Assembly (NCBI GenBank): GCA_905234755.1 | Contig: CAJOIT010000003.1 | Span: 895,139 to 959,138 of the forward strand | Direction of reading: 5' to 3' | Source: an uncultured Bacteroidales bacterium | GTDB lineage: Bacteria; Bacteroidota; Bacteroidia; Bacteroidales; ML635J-15 | DNA length: 64,000 nt | Shown: piece by piece, positions 1 through 64,000 of the stretch | How the letters are laid out: each line of letters starts with the position of its first letter | Position numbering within the stretch: the stretch's first letter is position 1 | Made by a program: the position numbers and the translations under genes | The notes under the pieces: generated by a model | Seen by the model: the letters and a program-made list of their open reading frames with translations, nothing else | Databases searched by the model: none | Told to the model about the DNA's origin: nothing

Positions 1-475
1 TATGACATTCATCTCGTATCACATAAATGATTTTTCCTGCCGTACCTTTCATCAAATCGCCTCTTATTTCGGATAAAAAGTTAAGAAATGCACCTTCCTT
101 TTTTAATTTGCTATCTTCTTTATACAAATCCCGCGGCAACACATATACATTATGGTCAGTTGGGATAAATATAGATCCTTCGCCACTTGTTTCCGAGTTT
201 ATTAAATACGGATTGAGATTGGTAAATGTTCCGTTTTCGCACAAGGCACAAAATGAATTGTAATTTTGTTCCGCCAAATCGCTCTTCGAAAGCGAGGAAA
301 CAAGAAAAACAACATTGCTGTGCAAGGCAAGAATACGATTCATGAAATCAGCCATCATATAAGTTTTGCCACTACCAGTTGGCGCCTCTACCGTGTATTC
401 CTTTTTGCCACGCCCGAGCATAGCAACCATTTGCGAAACTGCACGATTCTGTAAGTCTTTTGCTTCTTGCAACAT
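1..475 (-). CDS. res: Type III restriction endonuclease Res subunit (DEAD/DEAH helicase family), 5' part only; runs off window
   Basis: Manual translation from ATG at 475: MLQEAKDLQNRAV...EAPTGSGKTYMMADF (Walker A) ...YVIRDECH (Walker B); starts 3 bp after the mod stop. Not in the ORF track. Confidence 0.85.
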   Translation of the reverse strand, partial: MLQEAKDLQNRAVSQMVAMLGRGKKEYTVEAPTGSGKTYMMADFMNRILALHSNVVFLVSSLSKSDLAEQNYNSFCALCENGTFTNLNPYLINSETSGEGSIFIPTDHNVYVLPRDLYKEDSKLKKEGAFLNFLSEIRGDLMKGTAGKIIYVIRDECH

Positions 476-478
476 AGC

Positions 479-2140
479 CTACTCCTCCGTTTTTAGTTGT
501 TCCAAATACTTCTGCGTTTTGTCGAAGTTGCTACAAACCCAATCTATTTTCTCTTTAATTGTCGCAAATTTTTCTTTTCCATAGAGAGTTTCATCTATCA
601 CATCAAACGGAGTTTTGCCTTTTGTCCATTCAAAATTGGCAACACTTTCTATTTCATAAACATCAAGGTTGCCACCGTATGGCTTGTTTTTCTTTATCCA
701 ATCGAAATCTTTTGTTCCATCGTAACATTCTCCGGTCATAATGCGTTTGAGACGCTTGGTTGTAACATCGTATGCAATGCCGTTGGGTGTAGTATCTGTT
801 TTTTCGTTCAATTGACAAAGTATAAATGTTCGGTTACCTTCGGGAGTTATATCATTGAGTAAATCGCCATCTTTTGCTTCATTACGGTTTAAGTCAAGTA
901 CGGCATGCCCAGTAGTACCACTGCCAGCAAAAAAATCAAGAATAATCGAGTTTGGATTCTCGTAAGTTGTTGCTTGTATTAATAATTCTATAAGTTTTAC
1001 AGGTTTTGGATTGTCAAAATCAGTATCTTTTAGTATTTGAAAAAGGGTTTCTGAAGCATCTTCATTCGTTTCACAATTGTAACCATCTTTGGATAATTGA
1101 GCATTAGCAAGAAAATTTTTCATTTTCTTTATTTCTCCGCCATTTTTTATATGATTAGGACGAAATGGTATTTTCGCTATATATATTATATCATCCGAAC
1201 CAAATATTTCGTTCAATTTTTCTTGAGAATATCTCCATTCCCCATCTAATATAAATTCATTCACATTTTTGCCATCTTTAACAATCACATCATTTTTCAA
1301 GTATGTTATTATATTCCCTTCTGACATATTTTGTGCTTTATATGTTCCATCGGGCAAATTAAACGACACTCTGCCTGCAGGAAACTTTATTATACTTCTT
1401 GTGTTTCCAGCATTATTAATTGGCCATTTTTTGCCCGCTGTTGTATATTCTAATGAAAATGGGAAAGAATATTTTGCATTTTTTGTATAGCATAAAATAT
1501 ATTCGAATATTGTCGCAAAGTTTTGCGACAAGTATGAAGGTTTCTGCTTTTTTTGCCATATAATCATTCCAGAATAATTACTCTCTCTAAAAACCTCATC
1601 AAACAAACATTTCACATACGCTTGATTCTTGTCATCAATTGAGCAGAAAATGACACCTTCGTCTGATAGCAATTGTTTTGCAAGTATCAAACGAGGATAG
1701 AGCATTGATAGAAGATTGTCGCGTGTGATAGCGTTGTTATAGTTGGTGGCGGCAAATTCGCCCATACTATCTTTTCCGTACGGTGGGTCAATGTAAATCA
1801 TGTCAATCTTTCCTCTGTACTGAATCAGAAGATTTTGCAACGCTTCGTAATTATCGCCAATGATTAGTTTGTGCGTAGGTTTATTATCATCGGTATGGAA
1901 CGATAGTTTTTCATTCTTTTTGAAATACTTGATAGTATTGCTCATCTTTTCCAATCGCTTGTCGAAATGGAGTCCAGTTCGTTTATATGTGGTGCCTAAT
2001 GCAGCAATGTTTATGGCTTCGTCTAACGAATCAGCGTTTTTAATAAGTTTGATAAGCAAATCTGCATTACTTTGTTCAAGAATCTTGTCTTCAACTCGTT
2101 TTTTTATCTCATCAATAAGGGTTTCTTTAGTTGCATTCAT
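479..2140 (-). CDS. mod: Type III R-M methyltransferase (Mod, beta-class amino-MTase)
   Basis: LIIGDN, IYIDPPY catalytic motif, FDNPKP, LDFFAGSGTTG SAM motif; AT-rich central target-recognition region. Confidence 0.92.
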   Translation of the reverse strand: MNATKETLIDEIKKRVEDKILEQSNADLLIKLIKNADSLDEAINIAALGTTYKRTGLHFDKRLEKMSNTIKYFKKNEKLSFHTDDNKPTHKLIIGDNYEALQNLLIQYRGKIDMIYIDPPYGKDSMGEFAATNYNNAITRDNLLSMLYPRLILAKQLLSDEGVIFCSIDDKNQAYVKCLFDEVFRESNYSGMIIWQKKQKPSYLSQNFATIFEYILCYTKNAKYSFPFSLEYTTAGKKWPINNAGNTRSIIKFPAGRVSFNLPDGTYKAQNMSEGNIITYLKNDVIVKDGKNVNEFILDGEWRYSQEKLNEIFGSDDIIYIAKIPFRPNHIKNGGEIKKMKNFLANAQLSKDGYNCETNEDASETLFQILKDTDFDNPKPVKLIELLIQATTYENPNSIILDFFAGSGTTGHAVLDLNRNEAKDGDLLNDITPEGNRTFILCQLNEKTDTTPNGIAYDVTTKRLKRIMTGECYDGTKDFDWIKKNKPYGGNLDVYEIESVANFEWTKGKTPFDVIDETLYGKEKFATIKEKIDWVCSNFDKTQKYLEQLKTEE

Positions 2141-2155
2141 TATTCCGTGTGTTTT

Positions 2156-2372
2156 ATGGCGTTTTGAAACTTTTTCGAGGACAACAGGTTGGCAACACCA
2201 TCGAAAACAAAAACGGCTGGATTTCCGTTATTGCTTTCCGAGGTATTTGCCGTAACCTGTTCCTTCAATAAGTTCCATCCATGCCGTAGCACGGAGGTTT
2301 GAACTTATTCTGAAAGGAACTTCTTCTAATCGGCAAATTTTCGGAAAGTCTCGAATAAATAGCAAACGCTAT
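2156..2372 (-). ncRNA. Putative structured 5' leader / cis-regulatory RNA of mod-res
   Basis: Nested inverted repeats ctttccga/tcggaaag, atttgccg/cggcaaat, gttcctt/aaggaac, aataagttc/gaacttatt, closed by gcgttt/aaacgc; TAATTTTG -7 box on the minus strand at 2517-2524. Confidence 0.5.
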
Positions 2373-2646
2373 GATTAATAATATGTTAATTAAAATCCTT
2401 TACTTCATTTAGTTAATTGATATATCGTTTATAATTATCTGTTTACCAAAATAGTACCTAATTCATACTGAACATAAATTGCGAAACGGACTGTTTCGTA
2501 TTTATTTTTATATCTGCAAAATTATAAAAAATAACTAATTGACATCCAAACGAAACTCGGGAATGCAAAACTTTTTTTCACAAATTGTTATTCGTTTCAA
2601 ATAAAAAGCATTATCTTTAACCGATTTTTTGCAGAGGCTCATTTTG

Positions 2647-5600
2647 ATGAAACGAATACACCTTATATTAATAACAACCATTGCAATACTAATGCAATGC
2701 AAGTCTATATTCGCACAGTACGAGTTCATCGAAAACAAAGGTCAGTGGCACGAAAATGTGAAGTTCAAGATGGAACTCAACGATGGCGCGCTTTTCATCG
2801 AGGACAACGGCTTTACATTCAACATTACCGACATCAAAATGGGACACCACTCCCACGCCCATGATGAGTACGAATGGCATGACGACAATTCAATCGGTCG
2901 CGGACACGCATACAAAGTGACATTCCGCAATGCAAAAAAGCCAAAGGACATAACAAGCAACTACGCCACAAGCGACTACTGCAACTACTTCATCGGCAAC
3001 GATGAATCGAAATGGGCATCGAATGTGAAAAAATTCCGTGAGGTGGAATGCTCCGGCATATACAACAACATCGACATACGCTACTCATCTGATGACAGAG
3101 GTATGAAGTACGACTTCGTTGTGCATCCGGGCGGAAACTACAAGGACATTCAACTCGAATACATTGGTACCGATGGCATTGAAGTAAAAGACGGTGTTCT
3201 GATTGCCCACACTACTATACGCGACATAATGGAATACACGCCAAAGGTTTACCAAATCATAAACGGCGATACCATAAACATCAGTTGCGAATATGTATTG
3301 CGCAAAAACATTGTTGGATACAAGATTTCGGAAAACTACGACAAAAACTACGACCTTGTAATCGACCCCTCGCTGGTATTCTCGACCTACACAGGTTCCA
3401 CTGGCGACAACTGGGGCTTTACCGCCACCTTCGACTACAACGACAATGTATTCTCGGGCGGAATCGTGTTTTCAACCGGCTACCCTACCTCCACTGGCGC
3501 TTATCAGGTTAACTACGCTGGCGGAACTCCGTGGGCCGACAACGCCACAAGCTACCTCGAAGGCTGCGACATAGGCATCATAAAGTACAACTCGGACGGT
3601 ACAAGCAGAATCTATGCAACCTACCTTGGCGGACACAACGGTCAGGAAATGCCTCATAGCTTAGTCGCTACCGAAAGCAACCAGCTTGTGATTATGGGAA
3701 CCACTGGCTCACCCGACTTTCCGACCACGGCAAACGCCTACGACCGCTCATTCAACGGCGGAACAAGCGTAACCTACGACAATGTCATAGGTTTCCACGG
3801 TGGCGTTGATATTTTCGTTTCAAAACTTTCGGAAGACGGGTCTCAACTGCTCGGAAGCACATACATCGGCGGAACTGGCAACGATGGTCTTAACTTCAAG
3901 GCTTCATACACACAACCCGACCCGACCACTGGCATCAACTATGTGGAAATGCACGGCAACGATTCGCTATACTACAATTATGGTGACGGTGCCCGCGGAG
4001 AAGTTGTGGTAAGCGCCAAATCATACATTTATGTCGGAACAAACACTTTCTCGTCCGATTTTCCACAAGGCATAAACGAAGGTTTTCAACCCAATGCTGG
4101 CGGTGGACAGGACGGCGTAGTGTTTGCGCTAAGCCCCGACCTTTCGCAACTGGCATGGAGCTCGTACATTGGCGGTTCGCAGGATGATGCTATATTCAGC
4201 GTTTCGCTAGACAACGAAGAAAATGTATTTGTGACAGGCGGCACAACATCATCAAACTTCCCCACTACCGCAAATGCTTACAACCAAACCTTCAACGGAG
4301 GAAGTACCGATGCTTTTGTCGCCAAGATAGCCCACAACGGGACTTTCCTGCTGACATCGACTTTTTTCGGTTCCTCCGCCTACGACAACGCCTACTTCGT
4401 TCGCACCGACCGCAACGACAAGGTTTATATCTGCGGACAGACGAAATGCGGTGGAACAGCACTAGTGCAAAATGCAGGATACTATGTTGCAAACAGCGGT
4501 CAGTTCATCACAAAATTCAACAACGACCTTACCAATGTTGAATGGTCAACCCAATTCGGAACAAATACTGGCAAACCAAACATTTCGATAACTGCCTTTG
4601 CTGTAGATGTTTGCAACAGAGTTTACCTATCGGGATGGGGACGCGAATGGCCGTATAACTACTACGATGCACAAGCACACTACTACACTTGGGACCAAGA
4701 ATTTGGCACAAAGAACATGCAGGTAACCGCAGATGCTATTCAGGACACTACAGATGGCATGGACTTCTATGTTCTTGTTCTTAACGAAGATGTAAGCGCC
4801 TTGGAATATGCAACTTTCTTCGGCGAATTGCGATACACAAGCTGCAGCGCATCTGGTCGCGACCATGTAGATGGCGGCACTAGCCGTTTCGACAAGAAGG
4901 GACATATAATACAGTCGGTGTGTGCAAGCTGCGGCGGCTGCCAAATGTTCCCGGCAAGTCCATCGGATGTGTGGTCAACATCCAACAACTCGACAAACTG
5001 CAACAATGCAGTGTTCAAGATTAGAATAATAGAAAACCTTGCCGAAGCAAACTTCAACCCTGTGCCTGTAGGTTGCGCTCCATACAATGTGCAGTTTGAA
5101 AACACCTCGCAGGGAACATCATTCCTGTGGGAATTTGGTGATGGCACTACATCGACGCAAACAAATCCGTCGCACACTTATACCAATGGCGGCACATACA
5201 TCGTAACACTAGTTGCACGTGACCCGGCAAGTTGCAACATGACCGACACAATACGAAGAACAATAACAGTTGTTTCGCCAAGTCCATCAACCCTTGATGA
5301 CATTACCAGTTGCCCTGGCGAAAGCGTAATCATCGGTCCCGAAACCGACTATCCCGAAGGCACAACTTTCAATTGGATACAAGGTAGCGGATTTAGCAAT
5401 CCAAACATACAGAATCCAAGTGTAACACCAACGCAAACAACAACATATACGCTTGTTGCACAAGGCGTTTGCAACGACACCGTAACCCAGACCGTTAATG
5501 TGATAATCCCCGATGTTGGACTTACCACCTCTAACGACACAACAATATGTCCGGGCGGAACCGCCACTCTACAAGTTTTCCCGACTGGAAATGCAGTAGC

Positions 5601-7662
5601 TTGGGAATGGTCAGCCGACCCGAACTTCTCGTCAATATTCTCGACAGAACAAATCGTTGATGTTTCACCTACAAATAGCCTAACCTACTATGTCAGAGTT
5701 CGCGAATCGGAATGCAACACCTACGCAACCGGGCAGGTAAGAGTGACAATACACAGGTTCAACTACAGCCTTACGCATTCTCACATCATCTGCCCGAATG
5801 CACAGGTACAACTTACTGTTACCAACAACAGTAGCGACCAGTTAACATACCAATGGCAAGGTGCAGGAATCGTAAGCGGCGGAAACACAAACTCACCAAC
5901 CGTAAGTCCAACATCAGCAACGACATACACCGTAACAATTACCAACCAGATGGGCTGTACAACCACCGACCAAGTTGAAGTTACAATAGACTTCATAACC
6001 AGTAGCATCGGCACGACAACCCACAACATTTGCCACGGATATTGCGAAGGAACGGCAGAAATCATTGCAAACGGAATCGAACCTTATTCGTACAACTGGA
6101 GCAATGATCAGTCAACACAAACAGCAACAGAACTTTGTGCAGGAAGCTACACAGTAACTGTTACCGATGGAAACTCTTGCACAACGACAAATACTGTCAC
6201 TATCTCCGAACCACCAGCTATAACGATAAATTTCACTAACATACAGGAACCTATTTGCGATGGTGTTGGCTATGGTTCGGCTACAGCAAATGTTTCGGGC
6301 GGAACTCCAGGATATTCGTATCAGTGGGACATCAACGACTACACGACCGCAACCAACAACGAATGTCTTGTAGGCGCAAACACAGTCACCGTTACCGACC
6401 AAAACGGTTGTACCGCAACCAATACAATAAATTTGCCAGCCCCTGGAACACTGACATCGCAGACAGAATCGGTAACACATGTATCATGCAACGGTTTCTG
6501 CGATGGTGCAATAAGCATTTCTGCTAGCGGTGGAAATCAGCCATACACCTACAACTGGTCGAATGGTGAACATGGAACCGAAATTCACGGACTTTGCGCA
6601 GGCAGATACACCATAACAATTGTTGATGCCGACAACTGCGTGTCGCACCAGTTCGCAAACATAACCGAACCGGATGTTCTGCAAACCTATATTCAGGAAA
6701 ACAGTCCAATACTATGCTACGGAGGCACATCAACAATCAACTCGATAACCTACGGTGGCACAGCTCCATACGCTTTTCTATGGTCAACTGGCGAAACTGC
6801 CAACACGCAGATAAATGTCACGGCAGGAAACTATTCGATAATCGTCACCGACAGCCATGGCTGCACCACCGAAGCATATATTGCAATATCACAGCCTGAT
6901 GAACTTCGGATTTCAGAATATCTTACCGACCAGCTTTGCGACAACAACTGCAATGGGGAAATAGAAACCACTGTCATAGGTGGAGTTCAACCATACAGAT
7001 ACAGATGGTCGAATTCGGAAACAACAAGTTACATAGAACACCTTTGTCACGGCGACTATTTGCTGACCGTTACCGATGCAAACGGATGCCAATTATATAA
7101 AGGATACGATATTACCAACTTAGGATATGTTCCAGAACTTGATGCAACAATTAGTTCTCGGGTAATATATCGTGGAGAATATGTCAGACTTTCAGCAATA
7201 ACAGAAACTAGTGGCACCTTCGAATGGGACAATGGGAAAGTACTTGACAATGAATTGGCGGCATCCCCGTTAGCTCGTCCATCTGAAAATACGCTTTTCA
7301 CGGTTATATTCCACGATGGCAACAACTGCATTGCAATCGACACCGTGTCGGTGATTGTAAAGGAAGTAATTTGCGGTGACCCGTACATTTTCGTACCAAA
7401 CGCCTTCACACCAAACGGCGACGGCAACAACGACTTTTTCCGTCCCTTCTACCCGAGCGCCATTGTAACAGAAATGTATTTCGCTGTTTACGACCGCTGG
7501 GGGGCAATAGTATACGAAACCGACAACATTCGCGCCGATGGATGGAACGGAACATACAAGGGCAAACAACTCGCTCCCGATGTATATGTATTCTGGCTGA
7601 AAGCAAAGTGTATAAATGGTGAAGAATACGAACATCGCGGTAATGTCACATTAATTAGGTAA
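2647..7662 (+). CDS. Large T9SS type-B (gliding-motility CTD) protein with beta-propeller (SBBP-like) repeats, PKD and SprB-like repeats
   Basis: Signal peptide, FIENKGQW N-domain, STYLGG-type repeats, WEFGDG PKD, YTVTVTD.NGC repeats, C-terminal FVPNAFTPNGDGNND...GNVTLIR; ATG 2647 preferred over TTG 2629. Confidence 0.9.
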   Translation: MKRIHLILITTIAILMQCKSIFAQYEFIENKGQWHENVKFKMELNDGALFIEDNGFTFNITDIKMGHHSHAHDEYEWHDDNSIGRGHAYKVTFRNAKKPKDITSNYATSDYCNYFIGNDESKWASNVKKFREVECSGIYNNIDIRYSSDDRGMKYDFVVHPGGNYKDIQLEYIGTDGIEVKDGVLIAHTTIRDIMEYTPKVYQIINGDTINISCEYVLRKNIVGYKISENYDKNYDLVIDPSLVFSTYTGSTGDNWGFTATFDYNDNVFSGGIVFSTGYPTSTGAYQVNYAGGTPWADNATSYLEGCDIGIIKYNSDGTSRIYATYLGGHNGQEMPHSLVATESNQLVIMGTTGSPDFPTTANAYDRSFNGGTSVTYDNVIGFHGGVDIFVSKLSEDGSQLLGSTYIGGTGNDGLNFKASYTQPDPTTGINYVEMHGNDSLYYNYGDGARGEVVVSAKSYIYVGTNTFSSDFPQGINEGFQPNAGGGQDGVVFALSPDLSQLAWSSYIGGSQDDAIFSVSLDNEENVFVTGGTTSSNFPTTANAYNQTFNGGSTDAFVAKIAHNGTFLLTSTFFGSSAYDNAYFVRTDRNDKVYICGQTKCGGTALVQNAGYYVANSGQFITKFNNDLTNVEWSTQFGTNTGKPNISITAFAVDVCNRVYLSGWGREWPYNYYDAQAHYYTWDQEFGTKNMQVTADAIQDTTDGMDFYVLVLNEDVSALEYATFFGELRYTSCSASGRDHVDGGTSRFDKKGHIIQSVCASCGGCQMFPASPSDVWSTSNNSTNCNNAVFKIRIIENLAEANFNPVPVGCAPYNVQFENTSQGTSFLWEFGDGTTSTQTNPSHTYTNGGTYIVTLVARDPASCNMTDTIRRTITVVSPSPSTLDDITSCPGESVIIGPETDYPEGTTFNWIQGSGFSNPNIQNPSVTPTQTTTYTLVAQGVCNDTVTQTVNVIIPDVGLTTSNDTTICPGGTATLQVFPTGNAVAWEWSADPNFSSIFSTEQIVDVSPTNSLTYYVRVRESECNTYATGQVRVTIHRFNYSLTHSHIICPNAQVQLTVTNNSSDQLTYQWQGAGIVSGGNTNSPTVSPTSATTYTVTITNQMGCTTTDQVEVTIDFITSSIGTTTHNICHGYCEGTAEIIANGIEPYSYNWSNDQSTQTATELCAGSYTVTVTDGNSCTTTNTVTISEPPAITINFTNIQEPICDGVGYGSATANVSGGTPGYSYQWDINDYTTATNNECLVGANTVTVTDQNGCTATNTINLPAPGTLTSQTESVTHVSCNGFCDGAISISASGGNQPYTYNWSNGEHGTEIHGLCAGRYTITIVDADNCVSHQFANITEPDVLQTYIQENSPILCYGGTSTINSITYGGTAPYAFLWSTGETANTQINVTAGNYSIIVTDSHGCTTEAYIAISQPDELRISEYLTDQLCDNNCNGEIETTVIGGVQPYRYRWSNSETTSYIEHLCHGDYLLTVTDANGCQLYKGYDITNLGYVPELDATISSRVIYRGEYVRLSAITETSGTFEWDNGKVLDNELAASPLARPSENTLFTVIFHDGNNCIAIDTVSVIVKEVICGDPYIFVPNAFTPNGDGNNDFFRPFYPSAIVTEMYFAVYDRWGAIVYETDNIRADGWNGTYKGKQLAPDVYVFWLKAKCINGEEYEHRGNVTLIR

Positions 7663-7669
7663 AAAATAC

Positions 7670-9127
7670 ATGGAAGAAATAATATCAACTATAAGTTCGT
7701 ATGTCTGGAGCGCACCGCTTGTTATATTGTGCTTGGCAGCAGGACTTTATTTCTCCTTTGGAACAAGATTCGTTCAGGTAAGACGATTCGGCGAAATGGT
7801 AAAATTGCTTTTTTCTACCGACAAGACACAAAAGACAGGTATTTCGTCGTTTCAGGCATTTGCAATGGCACTGTCGGGACGAGTAGGCACTGGAAACATT
7901 GTTGGCGTAGCAACCGCAATAGGCTACGGCGGTCCGGGTGCAATAGTCTGGATGTGGATTATCGCCTTCCTCGGTGCAGGTTCAGCCTTTGCTGAAGCAA
8001 CTCTCGCTCAAATCTACAAGGATGAACACAATGGTCAATTCCGTGGCGGTCCATCCTACTACATCGAAAAAGGACTTAAATGCAAGTGGCTGGCAATAAT
8101 ATTCGCAGTATGCTCTGTGCTTGCCTGCGGAATTTTCCTTCCGCCAGTACATTCAAACGGCATAGCCACATCTTTTTCCAATGCCTTTGGCATCGACACA
8201 ATGTATGTTGGAATAATTGTGGCAGTGCTAATAGCACTTGTAATCATTGGCGGAGTAAAGCGAATTGCAAATGTCGCACAGATAATAGCCCCACTGATGG
8301 CAGTAATTTACATAATTCTTTCGATTGTCGTCCTGATTTGCAATGCAGGAAATGTTCCATCGGCATTCAAGGATATGATTACAAGCGCCTTCGGAATGAA
8401 TGAAATGCTTGGCGGAATACTCGGCAGCACCATTGCATGGGGAGTAAAGCGTGGCATCTATTCAAATGAGGCAGGACAAGGAACCGGCCCTATCGTGGCT
8501 GCGGCAGCAAAAGTCTCCCACCCCGTAAAACAAGGACTTGTGCAAGCATTTTCGGTTTACATCGACACTTTGTTAGTCTGCACCGCAACGGCAGTAATGA
8601 TTCTCGCCACCAAGACCTATAATATATACGATGGCGACGGCAACCTGCTATTCGCCTCCCCTATAGCACAACTTGGCGCACCCGATGTTTCGTATACATC
8701 TACGGCACTTGGAACACTTGTCGGCTCGACATGGGGAAATATTATAATTTCTGTGGCACTATTCTTCTTTGCTTTCACCACAGTGATGGCATATTACTAC
8801 TACGCCGAAACCAATGTCGTATATCTTTTCGGCAACGGGCGCAAGGAAAAGATTGCAATCTGGTGCGTAAGATTTTCGGTTATTGGAATGGTGTTCTTCG
8901 GTTCGCTTCACGAAGCAAAGACCGTGTGGGACTTAGGCGACATCGGCGTAGGTTCGATGGCATGGATAAATGTAATTGCAATACTCCTGCTATCGCCTAA
9001 GGTTTTCAAACTGCTGAAATCGTACGAAAAACAGAAAAAGCAAGGCAAGGAACCCGAATTCCACCCCGAGGAAATGAATATCAAGGGAGCAGACTTCTGG
9101 GAGAAGAAGAAAAATGACAGTGCTTAG
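7670..9127 (+). CDS. Alanine/glycine:cation symporter (AGCS family)
   Basis: GRVGTGNIVGVA, GGPGA, RGIYSNEAGQG motifs; multi-TM. Confidence 0.93.
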   Translation: MEEIISTISSYVWSAPLVILCLAAGLYFSFGTRFVQVRRFGEMVKLLFSTDKTQKTGISSFQAFAMALSGRVGTGNIVGVATAIGYGGPGAIVWMWIIAFLGAGSAFAEATLAQIYKDEHNGQFRGGPSYYIEKGLKCKWLAIIFAVCSVLACGIFLPPVHSNGIATSFSNAFGIDTMYVGIIVAVLIALVIIGGVKRIANVAQIIAPLMAVIYIILSIVVLICNAGNVPSAFKDMITSAFGMNEMLGGILGSTIAWGVKRGIYSNEAGQGTGPIVAAAAKVSHPVKQGLVQAFSVYIDTLLVCTATAVMILATKTYNIYDGDGNLLFASPIAQLGAPDVSYTSTALGTLVGSTWGNIIISVALFFFAFTTVMAYYYYAETNVVYLFGNGRKEKIAIWCVRFSVIGMVFFGSLHEAKTVWDLGDIGVGSMAWINVIAILLLSPKVFKLLKSYEKQKKQGKEPEFHPEEMNIKGADFWEKKKNDSA

Positions 9128-9289
9128 TCAACCTTTTGAAAAAGTTGCTATTAACAAGATTATACACTAATGTTAAAAAAAATCGCCTGCCAATGGCATA
9201 ATATTGACAATATAAGAATAAATTTGCAACTGCGTTGATTTTGGCGCAATAGTGGAATTTTATATTTAGTAACAATAAATTATACGGAT

Positions 9290-9604
9290 ATGTTAGAAAT
9301 TACAGAACAGAACTACGATGAATTAATAGGCAATACCAATCTGCCAGTAGTATTGGATTTTGGTGCAACATGGTGCGGTCCATGCCAAGTTATTAAGCCA
9401 TACATTGAAAAAATGAGCAACACCTACGAAGGCAAGGCAATAGTTGCAAAGGTTGACATTGATGAAGCAGGCGACCTCCCAATGAAGTTCGGCATTAGAA
9501 ATGTGCCTACCGTAATTTACCTGAAAGGCGGAAAAGTTGTTGATCGCGTTGTCGGTGCTGTTCCAGAAGCACAGTTAATTGAAAAACTCGAAGCTATTTT
9601 ATAA
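9290..9604 (+). CDS. trxA: Thioredoxin
   Basis: DFGATWCGPC, cis-Pro NVPT. Confidence 0.93.
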   Translation: MLEITEQNYDELIGNTNLPVVLDFGATWCGPCQVIKPYIEKMSNTYEGKAIVAKVDIDEAGDLPMKFGIRNVPTVIYLKGGKVVDRVVGAVPEAQLIEKLEAIL

Positions 9605-9613
9605 GTCAGGGAA

Positions 9614-10030
9614 ATGACAATAAATGAAATACAAGACGGAATAATCGAAGATTTTTCCGTCTTTGAGGATTGGATGGACAAGTATGCCTACCTCATTGAG
9701 CTTGGCGGAGAACTGCCAGCATTTGACGAGGCGCATCGCACCGACAGCAACCTTATAAAAGGATGCCAGTCGAAAGTATGGTTCAATGCGGAATTTGTTG
9801 ACGGCAAAATCGTTTTCACCGCCGACAGCGATGCCATAATAACCAAGGGAATAGCATCGTTGCTAATAAAGGTGATGTCGAACCAGACTCCCCAAGACAT
9901 TCTGAATGCCGACCTGTACTTCATTGATAAAATCGGTCTTACGCAGCACTTGTCCCCCACCCGTTCAAACGGATTGCTTTCGATGGTGAAGCAGATAAAG
10001 ATTTACGCACTTGCATATTCAAAAAAGTAA
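9614..10030 (+). CDS. sufE: SufE family Fe-S metabolism protein
   Basis: IKGCQSKVW, DSDAIITKG, HLSPTRSNGL. Confidence 0.93.
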   Translation: MTINEIQDGIIEDFSVFEDWMDKYAYLIELGGELPAFDEAHRTDSNLIKGCQSKVWFNAEFVDGKIVFTADSDAIITKGIASLLIKVMSNQTPQDILNADLYFIDKIGLTQHLSPTRSNGLLSMVKQIKIYALAYSKK

Positions 10031-10034
10031 CGAA

Positions 10035-10349
10035 ATGAAGACTAAACTCGAATTGCAACAGGAAATTATCGCGGCCTTGCGTACTGTAAGCGACCCCGAA
10101 ATCAATGTCAACATATACGAACTCGGGCTTATTTACCGCATCGACATTAACGACAGCAACGATGTGGAGATTGACATGACCATGACCGCACCCAACTGCC
10201 CTATGGCCGAAGACCTTTTAGTCTGGGCTCGCGATGCCGTAAAAAACATTGAAGAAGTAAAATCCGTAAACATAAATCTTGTCTTCGATCCGCCCTGGAC
10301 ACCATCAATGATGAGCGAAGAAGCAAAGTTGGAACTTAATATGTTCTAA
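10035..10349 (+). CDS. DUF59/SufT-like Fe-S assembly protein
   Basis: DPEINVNIYELGLIY, TAPNCP, FDPPW; ATG at 10035. Confidence 0.9.
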   Translation: MKTKLELQQEIIAALRTVSDPEINVNIYELGLIYRIDINDSNDVEIDMTMTAPNCPMAEDLLVWARDAVKNIEEVKSVNINLVFDPPWTPSMMSEEAKLELNMF

Positions 10350-10470
10350 AAATTCCATGCTCGAAAGAGCATACCTTGATTGCCGCCTAGGCTGGTGAGC
10401 GGATTGAAAATATAGAGACTAACAAAAAAAGAATTTATAAACAAGTTGACTAAATTTTGCCCCCTAATCA

Positions 10471-10662
10471 GTCATTCCGCAAGTTAGAACAATAACGCGA
10501 TACGGAACGGGGGAGCGTAATATTGTTCAATTGTGCGGAACGCAACAGCCTCGTGAAGCAAAGCGAACAATCTCCAACTGAAACCGTTTCAACAGGAGAT
10601 TTCGTACAGACAGGCTCACAAGCATCGTTCCTTTTGCTGTTCGCTTTGTCTTACGAAATGAC
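10471..10662. repeat. Palindromic REP/MITE-like element (GTCATT...AATGAC family), copy A
   Basis: Terminal gtcattccg/cgaaatgac, internal aatctcc/ggagatt; shares cgcgatacggaacggggga with copies at 15961 and 58714. Confidence 0.75.
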
Positions 10663-10733
10663 ACAGAGGCTTAATACAAAAAGTTGTACTAAAAAATTGA
10701 CAGAAAGCCCAATATAACAAAGATTATTTAGGT

Positions 10734-11585
10734 TTACCTAAGCCTCAATCTTTTGCCAATGCTAAGTATTGAGGTTTCTTTTATGCCATTCAAATCGCAA
10801 ATCTGCCTTACAGAAACATGATACTTACGAGCAATGGCAGAGAGAGTATCTCCTGATTTAACTATATGATACTGCGAGTTGTCCACAAACTTCATATAGT
10901 CGAAATTGCTTGCATAAATTGGAATCCTGTCGGCTACCAAGGCACCAGTCTGAGTATTAAAGACAAGTTCGGGGTCGAAGGCATTGTCCTTCAGACGAGT
11001 CTCGAAATGCAGATGGTTCGATGTCTTTCCGCCAAAGCCAAGAATTTCGCCAGCACTGACTTTCTGGTTGACCTTGCATTTTACATCGTCGAGGTGAGCA
11101 TATACGGTTTCAAGTCCGTTGTAATGTCTGACAACCACAGCGTTACCATATTTTGAACCGCTCCATCCTGCGAAACGCACAATGCCGTCGAAGGCTGCTA
11201 CAACAGCATCGCCATAATTAAGAACAATGTCGATTCCAGTATGCATCTTTCCACTACGCATACCAAAACTCGAAACCACCTTTCCTTTTGCAGGGAAACT
11301 TGAAGCAGCATTGCCAAAGTCGATGACACTCGCATCTATTGTTCGTGCGTAATCGGGATTTTGTGCATAAACCGAGGTTGTCACCCAGTTTTCGGCCTTA
11401 ATGTCTGTTGTATCGATTGTTGCAGATTTTATATCAGATTGTATTTCAATGTATTGCCAAGTCTTATCATCGAATATGACCACCGACAGGTTACCACGCG
11501 ATATGGTATCGACAGGCGTTTTTACCTGAGCAAACGACAATGCGCAGAGCAAACACAATGCAACAAAAATTGTCATCCTTTTCAT
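10734..11585 (-). CDS. M23 family peptidase with C-terminal LysM
   Basis: HTGIDI, YAHL, HLHFE; HIVKSGDTLSAIA LysM; signal peptide. Confidence 0.92.
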   Translation of the reverse strand: MKRMTIFVALCLLCALSFAQVKTPVDTISRGNLSVVIFDDKTWQYIEIQSDIKSATIDTTDIKAENWVTTSVYAQNPDYARTIDASVIDFGNAASSFPAKGKVVSSFGMRSGKMHTGIDIVLNYGDAVVAAFDGIVRFAGWSGSKYGNAVVVRHYNGLETVYAHLDDVKCKVNQKVSAGEILGFGGKTSNHLHFETRLKDNAFDPELVFNTQTGALVADRIPIYASNFDYMKFVDNSQYHIVKSGDTLSAIARKYHVSVRQICDLNGIKETSILSIGKRLRLR

Positions 11586-11605
11586 ACCACAAAGGTAAGG
11601 AAAAA

Positions 11606-11661
11606 CAAGGATTCGAGGATTTAAAAATTTAAAAATTCAAAAATTCAAGGATTAAAAAATT
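11606..11661. repeat. Degenerate 8-mer tandem tract (YAAnnATT x7)
   Basis: caaggatt cgaggatt taaaaatt taaaaatt caaaaatt caaggatt aaaaaatt. Confidence 0.7.
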
Positions 11662-11690
11662 GTAGGCTCACAATGCATTGCAAGCCTACA
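11661..11690. repeat. GTAG-type REP palindrome
   Basis: tgtaggct cacaatgcattgca agcctaca. Confidence 0.55.
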
Positions 11691-11716
11691 GATTATCAAT
11701 TATTCATTGTCCATTG

Positions 11717-13033
11717 TTAATTAGCCACCACAAATTTTTCAGTCCTTTCCCCTATCCTAATCATATACATTCCTTGTTTCAACTGCGACACATCAATCTC
11801 GCTACCAGAAACCCAACCACTAACGAGCAAATGTCCATCTATGGAATAAATCTCGTAATCGCCTGTGACATCCGAGTCAAATTGGAGTTTTCCATTGGTA
11901 ACAGGATTGACAAAACCAAAATAATTAGCTTCCGCATCATCAATACCATTAATTTGCCAATAATGATATATAAATTCTTCACAATCGGTAACGCTGCAAT
12001 CTCCACGATAAACTGTTACACACACATTCAAGTCACCATTATATGCATTACTGTTAAGAAACCAACGAAAACTGACATAAAAAAAGCCATATTTCTCATT
12101 ATAATATATATAACCATCATCTGGTAAAAATGTGTGCGTTATCCCATTTCCAAAATCCAACACACACGAATCAAAATCTGCTGTCAAATAAATATCAGCC
12201 ACATTTGTCTCTACTGTTTTAGTCATTAATTTCGGATCCAGATACACAAAAAGCGACTCTGACATATTACACTCCACCCAATTATTAGTCACCGCATTGG
12301 AAGCGGCCCTTTCTATATTATATGAGGTGTTCCAATCCATATTTTCTGGACGATAATTTAATTCATCATACCATGACTCTCCATAATATAAGAAACTTCT
12401 AAAAGTCAATGCCGCCAAATAAGTTCCCTCTACCGACGGATGACTTCCATCGGACTGATAAAGGTTGATTTCGGGATAGTTGTCGCGGACATACTTCCAC
12501 GCCAAGCCTACCGGCACAACAATGGCATTGTTGTCATCAGCCATCTGCACATAGCTTTCGCGAAGACGCTGCTGCATACCATCGTATGTGCAGAGAGGCT
12601 CATAATATACGCAATTATCTTGGTCTCCGTTTTCGCGTCCCCAAGTCATAAAGAAGAGAATCTGTGTACACGAATCGTTAGCTCGTATAGAGTCGCACAA
12701 CCGCTTTGCAAACGGATAGCACTCCGCCTCGACCTGCGATGGTGGAAATGCCGGCAACTGGCTCTGCTCCTGCAAAACCACATAGTCCCACGCACGCGAC
12801 CTTATCCGTGCAAAAGTCTCGGGATTGTTGCAGAAATCACTGAACTTGGCTCCGCCGACTGTAAATGCTTCGGTTTCCAAAGTGTCGCCTTCCGCCAAGG
12901 CAATATTCTTGAGCATCACATCAACGCCACCATTATAATATGTATAACTATTGCCTATAAAAAGTATCGATTTCGTCTGCGCAAAGCAGATGGATGAAAG
13001 AGCAATGAATGCTATGAGTATAAGTCGTTTCAT
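11717..13033 (-). CDS. SGNH/DUF4886-like hydrolase with T9SS type-A CTD
   Basis: FIGNSYT, DYVVLQEQS, DGSHPS; C-terminal GMYMIRIG..KFVV; signal peptide from MKRL at 13033. Confidence 0.82.
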   Translation of the reverse strand: MKRLILIAFIALSSICFAQTKSILFIGNSYTYYNGGVDVMLKNIALAEGDTLETEAFTVGGAKFSDFCNNPETFARIRSRAWDYVVLQEQSQLPAFPPSQVEAECYPFAKRLCDSIRANDSCTQILFFMTWGRENGDQDNCVYYEPLCTYDGMQQRLRESYVQMADDNNAIVVPVGLAWKYVRDNYPEINLYQSDGSHPSVEGTYLAALTFRSFLYYGESWYDELNYRPENMDWNTSYNIERAASNAVTNNWVECNMSESLFVYLDPKLMTKTVETNVADIYLTADFDSCVLDFGNGITHTFLPDDGYIYYNEKYGFFYVSFRWFLNSNAYNGDLNVCVTVYRGDCSVTDCEEFIYHYWQINGIDDAEANYFGFVNPVTNGKLQFDSDVTGDYEIYSIDGHLLVSGWVSGSEIDVSQLKQGMYMIRIGERTEKFVVAN

Positions 13034-13162
13034 AATCATTATATTTTTCGACAAATATAATGCATTTTACACGCCGAGCAAATAATTATATTCAAAAAAT
13101 CATGTAACCCATTAATAATAATTCCGTTTTTTTGTATTTTCGCATCTATTAAATACAACTAT

Positions 13163-15859
13163 ATGAAACGGTTTTTATTCTTATTCATCATCTCGGCAAT
13201 GCTAACCGCTTGCGGAACCAAAATTGAAATATGCAACCAAACCGTCGAACAACAGGACGGCTCGAGGGCACTAGCAACAAACCTACCGCGTTTCTGTTGG
13301 CAGTACGAAAGCCAATACGAAAATGTAATGCAGGTCAACTACCGCATCGTGGTTGCCACTACCGAACAAAATGCCCGGGAAGGAATCGGCGACCTGTGGG
13401 ATTCTGAAGTCATCGAATCGAACCAGATGCTCTACATTGCCTATCAAGGTCGGGAACTTAAAAGCCGCGACAAGGCATACTGGAAAGTATATACCACTGT
13501 GACATACGGAGAAAAGGGAAAGAAGGCCAGTCTGGAGAGTCTCGTAAAATCATTCGAGATAAGCCTGCTGAACCAGGACGACTGGCAAGCAAAATGGATT
13601 GGGCACGAATTCGACGATGATGTCCTGTATGACAAAACTCGCATTACCGCACGCTATCTCCGCAAAACTTTCAACTTGAACAACGACATAAGCAAAGCAC
13701 GCCTATACATCAGCGGACTGGGACAATACAGCGCATATATCAACGGAACCGAAGTCGCCGCCGATGAACTGCTGAAGCCCGCCATTTCCGACTACACTAA
13801 ACGTGTGTATTTCAATGCTTACGATGTAACTTCACTGCTCAATAAAGGCGACAATGCAATCGGTGTCACACTCGAAGGCGGTCGCTTCACAACTATCCGC
13901 TACGACTCGCTTTATCTTGAATGGTGCGGAATAAGACATGCCATGCACTACGGAATGCCTCAACTTCTTCTGCAACTTGAAGTTACCTACAACGACGGCA
14001 CCTCGGCAATGATATGTAGCGACGAAAGCTGGAAAATAACCAACAAAGGTCCTATCCGCACCGCAAACGAGTTTGACGGAGAAACCTACGATGCCAACAA
14101 GGAATTGGGCGAATGGACAAGAGCCGGATTCGATGACAGCAACTGGCTGCCTGTAGAATTAGTAGAAGCTCCCAAAGGGAAACTCGTTGCACAGCCCAAT
14201 CCTAACATCATGGTGCAGGACAAGATTCGTCCGGTGGCGATATTCAAAAAGAACGACTGCTGGATAGTTGATATGGGACAAAATATGGTTGGAGTACTCG
14301 ATATAAAAATGCGCAACCAGAAAGCCGGAGACACTATCACCATGCGTTTTGCAGAAACCCTAACTCCCGACAGCCTTATATACATCGACAACCTACGCAG
14401 TGCCGAAGCCACCGACCATTATATCATGAGCGGCAGCGATGCGCAGTGGCATCCAATGTTTACCTACCACGGATTCAGATTTGTGGAAGTGAACGGACTT
14501 CGCGACAAACCAACGGTTGACGATTTTGAAGGACTTGTTTTCTACGACGCAATGCCAACTACGGGTTCATTCGAGACATCCGACGAGATTATAAATGCAG
14601 TCTATCACAATGCATACTGGGGAATTAGAGGAAACTACCGCAGCATGCCAACCGACTGCCCTCAACGCGACGAGCGCATGGGTTGGACAGGCGACCGCAC
14701 AACAGGATGCTACGGAGAATCGTACATATTTGGAAATCACGAACTGTACTCAAAATGGCTCAGTGACCTCGACGATTCCCAATGGCCCAGCGGTTCAATA
14801 TCGGATGTGGCACCCGCCTACTGGCGCAGATATACCGACAACATGACCTGGCCTGGTGCATTTATCACAGCTGCCGATATGGTTTACACGCGCTTTGGCG
14901 ATGCCGAGCCAATACGTCAGCACTACGATGCGATGAAACGCTGGATAGTCCACATGAAAGAAAGCTATTCGGAAGATGGTATAATCACTCGCGACTGCTA
15001 TGGAGACTGGTGTATGCCACCCGAATCGCCAGAAATGATACATTCGAAAGACACAAGCCGCATTACACAGGCAGCCGTAATATCCACACCTTTCTACTGC
15101 TACCTAGCCGGCAAAATGGCAAAATTTGCCGAATTGCTTGGATATGCCGAAGATGTAAGCTATTTCAACAATGAGATTGCTGCAACAACCGTCTCGTACA
15201 ACGAAAAATACTTAAACAAGGAAAGCGGACTATACAGCAACAACACCGTAACTGCCAACATCCTGCCTCTATGGTTCGGAATGGTACCATCCGATATGGA
15301 AGACAAAGTTTTCGCAAACATCATCGACAAGACCGAAAAGGATTTTGATGGGCATGTTTCAACTGGTGTTGTAGGCATACAACAACTTATGCGAACACTT
15401 ACCGAAAGAGGCCGCGGCGACCTGGCATTGCGTCTGGCTACCATCGACAGCTATCCAAGCTGGGGCTACATGTATCGAAACGGAGCCACCACAATCTGGG
15501 AACTTTGGAACGGCAACACAGCCGACCCATCAATGAATTCTGGCAACCATGTAATGCTTCTGGGCGACCTTATACTTTGGGAATACGAATATCTCGGAGG
15601 CATCCGCGCTTTGGAGCCGGGATATAGCAAAATCCAACTGAAGCCATATCCAATCAAAGGTTTGGAATATGTAAACTGCTCCTATAAATCAGTTTCGGGA
15701 CTAATCGAAAGCCATTGGAAAGTCAGTGGAAATCAGTTTGAATGGAACATTGTAATACCAGCGAACACAATGGCAGAAGTTTGGCTTCCAACCTCCAATG
15801 GTTATGAAAAGCAGAACCTTGGCAGTGGAAAGCATCATTTGACATCAAGTGTCAAATAG
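13163..15859 (+). CDS. Alpha-L-rhamnosidase (GH78), lipoprotein
   Basis: LTAC lipobox, PTDCPQRDERMGWTGD, GATTIWELW, SMNSGNH. Confidence 0.93.
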   Translation: MKRFLFLFIISAMLTACGTKIEICNQTVEQQDGSRALATNLPRFCWQYESQYENVMQVNYRIVVATTEQNAREGIGDLWDSEVIESNQMLYIAYQGRELKSRDKAYWKVYTTVTYGEKGKKASLESLVKSFEISLLNQDDWQAKWIGHEFDDDVLYDKTRITARYLRKTFNLNNDISKARLYISGLGQYSAYINGTEVAADELLKPAISDYTKRVYFNAYDVTSLLNKGDNAIGVTLEGGRFTTIRYDSLYLEWCGIRHAMHYGMPQLLLQLEVTYNDGTSAMICSDESWKITNKGPIRTANEFDGETYDANKELGEWTRAGFDDSNWLPVELVEAPKGKLVAQPNPNIMVQDKIRPVAIFKKNDCWIVDMGQNMVGVLDIKMRNQKAGDTITMRFAETLTPDSLIYIDNLRSAEATDHYIMSGSDAQWHPMFTYHGFRFVEVNGLRDKPTVDDFEGLVFYDAMPTTGSFETSDEIINAVYHNAYWGIRGNYRSMPTDCPQRDERMGWTGDRTTGCYGESYIFGNHELYSKWLSDLDDSQWPSGSISDVAPAYWRRYTDNMTWPGAFITAADMVYTRFGDAEPIRQHYDAMKRWIVHMKESYSEDGIITRDCYGDWCMPPESPEMIHSKDTSRITQAAVISTPFYCYLAGKMAKFAELLGYAEDVSYFNNEIAATTVSYNEKYLNKESGLYSNNTVTANILPLWFGMVPSDMEDKVFANIIDKTEKDFDGHVSTGVVGIQQLMRTLTERGRGDLALRLATIDSYPSWGYMYRNGATTIWELWNGNTADPSMNSGNHVMLLGDLILWEYEYLGGIRALEPGYSKIQLKPYPIKGLEYVNCSYKSVSGLIESHWKVSGNQFEWNIVIPANTMAEVWLPTSNGYEKQNLGSGKHHLTSSVK

Positions 15860-15873
15860 TTTTATATATCGGT

Positions 15874-15917
15874 CTATTTCTGATACTTCCATATATGCTT
15901 CATCGTGACGAAGAGCA
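15874..15917 (-). repeat. Displaced copy of the 3' end of the SDR gene (direct repeat of 17420-17463)
   Basis: 40/44 identical; encodes LFVTMKHIWKYQK* vs LFVTMKHIGKYQK*. Confidence 0.88.
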
Positions 15918-15941
15918 GATGGCAAGATAAAAATTTACTAT

Positions 15942-16198
15942 TGTCCGCTAAAAAAGGAAACGTCATTCCGCAAAGCAGAGTGAACCGACTAAGGAACGTG
16001 TCGTGTGAACTCGCTTATGCGGAATCTCCTTGAATAATAATACTATAGGAGATTACGGATAGCAGTCTTCACAATGCTCCCCGTTCCGTATCGCATGTTA
16101 CGACTAGCTTCCGAAATGACAAGCACCCTTATTAATATCGTCATATAAATGTTTGATAATACTGTAATTATATGTATTATTCGATTTTTTAGCGGACA
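15942..16198. mobile_element. MITE-like unit with 14-bp TIRs enclosing REP-like copy B (15961-16120)
   Basis: tgtccgctaaaaaa (15942-15955) / ttttttagcggaca (16185-16198); inner element is the reverse-complement homolog of 58714-58870. Confidence 0.65.
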
Positions 16199-16270
16199 CC
16201 AATGATAAAAATTGAACTTCTGCCAATTCAAAGCTCAATAGTCGAGATTTTCAACATAAATGGAGGCAGT

Positions 16271-17383
16271 CTATAAGGCTATAATAAAAACATCCTTTGG
16301 ATTTTCATTCACTAATTCTGTACCAGGATAAGGGCCCGTATTATCCATACTAAGCCAAATATCGTCACCAGAGATATTGTGATATAACAAATCTATTCCT
16401 AATTCTTCATACAACACACTCTTTATCAAGCAACTAACATCGTTCCAACTTGTTCTATCTATTTTAATTTCTGGATACGCGTAACCATTTGACCAGATAA
16501 TACGAGCTTCGCCACCTATTGCTTTAATCAACGATGCTAACACAATTGCATAATCATCATTATCGCCTTGAAAATGTTGGATTGTTTCACTTGCCTTTGC
16601 AAAATACTCCTCACCTTGGGGATCTGAAACTTCCTGCCATTTTTCGTTTACAAATTTGCATATAGCACAAGACTGAATAAAAGTGCGATATTTATAATGC
16701 AAATCTGCTTTCTCCTTGAACTTATCATTCTCATTAATAATCTTAAGGGCAAAATCCCTAACTTCAAGATAATCGCATGCTTCTTTAATTTTTATACTAT
16801 AATAGTTTGAATTCTTCTTGTCAACAATATCTAAACAATAATTACCATCTGTGAAATCTGAAGAATCTTTAGATTCTATAGTTTTATCTTCCTTTTTGTC
16901 ATTATTCCTATCGATAGTATTTAAATCAGAATCTATTTCGTCAGACTTTGTGAGAATGTAAATCTCCGAAGGTTCTTCATTGATTTCGACTAAAACATAA
17001 ACGCCTTCTTTGTCATCATTATAAAGCGATTTTATTAGTGAAGCATAATCGAAGACCGCATTTCCCCAACCATAATGGTCGCCAGAAGCAAAACTTCCGT
17101 ACGACAAAAAAGCTATGCCTGCAATTAACCCTACAAATGTCAAAAACCAATGTGAAATTGCAACAAAATAAACTACGACAAACGTTGAAAGGAAGAGCAA
17201 TATTCTATCAAGATTGATTACCCAATCTGGATCTGGAAGAATTTTGGATAATAGTAGGAACAATGGTAACGTTACTAAAATACTGACATATTTTATAATA
17301 GTGTCAAATATGTTATTATCATCGGAATCGTCATTTTCCTGATCGTTATAAGTCGCCAATTCGTCGGTGTCTGAACGTCTCAT
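16271..17383 (-). CDS. Membrane-anchored transglutaminase-like protein, probably catalytically degenerate
   Basis: 3 TM helices; DPQGEEYFAKASET, GDNDDYA (family GDCDD), GYAYPE (family GHAYPE); AT-rich. Confidence 0.7.
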   Translation of the reverse strand: MRRSDTDELATYNDQENDDSDDNNIFDTIIKYVSILVTLPLFLLLSKILPDPDWVINLDRILLFLSTFVVVYFVAISHWFLTFVGLIAGIAFLSYGSFASGDHYGWGNAVFDYASLIKSLYNDDKEGVYVLVEINEEPSEIYILTKSDEIDSDLNTIDRNNDKKEDKTIESKDSSDFTDGNYCLDIVDKKNSNYYSIKIKEACDYLEVRDFALKIINENDKFKEKADLHYKYRTFIQSCAICKFVNEKWQEVSDPQGEEYFAKASETIQHFQGDNDDYAIVLASLIKAIGGEARIIWSNGYAYPEIKIDRTSWNDVSCLIKSVLYEELGIDLLYHNISGDDIWLSMDNTGPYPGTELVNENPKDVFIIAL

Positions 17384-17419
17384 TTCTTTTTTTGCATTAT
17401 ATTTATGTAAATCTATTAT

Positions 17420-18247
17420 TTATTTCTGATACTTACCGATATGCTTCATCGTGACGAAGAGCATCCAGTCGGGAGTATGCCTCAGCAAAGGCGTTGCAAG
17501 CCAGTTGATGAAACCCGGAGTCGAAGCCTTCTTGCCACGGAACATCTTGCGCAAAGCCTTCTTAACCAGCTTTTCGGGTGTGATGCTTACCGTTAGGGCG
17601 ACAGCCAGCTTGCGCAATTTCGGCGCAAGTCCGAACAAGGCCGTATCGACAGCGCCCGGAGCCATGGCAATTATGTTAACATCGTGAGGCTTAAGCTCGT
17701 ACCAGATTGATTTTGTAAAATTGTAGATGAACGCCTTGGTGGAATTGTAGGTCTGTATGCCAGGCATAGCCATCCATGCCGACATCGACGACATGTTAAG
17801 GATATACCCTTTCTTGCGCCTTTTGCCACAAATCTTCTGAGCCTTCTCCTCCTCGGTCAACTGTCTGTTAATCATTGCTTCACCAAACAGACGGCACATT
17901 TTTGCGACCGTCATCACATGCAGGTTGAGCATCAGCTCGATGCGCTTCATATTGGTTTCGCAGTACTGGTTGAAGAAGAAAACGCCAGCATCGTTTATCA
18001 GAATGTCAACCACCAAGTTGTTGTCCTGGCAGTATTTGAAAAGATTCTCGGCTGCATCGGTCTGACTAAGGTCGGCATAATGTGCGATTGTCTTCACGCC
18101 GTATTCCTTTGCCAGATTGTCGGCTACCTCCTGCAACTCCTTTTCCTGATTGCTTACCAGCAGAAGGTCGGTATGGTAGTCGCGAGCCAACTGCGTTGCA
18201 TATTGCAATCCTATTCCTGAACTTGCACCTGTTACGAGAGAGAGCAT
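17420..18247 (-). CDS. SDR family oxidoreductase (candidate hydroxysteroid dehydrogenase)
   Basis: TGASSGIG, YNSTK; last gene of reductase cluster. Confidence 0.88.
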   Translation of the reverse strand: MLSLVTGASSGIGLQYATQLARDYHTDLLLVSNQEKELQEVADNLAKEYGVKTIAHYADLSQTDAAENLFKYCQDNNLVVDILINDAGVFFFNQYCETNMKRIELMLNLHVMTVAKMCRLFGEAMINRQLTEEEKAQKICGKRRKKGYILNMSSMSAWMAMPGIQTYNSTKAFIYNFTKSIWYELKPHDVNIIAMAPGAVDTALFGLAPKLRKLAVALTVSITPEKLVKKALRKMFRGKKASTPGFINWLATPLLRHTPDWMLFVTMKHIGKYQK

Positions 18248-18267
18248 GATTTCGTTAATCCTCCTAT

Positions 18268-19539
18268 CTATTTCTTACTTTCTTCAACCGATTTCTTTGC
18301 TTTTGCTTCGAGCTTCTTGATTTCCTTCTGGATTCTTTCAGGAATCTTCTCGCCGTCGCGCATAACGCACTCGTGACACTTCATATCGAGAGTGTACATA
18401 CGGGCAACGCAGTAGTTGGAACGGCAGCAGCCAGCGTGGTAGTTAGGATTTTCCTGAACATGCTTTACGAAATCGGGATCCTTGATGAGCACATGCGCTA
18501 TCTGGAAAAGTTCGAAACCTTCGTCCATAATGCGCTGGCAGTTTGCACCCGACTGAACGCCACCGACATAAATCAGCGGAACATCCTTTATTTCCTTCTG
18601 GAAAATCTTGGCTTTCTCCATGAAATACAACTCCTTGAACGGCGATGTTGGCATAACCATAGCGGCAGCACCAGGGATATTGAGGGCAGCCTTGAGCCAC
18701 CAGAACGACTTCGGCATATAATAGGCCAATGTCTTGTGAGGCATAGCACCGCCAAGAATTGTCATCGGCGAAGCACTTACAGTACCGCCCGACAACACTA
18801 TGCCGTGAACCTTGTGCTTTGCAATTTCCTTCGCAACCTTGATGCCTTCCTCGATGCTTACGCCGCGCCAGCAGTCGTCCCACATGTTGGTCTTGACAAC
18901 AACTGCCATATCATCCTTTGCGTGAAGCATAACCTCGTCGAGGATTTCATTCAGGAACCGCACACGGTTCTCGAAAGAACCTCCGTACTCGTCGTGACGA
19001 TGGTTGGTGCGTTTGCCAATGAACTGCGAAATAAGGTAGGAATGTCCTGCGTGAATCTCAACGCAGTCGAAGCCAGCCTCGCGACAGAAGTCAACAGCCT
19101 TGCCGAAGTTCTTTACCAATTGCTTGATTTCCTCCACTTTCAGACGGCGGTGGAAAGTCGGTGAATACAAGTTGAAGCCGTTGGATGCACTTACAGGCAT
19201 ACAATGGCAGGTTGCACGGTGAGTCATATTTCCGCAGTGACCGAGCTGGATGCTGGCCTTTGCGCCTTCAGCGTGGATAGCGGCAGTAAGTTCGCGCAAT
19301 GCAGGAAGGCTTTCCTCGCGCACATATATTTGTCCGTTGAACGAAACACCGGTAATATCGACAGCGCAGTAAGCCACGGTTGTCATTCCGACGCCACCGC
19401 GAGCTACGCTAACGTGGTAGTCCATCAATTCTTTTGTCGGCATGTTGTCGCGTGCCATGTTCTCGAAAGCCGCCGAGCGGATGAAGCGGTTACGGAGAGT
19501 AATGGGTCCCAATTGGTAAGGAGTAAAAAGTTTCGACAT
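18268..19539 (-). CDS. NADH:flavin oxidoreductase (OYE family; candidate steroid 5-beta-reductase)
   Basis: LRNRFIRSAAFE, IQLGHCG, EIHAGHSYL, DEYGGSFENRVRF. Confidence 0.88.
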   Translation of the reverse strand: MSKLFTPYQLGPITLRNRFIRSAAFENMARDNMPTKELMDYHVSVARGGVGMTTVAYCAVDITGVSFNGQIYVREESLPALRELTAAIHAEGAKASIQLGHCGNMTHRATCHCMPVSASNGFNLYSPTFHRRLKVEEIKQLVKNFGKAVDFCREAGFDCVEIHAGHSYLISQFIGKRTNHRHDEYGGSFENRVRFLNEILDEVMLHAKDDMAVVVKTNMWDDCWRGVSIEEGIKVAKEIAKHKVHGIVLSGGTVSASPMTILGGAMPHKTLAYYMPKSFWWLKAALNIPGAAAMVMPTSPFKELYFMEKAKIFQKEIKDVPLIYVGGVQSGANCQRIMDEGFELFQIAHVLIKDPDFVKHVQENPNYHAGCCRSNYCVARMYTLDMKCHECVMRDGEKIPERIQKEIKKLEAKAKKSVEESKK

Positions 19540-19667
19540 ATGATTAACAATTCAATGATTTAACAATTTAAAAATTTAACTCGGTCTATAAATTATTCAA
19601 AAATTTAATGATTTAACAATTCAACCATTTAGTCAACGAAATAACCAAATCATTAAATACCAACTAT

Positions 19668-20051
19668 TTAATACTTATATTTACTTCCTGTATAATTACT
19701 GTTTCTCAAATATTTTATAAAATTACTAATTCCTATTGAAATATTAATAGCAGCTTCTTTTAGAATATTAAATTCATCTTCCGATATATAATTACAATCG
19801 TATGCGCGAGACAACTGGCTTCTTAATTCTCCACATGACCCTTTAGCTATAAATAAAAAATTTATAAATTCCTTATTACCTTCTCTTTCGAATCCTTCTG
19901 CAATATTATCCATGATAGAACCTGAAGATGATCTTATTTGAGAACAAAATCGAAGATCGTTTGCAAACTGTGCTTGATTTGTTATTTTATACACTTGCTT
20001 GCATATTTCTCGAGCCTGCTTCCATATATCTAAATCTTCAAAAACAGCCAT
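19668..20051 (-). CDS. Four-helix-bundle protein (TIGR02436 / 23S IVP family)
   Basis: FEDLDIWK, QIRSSSGSIMDNIAEGFER, IAKGSCGELRSQL; AT-rich, flanked by 8-mer tracts. Confidence 0.92.
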   Translation of the reverse strand: MAVFEDLDIWKQAREICKQVYKITNQAQFANDLRFCSQIRSSSGSIMDNIAEGFEREGNKEFINFLFIAKGSCGELRSQLSRAYDCNYISEDEFNILKEAAINISIGISNFIKYLRNSNYTGSKYKY

Positions 20052-20122
20052 AAATCCAAATCATTTTGAATCTTTAAATTACTCGAATCCATTAAATCTT
20101 TGAATCCTTAAATTTTTAAATC

Positions 20123-20923
20123 CTAATACATAAAAGGAATTATCCTCTTCAGCTTCTTCCCTTCAAATTCCGCTGCGAATTCCTTCTCGTACTTATGGTA
20201 GATGGAATTTGCACGGGGAACAAGGTTGCAGCACGAGAACCAGAAGAACAAGGCTCCTGCCCAAGAATAGGTAAGGATTGCAAAGCCGAGCCATTCGGTA
20301 ATTTCGCCGAAATAGTTGGCGCTGGTGACATACCTATACATACCTTTCTTTGGAAGATAATGGTTGGTATCGCCGGGCTTGCGCAGATGGCGGATAACAT
20401 GGTCGGAATTCAAGTTGATGAACATTCCAGTAAAGAAAATGATAGTTCCTGCGATAAACTGCCAGCTCGTGAGCCAATCGGTAGAATACAGCACGCTATA
20501 TGTTGGATTTGCAGGCGCAAGATGGAACAGCCAGTAGCCCTGGATATAGCCGTTTATCAAGTTCCAGATTACCGACATTGCCATTATCGCAATCGGCATC
20601 TTCGACTTGCCCTTGAGCAAGAACGGGAAAATGAACGAACGCTGGAAATAGTGCAGTTCGAAGAACAGGAAGAACAACAGGTACGGTACATTATACTTGA
20701 TTTCGGGCGCTGCAGTCCACCAAAGGTATAGCACTATAAAAAACACAGGGCACTCCATCAGCATCCACCCCCACTTGTTTGGCATTGCAGGTCCCCATTT
20801 TGCCGAAATCATCTTACCGTAGCCAGCATCGACGAAGTAAAGCGAAACGAACACGACCAACCCCACTGCTGCCATGATAATCAGCATCATATTGAAAAAC
20901 TCGGGCGCAAATATAGCTTCCAT
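20123..20923 (-). CDS. 3-oxo-5-alpha-steroid 4-dehydrogenase (steroid 5-alpha-reductase family)
   Basis: AGYGK, WMLMECP, HYFQRS, YVTSANYFGEITEW, NLVPRA, KRIIPF. Confidence 0.92.
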   Translation of the reverse strand: MEAIFAPEFFNMMLIIMAAVGLVVFVSLYFVDAGYGKMISAKWGPAMPNKWGWMLMECPVFFIVLYLWWTAAPEIKYNVPYLLFFLFFELHYFQRSFIFPFLLKGKSKMPIAIMAMSVIWNLINGYIQGYWLFHLAPANPTYSVLYSTDWLTSWQFIAGTIIFFTGMFINLNSDHVIRHLRKPGDTNHYLPKKGMYRYVTSANYFGEITEWLGFAILTYSWAGALFFWFSCCNLVPRANSIYHKYEKEFAAEFEGKKLKRIIPFMY

Positions 20924-21050
20924 CCTATTATTCTCCTAATTAAAAAGTTCGCAAGTTTATAAAAAAATTGCCAAATGGATAGTTTTTTAGTGGCGAAAGG
21001 TGGAAATTGGTGAACTATACTGAAACACCGAAGAGTTGAGCATTCTCCTA

Positions 21051-21425
21051 TCAGTCGCAAATCACCTCCCAGAAACCGCCTTTGTCGGGTCCTACACGAC
21101 GGAGATATTTGCCACGCATAGCGTTAATCATGCGAGACACGGCAGAAGGATGCAATCCCAATATATTAGCAATTTCGGCTTTAGAGATATATGGATCATC
21201 TTTCATCAATTGTAACATTGTACTTCTATTTTCTATTCGATTTCTGTTCGGTTTCTGTTCGGTTTCTGTTCGGTTTCTGTTCGGTTTCTGTTCGGTTTCT
21301 GTCAACTTTGGCACAGTTATTTTCAATATGAAATCATCGGTATGGTACTTTGGTTCTGCGACTCCATTTGCTATCAGTTCACGACACATACGGTCAACAC
21401 CTTCGCCATACTCCTTGACATAGTG
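21051..21425 (-). pseudogene. 5'-truncated AlbA/RecG-C (HATPase_c_4)-HTH protein remnant
   Basis: YVKEYGEGVDRM, low-complexity linker, C-terminal wHTH ending RVGPDKGGFWEV; no credible N-terminus. Confidence 0.7.
21230..21302. repeat. 11-bp tandem repeat tttctgttcgg (5 perfect + degenerate flanking units)
   Basis: Perfect units start 21241, 21252, 21263, 21274, 21285. Confidence 0.92.
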
Positions 21426-21613
21426 AAAAGAACTATCTACTTGGGGGAAAATTGATGTTAATACTGATTTGCACAATGAAACACAATAATATCTCATTCA
21501 ATTATACGACATACATAAGCCGTAATATATTGCTGAAGGACAAATTAAGTCTTCGCAAAAAGATTATACTACTAATAGAATATCATAATCAGAATTTTTC
21601 ATACTTTATTATA

Positions 21614-22648
21614 CTAACAACTAATCTTATGTTTATCCAAAGCAGACCTTATGCTCATCGCAACATGATATGCAAGATTAACAGGAACAGCATTACCTAT
21701 CATTTTGTATCCTAAATCCACATAGTCATAAATAAAGACAAAGTCATCAGGAAAACTTTGAACTCTCGCCACCTCACGCACAGTCATACGGCGATATAAA
21801 TGTTCTTTTCCTGGGACAAATCTTTGAAGATTTTTCTCTATTTTTTCCATTTTGGGAGCTTGTGGGTGCAACTGACATTGTCTTCCACTAGCCTGAACAG
21901 TAAAACCAGGTTCATCCCAAGAACGAACCCTATTCCTTGACATAAAAATTGGAGAATATGCACCAACAAAATATTCATTGTTTGCAACCGTACAATCATT
22001 TCCATTTGTACGATTATATTTTTTCGCAGGTATTGCCGAATATTGCAGGTCCCATATAGTTTCTCTTAATGTTGGCTTATGTTCCAATGGTCTTGGATAT
22101 TCAAAATCCCGAATTCCCAAATCCTTACGAAATCCTATATAAAAAACCCTATCGCGATCCTCAGGCACATCATAATCATTGGCATTTAACATTTTTAAAT
22201 TGACATCATATCCTGCATCATTAAATAATTTCATAAATCCACTTACGGCCTCTGAATGTCTTTTCGCAAGCATACCAGATACATTCTCAGCCACAAAAAA
22301 CAAAGGTTGCACATATTTTAATATACGTATGTATTCATAAAACAATTGTCCTCTTGAATCTTCTATACCTCTTAATGATCCTGCCTCACTCCATGATTGA
22401 CACGGAGGTCCACCTATAATTCCGTGAACTTTATATGAACCCTCCTTCAAACAATCCATATTGCTAGGAAATATATCTTCCTTTATTTTACGCACATCAT
22501 CTTCAATAAGATTAACATTTGGAAAATTTGCACGGAAAGTTGGACAAATATTATGATCGTATTCATTTGCAACAATCGTATTAAAGCCTGCTTTATGAAA
22601 GCCTAAATCAAGACCTCCAGCCCCACTAAATAGACTAATTATATTCAT
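21614..22648 (-). CDS. C5 cytosine methyltransferase, HaeIII/NgoPII-like (likely GGCC)
   Basis: [52 protein letters not shown]. Confidence 0.92.
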
Positions 22649-22649
22649 A

Positions 22650-23495
22650 TTACATTACAAATGTCACTAATTTAACATCTATATATTCCACTATATTGTT
22701 TGGGTTTTTAACTTGCGTATCTTCTATAATAAGATTTTGAATCTCATTGGCTTTCTGTATTAATTCGATTCTATTTTCAAATGAATCGAATTTACTTGTT
22801 GGAATTATCGCCATTAATTCAAAGTTATTATTTTTATTATACTCATGAATATACCGAAACACATTAAAAGGATGGGAAATTCCCCACATTCCTCTTGCTC
22901 GAAAATAAGTTATCCCTAGTGGATCTACAGCATTTATATGCGCCAATTCATTAGTTTGCTCTAATTCAAGCTGAGAATTATTAATACTTTGCTTTACTAT
23001 ATCAAAGATCCTTTCATAATATTCTTTATCAGCACAATAAATAGATCCATATACTAAGACAAGCGATTTTAAATTTCTTTCTTGAACACAGCCAATAGCG
23101 TAAATCATATCTTTGCTTCCCCAATTTCCGTTTTCTATCTGGCGACAATAACTAGATATTCTAGAATCATCCATATATAATTTTGCTTTAGGATAACTAC
23201 TATTTAAAGGGATACCTCCAATAGACTCTACCTTTTTCACCTCTATAGCATCTCCATTTCTTAAAATAGCATCAGGAGGATTATTTTTGCCTCCGCCATA
23301 AGAAAAGGCATTTTGATAACAATTAGCTTTTTGGATATTATTCAATCCGTATGCCCCTGAAAATGCATCTTTTATATAATCTTCTAAAGGTTCTCCCATT
23401 GCATGAAGACTATTATGCATGTTTTGTGAAGTACCAACTATTCTATTGTGATTATTCACAATGTTTATAATCCCAGTAATAATGTTATAATCCAT
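22650..23495 (-). CDS. NgoPII-family type II restriction endonuclease
   Basis: [38 protein letters not shown]; adjacent to cognate MTase. Confidence 0.88.
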
Positions 23496-23538
23496 AATAT
23501 TTCTAATTTCTATTAATTACTTTTTACATAATATGCAC

Positions 23539-24459
23539 TTATTTTTTCTCATTATTATCAACCGCATAAAACATTTCTAAATACACTTTATCTGAAGTAC
23601 ACTTCTCTATAGCACTTACCAATAGAGAACTATTTATTTCTTCTTGAAAAATATTTTTCAACTCAATTAAATTCTTAAAATTTGATCCATTTATAGCCTT
23701 CAAATAGTCAACAAGTATAGGTTCTTTTTCAAAAGGCGCGTCACTTTTTGACAATGCTTTACACAAGTCTTTTGTTGATTTAATGATATCACTTTTAAAT
23801 GCACACTTACACTCATTATCAAATCCTATTCTTAAATCTTCACGAATATCATTATCTAAAATAGCATTATACATATAATGCTGGAAAAACAAAAGTAAAA
23901 ATGAACAATTATAATTATAATAATTATTAATGATATCATTTTCTGATTGTTCGTTTTCTTTTTCTTTTTCTAATTCAAGAAGTTTAGTATATGCAGATTT
24001 CAAAATAGGATAACCATCGTTTCCAATAGGACGAGCCAACAACAACTTAGACAGATTACTTATATCTTGAGGCTCTTCTTCTAAACGCCTAAGCATAGTC
24101 ATAGTTTCTTCTTCGCGCAATTGCTTATACAACCCTCCAATATCACTTTGTATTTTTTTATCCGTATCTTCTACCTTTTTTGCTATTTCATTGATTGTTT
24201 TCTCTTTTTCAGAAATATCTTGACTTATTTCCAACACTTTATTTCGAAGCCAAGTAACATACACACCAAGGCCAATACCAACGGCACCAATAATAACAGA
24301 AAAAACAACCAACAATGTATTTACTGCGCCTATTTCATTCGCTATTGTTGAATTAGAAACATCAACTATATTTCTAATCGCATCTATATTGTCATTAAGA
24401 TTTTGAAGATAACCTAACGTATCTGACGAAATGTTAGTATTTAGTATCGATAAAATCAT
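23539..24459 (-). CDS. Hypothetical single-TM coiled-coil protein in R-M island
   Basis: 306-aa AT-rich ORF, one TM helix then coiled coil. Confidence 0.7.
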   Translation of the reverse strand: MILSILNTNISSDTLGYLQNLNDNIDAIRNIVDVSNSTIANEIGAVNTLLVVFSVIIGAVGIGLGVYVTWLRNKVLEISQDISEKEKTINEIAKKVEDTDKKIQSDIGGLYKQLREEETMTMLRRLEEEPQDISNLSKLLLARPIGNDGYPILKSAYTKLLELEKEKENEQSENDIINNYYNYNCSFLLLFFQHYMYNAILDNDIREDLRIGFDNECKCAFKSDIIKSTKDLCKALSKSDAPFEKEPILVDYLKAINGSNFKNLIELKNIFQEEINSSLLVSAIEKCTSDKVYLEMFYAVDNNEKK

Positions 24460-24664
24460 TTTATATTCAATTAATTATTTTACTGAGTTCCGCTATATTT
24501 ACGAAATATCTTCTACAATTATTGTCAAACTGCAAACATACTTATATTTATTAAAAGCCACAACAGCCAACATGTTTTCTTTTAAACAATTTATACACAA
24601 AACCATATCAAAAATCCCCTTCAAAATAATTTCACAAAAATGAAACTGGCTCAAATAAAAATCT

Positions 24665-24672
24665 TATCTTTG
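24665..24672 (+). promoter_or_regulatory. Bacteroidetes -7 promoter element for gcvT
   Basis: TATCTTTG matches TAnnTTTG ~47 bp before ATG. Confidence 0.65.
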
Positions 24673-24718
24673 CCCCAAATTTTTCAAAAATTCATTAAAA
24701 ACTTAAAGACATAACATA

Positions 24719-25849
24719 ATGGAAGAAATCAAAACCACTGCCTTCACGCAGTTTCACATCGCACAGGGCGCACAGATGGCACCTTTCGCTGGCTTCAACA
24801 TGCCAATCCAGTACACTAGCATAAACGACGAGCACATCTTCTGCCGCGAACATATCGGCGTTTTCGATGTTTCTCACATGGGCGAATTCTGGGTAACAGG
24901 CGACAAGGCTTTCGACTTCGTACAGAAGGTTACATCAAACAATGTTGCCGACCTCACTGATGGTAAGGTTCAGTACTCGTGCCTGCCTAACAACGATGGC
25001 GGTATCGTTGACGACCTGCTGGTTTACAGAATCAACGACAAGAAGTATTTCCTCGTTGTAAACGCTGCAAACATCGACAAGGACTGGAACTGGTGCATCG
25101 CAATAGCAGAAAAGATGGGCTTGAAGGTCGGACAGGACATTGTTAACGCATCCGACGAATACTGCCAGCTCGCTGTTCAGGGTCCTTACGCTCTGAAGGC
25201 TATGCAGAAGCTCACAAAGGCTAATGTAATCGACATGGAATACTACACCAACAAGATTATCGAATTTGCTGGCATTCCAGAAGTTATCTTCTCAACAACC
25301 GGTTACACTGGTGCTGGTGGATGCGAAATCTACGCAAAGAACCCGTACGCCGACAAGCTGTTGAAGGCTGTTCTCGAAGCAGGTGAAGAATTCGGTATCA
25401 GGATGATAGGTCTTGGCGCACGCGACACTCTCCGCCTCGAAATGGGATTCTGCCTCTACGGACACGACATCAACGACACCACTTCGCCAATCGAAGCAGG
25501 TCTTGGCTGGATTACCAAGTTTGTCGATGGCAACGACTTCACCAACCGCGCATACCACGAGAAGCTGAAAGCAGAAGGCACCAGCAAGATGTTGAAGGGC
25601 TTCATCCTCGTTGACCGTGGCATTCCACGTCCCGAATACCTCGTTTACGATGCTGAAGGCAACGAGATCGGTCATGTTACCTCGGGAGCAATGTCGCCAA
25701 TGATGAAGAAGGGTATCGGTATGGCATACCTCAACCGCGGTTTCTGGAAGGAAGGCACCGAAATCTACATTGACATCCGTGGCAAGAAGGTAAAGGCCGA
25801 AGTTAAGAAGACTCCGCTCTTCAAGGACCAGATGCCTCAGGTTAAGTAG
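24719..25849 (+). CDS. gcvT: Glycine cleavage system aminomethyltransferase T
   Basis: GVFDVSHMGE, TGYTG, GLGARDTLRLE. Confidence 0.96.
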   Translation: MEEIKTTAFTQFHIAQGAQMAPFAGFNMPIQYTSINDEHIFCREHIGVFDVSHMGEFWVTGDKAFDFVQKVTSNNVADLTDGKVQYSCLPNNDGGIVDDLLVYRINDKKYFLVVNAANIDKDWNWCIAIAEKMGLKVGQDIVNASDEYCQLAVQGPYALKAMQKLTKANVIDMEYYTNKIIEFAGIPEVIFSTTGYTGAGGCEIYAKNPYADKLLKAVLEAGEEFGIRMIGLGARDTLRLEMGFCLYGHDINDTTSPIEAGLGWITKFVDGNDFTNRAYHEKLKAEGTSKMLKGFILVDRGIPRPEYLVYDAEGNEIGHVTSGAMSPMMKKGIGMAYLNRGFWKEGTEIYIDIRGKKVKAEVKKTPLFKDQMPQVK

Positions 25850-25870
25850 TTATACATTTGTTTCCATATT

Positions 25871-25906
25871 GAGAATCTCGGAATCTCGGTTCCGAGGTTC
25901 TTTTTT
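25871..25906 (+). terminator. Intrinsic terminator after gcvT
   Basis: agaatctcggaa-loop-ttccgaggttct followed by T-run. Confidence 0.75.
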
Positions 25907-26008
25907 AAAATAAATGGAGACCTCAAATGTTCACTAATTCTTCCAAAGACTAAGTTTCACTCTGGGCGGCAATTATCAATTTTCAACTTTCAACTGTCAA
26001 TTAAACTT

Positions 26009-27004
26009 ATGGCAACCACCTCAAACTTTGTAGATTATGTAAAGATATACTGCCGGTCAGGAGCGGGCGGCGCAGGTTCGATGCACTTCCGCCACGAGAA
26101 ATTCGTGGAGAAAGGCGGTCCCGATGGCGGCAACGGCGGTCGTGGCGGACATATAATCCTGCACGGCACTACCAATGTGTGGACACTTCTGCACCTCAAG
26201 TACAACCGCCACATCTTCGCCGAAAACGGCACTAACGGAAGCGGTGCTTTATGCACTGGCGCAAACGGCAAGGACATTACCCTTGATGTGCCGCTCGGAA
26301 CTATCGCCCGCGACGAATACACCGGCGAAGTGCTCTGCGAAGTCACCGAGAACGACCAGGAAATTATCCTTCTCAAAGGTGGTCGTGGCGGACTAGGCAA
26401 CGCCGAATTCAAGACGGCAACCAACCAGGCGCCAAAATTCTCGCAGCCAGGTGAACCAGGAATCGAAAAGACCGTAATCCTCGAGTTGAAAGTGCTTGCC
26501 GATGTCGGTCTCGTAGGTTTCCCAAATGCTGGCAAATCGACATTACTGTCGGTTGTATCGGCAGCAAAGCCCGAAATTGCCGACTACCCTTTCACCACGC
26601 TAGTGCCTAACCTCGGCATCGTAGCCTACCACGACTACAAGTCGTTTGTAATGGCCGACATCCCAGGAATCATCGAGGGTGCAAGTCAGGGCAAAGGTTT
26701 GGGACTTAGGTTCTTGCGTCACATAGAGCGCAACTCTATACTGCTGTTCATGGTTCCAGCCGACACCAAGGACATCCGCAACGAATACGAAGTGCTACTC
26801 AACGAACTCACGCAGTACAACCCCGAACTGCTCGACAAGAAGCGCATCCTTGCTGTCACCAAGTGCGACCTCATCGACGACGAACTTCAGGAAATGCTCT
26901 CGAAGGAACTGCCCGAGAAAATTGAAACCGTCTTCATTTCGTCGGTAGCACACAAGAACATCGACAAGCTGAAAGACTTAATCTGGAAGGCATTGAACGA
27001 ATAA
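26009..27004 (+). CDS. obgE: GTPase ObgE
   Basis: [28 protein letters not shown]. Confidence 0.96.
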
Positions 27005-27008
27005 TCCT

Positions 27009-27740
27009 ATGAACAGACTCACAGAACTTCTCATCGACGAGCGGAATGCCAAGCGCAAAGGCGGAATTTACCACAAGACTCAGGTAAAACTCGCCTATAA
27101 CTCGAACCGAATCGAAGGCAGCAAGCTTACCGAGGAACAGACGCGCTACATTTTCGAGACTCGTACCATAGGATTCAAGGAACAAGAGGCCGTTCCCGTT
27201 GACGACATCATCGAAACCACCAACCACTTCGTCGCTTTCGACTATCTGATTGACACCATCAGCCAGCCTTTAAGCATTGACATTATCAAGCAGTTCCACA
27301 AGATTATAAAATCCAGCACTTCCGATGCGCAGAAACCATACTTCAATGTAGGCGACTGGAAAAAACTTGCCAACGAAGCAAGGACAACCCTGCCAGAAAA
27401 TGTTGACCGCGAAATGCACGACCTTTCGGACTGGTACGCCTCGCAGAAAAATGTAAGCATTGAAACTCTTGCAAAATATCACTTCTACTTCGAAAGCATA
27501 CATCCGTTCCAGGACGGCAATGGAAGAGTTGGCAGACTGATACTTTTCCGCGAATGCCTGCGCAACGACATTGTGCCTTTCGTCATCGACAACGACCACA
27601 AGACATTTTACTACAGAGGACTACGCGAATTTGAACACGCACCCTCATACCTTGTCGATACAATGAAGTCGGCACAGGACACCTACGCCGAATGGCTCAA
27701 GTATTTTTCACCAGAACTTCTTAACGACTTGCACGCATAA
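27009..27740 (+). CDS. Fic family protein
   Basis: HPFQDGNGRVGR; N-terminal NSNRIEG inhibitory motif. Confidence 0.92.
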   Translation: MNRLTELLIDERNAKRKGGIYHKTQVKLAYNSNRIEGSKLTEEQTRYIFETRTIGFKEQEAVPVDDIIETTNHFVAFDYLIDTISQPLSIDIIKQFHKIIKSSTSDAQKPYFNVGDWKKLANEARTTLPENVDREMHDLSDWYASQKNVSIETLAKYHFYFESIHPFQDGNGRVGRLILFRECLRNDIVPFVIDNDHKTFYYRGLREFEHAPSYLVDTMKSAQDTYAEWLKYFSPELLNDLHA

Positions 27741-28315
27741 TGATTGAAAGCCTTGAACTTATCGACCGCGAGATTCTGATCTTCATTAACAGATTGCATG
27801 CCGACTGGCTCGACCCGATAATGTGGGCAATAAGCAGCAACTGGTTCTGGCTTCCAATGATTGCGCTGTTCATCTTTATGACGGTGAAACGTTTCGGGAA
27901 ATGGTGCTGGATTCCGATACTTGCCGCAACTCTTTGCTTCGCCACTACCGATGTGGTTTCGCACAATGTGAAGGAATCGGTACAGCGCTACCGTCCCACG
28001 CATAACCTTGAAATAGAGAACGAAGTCCACACCGTAAACGACTATCGCGGAGGAATGTACGGCTTCTTTTCTGGTCACGCAGCCAACAGTTTCGGACTTG
28101 CACTAATCACAATGCTTTTCATCCGCCGTAAATGGTACACAATAACAGCACTCTGTTGGGCGGCAATCGTCTCTTATTCACGAATGTACCTCGCCGTCCA
28201 CTACCCTGCCGACATCTTTGTAGGATTCTGCTTCGGAATCTCGGTGGCGGTGGCATTTTTCATAGCGACAAAGGCGATTGTAAAAAGGACAGGATTCAAT
28301 TTGCCGAGAGAGTAA
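27740..28315 (+). CDS. PAP2 family phosphatase
   Basis: K...RYRP, SGHA, SRMYLAVHYPAD. Confidence 0.9.
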   Translation: MIESLELIDREILIFINRLHADWLDPIMWAISSNWFWLPMIALFIFMTVKRFGKWCWIPILAATLCFATTDVVSHNVKESVQRYRPTHNLEIENEVHTVNDYRGGMYGFFSGHAANSFGLALITMLFIRRKWYTITALCWAAIVSYSRMYLAVHYPADIFVGFCFGISVAVAFFIATKAIVKRTGFNLPRE

Positions 28316-28515
28316 ATAAGAAGCACCCACAATCACAACATATAGTTAATTCCAACATCTCTTTTCATCATTTTTCGGGATTGCACACCTATCGCAACAG
28401 CTGTACTTTTGCAAAACCAAAGTTAATTTACATTTATTTACACAAACTCAAAAAACGATGAACAAACTTTCATTTCAATAAAAACTGAATTTATAAGGCA
28501 TACAAAAATCATCGT

Positions 28516-28550
28516 AAAATTGGCTGTGTCGTGAGATACGGCCATTTTTT
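28516..28550 (+). terminator. Intrinsic terminator
   Basis: tggctgtgtc-gtga-gatacggcca + T-run. Confidence 0.72.
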
Positions 28551-28753
28551 GTATTAACACATATCAATGAAAACGAAAAAAGACAGTACTTCCTCTAAAG
28601 AAAATTTCTAACAGATTGATTATAAGCGACAAAATCTCTTTATTTTTGGTATAAAAATAGGAGATTTTTATGTAAGTTTGCAGTCTAACGAAAACACTCA
28701 TCCAGTCTGGGCTTCTGCTTTCGGGGGCAAACTATGCTTGGCAAAACAAGCCA

Positions 28754-28849
28754 TTGCTTGCATCACAAAACAAGGTTAAGACAACCGCAGGCTTCGAAAA
28801 TCCAAGATATTGGGCGGCCTTCATAATGCTTGACGGAAACGAAAAGTAA
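28754..28849 (+). pseudogene. C-terminal remnant of a CHAT-domain protein
   Basis: Translates LLASQNKVKTTAGFENPRYWAAFIMLDGNEK*; P.YWAAF..LD is the typical CHAT C-terminus. Confidence 0.65.
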
Positions 28850-28900
28850 GTTAAATGGTTTATAATTTTATGAGTTTCAGATGGTTTGAAAGTTAACCCT

Positions 28901-28939
28901 AACAACATCAAACAACATCAAACAACATCAAACAAATCA
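28901..28939. repeat. 10-bp tandem repeat aacaacatca (3 perfect + 1 degenerate)
   Basis: Directly visible. Confidence 0.85.
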
Positions 28940-28966
28940 TCCCTTCCAAAACTCCAACGGACTTAT
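28937..28966 (-). repeat. Displaced copy of the AraC 3' end (direct repeat of 30675-30704)
   Basis: 28/30 identical; ISPLEFWKG* vs ISPLEFRMG*. Confidence 0.85.
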
Positions 28967-28968
28967 AT

Positions 28969-30411
28969 TCATCTGCTACTCACAAACAGGTCATCAAGCG
29001 TAATTTGTGCAACGATATGTTCCGAATAGCTGTTCCTCTGCAAACCATTTACGGTGATAAATGTCGGTATGATGCCTCCTCCGAAACCTGTTTGCTGCTT
29101 GAAAAGCGCAATGCGAGTATTTAACTTCTCATATTCTTCTTTATCAAGTAAATAAGGCATATCGCTGTATTTTGCTTCACAAATATTAATCATTCTGTCT
29201 GCTCGTTCAATTACAAGATCAATCTGAGCATTCTGCTCATTGCCCGAATTTACGCTACGCCATGAGTAATATTCGGTTTTGATACCACTAATGCTTAGTG
29301 CATTTTTGATTTGAGCTATATGAGTCAGGCAAATGCGTTCGAACGAAAGCCCCATCCATGCGCTGATTTTCGGACTGTTGAGACCTTGCGTCCAGAAATG
29401 CTCGTTAGTTGGTTGTTTTTTTATGAAATGAAGGTAAAACAAAGAATAAAAGTCAAGCAACTGGTATAGTCCGTTGCGAGTAGAAATAGTTTTATTTTTC
29501 ACATTATAAAAGCGGACAATATCGCAATCTACAAGGCTTTGCAGCATTTTTGTAAGGTATCCGTTGGCATTAGTACCTATGCTTTTGGCAATTTCATCCC
29601 TCGTCATGCCCTTCTTTTTCGAAAAAAGTGCTTCGACAATGGCAATATACGGCTCCGGACTTGCAAACAATGTTTTGTATAACCGCTTAAATTCACGCCG
29701 CATTTCTCCATCTGCCTTGAAAAACAAACGATCAATATTCTGTGCTAAGCTTTCGGCTGGGTCAAGGAGACTTAAATAATAAGGTATGCCTCCAATTGCC
29801 ATGTATGTTTGCATTATCATTATTCTGTCCCACGGGAAACCATACGCACAAAGGTATTCTTCTGTTTCATGCAAGTTGAATTCCTTAAGATGCATTTCAT
29901 GTGTGATACGATCGTGCAGTCCGCCATGATTATCAATGATATTCTTCTTCATCCAAGATGTTGCTGAACCACATACTATAAGCATCATATTATCCTGCAA
30001 CGAAGCCCAACTATTCCAAAAATATCCCAAAGCACTGACAAAGTCCGATTTGCGAGTTTCAAAACATGGCAACTCATCAATAAACACTATGCATGGCTTG
30101 TTCTTTTTATTCTTGTCTGCAAGGAAATGACGCAACATTTGAAAAGCCTCGTACCAATTTTTTGGCTGCTTATTGGTAGGTTGACCATATATGTCCAGGG
30201 CATCTGTGAAGGCATGGATTTGTGCATTCTTGTCTCCATCCAAAACTCCTGTCATAGAGAATGTCAGTCTGTCTTTGAAGACTTTATTCACAAGAAATGT
30301 CTTTCCAACGCGTCGTCTACCATAAAGCGCGACAAACTCAGCTTTGCCCGATTCGGCATACTTGTTTAGTAACTTTATTTCTTCTTCTCGTCCAACAATT
30401 TTATTCAGCAT
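28969..30411 (-). CDS. AAA ATPase (archaeal-ATPase family) with wHTH and C-terminal PD-(D/E)XK nuclease-like domain
   Basis: YGRRRVGKT, VFIDE, CGS, GGIPYYL, QIDLVIE...ICEAK. Confidence 0.9.
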   Translation of the reverse strand: MLNKIVGREEEIKLLNKYAESGKAEFVALYGRRRVGKTFLVNKVFKDRLTFSMTGVLDGDKNAQIHAFTDALDIYGQPTNKQPKNWYEAFQMLRHFLADKNKKNKPCIVFIDELPCFETRKSDFVSALGYFWNSWASLQDNMMLIVCGSATSWMKKNIIDNHGGLHDRITHEMHLKEFNLHETEEYLCAYGFPWDRIMIMQTYMAIGGIPYYLSLLDPAESLAQNIDRLFFKADGEMRREFKRLYKTLFASPEPYIAIVEALFSKKKGMTRDEIAKSIGTNANGYLTKMLQSLVDCDIVRFYNVKNKTISTRNGLYQLLDFYSLFYLHFIKKQPTNEHFWTQGLNSPKISAWMGLSFERICLTHIAQIKNALSISGIKTEYYSWRSVNSGNEQNAQIDLVIERADRMINICEAKYSDMPYLLDKEEYEKLNTRIALFKQQTGFGGGIIPTFITVNGLQRNSYSEHIVAQITLDDLFVSSR

Positions 30412-30451
30412 AGTCTAATATTTTTCGGCACAAAGATAAAAAATAGTTTTC

Positions 30452-30581
30452 TGATTCGAGTGCTAAAACCAAAGAAATTTATTCGTTTTAGCACCAGAAT
30501 CGTGATACGAGTGCTAAAACGCCAATATTTTTACCGTTTTAGCACTATAATAATAGGTAATTTTATTTACGATTTAGCACC
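30452..30581. promoter_or_regulatory. Tandem palindrome array GTGCTAAAAC-N15-GTTTTAGCAC (51-bp period) over the ATPase promoter
   Basis: Two full units plus half site gatttagcac; minus-strand -7 box TATCTTTG at 30431-30438. Confidence 0.75.
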
Positions 30582-30674
30582 TAAACGATTTAGAACAAAG
30601 ACATTACATCATTTTTAACATCTAACACAACTTTCAAACAAATTAAGAACAATGTCAAGTTAGAAATCAGACAT

Positions 30675-31240
30675 TCATCCCATCCTAAACTCCAACGGAC
30701 TTATCCCCTCGTACCTACGGAAAAATGTTCCGAAATGCGACTGGTTCTTGAAACCAAGTCGGTCGCTAATTTCCCGGACTGTCAGCGTAGTACTGCGCAA
30801 CAACCACTTCGACTGGGAAATAAGATTGTAGTTAATGCAATTGCCGGCACTCATGCCTGTAACCTGCTTCACCAGATTGGCAATGTACTTGGGCGTCAGG
30901 CACAACTCATCAGCATACCAGTCAATGCTGTGATGTTCGTGGCAATGTTGCTCCACCAAGGCGAGAAACCGTCCAACCAATTCCTCGGAACGCGAAAGCG
31001 TATAAAGCTTTTGGAACGAAGTGTCGTAAATACCATATATGAAATATGTCAACGAGCGGACAAGGTTTAGCGCAACCTCACGCACATTGGAAACATCGGG
31101 CGTCTGCAAAACCTCGCGCAACAGGTCGAAATAGCGCATAGCCACTTGCATCTGTGATTCCGACATTGGAAAAATCGGTCGCATATACGCCCTTATGTGT
31201 GCCTCGCCAGACAATTTCAAATTCAGTTCCTCGGCAAACA
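30675..31240 (-). pseudogene. AraC family regulator, 5'-truncated
   Basis: YADELCLTPKY, LGFKNQSHFGTFFRR..GISP; ORF N-terminus is antisense to a different gene fragment; junction approximate. Confidence 0.75.
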
Positions 31241-31572
31241 AGAAGAAACTCCTGAAAAAGACCGTAACCAAGATTAACGAAAAGTGCCACCTAAATGTTT
31301 TCATCGGCGAATTTTCGTATCCGTCGGGCAAGATGGACGGACCGTTCGCCAGCTGGAATAAAAAGGTAAAGGGTTACAAGCACGACCAGCAAGGTCAAGC
31401 CGACATATATTCAGATGTGGTATTGTGGGGCAAAACACACGGAATGGCTGGTATCCGCTACTGGGCTCCCGACAACAAAGGCTGGTACGCAATGTCGATG
31501 TTTGAATTTTCAGATAAGGTCGGCACCGCCAAAAACATCCTGCAAAACCACAAGGAGATTATTGAGAAATAG
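31241..31572 (+). pseudogene. C-terminal fragment of a clan GH-A glycoside hydrolase (GH53-like)
   Basis: VFIGEFSYP nucleophile-type motif, GQA, GIRYWAP; no start or N-terminal barrel. Confidence 0.6.
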
Positions 31573-31586
31573 TTTTTTGAATCTGA

Positions 31587-31615
31587 AAGTCCCGACTTAG
31601 GTCGGGATTTTTTTT
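31587..31615 (+). terminator. Intrinsic terminator
   Basis: gtcccgac-ttag-gtcgggat + T-run. Confidence 0.8.
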
Positions 31616-31755
31616 GCCCCTATGTTAGCATTTCACAATACCATTTTACCATGCACAAACTCAATCTCCAAAAATTTCAAAAAAAGTTAAAATAAAAACA
31701 CCTACAATACGAATTTATTTCTTAACTTTGGCATTTGTCTATAATTGTGTTTTTT

Positions 31756-33870
31756 ATGAAACGACTTTTAATAACGATTGCCGCAATAATATTGTCAATT
31801 CAGGCATTCTCGCAAATGATTCCTGACCAATTCACGGAAACAGTCACACTCACTGACCAAGATGGCAACACCCATGATATAAATGCATATCTTCGTGATG
31901 GGAAATATATATTTCTTGATTTTTTCTTCACGACTTGCCACTATTGTCAGGAAGAAATGCCTGATGTTGTTGCTTTATACAGGGAGATGGGCTGTAATGA
32001 AGCCGATGTCTTTTTCATTGGCATAGCCATCCATAATAGCGATGCTCCAAATACCATAGATTGGTATATCAACGAATTTAATGTGGAATACCCTATCGCT
32101 CCGTTAGAAACCAATCCGATAAACAGGACTTTATTTGACAACTGGGAACTTGACGGAACTCCAACATACATCTGCATCAGTCCAGACAGATCGATGCGTG
32201 AACTTGGCAGACCATTAAGTTCGGGAGAACTCGTTGGTCTTGGTGCACACGAAAGCGCTTGCCCCGACAATATGCCTGTAGCCGACTTTATAGCAAACAG
32301 AACCCGCATTCCTGCTGGCGAAACTGTAACATTCACCAACCGTTCACAACGTTCAACCGCATGGTCGTGGACATTCCAAGGTGGAGAACCTGCAACTTCT
32401 ACCGAAGAAAATCCTACAGTAACATATAACAATACCGGAACATTCACCGTATCGCTAACGGCAAGAAACAGACAGGGAAACGAAGATACAAAAACACGCA
32501 CCAGCTACATTGAGGTTGTACCACCTCCTACCGAAGCACCAACGGCATACTTCGCAGCCAACCAAGTTACCGTTATCGCTGGGAATACAATAAATTTCAC
32601 CGACCTATCACGAGGCGAACCATGGACATGGATTTGGACATTCGAAGGCGCACAGCCTACTAGTTCAAACGAACAGCATCCACACAACATCAGGTACAAC
32701 AATGTCGGAACATTCAATGTGACACTTATCGTGCAAAATACACTCGGTGCAGATACGCTAATGCTTGAAAACTACATCCATGTAATCCCATCTATAGGAG
32801 ATGCCGTACCAAAGGCAAAATTTTCCTGCGCAAATAGGCTCGTACAAGTAAACACACCTGTATATTTCGAAGACCAGTCGGAAGGATACCCGATGTTCTG
32901 GGCATGGGAATTTGAAGGAGGAACCCCATCTTATTCCGAATTCCAAGTTCTACCGGAAGGCGTAACCTACGAACATTCTGGCGTTTTCGATGTCACGCTT
33001 GCCGTTTCAAACACCAATGGTGGCGACATTCTTACAAAACATGAATACATGGTCGTTTACGAAAACTATGTTGGCTCGTACTGCGACACTCTCTGCAATC
33101 TGCGCGACGATGAAGTTGCCATAAAACTTGGTGCTCATGGACTAGATGGCTACCTTGGCGGACACAACAGCGACAGGATTACAATGTATGCTGACAAATT
33201 CGAGTACTACACATTCAACGAAATTTCATCCATAATCGTCCCAATCATGAAACTTGAGTACAGCAATCCAAACTCATACATTACATTCATCACATGGGAT
33301 GGCAACGACCCCGTACCAACAACCGTGCTCTCAGAACAAAAGGTTTACATGAGAGATTTAAGAGAAAACTATTACCAAAAAATAAATTTTGCAGAACCTC
33401 TTAAAGTTGACGGACCTTTCTACCTCGGATATTCGATTGATTACGGAAACGGAACAGACATTGTCATCGGACTTTCTCATAACAGAGGCTATGGTCGTCC
33501 AAGCACACTATTCGTATACAAGGACGATGTATGGCAAAATGTTTCAGATGCATACGACGACATATCAGCATCAACCGGAATAAAAGTAACATCATGCCTA
33601 GTTGGCATTGATGATCCCGAGTTCACCAGCAATGTTGAAATCTACCCCAACCCATGCAAAAACATGATTAACACTGAAAACGAATACGGATTTGAAGCAA
33701 ACGACTTCATTGAGATATTCGACAACCTCGGCAGACTTGTATATTCAAACTATAATCTCAGCGGTAACAGCATTGAAATAAATACAACAAACCTTCCAAA
33801 CGGCACCTACATCACAAGAATGTTCACTCAGGGAAAGGTTGCAGTCCAAAAGTTTGAAAAACTGGACTAA
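31756..33870 (+). CDS. T9SS type-A protein with TlpA/redoxin domain and three PKD domains
   Basis: LDFFFTTCHYC, three W.W.F.G PKD repeats, IYPNP CTD; -7 box TAACTTTG at 31723. Confidence 0.88.
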   Translation: MKRLLITIAAIILSIQAFSQMIPDQFTETVTLTDQDGNTHDINAYLRDGKYIFLDFFFTTCHYCQEEMPDVVALYREMGCNEADVFFIGIAIHNSDAPNTIDWYINEFNVEYPIAPLETNPINRTLFDNWELDGTPTYICISPDRSMRELGRPLSSGELVGLGAHESACPDNMPVADFIANRTRIPAGETVTFTNRSQRSTAWSWTFQGGEPATSTEENPTVTYNNTGTFTVSLTARNRQGNEDTKTRTSYIEVVPPPTEAPTAYFAANQVTVIAGNTINFTDLSRGEPWTWIWTFEGAQPTSSNEQHPHNIRYNNVGTFNVTLIVQNTLGADTLMLENYIHVIPSIGDAVPKAKFSCANRLVQVNTPVYFEDQSEGYPMFWAWEFEGGTPSYSEFQVLPEGVTYEHSGVFDVTLAVSNTNGGDILTKHEYMVVYENYVGSYCDTLCNLRDDEVAIKLGAHGLDGYLGGHNSDRITMYADKFEYYTFNEISSIIVPIMKLEYSNPNSYITFITWDGNDPVPTTVLSEQKVYMRDLRENYYQKINFAEPLKVDGPFYLGYSIDYGNGTDIVIGLSHNRGYGRPSTLFVYKDDVWQNVSDAYDDISASTGIKVTSCLVGIDDPEFTSNVEIYPNPCKNMINTENEYGFEANDFIEIFDNLGRLVYSNYNLSGNSIEINTTNLPNGTYITRMFTQGKVAVQKFEKLD

Positions 33871-33891
33871 TCACAACACCTATACTATTAC

Positions 33892-33921
33892 AAAACGGCA
33901 GCATTTACATGTTGCCGTTTT
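33892..33921 (+). terminator. Intrinsic terminator
   Basis: aaaacggcagcat-loop-atgttgccgtttt. Confidence 0.75.
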
Positions 33922-34118
33922 ATATTTATAACAAACTAACATTCAACATATTAACATTAACCATACAATAAATACGCCCTATTGGGAAACTCCAATAAAA
34001 ATAAAAGTGTTACCTTTGCGCGTCTTTTATTATTAGGCTACAGTGCTGATGAAGTGTAAATTTTATAATTTTCAACACATTAGCACTGCAATATGACTTA
34101 AATGAATGTAACGGACGA

Positions 34119-34925
34119 ATGAAAACTTTCAATAAGTACATCCGAAAGGACAGCACGGCACTGATTACGGGAGCGAGTTCAGGCATGGGACTTGAATATG
34201 CAAGACAACTCGCACAATCCGGATGCAACTTATTGATTGTAAGCAACGAGGAAGAAAAACTAAATGAAGTCGCCGAAAATCTGCAAAACGAATACAATGT
34301 AAAGGTTACTGCCAAGTATCAGGATTTGGCACAACAAGATGCAGCAAAGGAACTCTTCGACTTCTGCCAACAGAACAACATCCAGATTGACATACTTATT
34401 AATAATGCTGGCATTTTCTTCTTCAAGGAATTGAACAATGAATCCATCGGCAAGGCAAGCGCAATGCTGATGCTTCATGTATACACCCCCACCCGACTAT
34501 GCTCGATGTTCGGTGACGAAATGAAGAAACGAGGCTATGGATACATACTTACAGTTTCATCCGTGACTGCACACATCCAAGTGCCTGGACTAACAATGTA
34601 CGCAGCAACCAAATCTTACCTGAAGAGTTTCATGAAGTCGCTGTGGTACGAAATGCGCCCTTACGGAGTACACACAACCGTTGTTTGCCCGGGAGCAGTT
34701 GATACTCCATTGTACAACATAAGTCCGAAGTACAACAAACTAATGAGGTTTGCCGTGAAAATTAGAGTTGTATATCCACCTCAACTGCTTGTAAACAAGG
34801 CACTGAAAGCCATGTTCCGCAAACGCCGTTGCAAGACTCCAGGCTTCATCAACTTGATATGGCCACCACTCGTCAATGCTATACCGAGATGCATTGTAAA
34901 CAAAATTTGGAAGAAATACATTTAA
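34119..34925 (+). CDS. SDR family oxidoreductase (paralog of 17420-18247)
   Basis: TGASSGMG, NNAG, YAATK, PGAVDT. Confidence 0.88.
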   Translation: MKTFNKYIRKDSTALITGASSGMGLEYARQLAQSGCNLLIVSNEEEKLNEVAENLQNEYNVKVTAKYQDLAQQDAAKELFDFCQQNNIQIDILINNAGIFFFKELNNESIGKASAMLMLHVYTPTRLCSMFGDEMKKRGYGYILTVSSVTAHIQVPGLTMYAATKSYLKSFMKSLWYEMRPYGVHTTVVCPGAVDTPLYNISPKYNKLMRFAVKIRVVYPPQLLVNKALKAMFRKRRCKTPGFINLIWPPLVNAIPRCIVNKIWKKYI

Positions 34926-34954
34926 AATGACAATAAATTCAAAAAAAATAAAAC

Positions 34955-35908
34955 ATGAGAATAATTAGGGACTACACATTAATTTTATTGGTACTGGCAA
35001 CAGCATTTACCGCTAATGCACAAACATACAAGAATGTACAATACGGCAACTTTGAAAGCTGGACTGTCCGCGACATAGAAGAATCGTTAATTATTGGCGG
35101 TGAGACAAAACGCATATACGCAATTGGACCTCGCGACACCTTACGCGAAAACAAGGCCTTGAACATCAAGTCGATATGGGCGACATCGAATACATACGCC
35201 AAAGTTGCAGGTATTTCCAAAACCAGCAACACCGTATATCCCGAAAAGCGTGGTAACGGCTACTGCGCAAAACTTACAACAGAATACGCAGAATGCAAGG
35301 TTATCGGTATTATTAATATTAAGGTGTTGGTTTCAGGTTCAATATACTGGGGCAAAGCCCACGAACCTATCGACGGAGCAAGCAACCCGTACAGCAAAAT
35401 GAGATGGGGCGTTCCGTTCACAAACAAGCCAAAGGCTCTGGTTCTTGACTACAAGTCGGCAATGCCAAACAAGGGCACAATCACAACTTGCAAGACCTTG
35501 TCATCATCAAGCCGCGCCGGAAACGATGAACAACAAATTGTATTTGTTTTGCAAAACCGCTGGGAAGACGAAAAAGGAAATGTCTATGCAAAGCGCGTAG
35601 GAACAGCTATATATCACATTACCAACCCGACAAAGGATTGGGTAAACGGATTCCGCATTCCTGTAATCTATGGTGATGCAACCAAATCGCCAAACTACAA
35701 GCCATACATGAACCTCGGTCCATTGAAGGACAATATGTACACAATAAACAGCAAGGGCAAGAATGTAGAAATACAAGAAGTTGGCTGGGGTGATGAAAAT
35801 ACACCCGTAACACACGCAATCATGCTCATAAGCGCATCGTGCCAGGAAGCATTTTCGGGAACAATTGGCAACACCCTTTGGGTTGACAACATTAAGCTCG
35901 AATACTAA
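34955..35908 (+). CDS. PCMD (putative carbohydrate metabolism domain) protein, copy 1
   Basis: GNFESW, WATSN, TLWVDNIKLEY; signal peptide. Confidence 0.8.
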   Translation: MRIIRDYTLILLVLATAFTANAQTYKNVQYGNFESWTVRDIEESLIIGGETKRIYAIGPRDTLRENKALNIKSIWATSNTYAKVAGISKTSNTVYPEKRGNGYCAKLTTEYAECKVIGIINIKVLVSGSIYWGKAHEPIDGASNPYSKMRWGVPFTNKPKALVLDYKSAMPNKGTITTCKTLSSSSRAGNDEQQIVFVLQNRWEDEKGNVYAKRVGTAIYHITNPTKDWVNGFRIPVIYGDATKSPNYKPYMNLGPLKDNMYTINSKGKNVEIQEVGWGDENTPVTHAIMLISASCQEAFSGTIGNTLWVDNIKLEY

Positions 35909-36282
35909 TGGCAGCTCATCTCGGTCAAATTTTCATCGAAGACATGGAATTCTTTGCTTTCCATGGTCACTATGATGAAGAAAAGTTTGCTGGAAACAGA
36001 TTTTCCGTCAGTATTTACCTGTGGACCGACACCTGCAAGGCCGAAAAAACAGACAACCTTGACGATGCACTAAACTATCAGGTAGTTTATGCAATTATCA
36101 GCGACATAATGAAAAACACCAAGTCGAACCTTGTCGAAAACCTTGCATCAAATATTCTAAATGCAATATTCCAACGCTTTCCAGAACTACAGAAAGCAAA
36201 AATTAGAATTGCAAAGCTAAATCCTCCCATGGGAGGCAAAATTGGCAAGGTTGGCGTTGAAATAGAAAAAGAAAGAGATTAG
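35908..36282 (+). CDS. folB: Dihydroneopterin aldolase
   Basis: FFAFHG..EE, D.LDDALNY, LVE, KLNPP. Confidence 0.92.
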   Translation: MAAHLGQIFIEDMEFFAFHGHYDEEKFAGNRFSVSIYLWTDTCKAEKTDNLDDALNYQVVYAIISDIMKNTKSNLVENLASNILNAIFQRFPELQKAKIRIAKLNPPMGGKIGKVGVEIEKERD

Positions 36283-36740
36283 CGAATCTTTTCCCACACC
36301 TTTTCCACAAGTTCAGGCTCGAAGCCTCTGCTATACGCAAATCTGAAAACAGAAGCCTTAAGCTTGTATTCGTCATCGTCACGCACCGACTTTAATTTGG
36401 CACGCAAAAGGCTTTCCAACAACGACTTATATTCCGTCTCATCAATTTCGGAGAGTGGCTGCAACATCAATTTTTCAGAAATTCCTTTTGCCAGCAATGC
36501 CTGACGAATTTTCAACCGCCCCCACTTGTTGAACTTGAAGGCATCGGAAACGAATGCCCGTGCATAACGGGCATTGTCGACAAACTTGTCGTCTACCAAA
36601 CTGGCAACAATCCTTGCGATAACTTTTGTATCAACGCCCTGCTTATACAAATAGGTACGAACATCGCTTTCGCACTTTTCGGCTCGCGAGCAGTACGACT
36701 GCGCCTTCGACAAATATTTTTCAAACTCTTCCGATTCCAC
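36279..36740 (-). CDS. recX: Regulatory protein RecX
   Basis: YCSRAE.C, FVDNARYA, KWGRLKI, RGF. Confidence 0.9.
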   Translation of the reverse strand: MESEEFEKYLSKAQSYCSRAEKCESDVRTYLYKQGVDTKVIARIVASLVDDKFVDNARYARAFVSDAFKFNKWGRLKIRQALLAKGISEKLMLQPLSEIDETEYKSLLESLLRAKLKSVRDDDEYKLKASVFRFAYSRGFEPELVEKVWEKIR

Positions 36741-36755
36741 AACTTTGCATTAAAT

Positions 36756-37553
36756 TCAACCTACCGTCAATTTTACCTTATATCCCGAATGACTGCGCAC
36801 ATTCAGCGCAAGTCCGTTGTCAAACAACAGATACTGCCCTTTTATTCCAGCAAGCACACCGCTTATTATATCGCAAGTATCAAGCGAAACAGCCTTTATG
36901 TTTGCCAACTTATAATCGTATGGATAAAATATTTCAGTCACCGAGTCGTCAAAAGAAGCGTATAGTCGCAAATCCTCAGGCAACATGGGCAGAAAATATT
37001 TCTTTCTCTCAACCAAATCAAGATTCGGCTTTGAAATTGCCAGCATCATCTTCCAATTTGTCTTATCCGACAAATGCCTCTTCATCTCGACCTCGATTTG
37101 TCCTGCAATATTGCGGTAAGGCGTTTTGGCAAACTTTATTGCAGCTACAGCACCTTGGTCAATCCAACGAGTTGGAATCTGGTTATAGCGTGTAACACCG
37201 ACCTTCAAATCGCCAGTAAATGCCAGATACACATAGTGATCAATCAGCGAATATTTCTTCGACCATTCAATGTCGCGCGAAATTCCAAGGTGCGCCATAT
37301 CCTTCTCGGGATTGAAAACGCCCTCGTCACATTCGGGCAAAGTAGTGTAACACTTGAAGCAATGTCCGTTCATATAGCTTCGGCGAGTAACATCACCGCA
37401 CGAGATACAATTAATGAGGTGTTGGTATTCAATCGTTATGCGACTGCCAATCAAGTCGTTCATAAAAATTTCGGTATCGCCAGCCGCAAGAAAGTAACGG
37501 ATAGGAAATCCGTACTCGGTGCGCATCTTCGATATGTTAAGTTCGGTTGTCAT
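36756..37553 (-). CDS. DUF2797 domain protein
   Basis: CISCG, CFKC, HYVYLA, KVGVTR..IPTRWIDQGA, GIKGQYL. Confidence 0.85.
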   Translation of the reverse strand: MTTELNISKMRTEYGFPIRYFLAAGDTEIFMNDLIGSRITIEYQHLINCISCGDVTRRSYMNGHCFKCYTTLPECDEGVFNPEKDMAHLGISRDIEWSKKYSLIDHYVYLAFTGDLKVGVTRYNQIPTRWIDQGAVAAIKFAKTPYRNIAGQIEVEMKRHLSDKTNWKMMLAISKPNLDLVERKKYFLPMLPEDLRLYASFDDSVTEIFYPYDYKLANIKAVSLDTCDIISGVLAGIKGQYLLFDNGLALNVRSHSGYKVKLTVG

Positions 37554-37556
37554 TTG

Positions 37557-38498
37557 TTATTTCACCTTCAAAATCTTATCCAACAACACTTGCGCCAGCT
37601 TCACCTTCGACTCAACAGTCCAGCCTGCGATATGTGGAGACATTATAACATTGTCGCACTGCGCAAGATAGCGGAAATCAGGATTGTCTGTCATCTTTTT
37701 GGTCGCTTCGAACGAAGTTTCCTCATATTCAATAACATCCAGCCCCGCCGCAACAATCTTCCCCGACTGCAATGCCGAAACCAAAGCAGATGTTTTCACA
37801 ACTGGTCCACGCGAAGCATTGAGCAAAACAAACGGATTTTTGAAACGCTCAATAAACTCATCGTCAACCATATACTTTGTTTCATTGGTTAGCGGAACAT
37901 GCAAACTCAGCACATCGGCATTTGCAAAAATATCATCAAGTGAAACTTCCTCGGCATAACCATCAGAATAATTTGTCTTGTACTTATCGTATGCAAGTAC
38001 CTTGCAGCCAAATCCAGACAATTTTCGTGCAAATGACGAACCCATGTTTCCGTAGCCGATAATTCCTGCCGTACGGAAACCAAGTTCGCGACCACGATTC
38101 ATCTCGCGCTTCCATTCGCCTACCTTTACCTGACGGTCGGCACGATTGAGATTATTGAGCAGCGACAGCAACATACCAACAGTATGCTCGCCAACTGCAT
38201 CGCGGTTTCCTTCAGGCGAATTGAGGCACAAAATGCCTTTCGACTCGCAATAATCCACATCAATTGTCTCCATGCCTGCACCAACTCGCGCAACATAACG
38301 CAGACATTTTGCAGCATCAACAAATTCACGGTCAATGTTTATGCGACTTCGCAACACTATGCCAAAAGCATCGCTAACCTGCGAAATGATTTCATCACGA
38401 TTCCATTTTGTTGCATCAACAACATCATAGCCTGCATTTTGCAAGCCATCAGTTATTATTGCGTGTACATCGTCAATTATCAGCACCTTACTTTTCAT
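37557..38498 (-). CDS. D-2-hydroxyacid dehydrogenase (phosphoglycerate dehydrogenase-like)
   Basis: ARVGAG, GIIGYGNMG, LHVPL, NASRG, SPHIAGWT; likely start MKSKVL at 38498. Confidence 0.88.
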   Translation of the reverse strand: MKSKVLIIDDVHAIITDGLQNAGYDVVDATKWNRDEIISQVSDAFGIVLRSRINIDREFVDAAKCLRYVARVGAGMETIDVDYCESKGILCLNSPEGNRDAVGEHTVGMLLSLLNNLNRADRQVKVGEWKREMNRGRELGFRTAGIIGYGNMGSSFARKLSGFGCKVLAYDKYKTNYSDGYAEEVSLDDIFANADVLSLHVPLTNETKYMVDDEFIERFKNPFVLLNASRGPVVKTSALVSALQSGKIVAAGLDVIEYEETSFEATKKMTDNPDFRYLAQCDNVIMSPHIAGWTVESKVKLAQVLLDKILKVK

Positions 38499-38514
38499 AA
38501 CACAAGATTTTCGT

Positions 38515-39315
38515 TTACAACAACCTTTCCAAAGCATCATAGTATTTCGGAGAAACAGGAATCGTATCTGCACCATTAATATCAAGTTCTGCCACAACAA
38601 CGCCTTGCTTGTCCTTACGCAACACCTTGACATGCTTTGGATTAACAAAAAATGAACGCTGGCATCGCACCAGTCCGTACTTCTGAAGCAACGGTTCAAG
38701 CGACTTCATCGTATTGCGAAGCACATAATCCTTTAGGTTTTCGCTCTCCATATACTTGATTCTCACATAATTCTCTTCGGCTTTCACATACAAGATTGCA
38801 TCCGAAGAAACAACCAGTTTCAGTTTCTGGGTATTGTCGCTGAACCTCACCAGATTCCTTTCCGACACATCAACGGTCTCGGGCTTATGTGACACGATAA
38901 CAGCAAGAGTAATAACAACATACGGAAAAACCAAAATTATGAGGTTTATGAACATGCATATTCCAACGGCATCAAAATACGGATATTCACCATTATACAT
39001 CAGCGACATATACATAGCCATAAACAACGACGCTACAATCTGTTCCAACACAAACCACAGCGAAATATAGAACCAATTGAGCGACATTTTCCGCCTGAAA
39101 GCGAAAAGCAGAGTCCTTGACAGCAATAGCACTCCAAACAATATGCAGAACTGCATAGTTGCATTGAAAGCCAGCATTCCGCGTCCCATATCATAGAATT
39201 CAACAATCTGAATCGGACGATACAAGAACACAAAACCTATGAAAAAGCCAGATATACCAAACAGATATGCAATCTGTATGCCCAGAGAAGAAAATCTCTC
39301 TAACAACCTAGTCAT
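38515..39315 (-). CDS. Membrane-bound LytTR family regulator
   Basis: 4 TM helices, ILYVKAEENYV, LRNTMK, RCQRSFFVN. Confidence 0.88.
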   Translation of the reverse strand: MTRLLERFSSLGIQIAYLFGISGFFIGFVFLYRPIQIVEFYDMGRGMLAFNATMQFCILFGVLLLSRTLLFAFRRKMSLNWFYISLWFVLEQIVASLFMAMYMSLMYNGEYPYFDAVGICMFINLIILVFPYVVITLAVIVSHKPETVDVSERNLVRFSDNTQKLKLVVSSDAILYVKAEENYVRIKYMESENLKDYVLRNTMKSLEPLLQKYGLVRCQRSFFVNPKHVKVLRKDKQGVVVAELDINGADTIPVSPKYYDALERLL

Positions 39316-39343
39316 CAGCGTACTAATTTAGTTCAAAATATAC

Positions 39344-39398
39344 TGTGACGAAATTCCAAACAAGCAAAATTCGTCACACATTTCAAAAATTCGTCACA
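39344..39398. promoter_or_regulatory. Candidate LytTR operator
   Basis: aaaattcgtcaca twice (20-bp period) plus inverted tgtgacgaa. Confidence 0.6.
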
Positions 39399-39496
39399 AA
39401 AATAATCATTCTATCAAAGATAGAAACGGTAAATCACATAAAATTTTTCGAGAGTATATACCCAGTAATTTTGCGGCGTAAACAAACCGAGAAACA

Positions 39497-40222
39497 ATGG
39501 ACGAAAGAAGAAAAAAAATTGTGGCCTTTGGCGATTCAATAATTAAAGGTGTGATATCCGAAGGCGATGACAACGGTATCAAATACAAGATTCCGGAAAA
39601 AACTGCTACCGACATCTGCGGACACGAATTGGGAATGGGTGTCTGCAACTATGGAAAGTTCGGCAGCATAATAACTGCAGGAGAAAAAATAATCGACAAG
39701 AACATCGACAAGATTTCCGAAAACGACATTGTGCTTATCGAATACGGTGGCAACGACAGCGATAAAATGTGGACAGAAATTGCAGAAAATCCCAATGTCG
39801 AACACAAAGCCAAAACACCGCTACCAGCATTTGCAGAAACCTATCATCGTATCATACAAAAACTGAAACAGATAGGTGCAAAAATATACATGCTGACAAT
39901 GCCACCTATTGACGCCGTATCGTATTTCCGCCATTTCACAAAAGGAATGACCGAAAAACAAATCAACAACATCAAACAATGGCTCTACGGCAACTTGGAT
40001 GTCATCAGTTTGTGGCACGAAATGTACAATCAGGAAATAATAAAGGTTGCCTACTCCGAAAATGTCGAACTAATCAACATCTATCAGCCATTCATTGACA
40101 GGCTCGACTACCGCTCGCTTTTCTGCTGTGATGGAATACACCCGAACCAGAAAGGGCAAAAAATCATAGCCGACCTAATAATAAACAATGTAAAGACGCA
40201 TAGCCATGCGTCTCACATATAA
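39497..40222 (+). CDS. SGNH/GDSL hydrolase
   Basis: FGDS, GGND, DGIHP. Confidence 0.9.
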   Translation: MDERRKKIVAFGDSIIKGVISEGDDNGIKYKIPEKTATDICGHELGMGVCNYGKFGSIITAGEKIIDKNIDKISENDIVLIEYGGNDSDKMWTEIAENPNVEHKAKTPLPAFAETYHRIIQKLKQIGAKIYMLTMPPIDAVSYFRHFTKGMTEKQINNIKQWLYGNLDVISLWHEMYNQEIIKVAYSENVELINIYQPFIDRLDYRSLFCCDGIHPNQKGQKIIADLIINNVKTHSHASHI

Positions 40223-40233
40223 TCATAAAAAAA

Positions 40234-41175
40234 ATGAAACCTTTAGCATATATATTACTGACAATCATAACAATTACCGCCAATGCGCAGACATACAAGA
40301 ATGTACAATACGGCAACTTTGAAAACTGGGTTGTCCGCGACATTGAAGAATCACTGATTATTGGCGGCGAAACAAAACGCATATACGCAATTGGCCCACG
40401 CGACACAATCCGCGAGAACAAAGCATTGAACATCAAGTCGATATGGGCGACATCAAACACTTATGCAAAAGTTGCAGGTATATCAAAGACGAGCAACACC
40501 GTATATCCCGAAAAGCGTGGCGATGGCTATTGCGCAAAACTTACAACCGAATACGCCGAATGCAAGGTTATCGGCATAATAAACATTAAGGTATTGGTCT
40601 CTGGCACAATATACTGGGGCAAAGCACACGAGCCAGTCAGCGGCACCGACAATCCGTACAGCAAAATGAGATGGGGAGTGCCATTCACCAACAAGCCCAA
40701 GGCGCTAGTCCTCGACTACAAGTCGGCAATGCCAAACAAGGGCACAATAACCACTTGCAAGACCTTGTCTTCATCTAGCAGAGCAGGAAACGATGGACAC
40801 GAAATAATTTTCATACTGCAAAACCGCTGGGAGGACGAAAAGGGCAATGTCTATGCAAAGCGCGTAGGCACAGCGATTTACAATGTCAGCAATCCGACAA
40901 ACGGCTGGGTAAACGGCTTCCGCATACCAGTCATATACGGAGATGCCACCAAATCACCCAACTACAAACCATATATGAACCTTGGTCCAAAGAAGGACAA
41001 CTTCTATACAATCAACAGCAAAGGCAAGAATATTGAAATACAAGAAGTTGACTGGGGTGATGAAAACACGCCTGTAACTCACGCAATTTTGCTTATAAGC
41101 GCATCGTGTCAGGAAGCATTTTCGGGAACAATCGGAAATACAATCTGGGTGGATAATATAAAGTTGGAATATTAG
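40234..41175 (+). CDS. PCMD protein, copy 2
   Basis: Highly similar to 34955-35908 except signal peptide. Confidence 0.8.
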   Translation: MKPLAYILLTIITITANAQTYKNVQYGNFENWVVRDIEESLIIGGETKRIYAIGPRDTIRENKALNIKSIWATSNTYAKVAGISKTSNTVYPEKRGDGYCAKLTTEYAECKVIGIINIKVLVSGTIYWGKAHEPVSGTDNPYSKMRWGVPFTNKPKALVLDYKSAMPNKGTITTCKTLSSSSRAGNDGHEIIFILQNRWEDEKGNVYAKRVGTAIYNVSNPTNGWVNGFRIPVIYGDATKSPNYKPYMNLGPKKDNFYTINSKGKNIEIQEVDWGDENTPVTHAILLISASCQEAFSGTIGNTIWVDNIKLEY

Positions 41176-41425
41176 AAGGATTCAAATATTTAAAGATCAG
41201 AAATTTAACATCGTTGAGCTAAAGGTTGATGATTTGATTATTTGGAATTGTTGTAATATTATAGAGGCGCAATGCTTTGAGCCGCCACTCATGAGGATAT
41301 GAATATTTTTGCATTTTATAACACCTCTATTAATAATTCTATAACAAGCCTATCCTTTCGTGGCATAATGTTTGGGGCAATCAAACGCGATAATATATAT
41401 GTGTAACCTGAAAAAATTATGTCCT

Positions 41426-42046
41426 ATGAAAAAGATATTATTCTTCTGTATGGTATTGATAGCCAGCGTAAGTATGCAAGCACAATATGTAGTTTCCGAC
41501 AAGTATGACCTATGGTTCGAAGACACTGATCACGAAATGACAACCCGCAAAGCTGTACAATGTACCGATAATTATCAGGATCTATGGAATGGATGCACTG
41601 TTCGTACCTCAGGCAGAACGGTATATATATACAGAAGTGGCAATTCCATACTTTATGGCGATGAGATTAATCTGCTATACAACGGATATTATCGTGTTAA
41701 GCGCAGCAACACCTGGTATCTTGCCGATCCGGATGGAGATCTCGTAGATGGAATCTACGGCAAGCAGATTTTGTATTATCCATGGGGATATGTGACGGTG
41801 CTACGCAGCGCAGGATATTATGATGTGTTCCACTGCAGTGGCAGAAAAGTAGATTTCTACTCTTACGAATCACCATGTATCTTCTGGAACGGCTGCTGGC
41901 TCATAAAACAAGGCAGCTATTGGTACGCATGCGATAATAATGGACGCAAGATTGATGGCGTATATGGCGACCAAGTCAACCTGCTCAACGATGGTCGCTG
42001 GAAATGCATTCGAGGTTCATACATAAGTTATAAGGATGGAAACTAG
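41426..42046 (+). CDS. Secreted hypothetical protein with internal Y/W/G-rich repeat
   Basis: Signal peptide; repeated WY..D..G..vDG.YG and YGD..NLL. Confidence 0.7.
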   Translation: MKKILFFCMVLIASVSMQAQYVVSDKYDLWFEDTDHEMTTRKAVQCTDNYQDLWNGCTVRTSGRTVYIYRSGNSILYGDEINLLYNGYYRVKRSNTWYLADPDGDLVDGIYGKQILYYPWGYVTVLRSAGYYDVFHCSGRKVDFYSYESPCIFWNGCWLIKQGSYWYACDNNGRKIDGVYGDQVNLLNDGRWKCIRGSYISYKDGN

Positions 42047-42134
42047 TTAGTAATTCTGCCATATCTTGTTTCGCGCAACATTTTCTCGCTTTCAATCAAA
42101 AAAAGATATATCTTAGCGGTCTAAAATTAAAGGC

Positions 42135-43046
42135 ATGTCAATAGAAGTACGGAACATAACTAAGGTTTTCGGAGAGCAGAAAGCTCTCGACAATGTAAGT
42201 TTTGACATAAACAACGGTGAAATAGTTGGTTTTCTTGGTCCTAACGGTGCAGGAAAGTCAACACTGATGAAGATAATCACCGGCTATATTCCAGCCACAG
42301 AGGGCGAAGTGCTTATAAACGGAATGAATATCCTCGAAAATCCAATCGAAATCCGCAAGAAACTCGGCTACCTACCCGAACAAAATCCATTGTACTTCGA
42401 CATGTATATCGTTGAATACCTTGAATTTGTCGCAGGTATATACGGCATAAAGAACAAAAAGGCAAGAATTGATGAGATTGTAGCACTCACTGGACTTGAA
42501 CCCGAAATTAACAAGAAAATCGGAACCTTGTCGAAAGGCTACAAACAGCGTGTAGGTCTGGCGCAGGCAATTATACACGACCCCGAAGTGCTTATACTTG
42601 ACGAGCCTACATCAGGGCTCGACCCCAACCAGATTATCGAAATCAGAAACCTGATAAAGAACCTCGGCAAGGAAAAGACTGTCATCCTTTCCACTCACAT
42701 CATGCAGGAAGTGGAAGCCATTTGCGACCGCATATTGCTGATAAAGAAAGGTGTACTTCTTGCCAACGACAAGGCCGAAGATTTTGCCCACCTCAACAGC
42801 GACTCTATTTCCACGCTGCTTGTTGAACTTGACGGAGAACTTTCGGAGAATGATTTTGCACAGATAAAAGGCATTAGGAATGTCCGCAAGCAATCCCCCA
42901 CCCGATTTGCCATCGAATTCAACAAGAGCAACGACATCCGCAAAGCCGTCTTCAACCTGGCAGTACAAAAGGGGCTTGCCGTCCTAAGCATGCAAGAAAA
43001 GGAAAAGAGCATCGAGGAAGTTTTCGCAGAACTGACAAACGGATAA
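42135..43046 (+). CDS. gldA: Gliding-motility-associated ABC transporter ATPase
   Basis: GPNGAGKST, GYLPEQNPLY, LSKGYKQRVGLAQA, DEPT. Confidence 0.85.
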   Translation: MSIEVRNITKVFGEQKALDNVSFDINNGEIVGFLGPNGAGKSTLMKIITGYIPATEGEVLINGMNILENPIEIRKKLGYLPEQNPLYFDMYIVEYLEFVAGIYGIKNKKARIDEIVALTGLEPEINKKIGTLSKGYKQRVGLAQAIIHDPEVLILDEPTSGLDPNQIIEIRNLIKNLGKEKTVILSTHIMQEVEAICDRILLIKKGVLLANDKAEDFAHLNSDSISTLLVELDGELSENDFAQIKGIRNVRKQSPTRFAIEFNKSNDIRKAVFNLAVQKGLAVLSMQEKEKSIEEVFAELTNG

Positions 43047-43257
43047 TTGGCAGAAAGGCGAACAGGCTAAAAGGCTAAAAGCCAAAAGGCGAAAAAGCCT
43101 GCAGCCGTAATAACCCTCATCTTTCATCTTTAACTTCGTTGAGGGCTACTTGTGCTGCGATGCACTGAGGTTCTCGAAGTGAGCATAGCCGAAGTACGCC
43201 GTTCAACATTTTGCGCAAAGCATTGCGCAACTACTTTTAACTTTTAACTATTACCTT

Positions 43258-44334
43258 TTACCTAATAAAATCCGCTACTACGGGATAATGGTCATCTGCA
43301 ATATTGAAATCCAAAGCCTTATGTCTTAGACATTTGAATTTATTGGAATGCATTATATAGTCGATACGGAAATCAACACCAGCAATTGAAAATGTTCGGC
43401 CGTTGCCATCTCCGCGTTCCATAAAGGTATCGTGAAGGCGTTCGCCTGATGCAAGTATCTGGAAACAAGTATAACTCAATGGAACATCGTTGAAATCGCC
43501 ACAAAGCAGAACTGGATACGGACAAGTATCAAGAGTAGACACAAGCGTATCGACTTGCACGGCACGATGTGCCGATGCCTCCGAGAACTTTGAATAAAGA
43601 TTCATCGCCTTGTCCTTATTTTCACGGTTGAAACCTTCGCGTCTACGACTAATCTCAACATCCGAATCGCTTATCATAATCGACTGCAAATGAACATTGT
43701 ACAACCTTACCGTATCCTCATTCATAAGAATGTCAACATACATAAATCCATTTGCAGTACTATCGAACGGATGCGAATACTGGGTAACGACAGGATAGCG
43801 CGTAATAATAGCCAAGCCTCCTACCCCATAATTGAAATTAGTAAGCCTTACCTTTGGCACCGACTTAGCCTTCAAATTCTTCGACAGCACATCGAGCGTT
43901 GGAAAATCGGCAGGCTTATTTGCCCAATATGCTTCCTGCATGCAAACAATGTCGGCATCGGTGGCAGAAATCGTTTCCAAAACCTTCTCCCTCAACAAAT
44001 TGGAATTCTTATCAAGAATACCAAAACATTTCACATTGTAGGACATTACCCTGAAATCGGCTTTGTCATCGAGCGATTTGTCACGAATGGAATATTCGTG
44101 CGAGAAAAATTTAAAGCCGACAAATACCACAACAGCAATAGGAATGGCAACCTTATAATTCACGAACAGCCATAAAAGCATCAGCGCGGCAAGTCCGATA
44201 AGCACATACTTCAGCATAAACGGACACAATGCCATCCACTTTACACTTGCCGGCGACACATATACCGAAACCATGCAAAGTATAACCGCCAACAAGAACA
44301 ATATCGTAAACACCCATAATATCTTACGCCACAT
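43258..44334 (-). CDS. Endonuclease/exonuclease/phosphatase family protein
   Basis: MSYNV, CMQE, HLQS, CGDFN, RIDYI, DHYP. Confidence 0.9.
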   Translation of the reverse strand: MWRKILWVFTILFLLAVILCMVSVYVSPASVKWMALCPFMLKYVLIGLAALMLLWLFVNYKVAIPIAVVVFVGFKFFSHEYSIRDKSLDDKADFRVMSYNVKCFGILDKNSNLLREKVLETISATDADIVCMQEAYWANKPADFPTLDVLSKNLKAKSVPKVRLTNFNYGVGGLAIITRYPVVTQYSHPFDSTANGFMYVDILMNEDTVRLYNVHLQSIMISDSDVEISRRREGFNRENKDKAMNLYSKFSEASAHRAVQVDTLVSTLDTCPYPVLLCGDFNDVPLSYTCFQILASGERLHDTFMERGDGNGRTFSIAGVDFRIDYIMHSNKFKCLRHKALDFNIADDHYPVVADFIR

Positions 44335-44339
44335 ATCGC

Positions 44340-45230
44340 TTAATTTTTATTGCTGTTGCTAAACAATTTTTCCTTTTCCTCCTTCGTAAGGCTCGAATAT
44401 CCCGATTCCTTAACCTTGTCCAAAATCCTGTCTATTTCCTTCTGCTCGCGAGCTTTGCGCCTATTGTATTCTGCATCGGTTTCTGCACGGCGGCTACCTG
44501 TCTGCGTTGTTGCTTTTGGTTCAGACTTGAACAATCCGCCAACCCATGCGAAAAATCGCGACAAGAAAATTGTGATGTCAGTACCTTTTGAGTAGCAGAC
44601 CGAAAATATCGCTCCCATGAGCGCACCGCCGAGATGCGAGAAATGTCCACCAGCATTTCCAAACGGAATGCTCAGCAAGTCGATGAGAACAATCGCCATT
44701 GCCAAATATTTCAGCTTTATCTGACCGAGAAAAGCCAAGCGGACAGGCATATTGGGCACAAGCACGGCAATTGCAAACACAACCGCCATTATCGATGCCG
44801 ATGCGCCAATTGCAAAAGCGACATTTTTCACCGTTGCGAACACAGGAATAATGTTGTACGCCCCAATGAAAACCAGCGCACCTGCAAGTCCACCAAGTAT
44901 ATACACACCAAGCAACTGCCTCTGCGAAAGGTATTCGAGGAAAATTTTCCCGAACCAGTATAGCACAAGCAAGTTGAACATTATGTGAATGAATCCGGAA
45001 TGGACAAACATGTATGTCACAACTGTCCACGGCCTATGCGCCAGCAAAGAAAAGTTTGATGACACGCCCAACCATTCCGACACATTAAAAGTCTTTCCAG
45101 CAAAGAAGAATCCGAGATTAACAGCAAGCACAAGAACGAACACACTGATATTCAAAAATATGAGTATGCTCAAATTATTTCCCTGACGGAAAATAGTTCT
45201 TATTTCGTTCCTGATTCCCTGCTTCATCAA
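44340..45230 (-). CDS. Rhomboid protease with C-terminal IDRILDK domain
   Basis: H..FN, GASAS, HLGG. Confidence 0.9.
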   Translation of the reverse strand: MMKQGIRNEIRTIFRQGNNLSILIFLNISVFVLVLAVNLGFFFAGKTFNVSEWLGVSSNFSLLAHRPWTVVTYMFVHSGFIHIMFNLLVLYWFGKIFLEYLSQRQLLGVYILGGLAGALVFIGAYNIIPVFATVKNVAFAIGASASIMAVVFAIAVLVPNMPVRLAFLGQIKLKYLAMAIVLIDLLSIPFGNAGGHFSHLGGALMGAIFSVCYSKGTDITIFLSRFFAWVGGLFKSEPKATTQTGSRRAETDAEYNRRKAREQKEIDRILDKVKESGYSSLTKEEKEKLFSNSNKN

Positions 45231-45940
45231 ACCTCCCCTTTCTTACGCCAAATCATCAGCAGGATGAAACCGATGAGCATACCGCCAAGATGTGCAAAAT
45301 GTGCAACATTGTCTCCCTGTGCGTTAAGAATGCCGAGCAAAAGTTCAATGACCACGAATGCTATCACCATCCATTTGGCTTTCACAGGAATAGCGAAGTA
45401 TATATACATCTCGACATTGGGGAACATAATTCCAAACGCGAGAAGCAAACCGTATATAGCACCCGATGCACCAACGCAGGGCACATTGAGAACTGCATTC
45501 AAATTGCCAAGCTGCGGATCCATGTAATTTTTGCCCTGCATAATAATGTCGGCACCATTGCGCATAACCTCCTCAATGGCCTCTGGACTCATCGACGACA
45601 TCATAACCTGCATTTCAATCTCTTTTACAAGCAGATAGAACAACGCGCCGCCAATTCCCGCCACAAAGTAGTAAATAAAGAATCGCTTTGAGCCCCAGTA
45701 CGATTCAAGCACCCTTCCGAACATGTAGAGCGAAAACATATTGAAGAACAAATGCCAGAATCCTCCGTGCATAAACATGTGTGTAACAAGCTGAACAGGC
45801 TTGAACAACGGACTGCGGAAACTGTACAATGCACAATACGAATCAAGCACTGGCACAAACATTGCCACGACAAACATTACAATGTTGACGAGAAGCAAAT
45901 ACTTGACTACCGGTGGAATATCCAAAAACCTATTGAACAT
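45227..45940 (-). CDS. Rhomboid protease
   Basis: HLFFNM, GASGA, AHFAHLGG. Confidence 0.92.
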   Translation of the reverse strand: MFNRFLDIPPVVKYLLLVNIVMFVVAMFVPVLDSYCALYSFRSPLFKPVQLVTHMFMHGGFWHLFFNMFSLYMFGRVLESYWGSKRFFIYYFVAGIGGALFYLLVKEIEMQVMMSSMSPEAIEEVMRNGADIIMQGKNYMDPQLGNLNAVLNVPCVGASGAIYGLLLAFGIMFPNVEMYIYFAIPVKAKWMVIAFVVIELLLGILNAQGDNVAHFAHLGGMLIGFILLMIWRKKGEV

Positions 45941-45946
45941 GGCTCA

Positions 45947-47791
45947 TCAGTTAAATTTGTTTTCTATTTCAGAAATGTCCATTATTTCCATTATTTTCCT
46001 GCCATCGGCAGTATAGTTGTGGTTAGCACACGACATCAGACGGAAAAACAAGTCTTCCATCTCCTCGTCCTTCAACGCAACTCCAGATGACATTGCCGCC
46101 GACTTTGCCAAAGCAATAGCAATCTTGTCGTTAAGTAGCATTTTCACATCGGGAGAACCATCCGAAAGTTCATCAAGAAGCTGACGGATAATCGCATTTG
46201 CATCCATTTCGGCAAGTTCGGCTGGCACACCGCGAATTTCGAACTTATCGTTTCCAACCATCACAATATCAAAACCTATGGTATTGAGTTCGGTCATAAC
46301 CTCAATCAGCAGTCCGCGCTCCTCTGGAGATGGTTCTATCACAAGCGGGAAAAGCGACTTCTGCACCACTCCGCTACGCGATTCAAGCATACGCATAAAA
46401 TGTTCGTACATAATGCGTTCGTGTGCCCTACGCTGGTTTATCACAATCATCCCCGAATGCGAAGATGTGAGTATATACTTGTTTTTTAACTGCAAATACT
46501 TCTGTGAACTGTCGCCCGAATAACTATCATCGTCTCCATACGATATTTGCGACTGCACGCTTTGCATGACCTCAGGATTCTGCGGATTCTCGCTTTCGGG
46601 CAAATCAAAATCGTCACGCGTCTTGCCACCTTCGTACAACTGCTCCCATCCTTTCGGAACTTCGCGCTTGTAGCCCGAATCTGTGTATTTGAACGGATTG
46701 AACTTCGGATTTACGCTTATCACTGGCGGACGCACAACTGTTGACGAGGTAAAATGAGCATCACGGGTAATGTCATCCTCAAACGACAGAGATGGAACTA
46801 CATTGAACTTGCCAAGAGCCTCTTTTACTGCCGAATTAAGAATCATATATATGCTTTGCTCCTCCTCGAACTTGATTTCGGTCTTGGTAGGATGAATGTT
46901 TATGTCGATTGTTGCAGGATCTACCTCCAAGTAAATGAAGAAGCGTGGATTTTCGCCCTCGGGCAGAAGCTTGTCGTAGGCAGATGTCACCGCCTTGCGG
47001 AAATACGGATGGTACATGTATCGGTTGTTCACAAAGAAGAACTGCTCCGCCATGTTTTTCAACGACATTTCTGGCTTTACAACGAAACCCTTTATGTTCA
47101 CTATATTGGTTTCAACGCCAAGTGGCACAAGGTTCTGGTTGAGTTTCTTGCCGAAAACATTAGCAATTCGCTGATGCAAATTTTCAGGGGAAAGTTGCAT
47201 CTTTATTTCATCGTTGAAAACCACCTTGAACGAAATTGATGGGTTTGTAAGCACAATTCGGTGAATTTCATCCATAATGTGCTTGGTCTCCACACTGTCT
47301 GATTTCAGGAACTTGCGCCTAGCCGGGATATTGAAGAAAAGGTTGCGCACCTTGAAATTTGTTCCGACTGCCGCAGCTACTGGTTCCTGCGACTTAACAT
47401 TCGATGCGGAGATGCAAACGCAGGTGCCAAGTTCGTCCTCACTTCTTCGTGTAACGAGTTCCACCTCGGCAACGGCGGCGATTGATGCCAACGCCTCGCC
47501 ACGGAAACCCATGGTTGTTATGGCAAACAGGTCTTCTGCCTTGGAAATTTTTGATGTAGCATGGCGTTCAAACGACATGCGGGCATCTGTTGGCGACATT
47601 CCCACTCCATTGTCAACCACCTGAATGAGAGTACGCCCGGCATCCTTTATTATTATGTCTATGCTTGTTGCCCCCGCATCAAGCGAGTTTTCAACCAGTT
47701 CCTTAACCACCGATGATGGTCTCTGCACCACCTCACCGGCAGCAATCTGGTTGGCAACCGAATCCGACAGCAACTTAATTATATCCGACAT
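45947..47791 (-). CDS. mutL: DNA mismatch repair protein MutL
   Basis: NQIAAGEV, RHATSK, GFRGEAL, DINIHPTK, QRRAHER. Confidence 0.96.
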   Translation of the reverse strand: MSDIIKLLSDSVANQIAAGEVVQRPSSVVKELVENSLDAGATSIDIIIKDAGRTLIQVVDNGVGMSPTDARMSFERHATSKISKAEDLFAITTMGFRGEALASIAAVAEVELVTRRSEDELGTCVCISASNVKSQEPVAAAVGTNFKVRNLFFNIPARRKFLKSDSVETKHIMDEIHRIVLTNPSISFKVVFNDEIKMQLSPENLHQRIANVFGKKLNQNLVPLGVETNIVNIKGFVVKPEMSLKNMAEQFFFVNNRYMYHPYFRKAVTSAYDKLLPEGENPRFFIYLEVDPATIDINIHPTKTEIKFEEEQSIYMILNSAVKEALGKFNVVPSLSFEDDITRDAHFTSSTVVRPPVISVNPKFNPFKYTDSGYKREVPKGWEQLYEGGKTRDDFDLPESENPQNPEVMQSVQSQISYGDDDSYSGDSSQKYLQLKNKYILTSSHSGMIVINQRRAHERIMYEHFMRMLESRSGVVQKSLFPLVIEPSPEERGLLIEVMTELNTIGFDIVMVGNDKFEIRGVPAELAEMDANAIIRQLLDELSDGSPDVKMLLNDKIAIALAKSAAMSSGVALKDEEMEDLFFRLMSCANHNYTADGRKIMEIMDISEIENKFN

Positions 47792-47793
47792 GG

Positions 47794-48111
47794 CTACAAC
47801 TTGCTAATATACGACACCACCGATGAAAGGTCGGCGAAGAAAATAAGGTAGGCAATGAAAAACAGGAATACTGCAATGCAGAATATCCTGATTGTGGATT
47901 TTTTTGTTCCGCCATACGAAGTACGGCGCATCTTGGAACGGAAACTGCCACGAATGCTTGCGCCAGGCTTATACTCGCCATCGGTAGCATCGATTTTGCC
48001 TTCCTGCTCGCGTCTTTCCATTACCTTTTCGTGAAATTCATCGAGTTTTGCATCGTAATAGCGTGGCTTATAATCGAATACATTATATGTAAAAGTTTTA
48101 AAAAGACCCAT
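47794..48111 (-). CDS. Small membrane hypothetical protein
   Basis: FDYKPRYYD motif, C-terminal TM, directly upstream of mutL. Confidence 0.72.
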   Translation of the reverse strand: MGLFKTFTYNVFDYKPRYYDAKLDEFHEKVMERREQEGKIDATDGEYKPGASIRGSFRSKMRRTSYGGTKKSTIRIFCIAVFLFFIAYLIFFADLSSVVSYISKL

Positions 48112-48213
48112 CAGTCAAAATGTTTAGTTTTAACTTGCAAATGTAACACTTTAGAACGAAATTCTGGTTTAGAATTTTGTTAAATGGACAGTGCTAATTC
48201 CACACAGGCCACA

Positions 48214-48331
48214 AATTATCCCCGAACATACATTTTATCTATTTCGGGGACAAATAAGCAAACGCTAATTGTCCCCGAAATAATATTTTTGTGCTTCGGG
48301 GACAAATAAGACATATTTATTTGTCCGTGAA
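48214..48331. promoter_or_regulatory. Tandem palindrome array TCCCCGAA-N15/16-TTCGGGGA (~52-bp period) upstream of ATPase 2
   Basis: Two full units plus degenerate third half site ttgtccgtgaa; -7 box TAACTTTG at 48343-48350. Confidence 0.75.
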
Positions 48332-48374
48332 ATAAAAATTAGTAACTTTGCAGTCGAATAAGAAAAGTAATGCA

Positions 48375-49820
48375 ATGGAAAACATAATTGGCAGAAAAGA
48401 AGAAATAGAAGAACTTAACACCTTATATCACAGCAAAAAAGCAGAGTTTGTAGCTGTTTATGGCAGACGCAGAGTCGGAAAAACATACCTTATAAAAGAA
48501 TTGTTCCGCGACAAAATGGCGTTTTACCACACAGGAATGTCGCCAATTGATTCGGCTGGCAACAACCTGCTGCAAGACCAACTGAAAAGTTTCCACAATT
48601 CGCTGTTGCGTTACGGCATGGAAGACGAAAAACAACCAGAGACTTGGTTGGACGCATTCTTTTTGCTTGAGAAACTGCTTGAAGACAAAGACGATGGCAG
48701 CCGACAAGTGGTCTTCATTGACGAACTTCCATGGATGGACACACCTCGTTCTGGATTTCTGTCAGCATTCGAACACTTCTGGAACGGCTGGGGTTCGGGG
48801 CGCAATAACCTAATGCTTATTGTTTGCGGTTCTGCGGCTTCGTGGATTGAAAACAACCTGATCAACAACCACGGTGGGCTTTACGACAGGCTCACATACG
48901 AAATAAAGATTTCTCCTTTCAACCTAGTAGAATGTGAAGAGTTCTTCAAGGCGGCGAACATCAAGCTGTCGCGCTACGACATTGTACAAGCCTATATGGC
49001 AGTCGGCGGCATACCTTATTATTTAGGGTTCTTCCGCAAAGGATTGAGCCTCGGGCAAAACATCGACCAACTTTTTTTTGCAAAAACAGCCAAGTTGAAA
49101 AAAGAATTTGAACGCCTATTTGCCTCATTGTTCCCCAAACCGACAAACTACAGAAAAATTATCAGCCTATTAGCGACAAGACACAAAGGTTTTACTCGTG
49201 ATGAAATTACAAAAGCTACTGGCATCCAAAAAGGTGGCGGTCTATCCAAAATGCTTGCAGCCCTAGAAGCCAGCGACTTCATATCTCGCTATGTGCCGTT
49301 CGGAGTCTCTAAACGCGAAGAGCACTACAAACTTACCGACAATTTCTGCCTTTTCCACGAAAAGTTTCTTGCCGGAAACGAAATCACTGACACCGACTTT
49401 TGGGAAAAGAACCAAAACTCGCAGAAACTTTCTGCTTGGAAAGGCATTGCCTTCGAAGAAGTGTGCCTAGCCCATATACAGCAGATTAAGAACGCTTTAG
49501 GAATCGGTGCCATAACTTCGCGGGAATCGGCTTGGAGCATAAAAGGCGACAAGGAAAACGACGGCACACAAATAGACCTGCTAATTGACCGCGATGACAA
49601 TATTGTAAATCTTTGCGAAATGAAGTTCCTGAAGGATAAATTTACAATCAACAAATCCTACGATGAAAAACTGCGTAGCAGAACGCAAATGCTAATAGAC
49701 CGACTGCCCAAACGCGCCACAGTCCACCTTACCCTAATAACCTCATACGGACTGAAATACAACGAATATTCGGGAGAAATACAAAAACTTCTGACATTGG
49801 ACTCCCTGTTTACAGAATAA
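48375..49820 (+). CDS. AAA ATPase (archaeal-ATPase family) with wHTH and PD-(D/E)XK-like domain, paralog 2
   Basis: YGRRRVGKT, VFIDE, GGIPYYL, QIDLLID...LCEMK; ATG 48375. Confidence 0.9.
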   Translation: MENIIGRKEEIEELNTLYHSKKAEFVAVYGRRRVGKTYLIKELFRDKMAFYHTGMSPIDSAGNNLLQDQLKSFHNSLLRYGMEDEKQPETWLDAFFLLEKLLEDKDDGSRQVVFIDELPWMDTPRSGFLSAFEHFWNGWGSGRNNLMLIVCGSAASWIENNLINNHGGLYDRLTYEIKISPFNLVECEEFFKAANIKLSRYDIVQAYMAVGGIPYYLGFFRKGLSLGQNIDQLFFAKTAKLKKEFERLFASLFPKPTNYRKIISLLATRHKGFTRDEITKATGIQKGGGLSKMLAALEASDFISRYVPFGVSKREEHYKLTDNFCLFHEKFLAGNEITDTDFWEKNQNSQKLSAWKGIAFEEVCLAHIQQIKNALGIGAITSRESAWSIKGDKENDGTQIDLLIDRDDNIVNLCEMKFLKDKFTINKSYDEKLRSRTQMLIDRLPKRATVHLTLITSYGLKYNEYSGEIQKLLTLDSLFTE

Positions 49821-49826
49821 CGCACT

Positions 49827-50200
49827 ATTTATCCCCGAACGCATATTTTACACATTTCAGGGATAAATAAGCAAATGCTATTTATCCCCAAATAAATTTT
49901 TTAATGCTTCGGGGAAAAATAAGACATTCTGCCTGCGCATTACTATTGATGATTATACAAGTCTTTCGGATTGCTGCCTCTGGCAGCGAGCTAAAGGTTG
50001 ACCATAGGGCGAACTAAAGGTTGCAAAACCGAAAGGACAAAATTGGTAAATATTCAAGTGTAAACAATAATTATCCTCATAATACATTTTACCAATTTGG
50101 TATAATAAGACATATTTATTACTTCGCGAAAATACGAAACCTGTAACTTTGCAAATGAATAACCAAAGAAATGCTATGGAGAACATGATTGGCAGAAAAG
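49827..50200 (+). repeat. Diverged duplicate of ATPase palindrome array, promoter and first codons, interrupted by a 176-bp insert
   Basis: 49827-49927 matches 48214-48314; 50104-50200 matches 48305-48399; aataagacat repeated at 49918 and 50104. Confidence 0.82.
49961..50038. repeat. Modular REP-like hairpin, 2 modules
   Basis: tttcggattg[27 nt][23 nt]caaaaccgaaa. Confidence 0.8.
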
Positions 50201-52095
50201 CTGAGTCTGTGAATGTTTACGACATGAGAGATTCTAAAAGCACTTTGAAGAACCTTATGCAAGGTATGTATCTCATATCATTTATCTTAAATATAACAGA
50301 GATATTCACAAAACGGACAAGATATACAGGCAACATAAAAAAAGCAGTCTTATCTCTTTCGATAGCCATTCTTTCTGTAAGTTGTTTTGGGCAAACACAA
50401 ATCAGTACCGAAGCAGAACTGAGAACATTTGCAAGTGCTGTGAATAGTGGAACCACTTATGAAGGTCAAACTGTAACATTGGAAAATGATATTGCATTGA
50501 CTGCAGAATGGACACCTATTGGAAAGAGCGGCAAGCCATTCAAGGGCACTTTTGAAGGAAATGGGCATAAAATATCAAACCTTCATATAACACGTGATAT
50601 TGACTATACTGGCTTATTTGGATATATCAATGGCGGAACTATACAGAATGTAATAGTTTATGGAGAAATATCAGTTAATAATAAAAGATATATTGCCGGA
50701 ATATGTGGAAAAATAGAAAATAACTCCAAAATTGAAAATTGTCATTTTATAGGTGAAATTGAAGTAAAAAGTGGTGGTGGCGATAAATTTGTTGGTGGTG
50801 TTGTTGGTAGATGCGGTGATGAAAATAATGATACGACCAACCTGTCATATCCCCAAAGTTATATAACAAACTGCATAAACCTTTCTGATGTATATGGTTT
50901 TTCATCAGTTGGTGGTATAATAGCGTACGCAAGTTATAGAACAACTGTTGAAAATTGTTTGAATTGTGGCAACATAAATGGGTTTACTCCGTCCAATGGT
51001 AATAAATATTTTGGTGGAATTATTGGCGGATACTATGCTGGAATGCAGGTTTATAATTGTTTAAGTGCAGGTACTGTTAACAATGACAAACCATCGGCAG
51101 CAATAGGACTTGTTAGAGAAACTCTATTTCCAGATAGGTGTCCAAAAGTAAACATATATTACGACTATCAAAGAATGTGGAAAAATCAATCTAGACATGG
51201 TACAGCAAAAAACACCGACGAAATCATAGATGGAGCTTTATTGCCAAATCTTGAAGGTTGGGTATGCGATGGCGGCGGCTATCCTTATCCAAAGGACTTT
51301 ACATACGACAGTGTAATAATGGTTGCCAAGTCTTATGCTTTGTTCTCAAATGATGAGAAGTATGATGCAATAGAGACAGATTTCACTGTATCAAACATTA
51401 CTGGAACATCTTGGACATCAAGGCAAGGCAAAGTTTCAGTAAGAACACCTAATATTGTTCCCATTGATACTGACAGCGACACTTTAGTAGTGAATTATGG
51501 CAGCTATTATAAGAACATATTATTGAACATTGAATCTTATGACCCTCTTCCTATTCGACTATACTACTTCAAAGGAACCCCTAGTCCACATGGAAACATA
51601 TTGAAATGGGCTACCGCTTGGGAACAGAACAACTGTGAATTTGAAGTATTCCGATCAAAAGACTTGATAAATCCTCAATGGGTATCTGTCACCGAAACGC
51701 CTATATATGTGGGTTCCGACACCTATACAGGAAGGTCATACCAGCTCCTTGACAGGTATCCATACGACACCACTTACTATATGCTTGTGCAGACTGACTG
51801 TGACGGGACATTTGAAAAGTTTACTTCGGAATATATAGTATGCATACAAGATAAGTCCACAGATACATTCGAAAAACCTTATATTATCTTTGGTGACAGG
51901 CTTCAAATAGTGGGTGGCAGTGAAATCTGCAGAGTCTCCATTCTGAATGTTCTTGGACAAATAGTTGAAGAGTTTTCTCTGAATCCTTACCAGCAGCGAG
52001 AAATTTTATTTCATTTGCAAGGAACATATCTGATAACATCCGTTTATGAACATAACGGAAAGACAATAAGAGATACTGAAAAAATAGTAAAATAA
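50176..52095 (+). CDS. GLUG-motif secreted protein with T9SS-like C-terminus; start uncertain
   Basis: WTPIG..PFKGTFEGNGHKISNL, GLFG, VGG repeats, PLPIRL..F domain; signal-like IKKAVLSL...CFG|Q at 50335. Confidence 0.78.
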   Translation: MENMIGRKAESVNVYDMRDSKSTLKNLMQGMYLISFILNITEIFTKRTRYTGNIKKAVLSLSIAILSVSCFGQTQISTEAELRTFASAVNSGTTYEGQTVTLENDIALTAEWTPIGKSGKPFKGTFEGNGHKISNLHITRDIDYTGLFGYINGGTIQNVIVYGEISVNNKRYIAGICGKIENNSKIENCHFIGEIEVKSGGGDKFVGGVVGRCGDENNDTTNLSYPQSYITNCINLSDVYGFSSVGGIIAYASYRTTVENCLNCGNINGFTPSNGNKYFGGIIGGYYAGMQVYNCLSAGTVNNDKPSAAIGLVRETLFPDRCPKVNIYYDYQRMWKNQSRHGTAKNTDEIIDGALLPNLEGWVCDGGGYPYPKDFTYDSVIMVAKSYALFSNDEKYDAIETDFTVSNITGTSWTSRQGKVSVRTPNIVPIDTDSDTLVVNYGSYYKNILLNIESYDPLPIRLYYFKGTPSPHGNILKWATAWEQNNCEFEVFRSKDLINPQWVSVTETPIYVGSDTYTGRSYQLLDRYPYDTTYYMLVQTDCDGTFEKFTSEYIVCIQDKSTDTFEKPYIIFGDRLQIVGGSEICRVSILNVLGQIVEEFSLNPYQQREILFHLQGTYLITSVYEHNGKTIRDTEKIVK

Positions 52096-52234
52096 TTCAA
52101 AAAGAAACAGTACTAAATGCTGTCAATGTTGTCTCAATGTTGTCTGGATTTGAAATCCAGACAACATGAATATAAGGATTTTTAATCCGTTTAATAAGTT
52201 ATACCTACGCATTACAAATGCTGATACTCATGCC

Positions 52235-52332
52235 TTTCGGATTGTTGCCATTGGCAACGAGCTGAAGGTTGCTGCCTCTTGCTGCGAGCTAAAGGTTGCC
52301 TATAGGGCTAGCAAAAGATTGCAAATCCGAAA
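52235..52332. repeat. Modular REP-like hairpin, 3 modules
   Basis: tttcggattg[27][27][23]caaatccgaaa. Confidence 0.8.
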
Positions 52333-52367
52333 AACAACAAAAAATTTCATTATATACATCTATAAAC

Positions 52368-52403
52368 AAAACGACAGCCGACTATCGCCGACTGCTGTAA
52401 ATC
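52368..52403 (-). terminator. Terminator hairpin, duplicate of 53369-53404
   Basis: 33/36 identical; minus strand cagtcggc-gata-gtcggctg then T-rich tract. Confidence 0.75.
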
Positions 52404-52430
52404 TAAAACTTTAGCACGCAAATATCTTTT

Positions 52431-53279
52431 TTATTCTTTTTCCTCTTCCGTTGTTTGACTTAATTGATTAAGGTATGTCTTTGCATTCAACGGTGACACC
52501 ACAGATTTTCCTAGTTCTTTTTCCAATTCCATCCTTGCGGAACGCGCCACATTGCCACCTTTCTGTGCGACTGTAACATTTTCTTCAAATGTTTGCGGAT
52601 TATGCGATTTCGACAAATCTGTTGTTGCGGTTTCTGCAAGCATATTCAGAATCAACTCCGTATTGGTCATATTATCACGCAGATTTTCCTTCTTTAGACC
52701 TTTATACTTCTTGTACTCCTTTGTTGTCTTACCACTCCAGGCTTTAGTTATTATATCTGTCAACGACGCGAACTGCAGACCTTCTTCCATTCCACACCGC
52801 TTCCATTCATCTGTAAGAATCTTTCTGACTTCTATTGATTTCAGTCGCTGATTAATCCAATTGTCCGAATACCCAAGACGCTTATAGTCGTGCATTGCCT
52901 GTTCAATGGATAGTTCAGGGTCTTGCAATTGTTCAATTCTATTGTTTGCGACCTTTGCCATCCACAATTTGAAAGGTTCGGCTTTGGGTGACGGAATAGA
53001 TTGTATGATACGGAAAACACCTTCAAGAGAAGCGGCTTGCACTTGTCTTGACTTGCCATCAGCAGCAACCATACGAAGGGGGGTACAAATTGTACCCCAG
53101 TTGGAATTGAGTGCAGGATCTCGCATCCTCATTTTCTTTATATATTGTTTTACATCAGCACTTTCCGTAAGCACTTCCACCACATCGGCTACAGAAAAAT
53201 ACCATTTTTCCTGCTCATCGTCCCAAACGGAACGAATTTTCTTTTCCTCGAATAACTGTACTGCCTGCTGTTTGGTCAT
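52431..53279 (-). CDS. Bro-N domain protein (phage antirepressor-like)
   Basis: IRSVWDDEQEKWYFSVADV, IQSIPSPKAEPFKLW, ENLRDNMT. Confidence 0.9.
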   Translation of the reverse strand: MTKQQAVQLFEEKKIRSVWDDEQEKWYFSVADVVEVLTESADVKQYIKKMRMRDPALNSNWGTICTPLRMVAADGKSRQVQAASLEGVFRIIQSIPSPKAEPFKLWMAKVANNRIEQLQDPELSIEQAMHDYKRLGYSDNWINQRLKSIEVRKILTDEWKRCGMEEGLQFASLTDIITKAWSGKTTKEYKKYKGLKKENLRDNMTNTELILNMLAETATTDLSKSHNPQTFEENVTVAQKGGNVARSARMELEKELGKSVVSPLNAKTYLNQLSQTTEEEKE

Positions 53280-53368
53280 AAATTCAAATTTCTACAAAAA
53301 TAAGCAAAACGAGAATATGATTTAACAGAAAACGACAAATATTTTCATTGTGATTCTCAAGGCACAAA

Positions 53369-53404
53369 AAAACGACAGCCGACCATCGTCGACTGCCGTA
53401 AATC
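53369..53404 (-). terminator. Hairpin/terminator after the 53428-56604 gene
   Basis: Minus strand cagtcgac-gatg-gtcggctg followed by T-run. Confidence 0.75.
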
Positions 53405-53427
53405 GTATTTTGTAATTCCATTTAGTA

Positions 53428-56400
53428 TTACGGTTCACAAACAGGACGAACAGAAAGTCCATAACAGCGACGACTGCGGTTTACGCTACAACCACCCGAA
53501 TAGAAATAAATATTCCAAGCACTATTTGGGGGAACAGTGTAGAGCGAACTCGAATAATATTCACCATAAGAGCCGGCTCCGATTAAACTGATATTGTTAT
53601 AGTAACCAGCAGCGGGCAGGAAGATAGAGTTGCCATTCTGTCCTGTAAACAAGCGTCCGTTTACACCATTCCGTGTTGTCCAAGACATCGTACAATTAGT
53701 TCTCAATTCCGCCATTTCCGTATCTGTAGGCATTCTCCAGCCTGCACCCCAGTTGGCAGTGGCGGCATCATCACATGCTTCGAGAAGTGTAAGAGTATCG
53801 GAAAAACTATTATTGCCGTATCTTGACTCGTTGCAGTACTTGGTAAGTTTTGGATCATCATCAGAAATTCCATTGGCATACATATATGCATCCCATGAAT
53901 ATTCATCTTTTGGAGAAGTCTCCCCCCATGCAAAATAATCGCCGTAATCTTCTGGATTTGTTGCACCAACATTGCAAGTTGCCCACTTGGTACCACTTGG
54001 CAAAGCCAAGTCAACCCATTCATATCCGTTTAGCATACCTGTAGGCTCTCCGACATTTTCTGTTGTAAACGACATCTCTTCACCATACGCAGTGTCTACA
54101 ATATTTGTTGCGTAAGTTCTATAATAATATGTAGTAACTGGATTTAACCTAATTGTTCTTGTAAAGGCTCCCGTACTATTACCACATTGCACAATTTCCG
54201 TAAGATTATCCGCACGGGTTCCATACATAAATCCGCGTGCAGTTACAAATGCACCGCCATTAGAGATTACATTACCGGAAAAGGTTGCGCCATAGGCTGT
54301 TATATTTGATACAGCGTTTGTGATTACAGTCGGCACAGAAATGGTAGTGCTATCATTATCATTACCGATATGACAAACAGGACGAACAGCCAATCCCCAA
54401 CTACGGCTTATAACTACCAAGGAACTATTTTCATAGTCTCCTACAAGTCCCCATGCTCCAGTAGGATTATTCGTACTGAGTGAACTTGACCAATAATATG
54501 CGACATTAGGATTTACCATATCATTTTCGTTATATGGTTCCGCGCATGGCAAAAAAATAGAATTACCATTGGGGCCGACATACATATTGCCAGGCATTCC
54601 GTTCTGAGTAGTCCATATTACCGTACAATTAGTATTTAATTCGTCGAATTCTGTGTTTGTCGGCATACGCCAAACAGAGCCCCAGTTTGCTGTAGCGGCA
54701 TCGTCGCTTGCTTCCAAAGTGTTAAGAGCATCGGTAAAACCATTATTACCATAACTTGAATTACTGCAGTATTTCGTTAATGTATTACTACTTCTATTGC
54801 AGTAGCGATAGGTTGTCCAGTTATAAACCTGATTCTTAGTAGATAATTCGCCCCATGCATAGTGGTTGCCAGCCTCTAGGGGCAGGGTTGCTCCCAGATT
54901 GCAGGTTGCCCAAAGCGTACCAGAAGGAAGGCCAAGGTCAACATATCCATGTTCATTCATATAACCAGAAGGTAATGATGCAGGAGGGGTTGCGTCCGTT
55001 TCAAATGACCATACTTGACCATACCCAGTTCCCACACTATTTGTTGCGTATGCCTTGAAATAATAGGTAGAACCAGAAGAAAGTCCCGTTAGTTCGGCTG
55101 TATAACTACCAGTCCCCGAACCACTTTGTATGCTATTATATAGACTATCTCGATGTGTACCATATAAAAATCCTCGCTCTGTTACCATGTCATTCCCGCC
55201 ATACGTAACATTAGCACTAATTGTTGCTGTATTATTTGTAACATTACTCAAATAATCTGTTGTTACTCTAGGAATTACCGGCTCACAGTCTGCAGAAATT
55301 GTTGCTTCCCAACCTGCTCTTGTTACACTTCCGTCGGAATGCCATACAATTGTCATTGCGCCACTATATGCAGTAACTGTTGATGGAATATTAGAACCAG
55401 TCGCATAATATATCAATCTTTGACCAGTAGCCTCATTATTATCATATACATCCATGTAATCTGAACTCCCAGTCTCAAAACTGGAGAAAGACAACGTTAT
55501 ACGCCCCTCAGATGTAAATGTTGCATTCATATTTTCACTATTCGAATACCCGCCATTAGATCCTCCAGAATCATAAAAGCCGAAAGCCTGCCCACATCCA
55601 ACATTTAAAACAAGTCCATCAACCATAATGACAGCGCTATCAGTCGTAAAAGACAATATTTCGCCGTAAGCAGTTCCCTCAATATTGGTAGCATAGGCCT
55701 TATAATAATAAGTAGCGCCTACTTCTAACGAGTTAATAACCGCAGAAAAAGATGTTGACATAGAACTAGAAACAACCTCATATTCAAGGCTATCTGGTGA
55801 ATGTCCATAATAAAATCCACTTGCAGTTATCTCCGCTCCACCATCATTTGTTATTAAAGCGTTAATCTTTGCAGATGTGAGAGAAATCTCTGTTGCTGCC
55901 AATGTTTCAACACTCGGCCTTAAATAATATGTAAACTGCAATATAACTTCCTGACTTATGTATAATGCCTGAGTTATAGTTCTACTTTCAACAACATTGC
56001 CGTCAATAGTTGCATAACCTACGTATTGAATAACGTCTCCTAAAACAAATTCATGATCAGAGTACAATTTTGCAGGTAGCCCTACATATCCACTATAATT
56101 TATACCATCATTGCCACCGCTTCCAACATTTACCATCCTTACAGAATAGGTATGTTCGCCGGCAATCGCCTTCAAGATATATGTCTGCGGTTTTGCTGCT
56201 GTAATTTCAAACTTATGCGAACCTGCATTCAGAGCGACATTCAATTCCGCGCATTGCTTTCCTGCGGCATCAAAAAGTTGCAACATAACATTTTCGTCAT
56301 GCGGAATTGCAAGTTCAACCGAAGTATGACAATCAAACGGATTAGGCACATTCTGTTCAAAGCCAACAGCAGACATTTCCGCATCAGATACATTTACTGT

Positions 56401-56604
56401 AGCATTTACCACAATCATAGTGTCGGGATAAACAACAGTTTCTGTCCAGCCACGTGTCGTGTTAGTAAACTTGACGCTATCCATCCGCAGATATCGAGAA
56501 TCGTTTAGCCGTCCTATAAAACGGACAGAGAAATTATCCGCCATCTGCCCCATCACTATAACTGACAACAAAACAAACAATACTATAGAGAATAATCTTT
56601 TCAT
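53428..56604 (-). CDS. Secreted multidomain protein: FN3-like repeats, CUB domain, two DUF1566/Fib_succ-like C-type-lectin-fold domains
   Basis: YYY.AYATN repeats, FYDSGG..Y.N CUB, two VDL.LPSGT.WATCN.GA...GL.VRPV domains; start MKRLF at 56604. Confidence 0.85.
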   Translation of the reverse strand: MKRLFSIVLFVLLSVIVMGQMADNFSVRFIGRLNDSRYLRMDSVKFTNTTRGWTETVVYPDTMIVVNATVNVSDAEMSAVGFEQNVPNPFDCHTSVELAIPHDENVMLQLFDAAGKQCAELNVALNAGSHKFEITAAKPQTYILKAIAGEHTYSVRMVNVGSGGNDGINYSGYVGLPAKLYSDHEFVLGDVIQYVGYATIDGNVVESRTITQALYISQEVILQFTYYLRPSVETLAATEISLTSAKINALITNDGGAEITASGFYYGHSPDSLEYEVVSSSMSTSFSAVINSLEVGATYYYKAYATNIEGTAYGEILSFTTDSAVIMVDGLVLNVGCGQAFGFYDSGGSNGGYSNSENMNATFTSEGRITLSFSSFETGSSDYMDVYDNNEATGQRLIYYATGSNIPSTVTAYSGAMTIVWHSDGSVTRAGWEATISADCEPVIPRVTTDYLSNVTNNTATISANVTYGGNDMVTERGFLYGTHRDSLYNSIQSGSGTGSYTAELTGLSSGSTYYFKAYATNSVGTGYGQVWSFETDATPPASLPSGYMNEHGYVDLGLPSGTLWATCNLGATLPLEAGNHYAWGELSTKNQVYNWTTYRYCNRSSNTLTKYCSNSSYGNNGFTDALNTLEASDDAATANWGSVWRMPTNTEFDELNTNCTVIWTTQNGMPGNMYVGPNGNSIFLPCAEPYNENDMVNPNVAYYWSSSLSTNNPTGAWGLVGDYENSSLVVISRSWGLAVRPVCHIGNDNDSTTISVPTVITNAVSNITAYGATFSGNVISNGGAFVTARGFMYGTRADNLTEIVQCGNSTGAFTRTIRLNPVTTYYYRTYATNIVDTAYGEEMSFTTENVGEPTGMLNGYEWVDLALPSGTKWATCNVGATNPEDYGDYFAWGETSPKDEYSWDAYMYANGISDDDPKLTKYCNESRYGNNSFSDTLTLLEACDDAATANWGAGWRMPTDTEMAELRTNCTMSWTTRNGVNGRLFTGQNGNSIFLPAAGYYNNISLIGAGSYGEYYSSSLYTVPPNSAWNIYFYSGGCSVNRSRRCYGLSVRPVCEP

Positions 56605-56758
56605 ATACATACAATATTTCATCTATAAATTTTATATAACGCGAAAAAGTTCAAATGGTTGCCTAAAATTAACAAAAAAATAATACCACATTACATTTTT
56701 TTTCATTGTTGTCATTGTTGTCTGGCTTTATGCGCATTATAAATGCTGACACTCAAAC

Positions 56759-56808
56759 CTTTCGGATTGCTGCCTCTAGCAGCGAGCTAAAGGTTGCAAA
56801 TCCGAAAG
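56759..56808. repeat. Modular REP-like hairpin, 1 module
   Basis: ctttcggattg[27]caaatccgaaag. Confidence 0.8.
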
Positions 56809-56861
56809 AACCAAGAATCGGAAATTAATCTAAAATCGTAAATCGTACCTCGTAAATCCCT

Positions 56862-58688
56862 TTAATCCACCTTATTCTCGTCATACCCCAACCTGCCTAC
56901 AAGCATCAAATTTTCGTAGGAATAGTTGACGCCAAGCTGACGAGGAATGTAAAGGGCATTAACAATAGTTTCGGCTGCAACATCCAGATTTATAAGATTT
57001 TCCTGTCGCGACTTTACCATAAACTTAAATACCGACTTGTCGGGCAACTGCGACACAAGGCCATCGTCCATAAAGCCCAAATGCAGGTAAACCGTTCTTA
57101 TGCCGTACTTCGACAACTCACCGCTTGCCGATGCCAGATAGCCATGAAATGCCCGCTTGGATGACGACCATTCGTTATAATTATCATCAAAATTCAAATC
57201 CTCGGCTCCATTACCGACTGCGAGTATGCAACCCGAAATCTTTCCGACAATGCCATTTATTATCTCAATAGGTGCATACAGGTTCACATCCATGCAGTTT
57301 TCACCAACAGATTCGGCAAGATTTACAAGATAATCAAACTTGATTTCCAGCGAGTTAACCTCATCAATATACTTGCGTACCGATACCTTGTCGCCAAAGT
57401 CGCACTCGAAAACCTTTGCTCCTACTCTTTTCAAAACATCTGCTTTTGAATTTCCTTGTAGCCAAAGACTTGCGCCACGCGAAGCAAGTTCAGCGACAAC
57501 CTTTTCGCCAAGTTTACCCGACGCGCCAAGCACAAGTACATTTTTGCCCTGCAACTCATTGTTATGCAATGAGTAAGATATGTTTTTTCTGTTATTATCG
57601 CGATGCAAGTAAGCAAAACCTCCATAATTTCCGCCCACACCTGCAGTTGCGCTCACAATTTTCGCTCCATCGTGCAGTTTTCCTTCTTCAGCAAGCAAAG
57701 CGAGTCCTAACGGGACGGTTGCTCCCGACACATTTCCATATAGGTTCTGCGCCTTCAGGAAAACTTTATCCATCGGGAAATTCAACTCGGCAGCCGCTTG
57801 CTTAACAATCACATTACCAGTCTGATGCGGAACAAACACATCAATATCGTCAATGCCCCAGCCGACATTAGACAGACATTCGCGCGATGCCTTTGGAATG
57901 TTTACGCAAGCCCTATCCTTGATTACGGAGTCGTCCATATACAAGTTCCAGTCATCATCAACGCCCACATAATCAAGCATTTTCAAATCCTGATAGTTGC
58001 AAATTGACAGAATTCCGAATTTCTCATCAGCTTGCACCCGTTCGACAATCACAGCAGCAGCAGCATCGCCAAAAGTCACGAAGGGAACGAACTTGGTACG
58101 CTTGTTCAAAAACGACGACATTGTTTCGGTGTGAGCCACAACAGCATACTTGGCTTCCTTGTGCAAACGGAAATACTCTATGCACTTCTGCAAGTTCTGG
58201 TTGAAACCTGCACATCCAGACATCAGCGAAAATGCTGGAGTATAGTTCTTTGCATCGGTGAAAAACGACTTCACGGAACCTGCAATACCAGGTGCCTGCT
58301 GATGTGGCGAAACTGTGCTTAAAAACCACGCATCAATGTCGGAAGCCTGCACTTTTGCATCTATCATGGCATTTTTCACTGCCTTTACCGCCAGTTCGAG
58401 CGAAGATTCCACCTGCATGCGATTCACACGCGGAGGAAACGGACGGACATAATGCCTTTCGTAGAAGCCCATTATATTGCCGGCAAAATAGTCGAACGGA
58501 GTATCGTTTGGATGAGTTTCGCGGTACTGCGCAAACTTTGTGCTTGCGTTTATCTTGTCTTCGGCGAAACCTTCGAAATAGCCCTTTTTCAAGGCATCGT
58601 AAATGTCGTTGTTGGTAATCGTGAACCTTCCAGCCGAATAGCCGAAGCCAGAGAATATGTAGTTTTCAAACATCTTATACAAACTCAT
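56862..58688 (-). CDS. KAS III (FabH-like)-SDR fusion B
   Basis: SGCAGF, FGDAAAA, PHQ, GNVSG; SDR GASGKLG with WSSSK instead of YxxxK. Confidence 0.85.
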   Translation of the reverse strand: MSLYKMFENYIFSGFGYSAGRFTITNNDIYDALKKGYFEGFAEDKINASTKFAQYRETHPNDTPFDYFAGNIMGFYERHYVRPFPPRVNRMQVESSLELAVKAVKNAMIDAKVQASDIDAWFLSTVSPHQQAPGIAGSVKSFFTDAKNYTPAFSLMSGCAGFNQNLQKCIEYFRLHKEAKYAVVAHTETMSSFLNKRTKFVPFVTFGDAAAAVIVERVQADEKFGILSICNYQDLKMLDYVGVDDDWNLYMDDSVIKDRACVNIPKASRECLSNVGWGIDDIDVFVPHQTGNVIVKQAAAELNFPMDKVFLKAQNLYGNVSGATVPLGLALLAEEGKLHDGAKIVSATAGVGGNYGGFAYLHRDNNRKNISYSLHNNELQGKNVLVLGASGKLGEKVVAELASRGASLWLQGNSKADVLKRVGAKVFECDFGDKVSVRKYIDEVNSLEIKFDYLVNLAESVGENCMDVNLYAPIEIINGIVGKISGCILAVGNGAEDLNFDDNYNEWSSSKRAFHGYLASASGELSKYGIRTVYLHLGFMDDGLVSQLPDKSVFKFMVKSRQENLINLDVAAETIVNALYIPRQLGVNYSYENLMLVGRLGYDENKVD

Positions 58689-58713
58689 TTAGTGTGAACA
58701 ATAAAAAAGGGTA

Positions 58714-58870
58714 GTCATTTCGGAAGCCTGACGGAACACGCGATACAGAATGGGGAGCGTTGTGAAGACGGCTATCCGTAATCTCCTTATCAGTAACAAT
58801 TGGAGATTCCGCATAAGCGAACTCACAAGGCTCGTTCCTGCGCCTGTTCGTTCTGCTTTGTGGAATGACG
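58714..58870. repeat. Palindromic REP/MITE-like element, copy C
   Basis: Reverse-complement homolog of 15961-16120 with different central loop. Confidence 0.8.
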
Positions 58871-58916
58871 GCAAGGAAAGGCAATGCGGAAATATCTTGT
58901 TGCATAAAAGTCATAA

Positions 58917-60776
58917 TCAATAGTTTAGATAGACATCTTTTATCACGGTCAGGTTTTCCTCCGACGAAATGCGGACATTCGGCACCTTAATTCGGCAAAC
59001 CGACAAGACCATTCTTTCGGCAATCTCATCGACATTGGTCAAAACCTTCTGGTTTACAGCCATCATTGAGGCCTGAATCTGCGATTCATCGAGTTTCGAC
59101 ACCATTCCCGCACCGATAAGTCCCGGAAGATAATATATGCACTTGACACCATTTGCGTAAACCTTTCCTGCATACGAACGGGCAAAACCGCGCAAAGCAC
59201 GCTTCGACACAACATAAGGTGCAGAACCAGCAAACTGGGCATCCTCTCCTACAGAACCCGTTATCAGCACGGCACGGCGGACATAATCGGACATGCTTTC
59301 GCACAAATATTTTATCGACTCGTAGTTTATTCTAGCCACATCCTCAAATTCGGAAATACCAACCTTTGTAGCACGAGCAAGTCCGCCTGTTACAGCATGA
59401 GTATTAACGAGATAATCAACCTTGCCAAATTTATTTGCTATGCGCGACACCAAAGCATCAACTTGATTTTTGTCGGTCAAATTAACCTTATCGACCGATA
59501 CGCGCACATTACATTCTGCAGAAATACGGTCTTTCAAGTTGTTGATTACCTCATCGTTGGAGTTGTAAAGAAGTATCAGTTCTGCACCTTTTCGTGCAGC
59601 CGACAAAGCAATCTGACGACCTATGCCGCCCGATGCGCCTGTGAGCATAAGTGTTCTGCCTTCGAGTTCGCGCGATGGCGAAAATTTGAATTCACGCGGA
59701 GGCATTATGTATGCAAAACCGCCAAATTCACCGCCAAGACCTGCCACAGCCGTCAAAACCTTGTCGTTTGGCTTTAATCTTCCTTCCGACATAAGTACAT
59801 CGAAACAAGCAGGAACCGATGCTCCGGAGAGATTTCCGAAATTCACCTGCACATCCTGATAAACCATTGACTTGTCGATGCCAAGGTTCTCTGCCACAGA
59901 ATGTACGATTGCATTTCCAGTCTGGTGAGGAATGAAAATAGCGAGGTCGTTTATAGTCCAACCGCACTGCTCGAGCAGTTTTTGAGCAGTATATGTAATG
60001 TTCGGAACGGCACGGCTTTTCACCATACGAGGTTCCATGAACAAATTTCCAGAATGGTCGGCGCCAAGGAAATCAAGCATAGCAATGTCCTCGTTGTTTC
60101 GCACTGCAACAATGCCGCACTTTTCATCGGTATGCACCCTGCTAATAACAACTGCGGCCGACGAATCGCCAAAAGTCGTAAACGGAACAAAGTCGCGTTC
60201 TTCGAGCAAAAGTTCCGACATAACCTCGGAATGTGCCACAACAATATGATTTGCAGTCGGATGCGAATTGAAATAAGCAAGAGCCGCCTCAATATTTGAA
60301 TTGAAACCTACGCAAGCCGAGGTAAGCGAGAACGATGGCGACTGGTTTTCCTCGGAACAAAAATACGACTTCACAAACTCGGCAATTCCGGGTGCCTTTT
60401 GCGGAGCCGTTGCCGATCCAACAAACCAAGCGTCAATGTCATTGCCTGAAAGACCGCTTTTTGCAAGCGCCTTCTCTACAGCGCCAACGCACAAAGTGAT
60501 TGTATTGTCGGCATTTTTGTACTGCGATGCAGCGGGCGGAAACGGTACAACGTGGTAGCGCGTGCGGAAACCCATTTTTGCATCGGCCATATAGTCGAAG
60601 GCAGTTGCGCTGGGATTTTTCTCCCTATATGCCTCATACTTCTCCGACTTGGCAGCACGTGACTCGTTAAAACCGTCAAGATAACCGAGACGGATGTATT
60701 TAAGTATGTCAGCGTTTGTAACTTCGTACTTGCCAAGCACAAAGCCAGTTCCAGAAAATATAAAACTTTCAGCCAT
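58917..60776 (-). CDS. KAS III (FabH-like)-SDR fusion A
   Basis: SACVGF, FGDSSAA, PHQ, GNLSG; SDR TGASGGIG, YVVSK. Confidence 0.85.
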   Translation of the reverse strand: MAESFIFSGTGFVLGKYEVTNADILKYIRLGYLDGFNESRAAKSEKYEAYREKNPSATAFDYMADAKMGFRTRYHVVPFPPAASQYKNADNTITLCVGAVEKALAKSGLSGNDIDAWFVGSATAPQKAPGIAEFVKSYFCSEENQSPSFSLTSACVGFNSNIEAALAYFNSHPTANHIVVAHSEVMSELLLEERDFVPFTTFGDSSAAVVISRVHTDEKCGIVAVRNNEDIAMLDFLGADHSGNLFMEPRMVKSRAVPNITYTAQKLLEQCGWTINDLAIFIPHQTGNAIVHSVAENLGIDKSMVYQDVQVNFGNLSGASVPACFDVLMSEGRLKPNDKVLTAVAGLGGEFGGFAYIMPPREFKFSPSRELEGRTLMLTGASGGIGRQIALSAARKGAELILLYNSNDEVINNLKDRISAECNVRVSVDKVNLTDKNQVDALVSRIANKFGKVDYLVNTHAVTGGLARATKVGISEFEDVARINYESIKYLCESMSDYVRRAVLITGSVGEDAQFAGSAPYVVSKRALRGFARSYAGKVYANGVKCIYYLPGLIGAGMVSKLDESQIQASMMAVNQKVLTNVDEIAERMVLSVCRIKVPNVRISSEENLTVIKDVYLNY

Positions 60777-61498
60777 TATTTCTTGGCTTTCTTTGTTTTC
60801 TCAGTATCAACGGCAGGAGTCTCAGCCTCTTTAGGCTCGTCCTTGAGAACCGTCATCTTTATAATCTTCACATCCTCTACAGGACGGTCGCCTGGGGCAG
60901 TCTGCACGGCAGCAATCTTATCTACAACGCCAAGACCTTCAACGACTTCGCCAAAAACTGTGTATTGGTTGTCGAGATGTGGAGTTCCACCGATAGTTGC
61001 GTATGCATCGCGTTCCTTCTTCGTGAAAGTTTTGCCCAATGCCTTCTCAAACTGGTCGAGTTTCATATCGGTATAAGTCTGACCCTGAACAATGTAGAAC
61101 TGCGAGCCAGAACTTTCACGCTTAGGATTTACATTATCGCCAGTGCGAGCGGCAGCAAGAGCGCCTTTCTTGTGGAAATGCGTAGGATAAACGATTTCGG
61201 CAGGAATTGTGTAACCCGGTCCGCCATTACCAAGACGAACATTCGGAGCAGCATTTTTCGACATCGGGTCACCACCCTGAATCATGAAGTTATTTATAAC
61301 ACGATGGAACAACAAGTCATTGTAGAAACCGCTTTCGGCAAGTTTTACAAAATTGTCGCGATGCAATGGAGTATCATCGTAAAGCATCACTGTCATATTT
61401 CCCTTAGTTGTTTCAATCAACACCTTGGTCGATTGTGCAAATGCCATTGCAGAAACGAGTGCAAGAGCAACGATAATTGATATTTTCTTCATAATCAA
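60776..61498 (-). CDS. Cyclophilin-type peptidyl-prolyl isomerase
   Basis: FHRVINNFMIQGGDP, SSGSQFYIV, TVFGEV. Confidence 0.93.
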   Translation of the reverse strand: MIMKKISIIVALALVSAMAFAQSTKVLIETTKGNMTVMLYDDTPLHRDNFVKLAESGFYNDLLFHRVINNFMIQGGDPMSKNAAPNVRLGNGGPGYTIPAEIVYPTHFHKKGALAAARTGDNVNPKRESSGSQFYIVQGQTYTDMKLDQFEKALGKTFTKKERDAYATIGGTPHLDNQYTVFGEVVEGLGVVDKIAAVQTAPGDRPVEDVKIIKMTVLKDEPKEAETPAVDTEKTKKAKK

Positions 61499-61625
61499 CT
61501 TTTTATAGTTTTCTAATCAAAAGTGCGAAATGCAAAATTAATAAATTTGGCAAAAACCGCAAAGGGGATTAGCAAAGAGCGAGCCAAAAAGAAATTATAT
61601 ACAGTAGTAATTCTTTGTAATCGCC

Positions 61626-62318
61626 TTATTTTTTCTTGGACTTCTTGGTTTTCTTTCCAGAATCATCCTTAATAATCTTCATATTCAATATCCTGACATC
61701 GACTACAGGACGGTCGTCCTTGTTTGTTTCTACTGCTGCAATCTCGTTTACGACATCCATTCCATCCAAAACTTCACCAAATACTGTATATTGAGTATCG
61801 AGATGCGGAGTTCCGCCAATGGTCTTGTAGTATTCACGGATTTCGGCAGGCATCTTTATTCCCAAATGCGCCTCGTACTTGTCGAGTTTTTCATCGGTAA
61901 AAGTCCTTCCCTGAACAATGTAGAACTGCGAGCCGGAACTTCTGCGCTCGGGATTTTCGTCATCGCTAGTACGCGCGGCAGCAAGAGCGCCCTTCTTGTG
62001 GTAATATTTCGGATAAACAAATTCGGCCGGTATAGTGTAATCGGTATCAGCATCACCCAGAAGGACATCCGGCGTAGCATTCTTGGATGTAGGATCTCCC
62101 GCCTGAATCATAAAGTCCTTTATCACACGATGAAACAATATGCTATCGTAGAAATTGCTTTCGACAAGCTTTATGAAATTGTCGCGATGCAAGGGCGTCT
62201 CATCGTACAACATTACGGTAATATTTCCCTTTGTTGTTTCAATCAACACCTTAGTCGACTGCGCAAAAGCCATTGCCGACACAAGCAACAAAGCCAATAC
62301 AAATGAAAATTTCCTCAT
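61626..62318 (-). CDS. Cyclophilin-type peptidyl-prolyl isomerase (tandem paralog)
   Basis: FHRVIKDFMIQAGDP, SSGSQFYIV. Confidence 0.93.
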   Translation of the reverse strand: MRKFSFVLALLLVSAMAFAQSTKVLIETTKGNITVMLYDETPLHRDNFIKLVESNFYDSILFHRVIKDFMIQAGDPTSKNATPDVLLGDADTDYTIPAEFVYPKYYHKKGALAAARTSDDENPERRSSGSQFYIVQGRTFTDEKLDKYEAHLGIKMPAEIREYYKTIGGTPHLDTQYTVFGEVLDGMDVVNEIAAVETNKDDRPVVDVRILNMKIIKDDSGKKTKKSKKK

Positions 62319-62342
62319 AATATTTAATGCAAATTAATATAT

Positions 62343-63317
62343 CTACAATACTTCCCAGTGTCCGCCTTTTGCACCGCCTACTCGCGCAATTATTCCTTCT
62401 GCTCGTAGCTGGCGAATATTCTTCTTAACTCCACTTTCCGACAATCCAGTAATGTCTTGCAAATCACGGATGGTGACAGATGGATTCTGTCGCATTGCTT
62501 CAACAATTTTCTGGTTACTTTTCTGGTTACCTTTCTGGTTACTTTCTTGCATTTCAATCAAAGCCAACTTCAGACATTGAAGCATAAAAGTAATAAATGG
62601 TGTGCTAGACGCTATGCTATCGCTTTTAGCAATTGCCGAATAATATTCTTGCTGATGCTCCTTGACTATAGTTTCAACAGGTATCCACGCAAAAATAGGA
62701 TTCCATTGCATCAGCAACAGAGTCTGCCACATACGCCCCATTCGTCCATTACCATCGGCAAAAGGATGAATAAACTCAAACACATAGTGAAAAACACACG
62801 AACTAATAAGCGGATGTACCTTTGTCTGCTTTACCCAACCGAACAAATCGGACATGAGCATAGGCACGCGCTGGGCAGGTGGCGCCATGTGAATGCACTT
62901 CTGTCCATCGAATACACCCACACCACCCTGACGATAACGACCATTTTCATTCACCAAGTCCGTCATCATTAACTTGTGCGCCCTCAGCAAATCTTTCTCC
63001 TTATATGGATTCAACTCCAACAACAATTCGTATGCATCTATAGCGTTCTTAACCTCCTGAATCTCGTTAGGAGCACCAAGCACCCGCTTTCCTTCAATAA
63101 TGGCAGTAACCTGCTCCAACGACAACGAATTGTTCTCTATAGCCAACGATGACTGAATAGTTTTTATTCGATTCTTTTTCCGCAACTGCGGTGTTGGCAA
63201 ATGCTCTGCTGTCGCAGTAAGATGACCTACCATCTCTGCAATTTCTGCAACTATTGTCGTCATTTCCGCACTCACCGTAAACGGCGGAATATATGTCGGT
63301 TCCAGCTTCTTTGCCAT
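62343..63317 (-). CDS. Fic family protein with C-terminal wHTH
   Basis: SSLAIEN, HPFADGNGRMGR, SNQKGNQKSNQK linker, GGHWEV. Confidence 0.92.
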   Translation of the reverse strand: MAKKLEPTYIPPFTVSAEMTTIVAEIAEMVGHLTATAEHLPTPQLRKKNRIKTIQSSLAIENNSLSLEQVTAIIEGKRVLGAPNEIQEVKNAIDAYELLLELNPYKEKDLLRAHKLMMTDLVNENGRYRQGGVGVFDGQKCIHMAPPAQRVPMLMSDLFGWVKQTKVHPLISSCVFHYVFEFIHPFADGNGRMGRMWQTLLLMQWNPIFAWIPVETIVKEHQQEYYSAIAKSDSIASSTPFITFMLQCLKLALIEMQESNQKGNQKSNQKIVEAMRQNPSVTIRDLQDITGLSESGVKKNIRQLRAEGIIARVGGAKGGHWEVL

Positions 63318-63388
63318 ACTATTGTTTCAATCACAAAAATTTGTCAAAGATACATTTTTTTGCACTAATTTCAAAGCAAAATCGCAAT

Positions 63389-64000
63389 TTACATAAACGC
63401 TGCCATATACAAAGGCATATAGGTAATCTTTTCAGTTTTTTCCAAATTAAACTTGCAAAGGACAACACTCCGTTCAATCTTATCAGGATTATTTTTCAAA
63501 GCATTATCAAGCGAAGCATGGCTCTTGTAATTGTTTCCCGACTTTACTTCCAAAATATTCAATGACTTATCTCCTTTTAGCAGAAAATCTAGTTCGTTGC
63601 GACTTTTATGGTCGTAGTAATGAAGCAAATGCCCGTGCTTAGACAATTCTGCGGCAACGAAATTTTCGGTAAGTCCACCTTCGTTAATTGACAAATCACC
63701 TTGCACAACCTGCCATTGCACATTGCCACTCCACATACTGCAAAGCAAGCCAGTATCAAGCATATAGACCTTGAAAAGATTCCTGTTTTCGTATTGTTCG
63801 AAAGGCAAATCAAGCGAATGGGTGTTGTAGCAGAAATATGCCACGCCAGCATCGGCAAGCCACTGCGCCGCATCCTCATACTTCTGCATACTAGCGGTTT
63901 TCTCCAAGTCGGAAAGTATGTAGCGCTTCTTCTCCTTTGCAAGTTGAGACGGTATGGCATCAAAAAAGCGTTTAGCCTTAGTCTTGTTTTCCGCAGCATA
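63389..64000 (-). CDS. AAA ATPase with DUF4143 C-terminus, 3' part only
   Basis: Frame open to window edge: IPSQLAKE, FKVYMLDTGLL, ENFV, ELDF, EVKSG. Confidence 0.88.
   Translation of the reverse strand, partial: YAAENKTKAKRFFDAIPSQLAKEKKRYILSDLEKTASMQKYEDAAQWLADAGVAYFCYNTHSLDLPFEQYENRNLFKVYMLDTGLLCSMWSGNVQWQVVQGDLSINEGGLTENFVAAELSKHGHLLHYYDHKSRNELDFLLKGDKSLNILEVKSGNNYKSHASLDNALKNNPDKIERSVVLCKFNLEKTEKITYMPLYMAAFM

Follow-up and report, generated by a model that had tools for sequence, protein, structure and literature searches.

The four putative gene cassettes found in a rumen Bacteroidales genome are probably modules lying in variable slots, and the repeats that bracket them by-products of homology-dependent exchange with the DNA of relatives rather than the sites of a dedicated recombinase; we place the probability of this reading at about 55%. 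The sequence analysed, hereafter the window, is a 64,000-nt stretch of the 3.3 Mb genome of an uncultured Bacteroidales bacterium (GCA_905234755.1 CAJOIT010000003.1:895139-959138), and it was compared with 38 congeners (codes G0xx). An initial annotation had described four single-gene cassettes bracketed by duplicated host sequence, and all four repeat pairs are present where it had placed them. The SDR-tail pair (15875-15917 and 17421-17463) spans 43 nt and the AraC-tail pair (28937-28966 and 30675-30704) 30 nt, both with 93% identity. The pair described as an operator aligns 48210-48399 with 49823-49927 plus 50104-50200 at 81-86% identity, and the pair described as a terminator (52365-52403 and 53366-53404) is 39 nt long and 90% identical.

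Copy numbers separate these pairs. When each repeat was searched against the whole 3.3-Mb genome with blastn-short, the SDR, AraC and operator pairs were restricted to their two local copies (E-values of 2e-11 for SDR and 3e-06 for AraC), and the two terminator copies gave 12 and 7 matches at E<=1, among them stretches of 26-39 nt at six or more further loci. A fifth pair, absent from the initial annotation (49958-50034 and 52229-52332), is REP-like and has 41-42 genome matches in the same search. Given so many matches, the terminator and REP-like pairs belong to dispersed families and are not duplicated local host DNA. Duplication of host sequence therefore holds for the SDR and AraC tails and fails for the operator, which is the ATPase gene's own, and for the terminator. 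Instead of the single phenomenon that had been proposed, there are two unique host-tail duplications, one 5' unit belonging to the cassette itself and one dispersed terminator family.

The repeats exceed chance. The scan of the whole genome for short direct repeats that had been suggested shows that the pattern recurs genome-wide, with direct pairs far in excess of inverted ones: self-BLAST matches of <=200 nt spaced 200-5000 nt apart comprise 177 direct and 7 inverted pairs, versus 44 direct and 38 inverted at a spacing of 20-50 kb. Chance similarity or an assembly artefact is thus an extremely improbable source of the pairs as a whole. Two members of the terminator or REP-like families may lie ~1-2 kb apart with no local event, but the imbalance of orientations, the uniqueness and E-values of the SDR and AraC pairs, and a contig from a public sequencing run that spans, with 5 differences over 774 nt, the junction between cargo and SDR (the run may be the source sample of the genome) all argue against this explanation, which is largely refuted for the two gene-tail pairs.

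The first slot lies between a GH78 α-L-rhamnosidase gene (13163-15859, plus strand; Pfam Bac_rhamnosid6H and related domains), which is its conserved left flank, and an SDR gene (17420-18247, minus strand; Pfam adh_short), whose last 43 nt (17421-17463) form repeat copy B. The rhamnosidase orthologues are 90-92% identical in G012, G008, G003 and G011, and this side of the slot is closest to G012 (92%). It is followed by copy A, an orphan of the SDR gene's 43-nt 3' end (15875-15917, minus strand) whose outer edge is formed by the stop codon. The left context of copy A, made up of the rhamnosidase stop codon and 15 nt, matches the empty junction of G012 (locus L004), where the rhamnosidase stop is followed by 18 nt and then by one SDR tail. 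One-repeat empty alleles, which the initial annotation had predicted, are found here in G012 and, at the Bro-N site, in G051. The cargo of the slot (16271-17383, minus strand) encodes a 370-aa membrane protein with a weak Transglut_core match (Pfam E 4e-4, below the family cut-off), whose best match among the 38 congeners, at 59-70% amino acid identity, is in G011.

The insert also carries a coding relic of a T9SS C-terminal sorting domain (15918-16276, plus strand), found as two pieces (15918-15935 and 16204-16276) that are separated by a dispersed element of ~270 bp (15936-16203); the element is bordered by a 10-nt duplication and has 49 matches in the genome and many in congeners. The description as a single-gene cassette is therefore wrong for this site. 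In blastn, the relic matches the gene for a 674-aa protein of G011 over 73 nt at 84% identity (E 8e-19) and over a further 21 nt at 90%; in tblastn, it corresponds to residues 617-639 of that protein, inside its Por_Secre_tail domain (residues 608-673). The insert thus holds 18 + 73 nt of Por_Secre_tail coding region with 84-90% identity to the gene that adjoins SDR in G011 and G008, which marks it as chromosomal DNA of a relative, taken from the vicinity of SDR.

The SDR gene itself is a mosaic. By sliding identity, positions 17420-17640 share 95-97% identity with G011 and 88-92% with G012, and in the middle of the gene (17720-18170) identity to G012 is 96-100%, so that the 3'-terminal ~220-300 nt look donor-type (G011-like) and the middle G012-like. 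The 43-nt repeat contains a single diagnostic site, at which copy B follows G011 and G008, and copy A follows G012, G021, G003 and G002. Judged by this one site and by the sliding identity, copy B, together with the 220-300 nt next to it, appears to be of donor type, and copy A of recipient type. The insert and the donor-type 3' end of the gene fit one homologous crossover plus one illegitimate join. The donor of the insert is absent from the 38 congeners and G011 is only a stand-in for it; the illegitimate junction, which has a possible 2-nt microhomology when G011 serves as proxy, is putative for that reason. As the genus is mosaic throughout, the donor-type tract beside copy B could also stem from a separate recombination event.

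In the mechanism that we propose for the two gene-tail cases, SDR and AraC, the incoming DNA would have borne the same gene followed by extra DNA, and a first, homologous crossover would have occurred within the common gene. The other end would have been joined illegitimately within the last 30-43 nt of the resident gene, and this would leave the resident tail stranded beyond the insert as an orphan, with the gene itself intact. The differences between the two tail copies would reflect their descent from the donor allele in one case and the recipient allele in the other, and their match would end with the stop codon since the resemblance of donor and recipient is confined to the coding sequence. 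The repeats and their copy numbers, the empty sites, the relic, the SDR mosaic and the enrichment at ATPase genes described below are observed directly; the sequence of events, the part played by host recombination functions and the way in which the DNA entered are what we infer. Both gene-tail repeats finish 0-1 nt from the stop codon, in agreement with the earlier proposal that the host stop codon is regenerated and that accessory genes are added at gene ends with the host genes unbroken.

The same structure could arise by Campbell-type integration, in which recombination between the two repeats frees a circle containing the cargo and one repeat, which then integrates through 30-200 nt of homology at an empty site, either in its cell of origin or in a different one. 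This route, close to the small-circle integration put forward initially, is possible if unlikely. Its product would be identical to the structure observed; sites with one copy are seen for the SDR tail (G012), the Bro-N terminator (G051) and the upstream unit P of the second ATPase gene (G010 and G050, see below); and the terminator-gene-terminator and P-gene-P units are found again in other contexts. Furuta et al. (PMC2853133) suggest that restriction-modification units pass through a comparable cycle in which they are amplified and released. However, the origin of the first duplication is left unexplained, a crossover within 43 nt cannot bring in a donor-type SDR tract of ~220-300 nt, and no reason is given for the presence of the neighbour-gene relic in the insert.

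Identity blocks that reach the end of a target gene are the classical mark of integrase insertion into gene 3' ends. Since identity here runs to the end of the target gene and the genome encodes four tyrosine recombinases (PF00589 matches), the modules might be non-autonomous att-flanked elements, CIME-like or pdif-module-like, that depend on a site-specific recombinase encoded elsewhere. We regard this as very improbable. As first reported, no recombinase is linked: no recombinase or transposase domain occurs among the 48 gene calls of the window, and the nearest PF00589 match is ~82 kb away. The repeats range from 22 to 217 nt and lack a common core, with no motif common to the 11 repeats compared (best pairwise score 11 versus a shuffle maximum of 10), which likewise disfavours the suggested recombinase acting in trans. 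In G011 and G008, the alternative inserts at the SDR site, larger than that of slot 1, are two genes for secreted β-helix T9SS proteins and not an integrative element, and no integrase-bearing element with the same repeats as att was found there.

The AraC site supplies a second homologous anchor. The orphan of the AraC-family gene's terminal 30 nt (28937-28966, minus strand) ends at a stop codon and is followed by a short-unit tandem array. Next to it lies the gene for an AAA+ ATPase (28969-30411, minus strand; Pfam ATPase_2, PADLOC PDC-S27 E 1e-190), preceded at its 5' side by two tandem, operator-like palindromic units of 49 nt (30452-30551, minus strand; repeat family D10), and then the AraC-family regulator gene itself (30675-31331, minus strand; Pfam HTH_18), whose final 30 nt (30675-30704) make up the copy of the repeat that lies within the gene. 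The ATPase has a D...ExK signature in its C-terminal part, with D398, E412 and K414 invariant in alignment A1, which is a putative nuclease motif. The palindromic units are also found 5' of 80%-identical ATPase homologues in G043 and G010, at a different locus, and so travel together with the gene. The AraC gene is 94% identical to that of G043 and 71% to that of G051, whereas both flanks of the site are 93-94% identical to G051 and 84-87% to G043: an AraC allele of G043 type is set inside flanks of G051 type, as a homologous anchor with a donor-type tract. Past the AraC stop codon, the DNA is wholly different among G000, G043 and G010. Two features of the site speak against reading its repeat as a recombination scar: an empty allele is absent from the 38 congeners, and the orphan tail resembles G000's own allele type, not that of G051.

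At the third site, the repeat is not host sequence, as the initial annotation had it, but consists of the ATPase gene's own upstream palindromes and start codons. In the first copy, unit P_A (48210-48399, plus strand), a pair of palindromic units is combined with the promoter region and initial codons of the second ATPase gene (48348-49820, plus strand; Pfam ATPase_2, PADLOC PDC-S27 E 3e-202). The second copy, unit P_B (49823-50200, plus strand), starts 2 nt past the ATPase stop codon, keeps an in-frame relic of the ATPase start, and is split into two parts (49823-49927 and 50104-50200) by a REP-like element (49958-50034). It leads into an open frame for a GLUG-motif protein (50149-52095, plus strand; weak Pfam GLUG match), the first ~11-17 codons of which are, by translation, the ATPase relic; the real start is likely a lipoprotein-type signal further in. 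The same unit of P, relic and gene adjoins the right flank of the slot in G050. Within the exchange reading, two adjacent modules would each open with the same ATPase upstream unit, the second retaining just a stump of the ATPase gene.

The fourth site contains a Bro-N domain gene (52431-53279, minus strand; Pfam; PADLOC PDC-S13 E 2e-127) between two terminator hairpins. On one side, a segment made up entirely of dispersed families (52229-52403) joins a REP-like element (52229-52332) to hairpin copy A (52365-52403); on the other, copy B (53366-53404, minus strand) is located 3' of a gene encoding a 1064-aa Lcl_C/CUB protein (53428-56622). The terminator-gene-terminator unit recurs in other contexts in G043 (95% identity) and G010 (91%), and G051 has one terminator copy and no Bro-N gene at this position. 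Every module of the slot would close with a hairpin of one dispersed terminator family, and any module would then be bracketed by two.

About 25 repeat-flanked modules were found in the genome. PDC-S27, PDC-S01 and PDC-S13, all candidate defence genes, give full-length PADLOC model matches (for PDC-S01, E 1e-99 and 6e-181 at loci L026 and L041), and the first two families are strongly enriched: repeats flank 9 of the 11 PDC-S27 and 6 of the 15 PDC-S01 ATPase genes, versus 65 of the 2479 genes overall. In other genomes, 21 of 62 PDC-S27 loci are repeat-flanked, against none of 306 mismatched flank pairs. The far junction falls 0-10 nt past the cargo stop codon in six cases, among them the stop codons of the AraC-site ATPase, the second ATPase and the ATPases of loci L040, L041 and L043, and the cargo has the orientation of the host gene in all six gene-tail cases. 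Random scars explain neither this enrichment nor the far junctions nor the co-orientation; the AbiE module (L031), with both repeat copies within DNA that is absent from relatives, is a further point against them.

The enrichment and the far junctions would be accounted for if PDC-S27 and PDC-S01, as putative ATPase-nucleases, mobilised themselves as one-gene elements, making staggered cuts tens to hundreds of bases apart whose fill-in would leave true long target duplications. The excess of repeat-flanked paralogues here and elsewhere, the conserved D...ExK motif, the position of the far junctions and the 80%-identical cassette with the same palindromes at a different locus in G043 and G010 are all as expected from such a process. 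Against it, the same footprint surrounds cargo without an ATPase (that of slot 1, a β-lactamase-family gene, OmpA and M20/Bro-N), the repeat in the majority of ATPase cases is the cassette's own palindromic unit and not target DNA, and no repeat flanks the homologues in G043 and G010. We consider self-mobilisation doubtful. Just as doubtful is its extension, in which the palindromes, specific to each paralogue, would be recognised and cut by the element's own protein and the sites, duplicated on insertion, would turn a hot spot into an integron-like array that also captures unrelated genes without a classical recombinase. The strong link of two very common candidate defence ATPase families to flanking palindromic repeats nevertheless suggests that something more specific may act on these families.

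The entry of defence and accessory genes into genomes in the absence of a transposase or integrase has called for explanation since 'insertion with long target duplication' was reportedly described by Nobusato et al. in 2000, and the present case matches this known footprint. In the part of Furuta et al. (2010, PMC2853133) that deals with it, restriction-modification inserts without mobility genes are flanked by >30-bp repeats, some of which overlap gene 3' ends. Within that account the likeness extends to genome-unique direct repeats around an insert of a few kb, to a related genome with one copy at an empty site and to defence-type cargo. Here too, flanking repeats are longer than 30 bp, the 30-nt AraC repeat being borderline and those at other loci of the genome measuring 27-217 nt, with no mobility gene in or beside the insert. 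Repeats are unique in the genome for SDR, AraC and P, not for the terminator and REP-like pairs; a one-copy relative exists for SDR (G012) and Bro-N (G051), but not for AraC among the 38 congeners nor for the AbiE module. The cargo differs, as it consists of PDC-S27, PDC-S01 and PDC-S13 candidates, a membrane protein and others, not of restriction-modification genes. The only restriction-modification island of the window (21614-24459) has no flanking repeat.

A second difference from long target duplication is the neighbour-gene relic and donor-type tract in the SDR insert. Together with the empty site, they suggest that this 'duplication' is really a donor copy paired with a recipient copy, left by one-sided homologous recombination; if this holds generally, the old puzzle requires no new enzyme, and the genome and its 38 congeners offer the modules for comparison. 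A process of this kind, homology-facilitated illegitimate recombination, is proposed in the portion of PMC5361080 concerned with the displacement arrays of T6SS effector-immunity genes: a conserved gene serves as a one-sided homologous anchor, new DNA follows an illegitimate join, and the old 3' part is displaced downstream as an orphan, with no integrase; Rhs and CDI orphan tips are cited there as likewise displaced. Unlike in those arrays, 30-76 nt of the old gene end survive here and not a whole orphan gene, and the host genes have ordinary metabolic or regulatory roles instead of encoding polymorphic toxins.

Every slot examined varies between species, namely rhamnosidase|SDR, PAP2|AraC, MutL|right flank, which is empty in G010, and acyl-CoA dehydrogenase|TPR, in which arrays take a site-module-site-module form. 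They resemble the core-gene-flanked hot spots for defence or accessory genes that are exchanged through homologous recombination in being located between conserved genes, with species-specific content and an empty form, and differ in that many modules are repeat-flanked, whereas a plain double crossover leaves no repeats. Integron cassette arrays and the pdif modules of Acinetobacter share with the present arrays the promoter-poor and often single-gene modules, the co-orientation with the upstream gene, the alternation of sites and modules and the palindromic sites that differ between modules. In contrast to integrons, no integron integrase gene is found beside the arrays and no PF00589 match in the window. 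The 11 repeats compared have no conserved core in common, the same site is found on both sides of a module instead of one site per module, and, unlike in dif-type sites, the palindrome arms measure 9-13 nt with spacers of 12-28 nt.

All four repeat pairs named in the initial annotation were recovered by a repeat search of the window. The genome (3.31 Mb in 14 contigs, 42% G+C) was compared with 38 other species genomes of the genus in the collection. The SDR tail pair (15875–15917 and 17421–17463) matches over 43 nt at 93%, the AraC tail pair (28937–28966 and 30675–30704) over 30 nt at 93%, and the terminator pair (52365–52403 and 53366–53404) over 39 nt at 90%. The operator pair consists of 48210–48399, matched at 81–86% by 49823–49927 and 50104–50200, and a fifth pair (49958–50034 and 52229–52332) lies on either side of a GLUG-motif gene. 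In whole-genome searches each of the SDR, AraC and operator repeats is confined to its two local copies, and the terminator repeat and the fifth pair, with 7–12 and 41–42 matches, respectively, belong to dispersed families. Rfam gave no match at gathering score anywhere in the window, so none of the dispersed elements belongs to a known RNA family. The cargo genes encode a 370-aa membrane protein, whose match to the transglutaminase core is below threshold, two ATPase_2 proteins (PADLOC PDC-S27) and one Bro-N protein (PDC-S13); searches of the ATPases against NCBIfam and the sequences of solved structures returned a Walker-type ATPase match and nothing further. None of the 48 gene calls carries a recombinase or transposase domain, in agreement with the initial annotation, and the nearest of the four PF00589 genes of the genome is ~82 kb away.

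An empty allele of the SDR slot, the gap between the rhamnosidase and SDR genes that holds the 370-aa cargo gene, is found in congener G012, where the rhamnosidase stop codon is followed by 18 nt and a single SDR tail that runs on into the gene. G003 also has one copy of the tail, and in G011 and G008 two beta-helix T9SS protein genes sit between rhamnosidase and SDR. The proposed single-gene cassette does not hold here, as the insert contains a secretion-tail relic and a dispersed element besides the cargo. Just inside the orphan SDR tail come 18 nt, then an element of ~270 bp and then 73 nt; the 18 and 73 nt match, at 84–90%, the Por_Secre_tail-encoding part of the gene adjoining SDR in G011, and the cargo gene is convergent with this relic. 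The element (15936–16203), which has internal hairpins, is inserted into the relic with a 10-nt target duplication (15926–15935 and 16204–16213). It gives 49 blastn-short matches in the genome, has many copies in the congeners, matches no Rfam family and looks like a MITE.

The last ~220 nt of the SDR gene match G011 at 95–97%, versus 88–92% for G012, the middle of the gene matches G012 at 96–100%, and on the rhamnosidase side of the slot G012 is again the nearest. The simplest history is one homologous crossover in the SDR gene combined with a join in the resident tail. A G012-type chromosome would have taken in a fragment of a G011-type arrangement with the cargo gene already aboard; one crossover would have been homologous, within SDR, and the other end would have been joined within the resident SDR tail, 43 nt short of its stop codon. 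Under such a one-sided recombination history the two repeat copies differ by 7% because they are allelic, and their match stops at the stop codon because both parents are alike within the gene only. A donor of the cargo was not found among the 38 congeners, the best match having 59–70% amino acid identity.

At the AraC slot, which holds the first ATPase_2 gene, no empty allele was found among the 38 congeners. The AraC allele is 94% identical to that of G043, 91% to that of G010 and 71–73% to those of five other congeners, and for both flanks of the slot the nearest genome is G051 (93–94%). Past the AraC stop codon, the sequences of the studied genome, G043 and G010 are entirely different, and the short-unit array that follows the orphan AraC tail resembles the arrays that G003 and G051 have past their AraC stop codons. 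The ATPase unit (28968–30567) consists of the gene and two palindromic units and is 80% identical to units in G043 and G010, which lie at a different locus, common to both, without a flanking repeat. That the palindromes are hairpins derived from the target was considered and rejected, since the same palindromes stand beside the homologous gene elsewhere in G043 and G010. Degenerate arrays of 7–8-nt units start right at stop codons, at 28900–28936 and also past the AraC stop at two further loci (L022 and L023). Two more dispersed intergenic repeats (28332–28552 and 28748–28935), with copies at 80–88% in this genome and many congeners, adjoin the orphan AraC tail.

The repeats of the MutL slot, around the second ATPase_2 gene and Bro-N, had been taken for duplicated host DNA. 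In G010 this slot is empty: ~150 bp, including a single member of the terminator family, separate the MutL side from the right flank. The layout between MutL and the GLUG-motif gene is the same in G021. In G050, the ATPase gene and unit P (palindromes, promoter region and first codons of the second ATPase gene) lead directly into sequence found 3′ of the GLUG-motif gene in our genome, and on another contig P, a stump of the ATPase start and the GLUG-motif gene adjoin the right flank. The second copy of P begins 2 nt past the ATPase stop codon and keeps an in-frame ATPase-start stump ahead of a lipoprotein-type signal. The congener layouts, together with the structure of this second copy, therefore indicate neighboring modules with related ends and not duplicated host DNA. 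An empty Bro-N allele with one repeat copy does exist, in G051, where a single terminator replaces the terminator–Bro-N–terminator unit; the whole unit is found elsewhere in G043 (95%) and G010 (91%). A conserved terminator-hairpin family, with the stem GTAG...CGCAAT / ATTGCG...CTAC (L041:1297-1513, L150 and L151), recurs at several slot borders in the studied genome, G043 and G010.

Gene-tail repeats were found in six cases: SDR, AraC and four further loci (L025, L027, L028 and L041). The repeats end 0–3 nt past the host stop codon in five of the six and ~100 nt past it at L041, the cargo has the orientation of the host gene in all of them, and the far junction lies 0–10 nt past the cargo stop in six cases. 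These stop-codon boundaries suggest that allele similarity ends with the coding sequence and that junctions would survive only outside reading frames in this genome, 89% of which is coding. The repeats named in the initial annotation are real but of mixed kinds, and the general gene-capture route proposed there is best read as homology-driven exchange, of an already known kind. For restriction-modification genes, Furuta et al. 2010 (PMC2853133) introduce the term insertion with long target duplication and note repeats overlapping gene 3′ ends, leaving the mechanism open; for displacement arrays, Kirchberger et al. 2017 (PMC5361080) propose a one-sided homologous anchor with an illegitimate join. 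The AbiE module at L031 is a counter-example to the exchange reading: it is flanked by 34-nt perfect hairpin repeats, is present in no relative, and both repeat copies lie within DNA specific to this genome, G043 and G010 having at that position 76–81 bp with a different hairpin.

Both self-BLAST and a k-mer search of the whole genome revealed a strong excess of close direct over inverted repeats. Self-BLAST matches of up to 200 nt, binned by spacing, numbered 63, 66, 28 and 20 direct versus 0, 2, 3 and 2 inverted between 200 and 5000 nt, and 44 versus 38 at 20–50 kb. The k-mer search at a spacing of 150–6000 nt gave 919 direct versus 25 inverted pairs, or 473 versus 23 after clustering, tandem paralogues and within-gene repeats included. 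Filtering for a span of at most 140 nt and a spacing of at least 400 nt left 268 pairs, of which 138 had at most two genomic copies, and requiring at most three repeat clusters nearby and at least 80% identity left 61. From the self-BLAST and filtered k-mer pairs 20 loci were picked by eye, leaving out within-gene and obvious-paralogue pairs. Five of them contain ATPase_2 and five AAA_14+DUF4143 genes (PDC-S01); the others hold an AbiEii/DUF6088 pair, Fic with an HD-CE/HATPase protein, a beta-lactamase-family gene, OmpA, M20 with Bro-N and DUF6155, LuxR, an M14 peptidase and unknowns. The LuxR-type gene (L035, C3:595500–599000) lies between 53-nt promoter-like direct repeats and adjoins one of the four tyrosine recombinase genes of the genome (C3:594546–595073). 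When the 500 nt upstream of every gene were compared with the 500 nt downstream (score of at least 22), 65 of 2479 genes had a direct repeat versus 6 with an inverted one, and the direct cases included 9 of 11 ATPase_2 and 6 of 15 DUF4143 paralogues.

The ATPase_2 family shows the same feature in other genomes. Flanks of 600 nt were available on either side for 62 of 79 loci, and of these 62, 21 reached a score of at least 22 for direct and 4 for inverted repeats, versus 0 of 306 mismatched flank pairs. The repeat contains a perfect palindrome with arms of at least 8 nt at 11 of the 21 direct-scoring loci; the upstream copy is mostly ~20–290 nt from the start codon (one at about −500), and at nine of the 21 the downstream copy is no more than ~25 nt from the stop codon. 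A role of the downstream palindrome as promoter or operator of the next gene was rejected at L038 and L042, where that gene is convergent. The association of the PDC-S27 and PDC-S01 ATPase genes with flanking palindromic repeats remains unexplained by homology-driven exchange. Judging by title and abstract, the papers listed for PDC-S27, PDC-S01 and PDC-S13 survey defence systems and do not study mobility, and none of those in which DUF4143 appears as a whole word deals with mobility.

A second hot spot is located in the gap between acyl-CoA dehydrogenase and TPR genes (C1:513000–518000 and its counterparts; L038, L045–L053). In six species one palindromic unit (written “P” for this slot) is repeated between modules, in the layouts P–ATPase–P, P–other genes–P–ATPase–P and P–ATPase–P–amidotransferase–P. 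The modules are ATPase_2, amidotransferase and defence-like genes (MBL-fold, PD-(D/E)XK and transglutaminase-like), and in G010 and G050 a single palindromic unit is found, without the ATPase. This array-like layout is the chief observation that the recombination-scar reading leaves unexplained.

Twenty public sequencing runs, all available as contigs, contain 0.21–0.33 of the sampled words. Among the joints listed for the contigs of runs X1, X2, X3 and X5 on 13000–32000, which are short and have thin insert cover, none crosses either repeat pair and none is a back-joint.

An NgoPII-type restriction-modification island (21614–24459), composed of a C5 methylase, the NgoPII endonuclease and a functionally uncharacterized 306-aa gene, is bordered by gcvT and by a gene resembling a steroid dehydrogenase. 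No direct repeat flanks the island (best score 11), and no flanking repeat scoring above 12 was found around it or around four further genes in the window that look accessory. A tandem array of at least six copies of an 11-nt unit (21219–21306) is within or next to an open frame of 148 aa. Finally, two tandem genes fusing KAS III-like and SDR domains (56862–60776) are followed by two tandem cyclophilin genes (60776–62318), and both are tandem paralogue pairs.

Follow-up and report, generated by a model that had tools for sequence, protein, structure and literature searches.

The window analysed here, a stretch of 64,000 nucleotides, contains two paralogous genes, ATPase 1 and ATPase 2, each of which is preceded by an array of palindromes with an arm sequence of its own. 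Our preferred explanation, to which we assign a probability of roughly 60%, is that each array provides private sites for the wHTH of the adjacently encoded protein; that is, the arrays would be cognate self-operators, and probably repressing ones. This explanation draws on comparisons of DNA and protein sequences.

Arrays upstream of two ATPase-nuclease genes

ATPase 1 is a monocistronic gene on the minus strand (28969..30411), whose open reading frame encodes 480 aa with an AAA+/STAND-like ATPase, a wHTH and a PD-(D/E)xK nuclease. Upstream of it, the pattern GTGCTAAAAC-N15-GTTTTAGCAC is matched exactly by the promoter-proximal unit 1 (30460..30494) and by unit 2 (30511..30545), neither being assigned to a strand. 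The shuffle expectation of this array is 0.00, and two matches occurred in 0/100 dinucleotide shuffles. All four arms are 100% identical in the 80%-identical ortholog in genome G010, and the spacers diverge. Reading the sequence further outward, we also find a diverged distal half-site, GATTTAGCAC, at 30571..30580; it is not kept in the same ortholog and is probably a remnant.

ATPase 2 lies on the plus strand (48375..49820; 481 aa, with an open reading frame matching Pfam ATPase_2 and PDC-S27), and its protein is 42% identical to that of ATPase 1. Its array consists of a distal unit 1 (48219..48250), TCCCCGAA-N16-TTCGGGGA with extended arms TTATCCCCGAA and TTCGGGGACAA, a unit 2 (48272..48302) that has the same TCCCCGAA and TTCGGGGA arms (N15/16 over both units), and a degenerate promoter-proximal half-site, TTTGTCCGTGAA, at 48320..48331. 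Here too the shuffle expectation is 0.00, and neither array was reproduced by any shuffle. Over three orthologs, the arms are identical at 148 of 150 positions, compared with 80 of 93 for the spacers. Homology with the orthologs L106 and L107 stops ~120-160 nt past the stop codon. A decayed copy of this array, TATCCCCGAA..TTTCAGGGATAA plus TTATCCCCAAA..TTCGGGGAAAA, is found 10 nt past the stop codon, at about 49830..49917; it had escaped the earlier inspection of the window.

That inspection, a sequence-only reading, had reported both arrays (the second at 48214-48331), and the matches indeed fall at 30460-30545 and 48219-48302. The 51-bp period that it gave for ATPase 1 is exact, and its estimate of ~52 bp for ATPase 2 becomes 53 bp when measured. 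It had also placed the arrays just upstream of a -7 box. We read putative boxes of the TAnnTTTG type for both genes, TATCTTTG at 30431..30438 on the minus strand for ATPase 1 (a putative Bacteroidota -7 box) and TAACTTTG at 48343..48350 on the plus strand for ATPase 2, each being a consensus match only.

The encoded proteins

Both proteins are ATPase_2–wHTH–PD-(D/E)xK fusions. Their scores for Pfam ATPase_2 (PF01637) are 65.6 and 64.0 bits, respectively, against a cut-off of 33.2, and the motifs GRRRxGKT and D112-E113 are invariant in 88/88 sequences; the fold matches 2qen and 2fna. An AF2 model of ATPase 1 (pLDDT 93.8) contains a canonical wHTH at residues 252-318, in which a helix at 284-295 is followed by a beta wing at 299-318. 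The turn and recognition helix H3, GTNANGYLTKMLQS, correspond to the codons for residues 279-292 (29536..29577, minus strand), as located by the model and by the covariation peak described below. The equivalent segment of ATPase 2, GIQKGGGLSKML, was located by alignment with ATPase 1 (49221..49256, plus strand). The helices quoted in the sequence-only reading, GTNANGYLTKML for ATPase 1 and GIQKGGGLSKML for ATPase 2, are correct according to this alignment.

The nuclease domain of ATPase 1 comprises residues 347-480 (28972..29373, minus strand) and gives a weak match to DUF234 (PF03008), with 19.5 bits, which is under the cut-off of 22.5; ATPase 2 is not among the matches listed at E <= 0.01. 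The domain's model has a pLDDT of 93.7, and its VIA-align Z is 9.0 for NucS (2vld; rmsd 2.9 over 102 residues), 8.3 for AF1548, 8.0 for FokI and 7.6 for McrC, with Can2 also matched. E358, D398, E412 and K414, of which E412-x-K414 forms the ExK motif, are invariant in 88/88 sequences. By its modelled fold and its motif, the domain belongs to the PD-(D/E)xK superfamily, and catalysis is predicted. Since the fold is clearly of this type, the domain is presumably either a diverged member of DUF234 or a member of a neighbouring family.

The PADLOC model PDLC04984 (PDC-S27) matches ATPase 1 with an E-value of 1.4e-190 and ATPase 2 with 2.7e-202, covering 473-474 of 474 profile positions. With this full-length match and as single-gene systems, both proteins fit the definition of PDC-S27. 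PDC-S27 is a bioinformatic candidate for phage defence that has not been validated (PMC12988326, PMC13356809), and it is defined by ATPase_2 (PF01637) and DUF234 (PF03008), corresponds to COG1672 and fuses an ATPase to a PD-(D/E)xK nuclease, as do the proteins in the window (PMC12988326 on architecture). One survey gives 3503 archaeal and 4562 bacterial instances of PDC-S27 / COG1672 (PMC12988326). PDC-S27 genes are single-gene, widespread and patchy in distribution, and the genes in the window are likewise; in this genome the ATPase-nuclease genes lie amid housekeeping genes, outside defence islands.

Private palindromes, a wHTH recognition code and cassette borders are not mentioned in the accessible portions of PMC12988326 and PMC13356809. 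A text search of the main text of the source preprint (10.1101/2024.01.29.577857) gave no match for palindromes, and in the literature on DUF234, PF01637, COG1672, PDC-S27 and archaeal ATPase we found no description of palindromic sites. The sequence-only reading had proposed an undescribed system. This must be qualified: the protein family is already catalogued (PADLOC PDC-S27, COG1672), and for the palindromes no description was found in the literature.

Palindromes across the family

All 10 of the 10 paralogs in this 3.3-Mb genome have their own upstream arm sequence. The earlier statement that the arms of the two arrays are unrelated goes too far: half-sites family-wide share the skeleton nnnGC(G/C/T)AAA(A/T), whose distance to the dyad is fixed. 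The spacers are AT-rich, often with a central A/T run.

Rather than being missing from most homologs, which the sequence-only reading had named as counter-evidence to its proposal, a promoter-proximal palindrome defined by one rule is present at 144 of 183 homolog loci, compared with 95 of 890 control upstream regions. Arms of at least 10 nt occur at 113 of the 183 loci and in 27 of the 890 control regions, and 39 of the 183 loci have no palindrome under the same rule. The surveyed loci span Bacteroidota, Fibrobacter, spirochaetes, Firmicutes and Proteobacteria, and palindromes are present also at plasmid copies and at one copy in Wolbachia phage WO. Members with ~25% identity (Halorientalis, Rhodothermus plasmids) have no palindrome or an ambiguous one of another kind, and a copy in the present genome with 24% identity (C1:417846) lacks a comparable palindrome.

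Comparison of orthologs gives an identity of 0.90 for arms (783/870), 0.81 for spacers (570/704) and 0.75 for third positions of the coding sequence. Genome-wide, 24 of 28 full units are located within 2.2 kb of the cognate gene, and the other four have AT-rich or short arms. With full cognate units away from their own gene amounting to only these 4 of 28, all AT-rich or short-armed, we dropped the idea of a regulon.

The proximal-arm sites abut each gene's own promoter, as predicted by consensus. A TAnnTTTG-type box lies between the palindrome and the ATG at 66 of 72 loci, and in this 72-locus survey the median gap from the palindrome's end to the box is 21.5 nt. Distances from dyad to box have one mode of 20 loci at 35-39 and another of 11 loci at 45-49, the two being one helical turn apart.

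We also considered whether the sites might be phage targets. A scan of IMG/VR, which covered the single pattern of ATPase 1 in the form GTGCTAAAAC-N13-17-GTTTTAGCAC, returned two contigs sharing one common GC-rich site with no ATPase nearby; we attribute these matches to chance and rejected the idea.

Covariation between arms and recognition helix

The whole protein was scanned, without bias, for covariation with arm sequence. In this partial-Mantel scan with 10-aa windows (471 windows, 112 non-redundant protein/arm pairs), the top 7 of the 471 windows are all within residues 277-292 (r 0.18-0.19), and the observed maximum was reached in 1 of 200 permutations. The ATPase domain is mostly at ~0, the exception being a lesser peak (r about 0.15) at residues 72-83. 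Although localised, the covariation is small in size (partial r < 0.2), and with the smaller data set used initially, family-wise significance was not reached (18/200). Two candidates from the small set were set aside: a peak at residues 333-342 was not upheld, reaching ~0.08-0.11 in the larger set, and the nuclease-domain columns 385-386, which with some others were top in column-wise mutual information (MI), followed clade structure without a clean pairing and are not the main peak in the window scan of the larger set.

With phylogeny ignored, the MI z-scores are 9.0 for residue 285 with arm position 14, 7.0 for residue 285 with position 15, 8.6 for residue 283 with position 15 and 11.0 for residue 282 with position 18. 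His285 is paired with GGGC in 13 of 14 cases, and the close relatives L015 (Arg285, GTGCG) and L017 (Lys285, CTGCG) differ at precisely these positions. These data support the view that the site sequence tracks the predicted DNA-reading residues of the gene's own product, with the recognition helix as the only strong arm-covariation peak protein-wide. The co-evolving pairs of protein and site proposed by the sequence-only reading are thereby supported by the recognition-helix peak, by the residue-base correlations and by the better conservation of arms than of spacers.

Predicted function of the arrays

The proximal arm ends about 21 nt 5' of the TAnnTTTG box, and therefore cognate self-operators, probably repressing, are the best reading; among the roles offered by the earlier note, the autoregulatory operator likewise fits best, given the promoter position. 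In the arrangement that we infer, the protein binds its array physically and one palindrome unit would accommodate a dimer, an oligomeric state suggested by the symmetry of the sites only. Each half-site would comprise a variable core of 4-5 bp, about 15 bp from the dyad, plus an AAA tract on the inner side, and the N-terminal end of H3 (residues 282-287) would read the variable core. Because the units recur every 51-54 bp, or about five helical turns, neighbouring dimers would share a DNA face, and such same-face dimers might be joined via the AAA+ domain. The promoter-proximal arm ends ~20 nt 5' of the TAnnTTTG -7 box and covers the -33 region, and occupancy should therefore block RNA polymerase. 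With the polymerase blocked, each ATPase-nuclease would keep its own synthesis low, with no cross-talk with the nine other paralogs. Private operators would thus explain how ten paralogous nuclease genes can reside in one 3.3-Mb genome without regulatory cross-talk. Outer cognate copies, which lie far upstream or just past the stop codon, would most simply be auxiliary sites for looping or for loading of an oligomer, and may delimit a functional cassette.

Some observations are awkward for this reading. Simple autorepression would have no use for the downstream copies, which in several paralogs lie between convergent genes, and breakpoints exactly at the outermost arms are left unexplained. 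A look-up of RNA data gave 2 RNA runs that had 7% of the words; two short metatranscriptome contigs cover 199 and 152 nt of the gene and no part of the arrays, too little to bear on transcription starts.

The position of the arrays, taken alone, is compatible with activation as well as with repression. An ATP-bound oligomer at the -33 region might recruit RNA polymerase, with positive feedback once the sensor is triggered. This reading shares its evidence of binding (covariation, promoter position) with self-operators, and dyad-to-box modes 10 bp apart would suit a face-specific contact with the polymerase. However, a proximal arm extending into the -33 region would be more usual for occlusion, and unbraked positive feedback on a potentially toxic nuclease would be unusual; we regard activator sites as improbable. 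It is also conceivable that the array is primarily not a transcriptional operator, but the place where the ATPase-nuclease assembles: two head-to-head protomers would flank the AT-rich spacer and melt or distort the DNA, as Orc1/Cdc6 does on inverted ORB elements. The AT-rich spacers with central A/T tracts and the inward-facing arms at a fixed register would suit such loading, and Orc1/Cdc6-DNA and ORC complexes, including origin-DNA-bound Orc1/Cdc6, are among the top Foldseek matches (E 8.5e-10). This likeness is confined to the level of AAA+ plus wHTH (TM about 0.3-0.4), where Apaf-1 and NLRs score equally, and ten such arrays per chromosome, every one next to its own gene, would be senseless if they were replication origins. 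We therefore consider an origin-like role highly improbable.

We find it barely credible that the palindromes work by forming hairpins in RNA or single strands (as terminators, attenuators or small RNAs) or as sites of another host factor. Stems of 10 nt could fold, and the downstream copies are at a terminator-like position; yet the arrays in front of the genes precede the predicted -7 box, loops of 13-20 nt make poor hairpins, and the arms co-vary with the recognition helix of the neighbouring protein. In the one case inspected base by base, the arms are unchanged between orthologs, with no compensatory changes. No Rfam family was found when the whole window was scanned with gathering thresholds, and a tRNA scan of 26000-52000 found no tRNA. 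For a shared host factor, a separate sequence per paralog would be needless.

Downstream copies and cassette borders

The sequence-only reading had also raised the possibility of mobilisation ends. On this account, the palindromes would form the termini of a mobile or recombinogenic cassette made up of one gene, and the ATPase-nuclease, guided by its wHTH to these terminal sites, would cut or pair DNA there; its activity would move the cassette or cause adjacent insertions and deletions, and promoter control would be a by-product or a second function. Cassette borders, the different chromosomal positions of one cassette type in two species and downstream copies, all of which bear on this account, are new points of the present analysis. 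A cognate palindrome is present within 400 nt downstream of the stop codon at 36 of 133 loci; under a stricter rule, a downstream copy is found at 15 of 67 loci, compared with 1 of 4226 non-cognate combinations. Among the ten paralogs of this genome, the downstream copy is clear in six, decayed or uncertain in two and absent in two. For the paralog par7, whose cassette is found in 7 species, homology begins exactly at the first arm and ends exactly after the last downstream arm, and in the 5 other genomes that were searched, stretches of ordinary genes measuring 1.1-10 kb are either there or missing immediately beside one end or the other, giving 6 different flank combinations. Borders coincide with arms also for par1, par3, par4 (downstream) and par5 (upstream). 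Moreover, the ATPase 1-type cassette of G010 sits between genes, at a position where in the genome studied here (G000) the corresponding flanks are separated by 55 bp, and the site of ATPase 1 in G000 has no cassette in G003, where the flanks are ~169 bp apart. Copy number within the genus ranges from 0 (16 of 39 genomes) up to 13-14, and the family is found on 141 plasmid records.

Several facts speak against such mobility, and we judge it unlikely. No recent copies exist: identity among the 10 paralogs is 38-58%, far from the near-identity expected of an insertion sequence. Neither a target-site duplication nor a clean empty-site junction was visible, but with flanks of only 77-78% identity one might have been missed; the two empty-site alignments (ATPase 1 against G003, and the G010 cassette against this genome) gave neither a nucleotide-exact junction nor a target duplication. 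No solo arrays were found elsewhere in this genome, and 97 of the 133 loci, including ATPase 1, have no downstream copy. Because par7 keeps a syntenic position within the genus, its pattern is explained by vertical descent in which neighbouring genes turn over; selection for an intact functional unit would likewise put surviving breakpoints at the cassette edge. Finally, the proteins have no known transposase or recombinase fold, and their nuclease domain has a restriction-endonuclease fold of a generic type. The suggestion of mobilisation ends gains real, if indirect, support from the downstream copies and sharp cassette borders, and is weakened by the lack of recent copies. Downstream palindromes as operators of the neighbouring gene were rejected, because the next gene is convergent in par1, par2, par5 and par7.

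A bolder formulation, which we think quite unlikely, is that these genes represent a new kind of self-contained single-gene cassette, in which an ATPase-nuclease able to read DNA sequence would recognise private palindromes on either side of its gene and act on the DNA there, moving the cassette or provoking insertions and deletions at its borders. If this were true, the range of 0-14 copies per genome, the spread over phyla and plasmids and the sharp breakpoints at the outermost arms would be products of what the cassette itself does, and promoter control would be integrated in one of its ends. With sites on both sides of the gene and breakpoints exactly there, the proteins may act on their own borders, and might then be selfish or mobile units instead of, or besides, immune genes.

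Whichever reading applies, PDC-S27 / COG1672 is among the most abundant unexplained defence-candidate genes of archaea and of bacteria from gut and rumen. The palindromes offer a first handle on this family, in that each protein can be assigned a candidate DNA ligand, and a recognition helix is predicted together with residue-base pairings that could be swapped. They could also help genome annotators to delimit ATPase-nuclease cassettes.

Comparison with known systems

Archaeal Orc1/Cdc6 proteins are present in one to a few copies per genome. Like the ATPase-nucleases, they combine AAA+ with a wHTH, and their gene adjoins inverted sites that flank AT-rich DNA. The relation in sequence is remote, as a PDB profile search with the ATPase-nuclease returned only 2qen, with an E-value of 3e-4. 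Orc1/Cdc6 functions at origins and is without a nuclease domain, whereas the ATPase-nuclease has one.

In REP/RAYT systems and at the ends of IS200/IS605 elements, a gene is flanked on both sides by palindromes that are read by its own product, and the palindrome is specific to the class of gene. REPs, however, occur as hundreds of scattered copies, whereas the units described here are almost only at their own gene (24/28), and the ATPase-nuclease differs in fold from RAYT and IS200/IS605 proteins, having no HUH or Y1 domain.

BrxR/CapW and RptR are wHTH regulators that keep a defence locus repressed until infection by binding inverted repeats at its promoter. They are encoded by separate regulator genes and have other targets; in the present case the regulator is fused to the effector, and the sites are nearly all at its own gene (24/28). 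In the C proteins and C-boxes of restriction-modification systems, and in autoregulated toxin-antitoxin operators, a small HTH dimer on tandem palindromic operators at its own promoter holds a nuclease gene in check, and the specificity of the operator varies by system, so that there is no cross-talk. The half-sites here are about 30 bp apart, compared with about 10 for C-boxes, the units recur every ~52 bp, and copies are found downstream as well. In contrast to the C proteins, the ATPase-nuclease unites its DNA-binding domain with ATPase and nuclease in a single polypeptide.

Arrays at the two ATPase genes and their proteins

The window's two ATPase genes, ATPase 1 (28969-30411, minus strand) and ATPase 2 (48375-49820, plus strand), are apparently monocistronic open reading frames among ordinary neighbours (Obg, Fic, PAP2, AraC-type and MutL), and encode proteins that are 42% identical. 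Upstream of ATPase 1 are two exactly matching units, i.e., inverted arm pairs around a spacer, of the form GTGCTAAAAC-N15-GTTTTAGCAC (30460-30494 and 30511-30545), with a diverged half-site at 30571-30580. ATPase 2 has units of the form TCCCCGAA-N15/16-TTCGGGGA (48219-48250 and 48272-48302) and a degenerate half-site at 48320-48331. Both arrays lie directly 5' of a putative Bacteroidota-type TAnnTTTG box read from the sequence (30431-38, minus strand, and 48343-50, respectively). A previous sequence-only reading had reported arrays at these two loci; they are indeed present, and among 100 dinucleotide shuffles of the window none contained even one match to either pattern. The recognition helices quoted in that reading also proved right when ATPase 1 and ATPase 2 were aligned.

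Both proteins pass Pfam ATPase_2 (PF01637), the DUF234 match in ATPase 1 is sub-threshold, and both align over the full length of the PADLOC model PDC-S27 (E 1e-190 and 1e-202). Passages of PMC12988326 describe PDC-S27 as an abundant, unvalidated "putative defence candidate" in which an ATPase is fused to a PD-(D/E)xK domain, and a passage of PMC3424549 lists DUF234/COG1672 among PD-(D/E)xK families. The protein family is already known and named (PF01637, COG1672, PDC-S27), so the proposal of an undescribed system does not hold for the proteins. For the palindromic sites we found no description in the literature, including the main text of the bioRxiv preprint from which the PDC list derives, whose supplements may hold more on PDC-S27.

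An AlphaFold model built from 88 homologs (pLDDT 93.8) comprises an AAA+ core, a winged helix-turn-helix (wHTH; helices at residues 252-264, 271-278 and 284-295, wing at 299-318) and a C-terminal alpha/beta domain. When modelled separately (pLDDT 93.7), the last of these resembles PD-(D/E)xK nucleases, with VIA-align Z scores of 9.0 for NucS, 8.3 for AF1548, 8.0 for FokI and 7.6 for McrC. E358, D398 and E412-x-K414, like Walker A and Walker B, are invariant in 88/88 sequences. The structures closest to the whole model are the archaeal Walker ATPases 2qen and 2fna, followed by Apaf-1, Orc1/Cdc6-DNA and NLRs.

Palindromes across paralogs and homologs

The source genome (3.3 Mb, 14 contigs) encodes 10 full-length paralogs, par0 (ATPase 1) to par9, with par4 being ATPase 2. 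Their mutual identity is 38-58%, and each has its own upstream arm sequence. An exact palindrome of at least 8 nt lies upstream of 9 of the 10, and the tenth has 7-nt arms. Seven paralogs have tandem units with a 51-54-bp period; at par1, par5 and the weak par6, palindrome copies are 180-270 bp apart.

We also pooled homolog loci, 80 of them from genome contigs, 30 from the genus, 5 from plasmid or phage records (of 7 such records) and 80 from metagenomes; 183 of these loci were usable. A palindrome was counted if it had exact arms of at least 8 nt with at least 2 G/C, a spacer of 8-26 and a location within -200 to -15. Arrays are not missing from most homologs, an outcome that would have spoken against the sequence-only reading: a proximal palindrome was found at 144/183 loci, versus 95/890 upstream regions of the source genome's other genes. 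With arms of at least 10 nt, the counts are 113/183 and 27/890; an earlier count under a different definition gave 74/88 and 136/890. Taxonomically, the loci span Bacteroidota, Fibrobacter, spirochaetes, Firmicutes and Proteobacteria, and palindromes also occur at plasmid copies from Butyrivibrio, Emticicia and Paracaedimonas and at the Wolbachia phage WO record copy. The two remaining plasmid copies, which are about 25% identical and were viewed separately, lack a clear palindrome in the upstream regions inspected. The family is present on 141 plasmid and 7 phage records, and its copy number in the genus ranges from 0 (16/39 genomes) to 13-14.

Several individual loci deserve mention. The phage WO copy (MN180249.1, 11271-12734) is a 38%-identical family member that adjoins a head-tail connector gene and has its own 1.5-unit palindrome upstream, CCGCGGT-N23-ACCGCGG-N19-CCGCGGT. 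Some cassettes are decaying: 17 of the 117 genus matches to the family are interrupted by in-frame stops, 16 of them by a single stop and 1 by two. At a locus in a related genome (G043:C4:107138-108568), the called reading frame is only 128 aa. Two like units occur in 3/890 control regions, including that of a minus-strand, 367-aa gene of the source genome (G000:C1:212118) with a Fic-like N-terminus (by eye only) and its own palindromes, TTCGGCGA..TCGCCGAA and TTTTCGGTGAA; this may be another self-regulated accessory gene. A plus-strand, 426-aa gene (G000:C4:68873), which by eye only resembles a type I specificity subunit, is preceded by direct and inverted repeats of GGTGGTAGATAAAA and TTGGGTAAAAA.

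Unit anatomy and promoter position

When aligned on the dyad, half-sites across the family keep to a single register. The core, which varies, occupies positions 13-16, some 15 bp away from the centre; positions 16-17 hold a largely conserved G-C, position 18 is G, C or T, and positions 19-22 read AAA(A/T). Spacers are AT-rich, often with a central A or T run. As judged from sequence, the unit appears to join a variable major-groove core to an adjoining conserved A-tract, which is what a recognition helix plus wing would contact. Arm orientation in the arrays alternates every 25-26 bp, so that successive units are separated by about five turns of the helix.

A TAnnTTTG-type box lies between palindrome and ATG at 66/72 loci, with median gaps of 21.5 nt from palindrome end to box and 22.5 nt from box to ATG. 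Given the former gap, the proximal half-site would cover the -33 region of the predicted promoter, a position that favours, but does not prove, occlusion, i.e., repression. Dyad-to-box distances cluster at 35-39 (20 loci) and at 45-49 (11 loci), two modes that are separated by one turn of the helix. An RNA look-up returned only two short contigs, both inside the gene.

Conservation, privacy and covariation of the sites

Between the source genome's paralogs and 16 orthologs, arms are 90.0% identical (783/870) versus 81.0% for spacers (570/704); the corresponding values are 84.4% for linkers, 89.5% for the promoter-proximal stretch and 75.3% for third positions of the CDS. The ortholog of ATPase 1 in the related genome G010 (80% identical) has all four arms unchanged and different spacers; the distal half-site is not kept. 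We also searched the whole source genome for units of the ten arm types, allowing at most one mismatch per arm. Of 28 full units, 24 are within 2.2 kb of the cognate gene, and this search revealed neither a regulon nor solo arrays.

The sequence-only reading had further proposed that proteins and sites co-evolve. We scanned the protein in 10-residue windows, calculating the partial correlation of window distance with arm distance (positions 12-19) while controlling for distance over the rest of the protein, so the location of any signal was not assumed beforehand. In a small set of 72 pairs, peaks occurred at residues 278-287 (r 0.159, 2/2000 permutations) and 333-342 (r 0.166, 0/2000), and the family-wise test was weak (18/200). 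In a larger set of 112 pairs, non-redundant at 90%, the top 7 of 471 windows all fall in residues 277-292, i.e., the turn and recognition helix (r 0.18-0.19), and the observed maximum was reached in 1/200 permutations. The ATPase domain is mostly near zero, except for a smaller rise over residues 72-83 (r about 0.15). The co-evolution proposal is supported, with a small effect size.

Measured against shuffles that ignore phylogeny, residue 285 pairs with core positions 14 (z 9.0) and 15 (z 7.0), residue 283 with position 15 (z 8.6) and residue 282 with position 18 (z 11.0). His285 occurs with GGGC in 13/14 cases, no GGGC site has another residue at 285, and the His285/GGGC proteins span at least three wing types. 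Two loci whose proteins are more than 85% identical have Arg (L015) versus Lys (L017) at residue 285, and their corresponding core bases are G and C, respectively.

Downstream copies and cassette borders

At 36/133 loci, a further copy of the cognate palindrome follows the stop codon at a distance of no more than 400 nt; under a stricter rule, the count is 15/67, versus 1/4226 non-cognate pairings and 1/67 inside the CDS. In the source genome the downstream copy is clear at par1, par2, par3, par5, par6 and par7, decayed or uncertain at par4 (window 49830-49917) and par9, and absent from the inspected regions 3' of par0 and par8. We considered whether these copies might be operators of the neighbouring gene, and rejected this idea because several lie between convergent genes.

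The par7 cassette is also found in six further species. Its alignment begins exactly at the first arm (TTATAAGTTGCCAT) and stops exactly past the last downstream arm, with one unit fewer in two genomes. The locus is syntenic in the 5 of these species' genomes that were searched. Stretches of 1.1-10 kb with ordinary genes (MBL-fold, class-I amidotransferase, a TonB-receptor cluster) nevertheless abut either end of the cassette in some genomes and are missing there in others, giving six flank combinations. Homology borders also coincide with the outermost palindromes at par1, par3, par4 (downstream) and par5 (upstream). The par4 coincidence recurs against G035, G010 and G003, and a 75%-identical par4 copy elsewhere in G010 begins at the first arm. 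G010's ATPase 1-type cassette is flanked by two genes, and in the source genome the homologs of these two are separated by 55 bp; G003 has only about 169 bp where the source genome has ATPase 1 plus some repeats.

Other repeats occur nearby. Just past the ATPase 1 stop, in the place of other paralogs' downstream palindrome, is a minus-strand 10-nt tandem repeat, TTTGATGTTG x3 (also written TGATGTTGTT; window about 28905-28935). Between the PAP2 gene and the ATPase 1 3' end, sequences at 28332-28550 and 28697-28939 recur many times at 80-98% identity in the source genome and most genus genomes; they resemble a dispersed family of small repeats, and no Rfam or tRNA match was obtained for them. 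Two elements of about 40-70 nt just past the par7 downstream array (L097:3105-3245, on contig G000:C1; query 36-105 and 132-175) occur dozens of times in each of five related genomes, and a 26-32-nt element (query 887-918) is similarly multi-copy there. A second, 480-aa ORF is divergent to par1 on the opposite strand, 481-1923 nt upstream (region relative to G000:C3:250121-251563); tblastn gave no match between it and the ATPase family.

Interpretation and relation to known systems

The best-supported explanation is that each array serves the protein encoded beside it as a private operator. The wHTH of each ATPase-nuclease would read its own array, which would be placed to control the promoter of its own gene, most likely by repression. 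Such an arrangement accounts for the position, privacy, conservation and covariation of the sites. On its own, however, it leaves the downstream copies and the breakpoints at arms unexplained. The tamest account of these is that the additional copies are auxiliary sites, used in looping or oligomer loading, and that selection keeps the unit intact. A bolder possibility, which has indirect support, is that the ATPase-nuclease acts on the borders of its own cassette and that the cassettes may be mobile or recombinogenic. However, there are no recent copies, as the paralogs are at most 58% identical, and most loci lack a downstream copy. Nor is a target duplication visible at the ATPase 1-type sites when G010 and G003 are compared with the source genome, although identity between these flanks is no higher than 77-78%.

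Nuclease genes that regulate themselves through palindromic operators of their own, as envisaged in the operator explanation, are a known kind of system, which includes C-proteins, TA systems and BrxR/CapW-type regulators. What is new here is that reader, motor and nuclease are fused in a single chain, that half-sites are widely spaced with a unit period of about 52 bp, that what appears to be a readable residue-base pattern extends across a huge family, and that cognate sites bound the gene.
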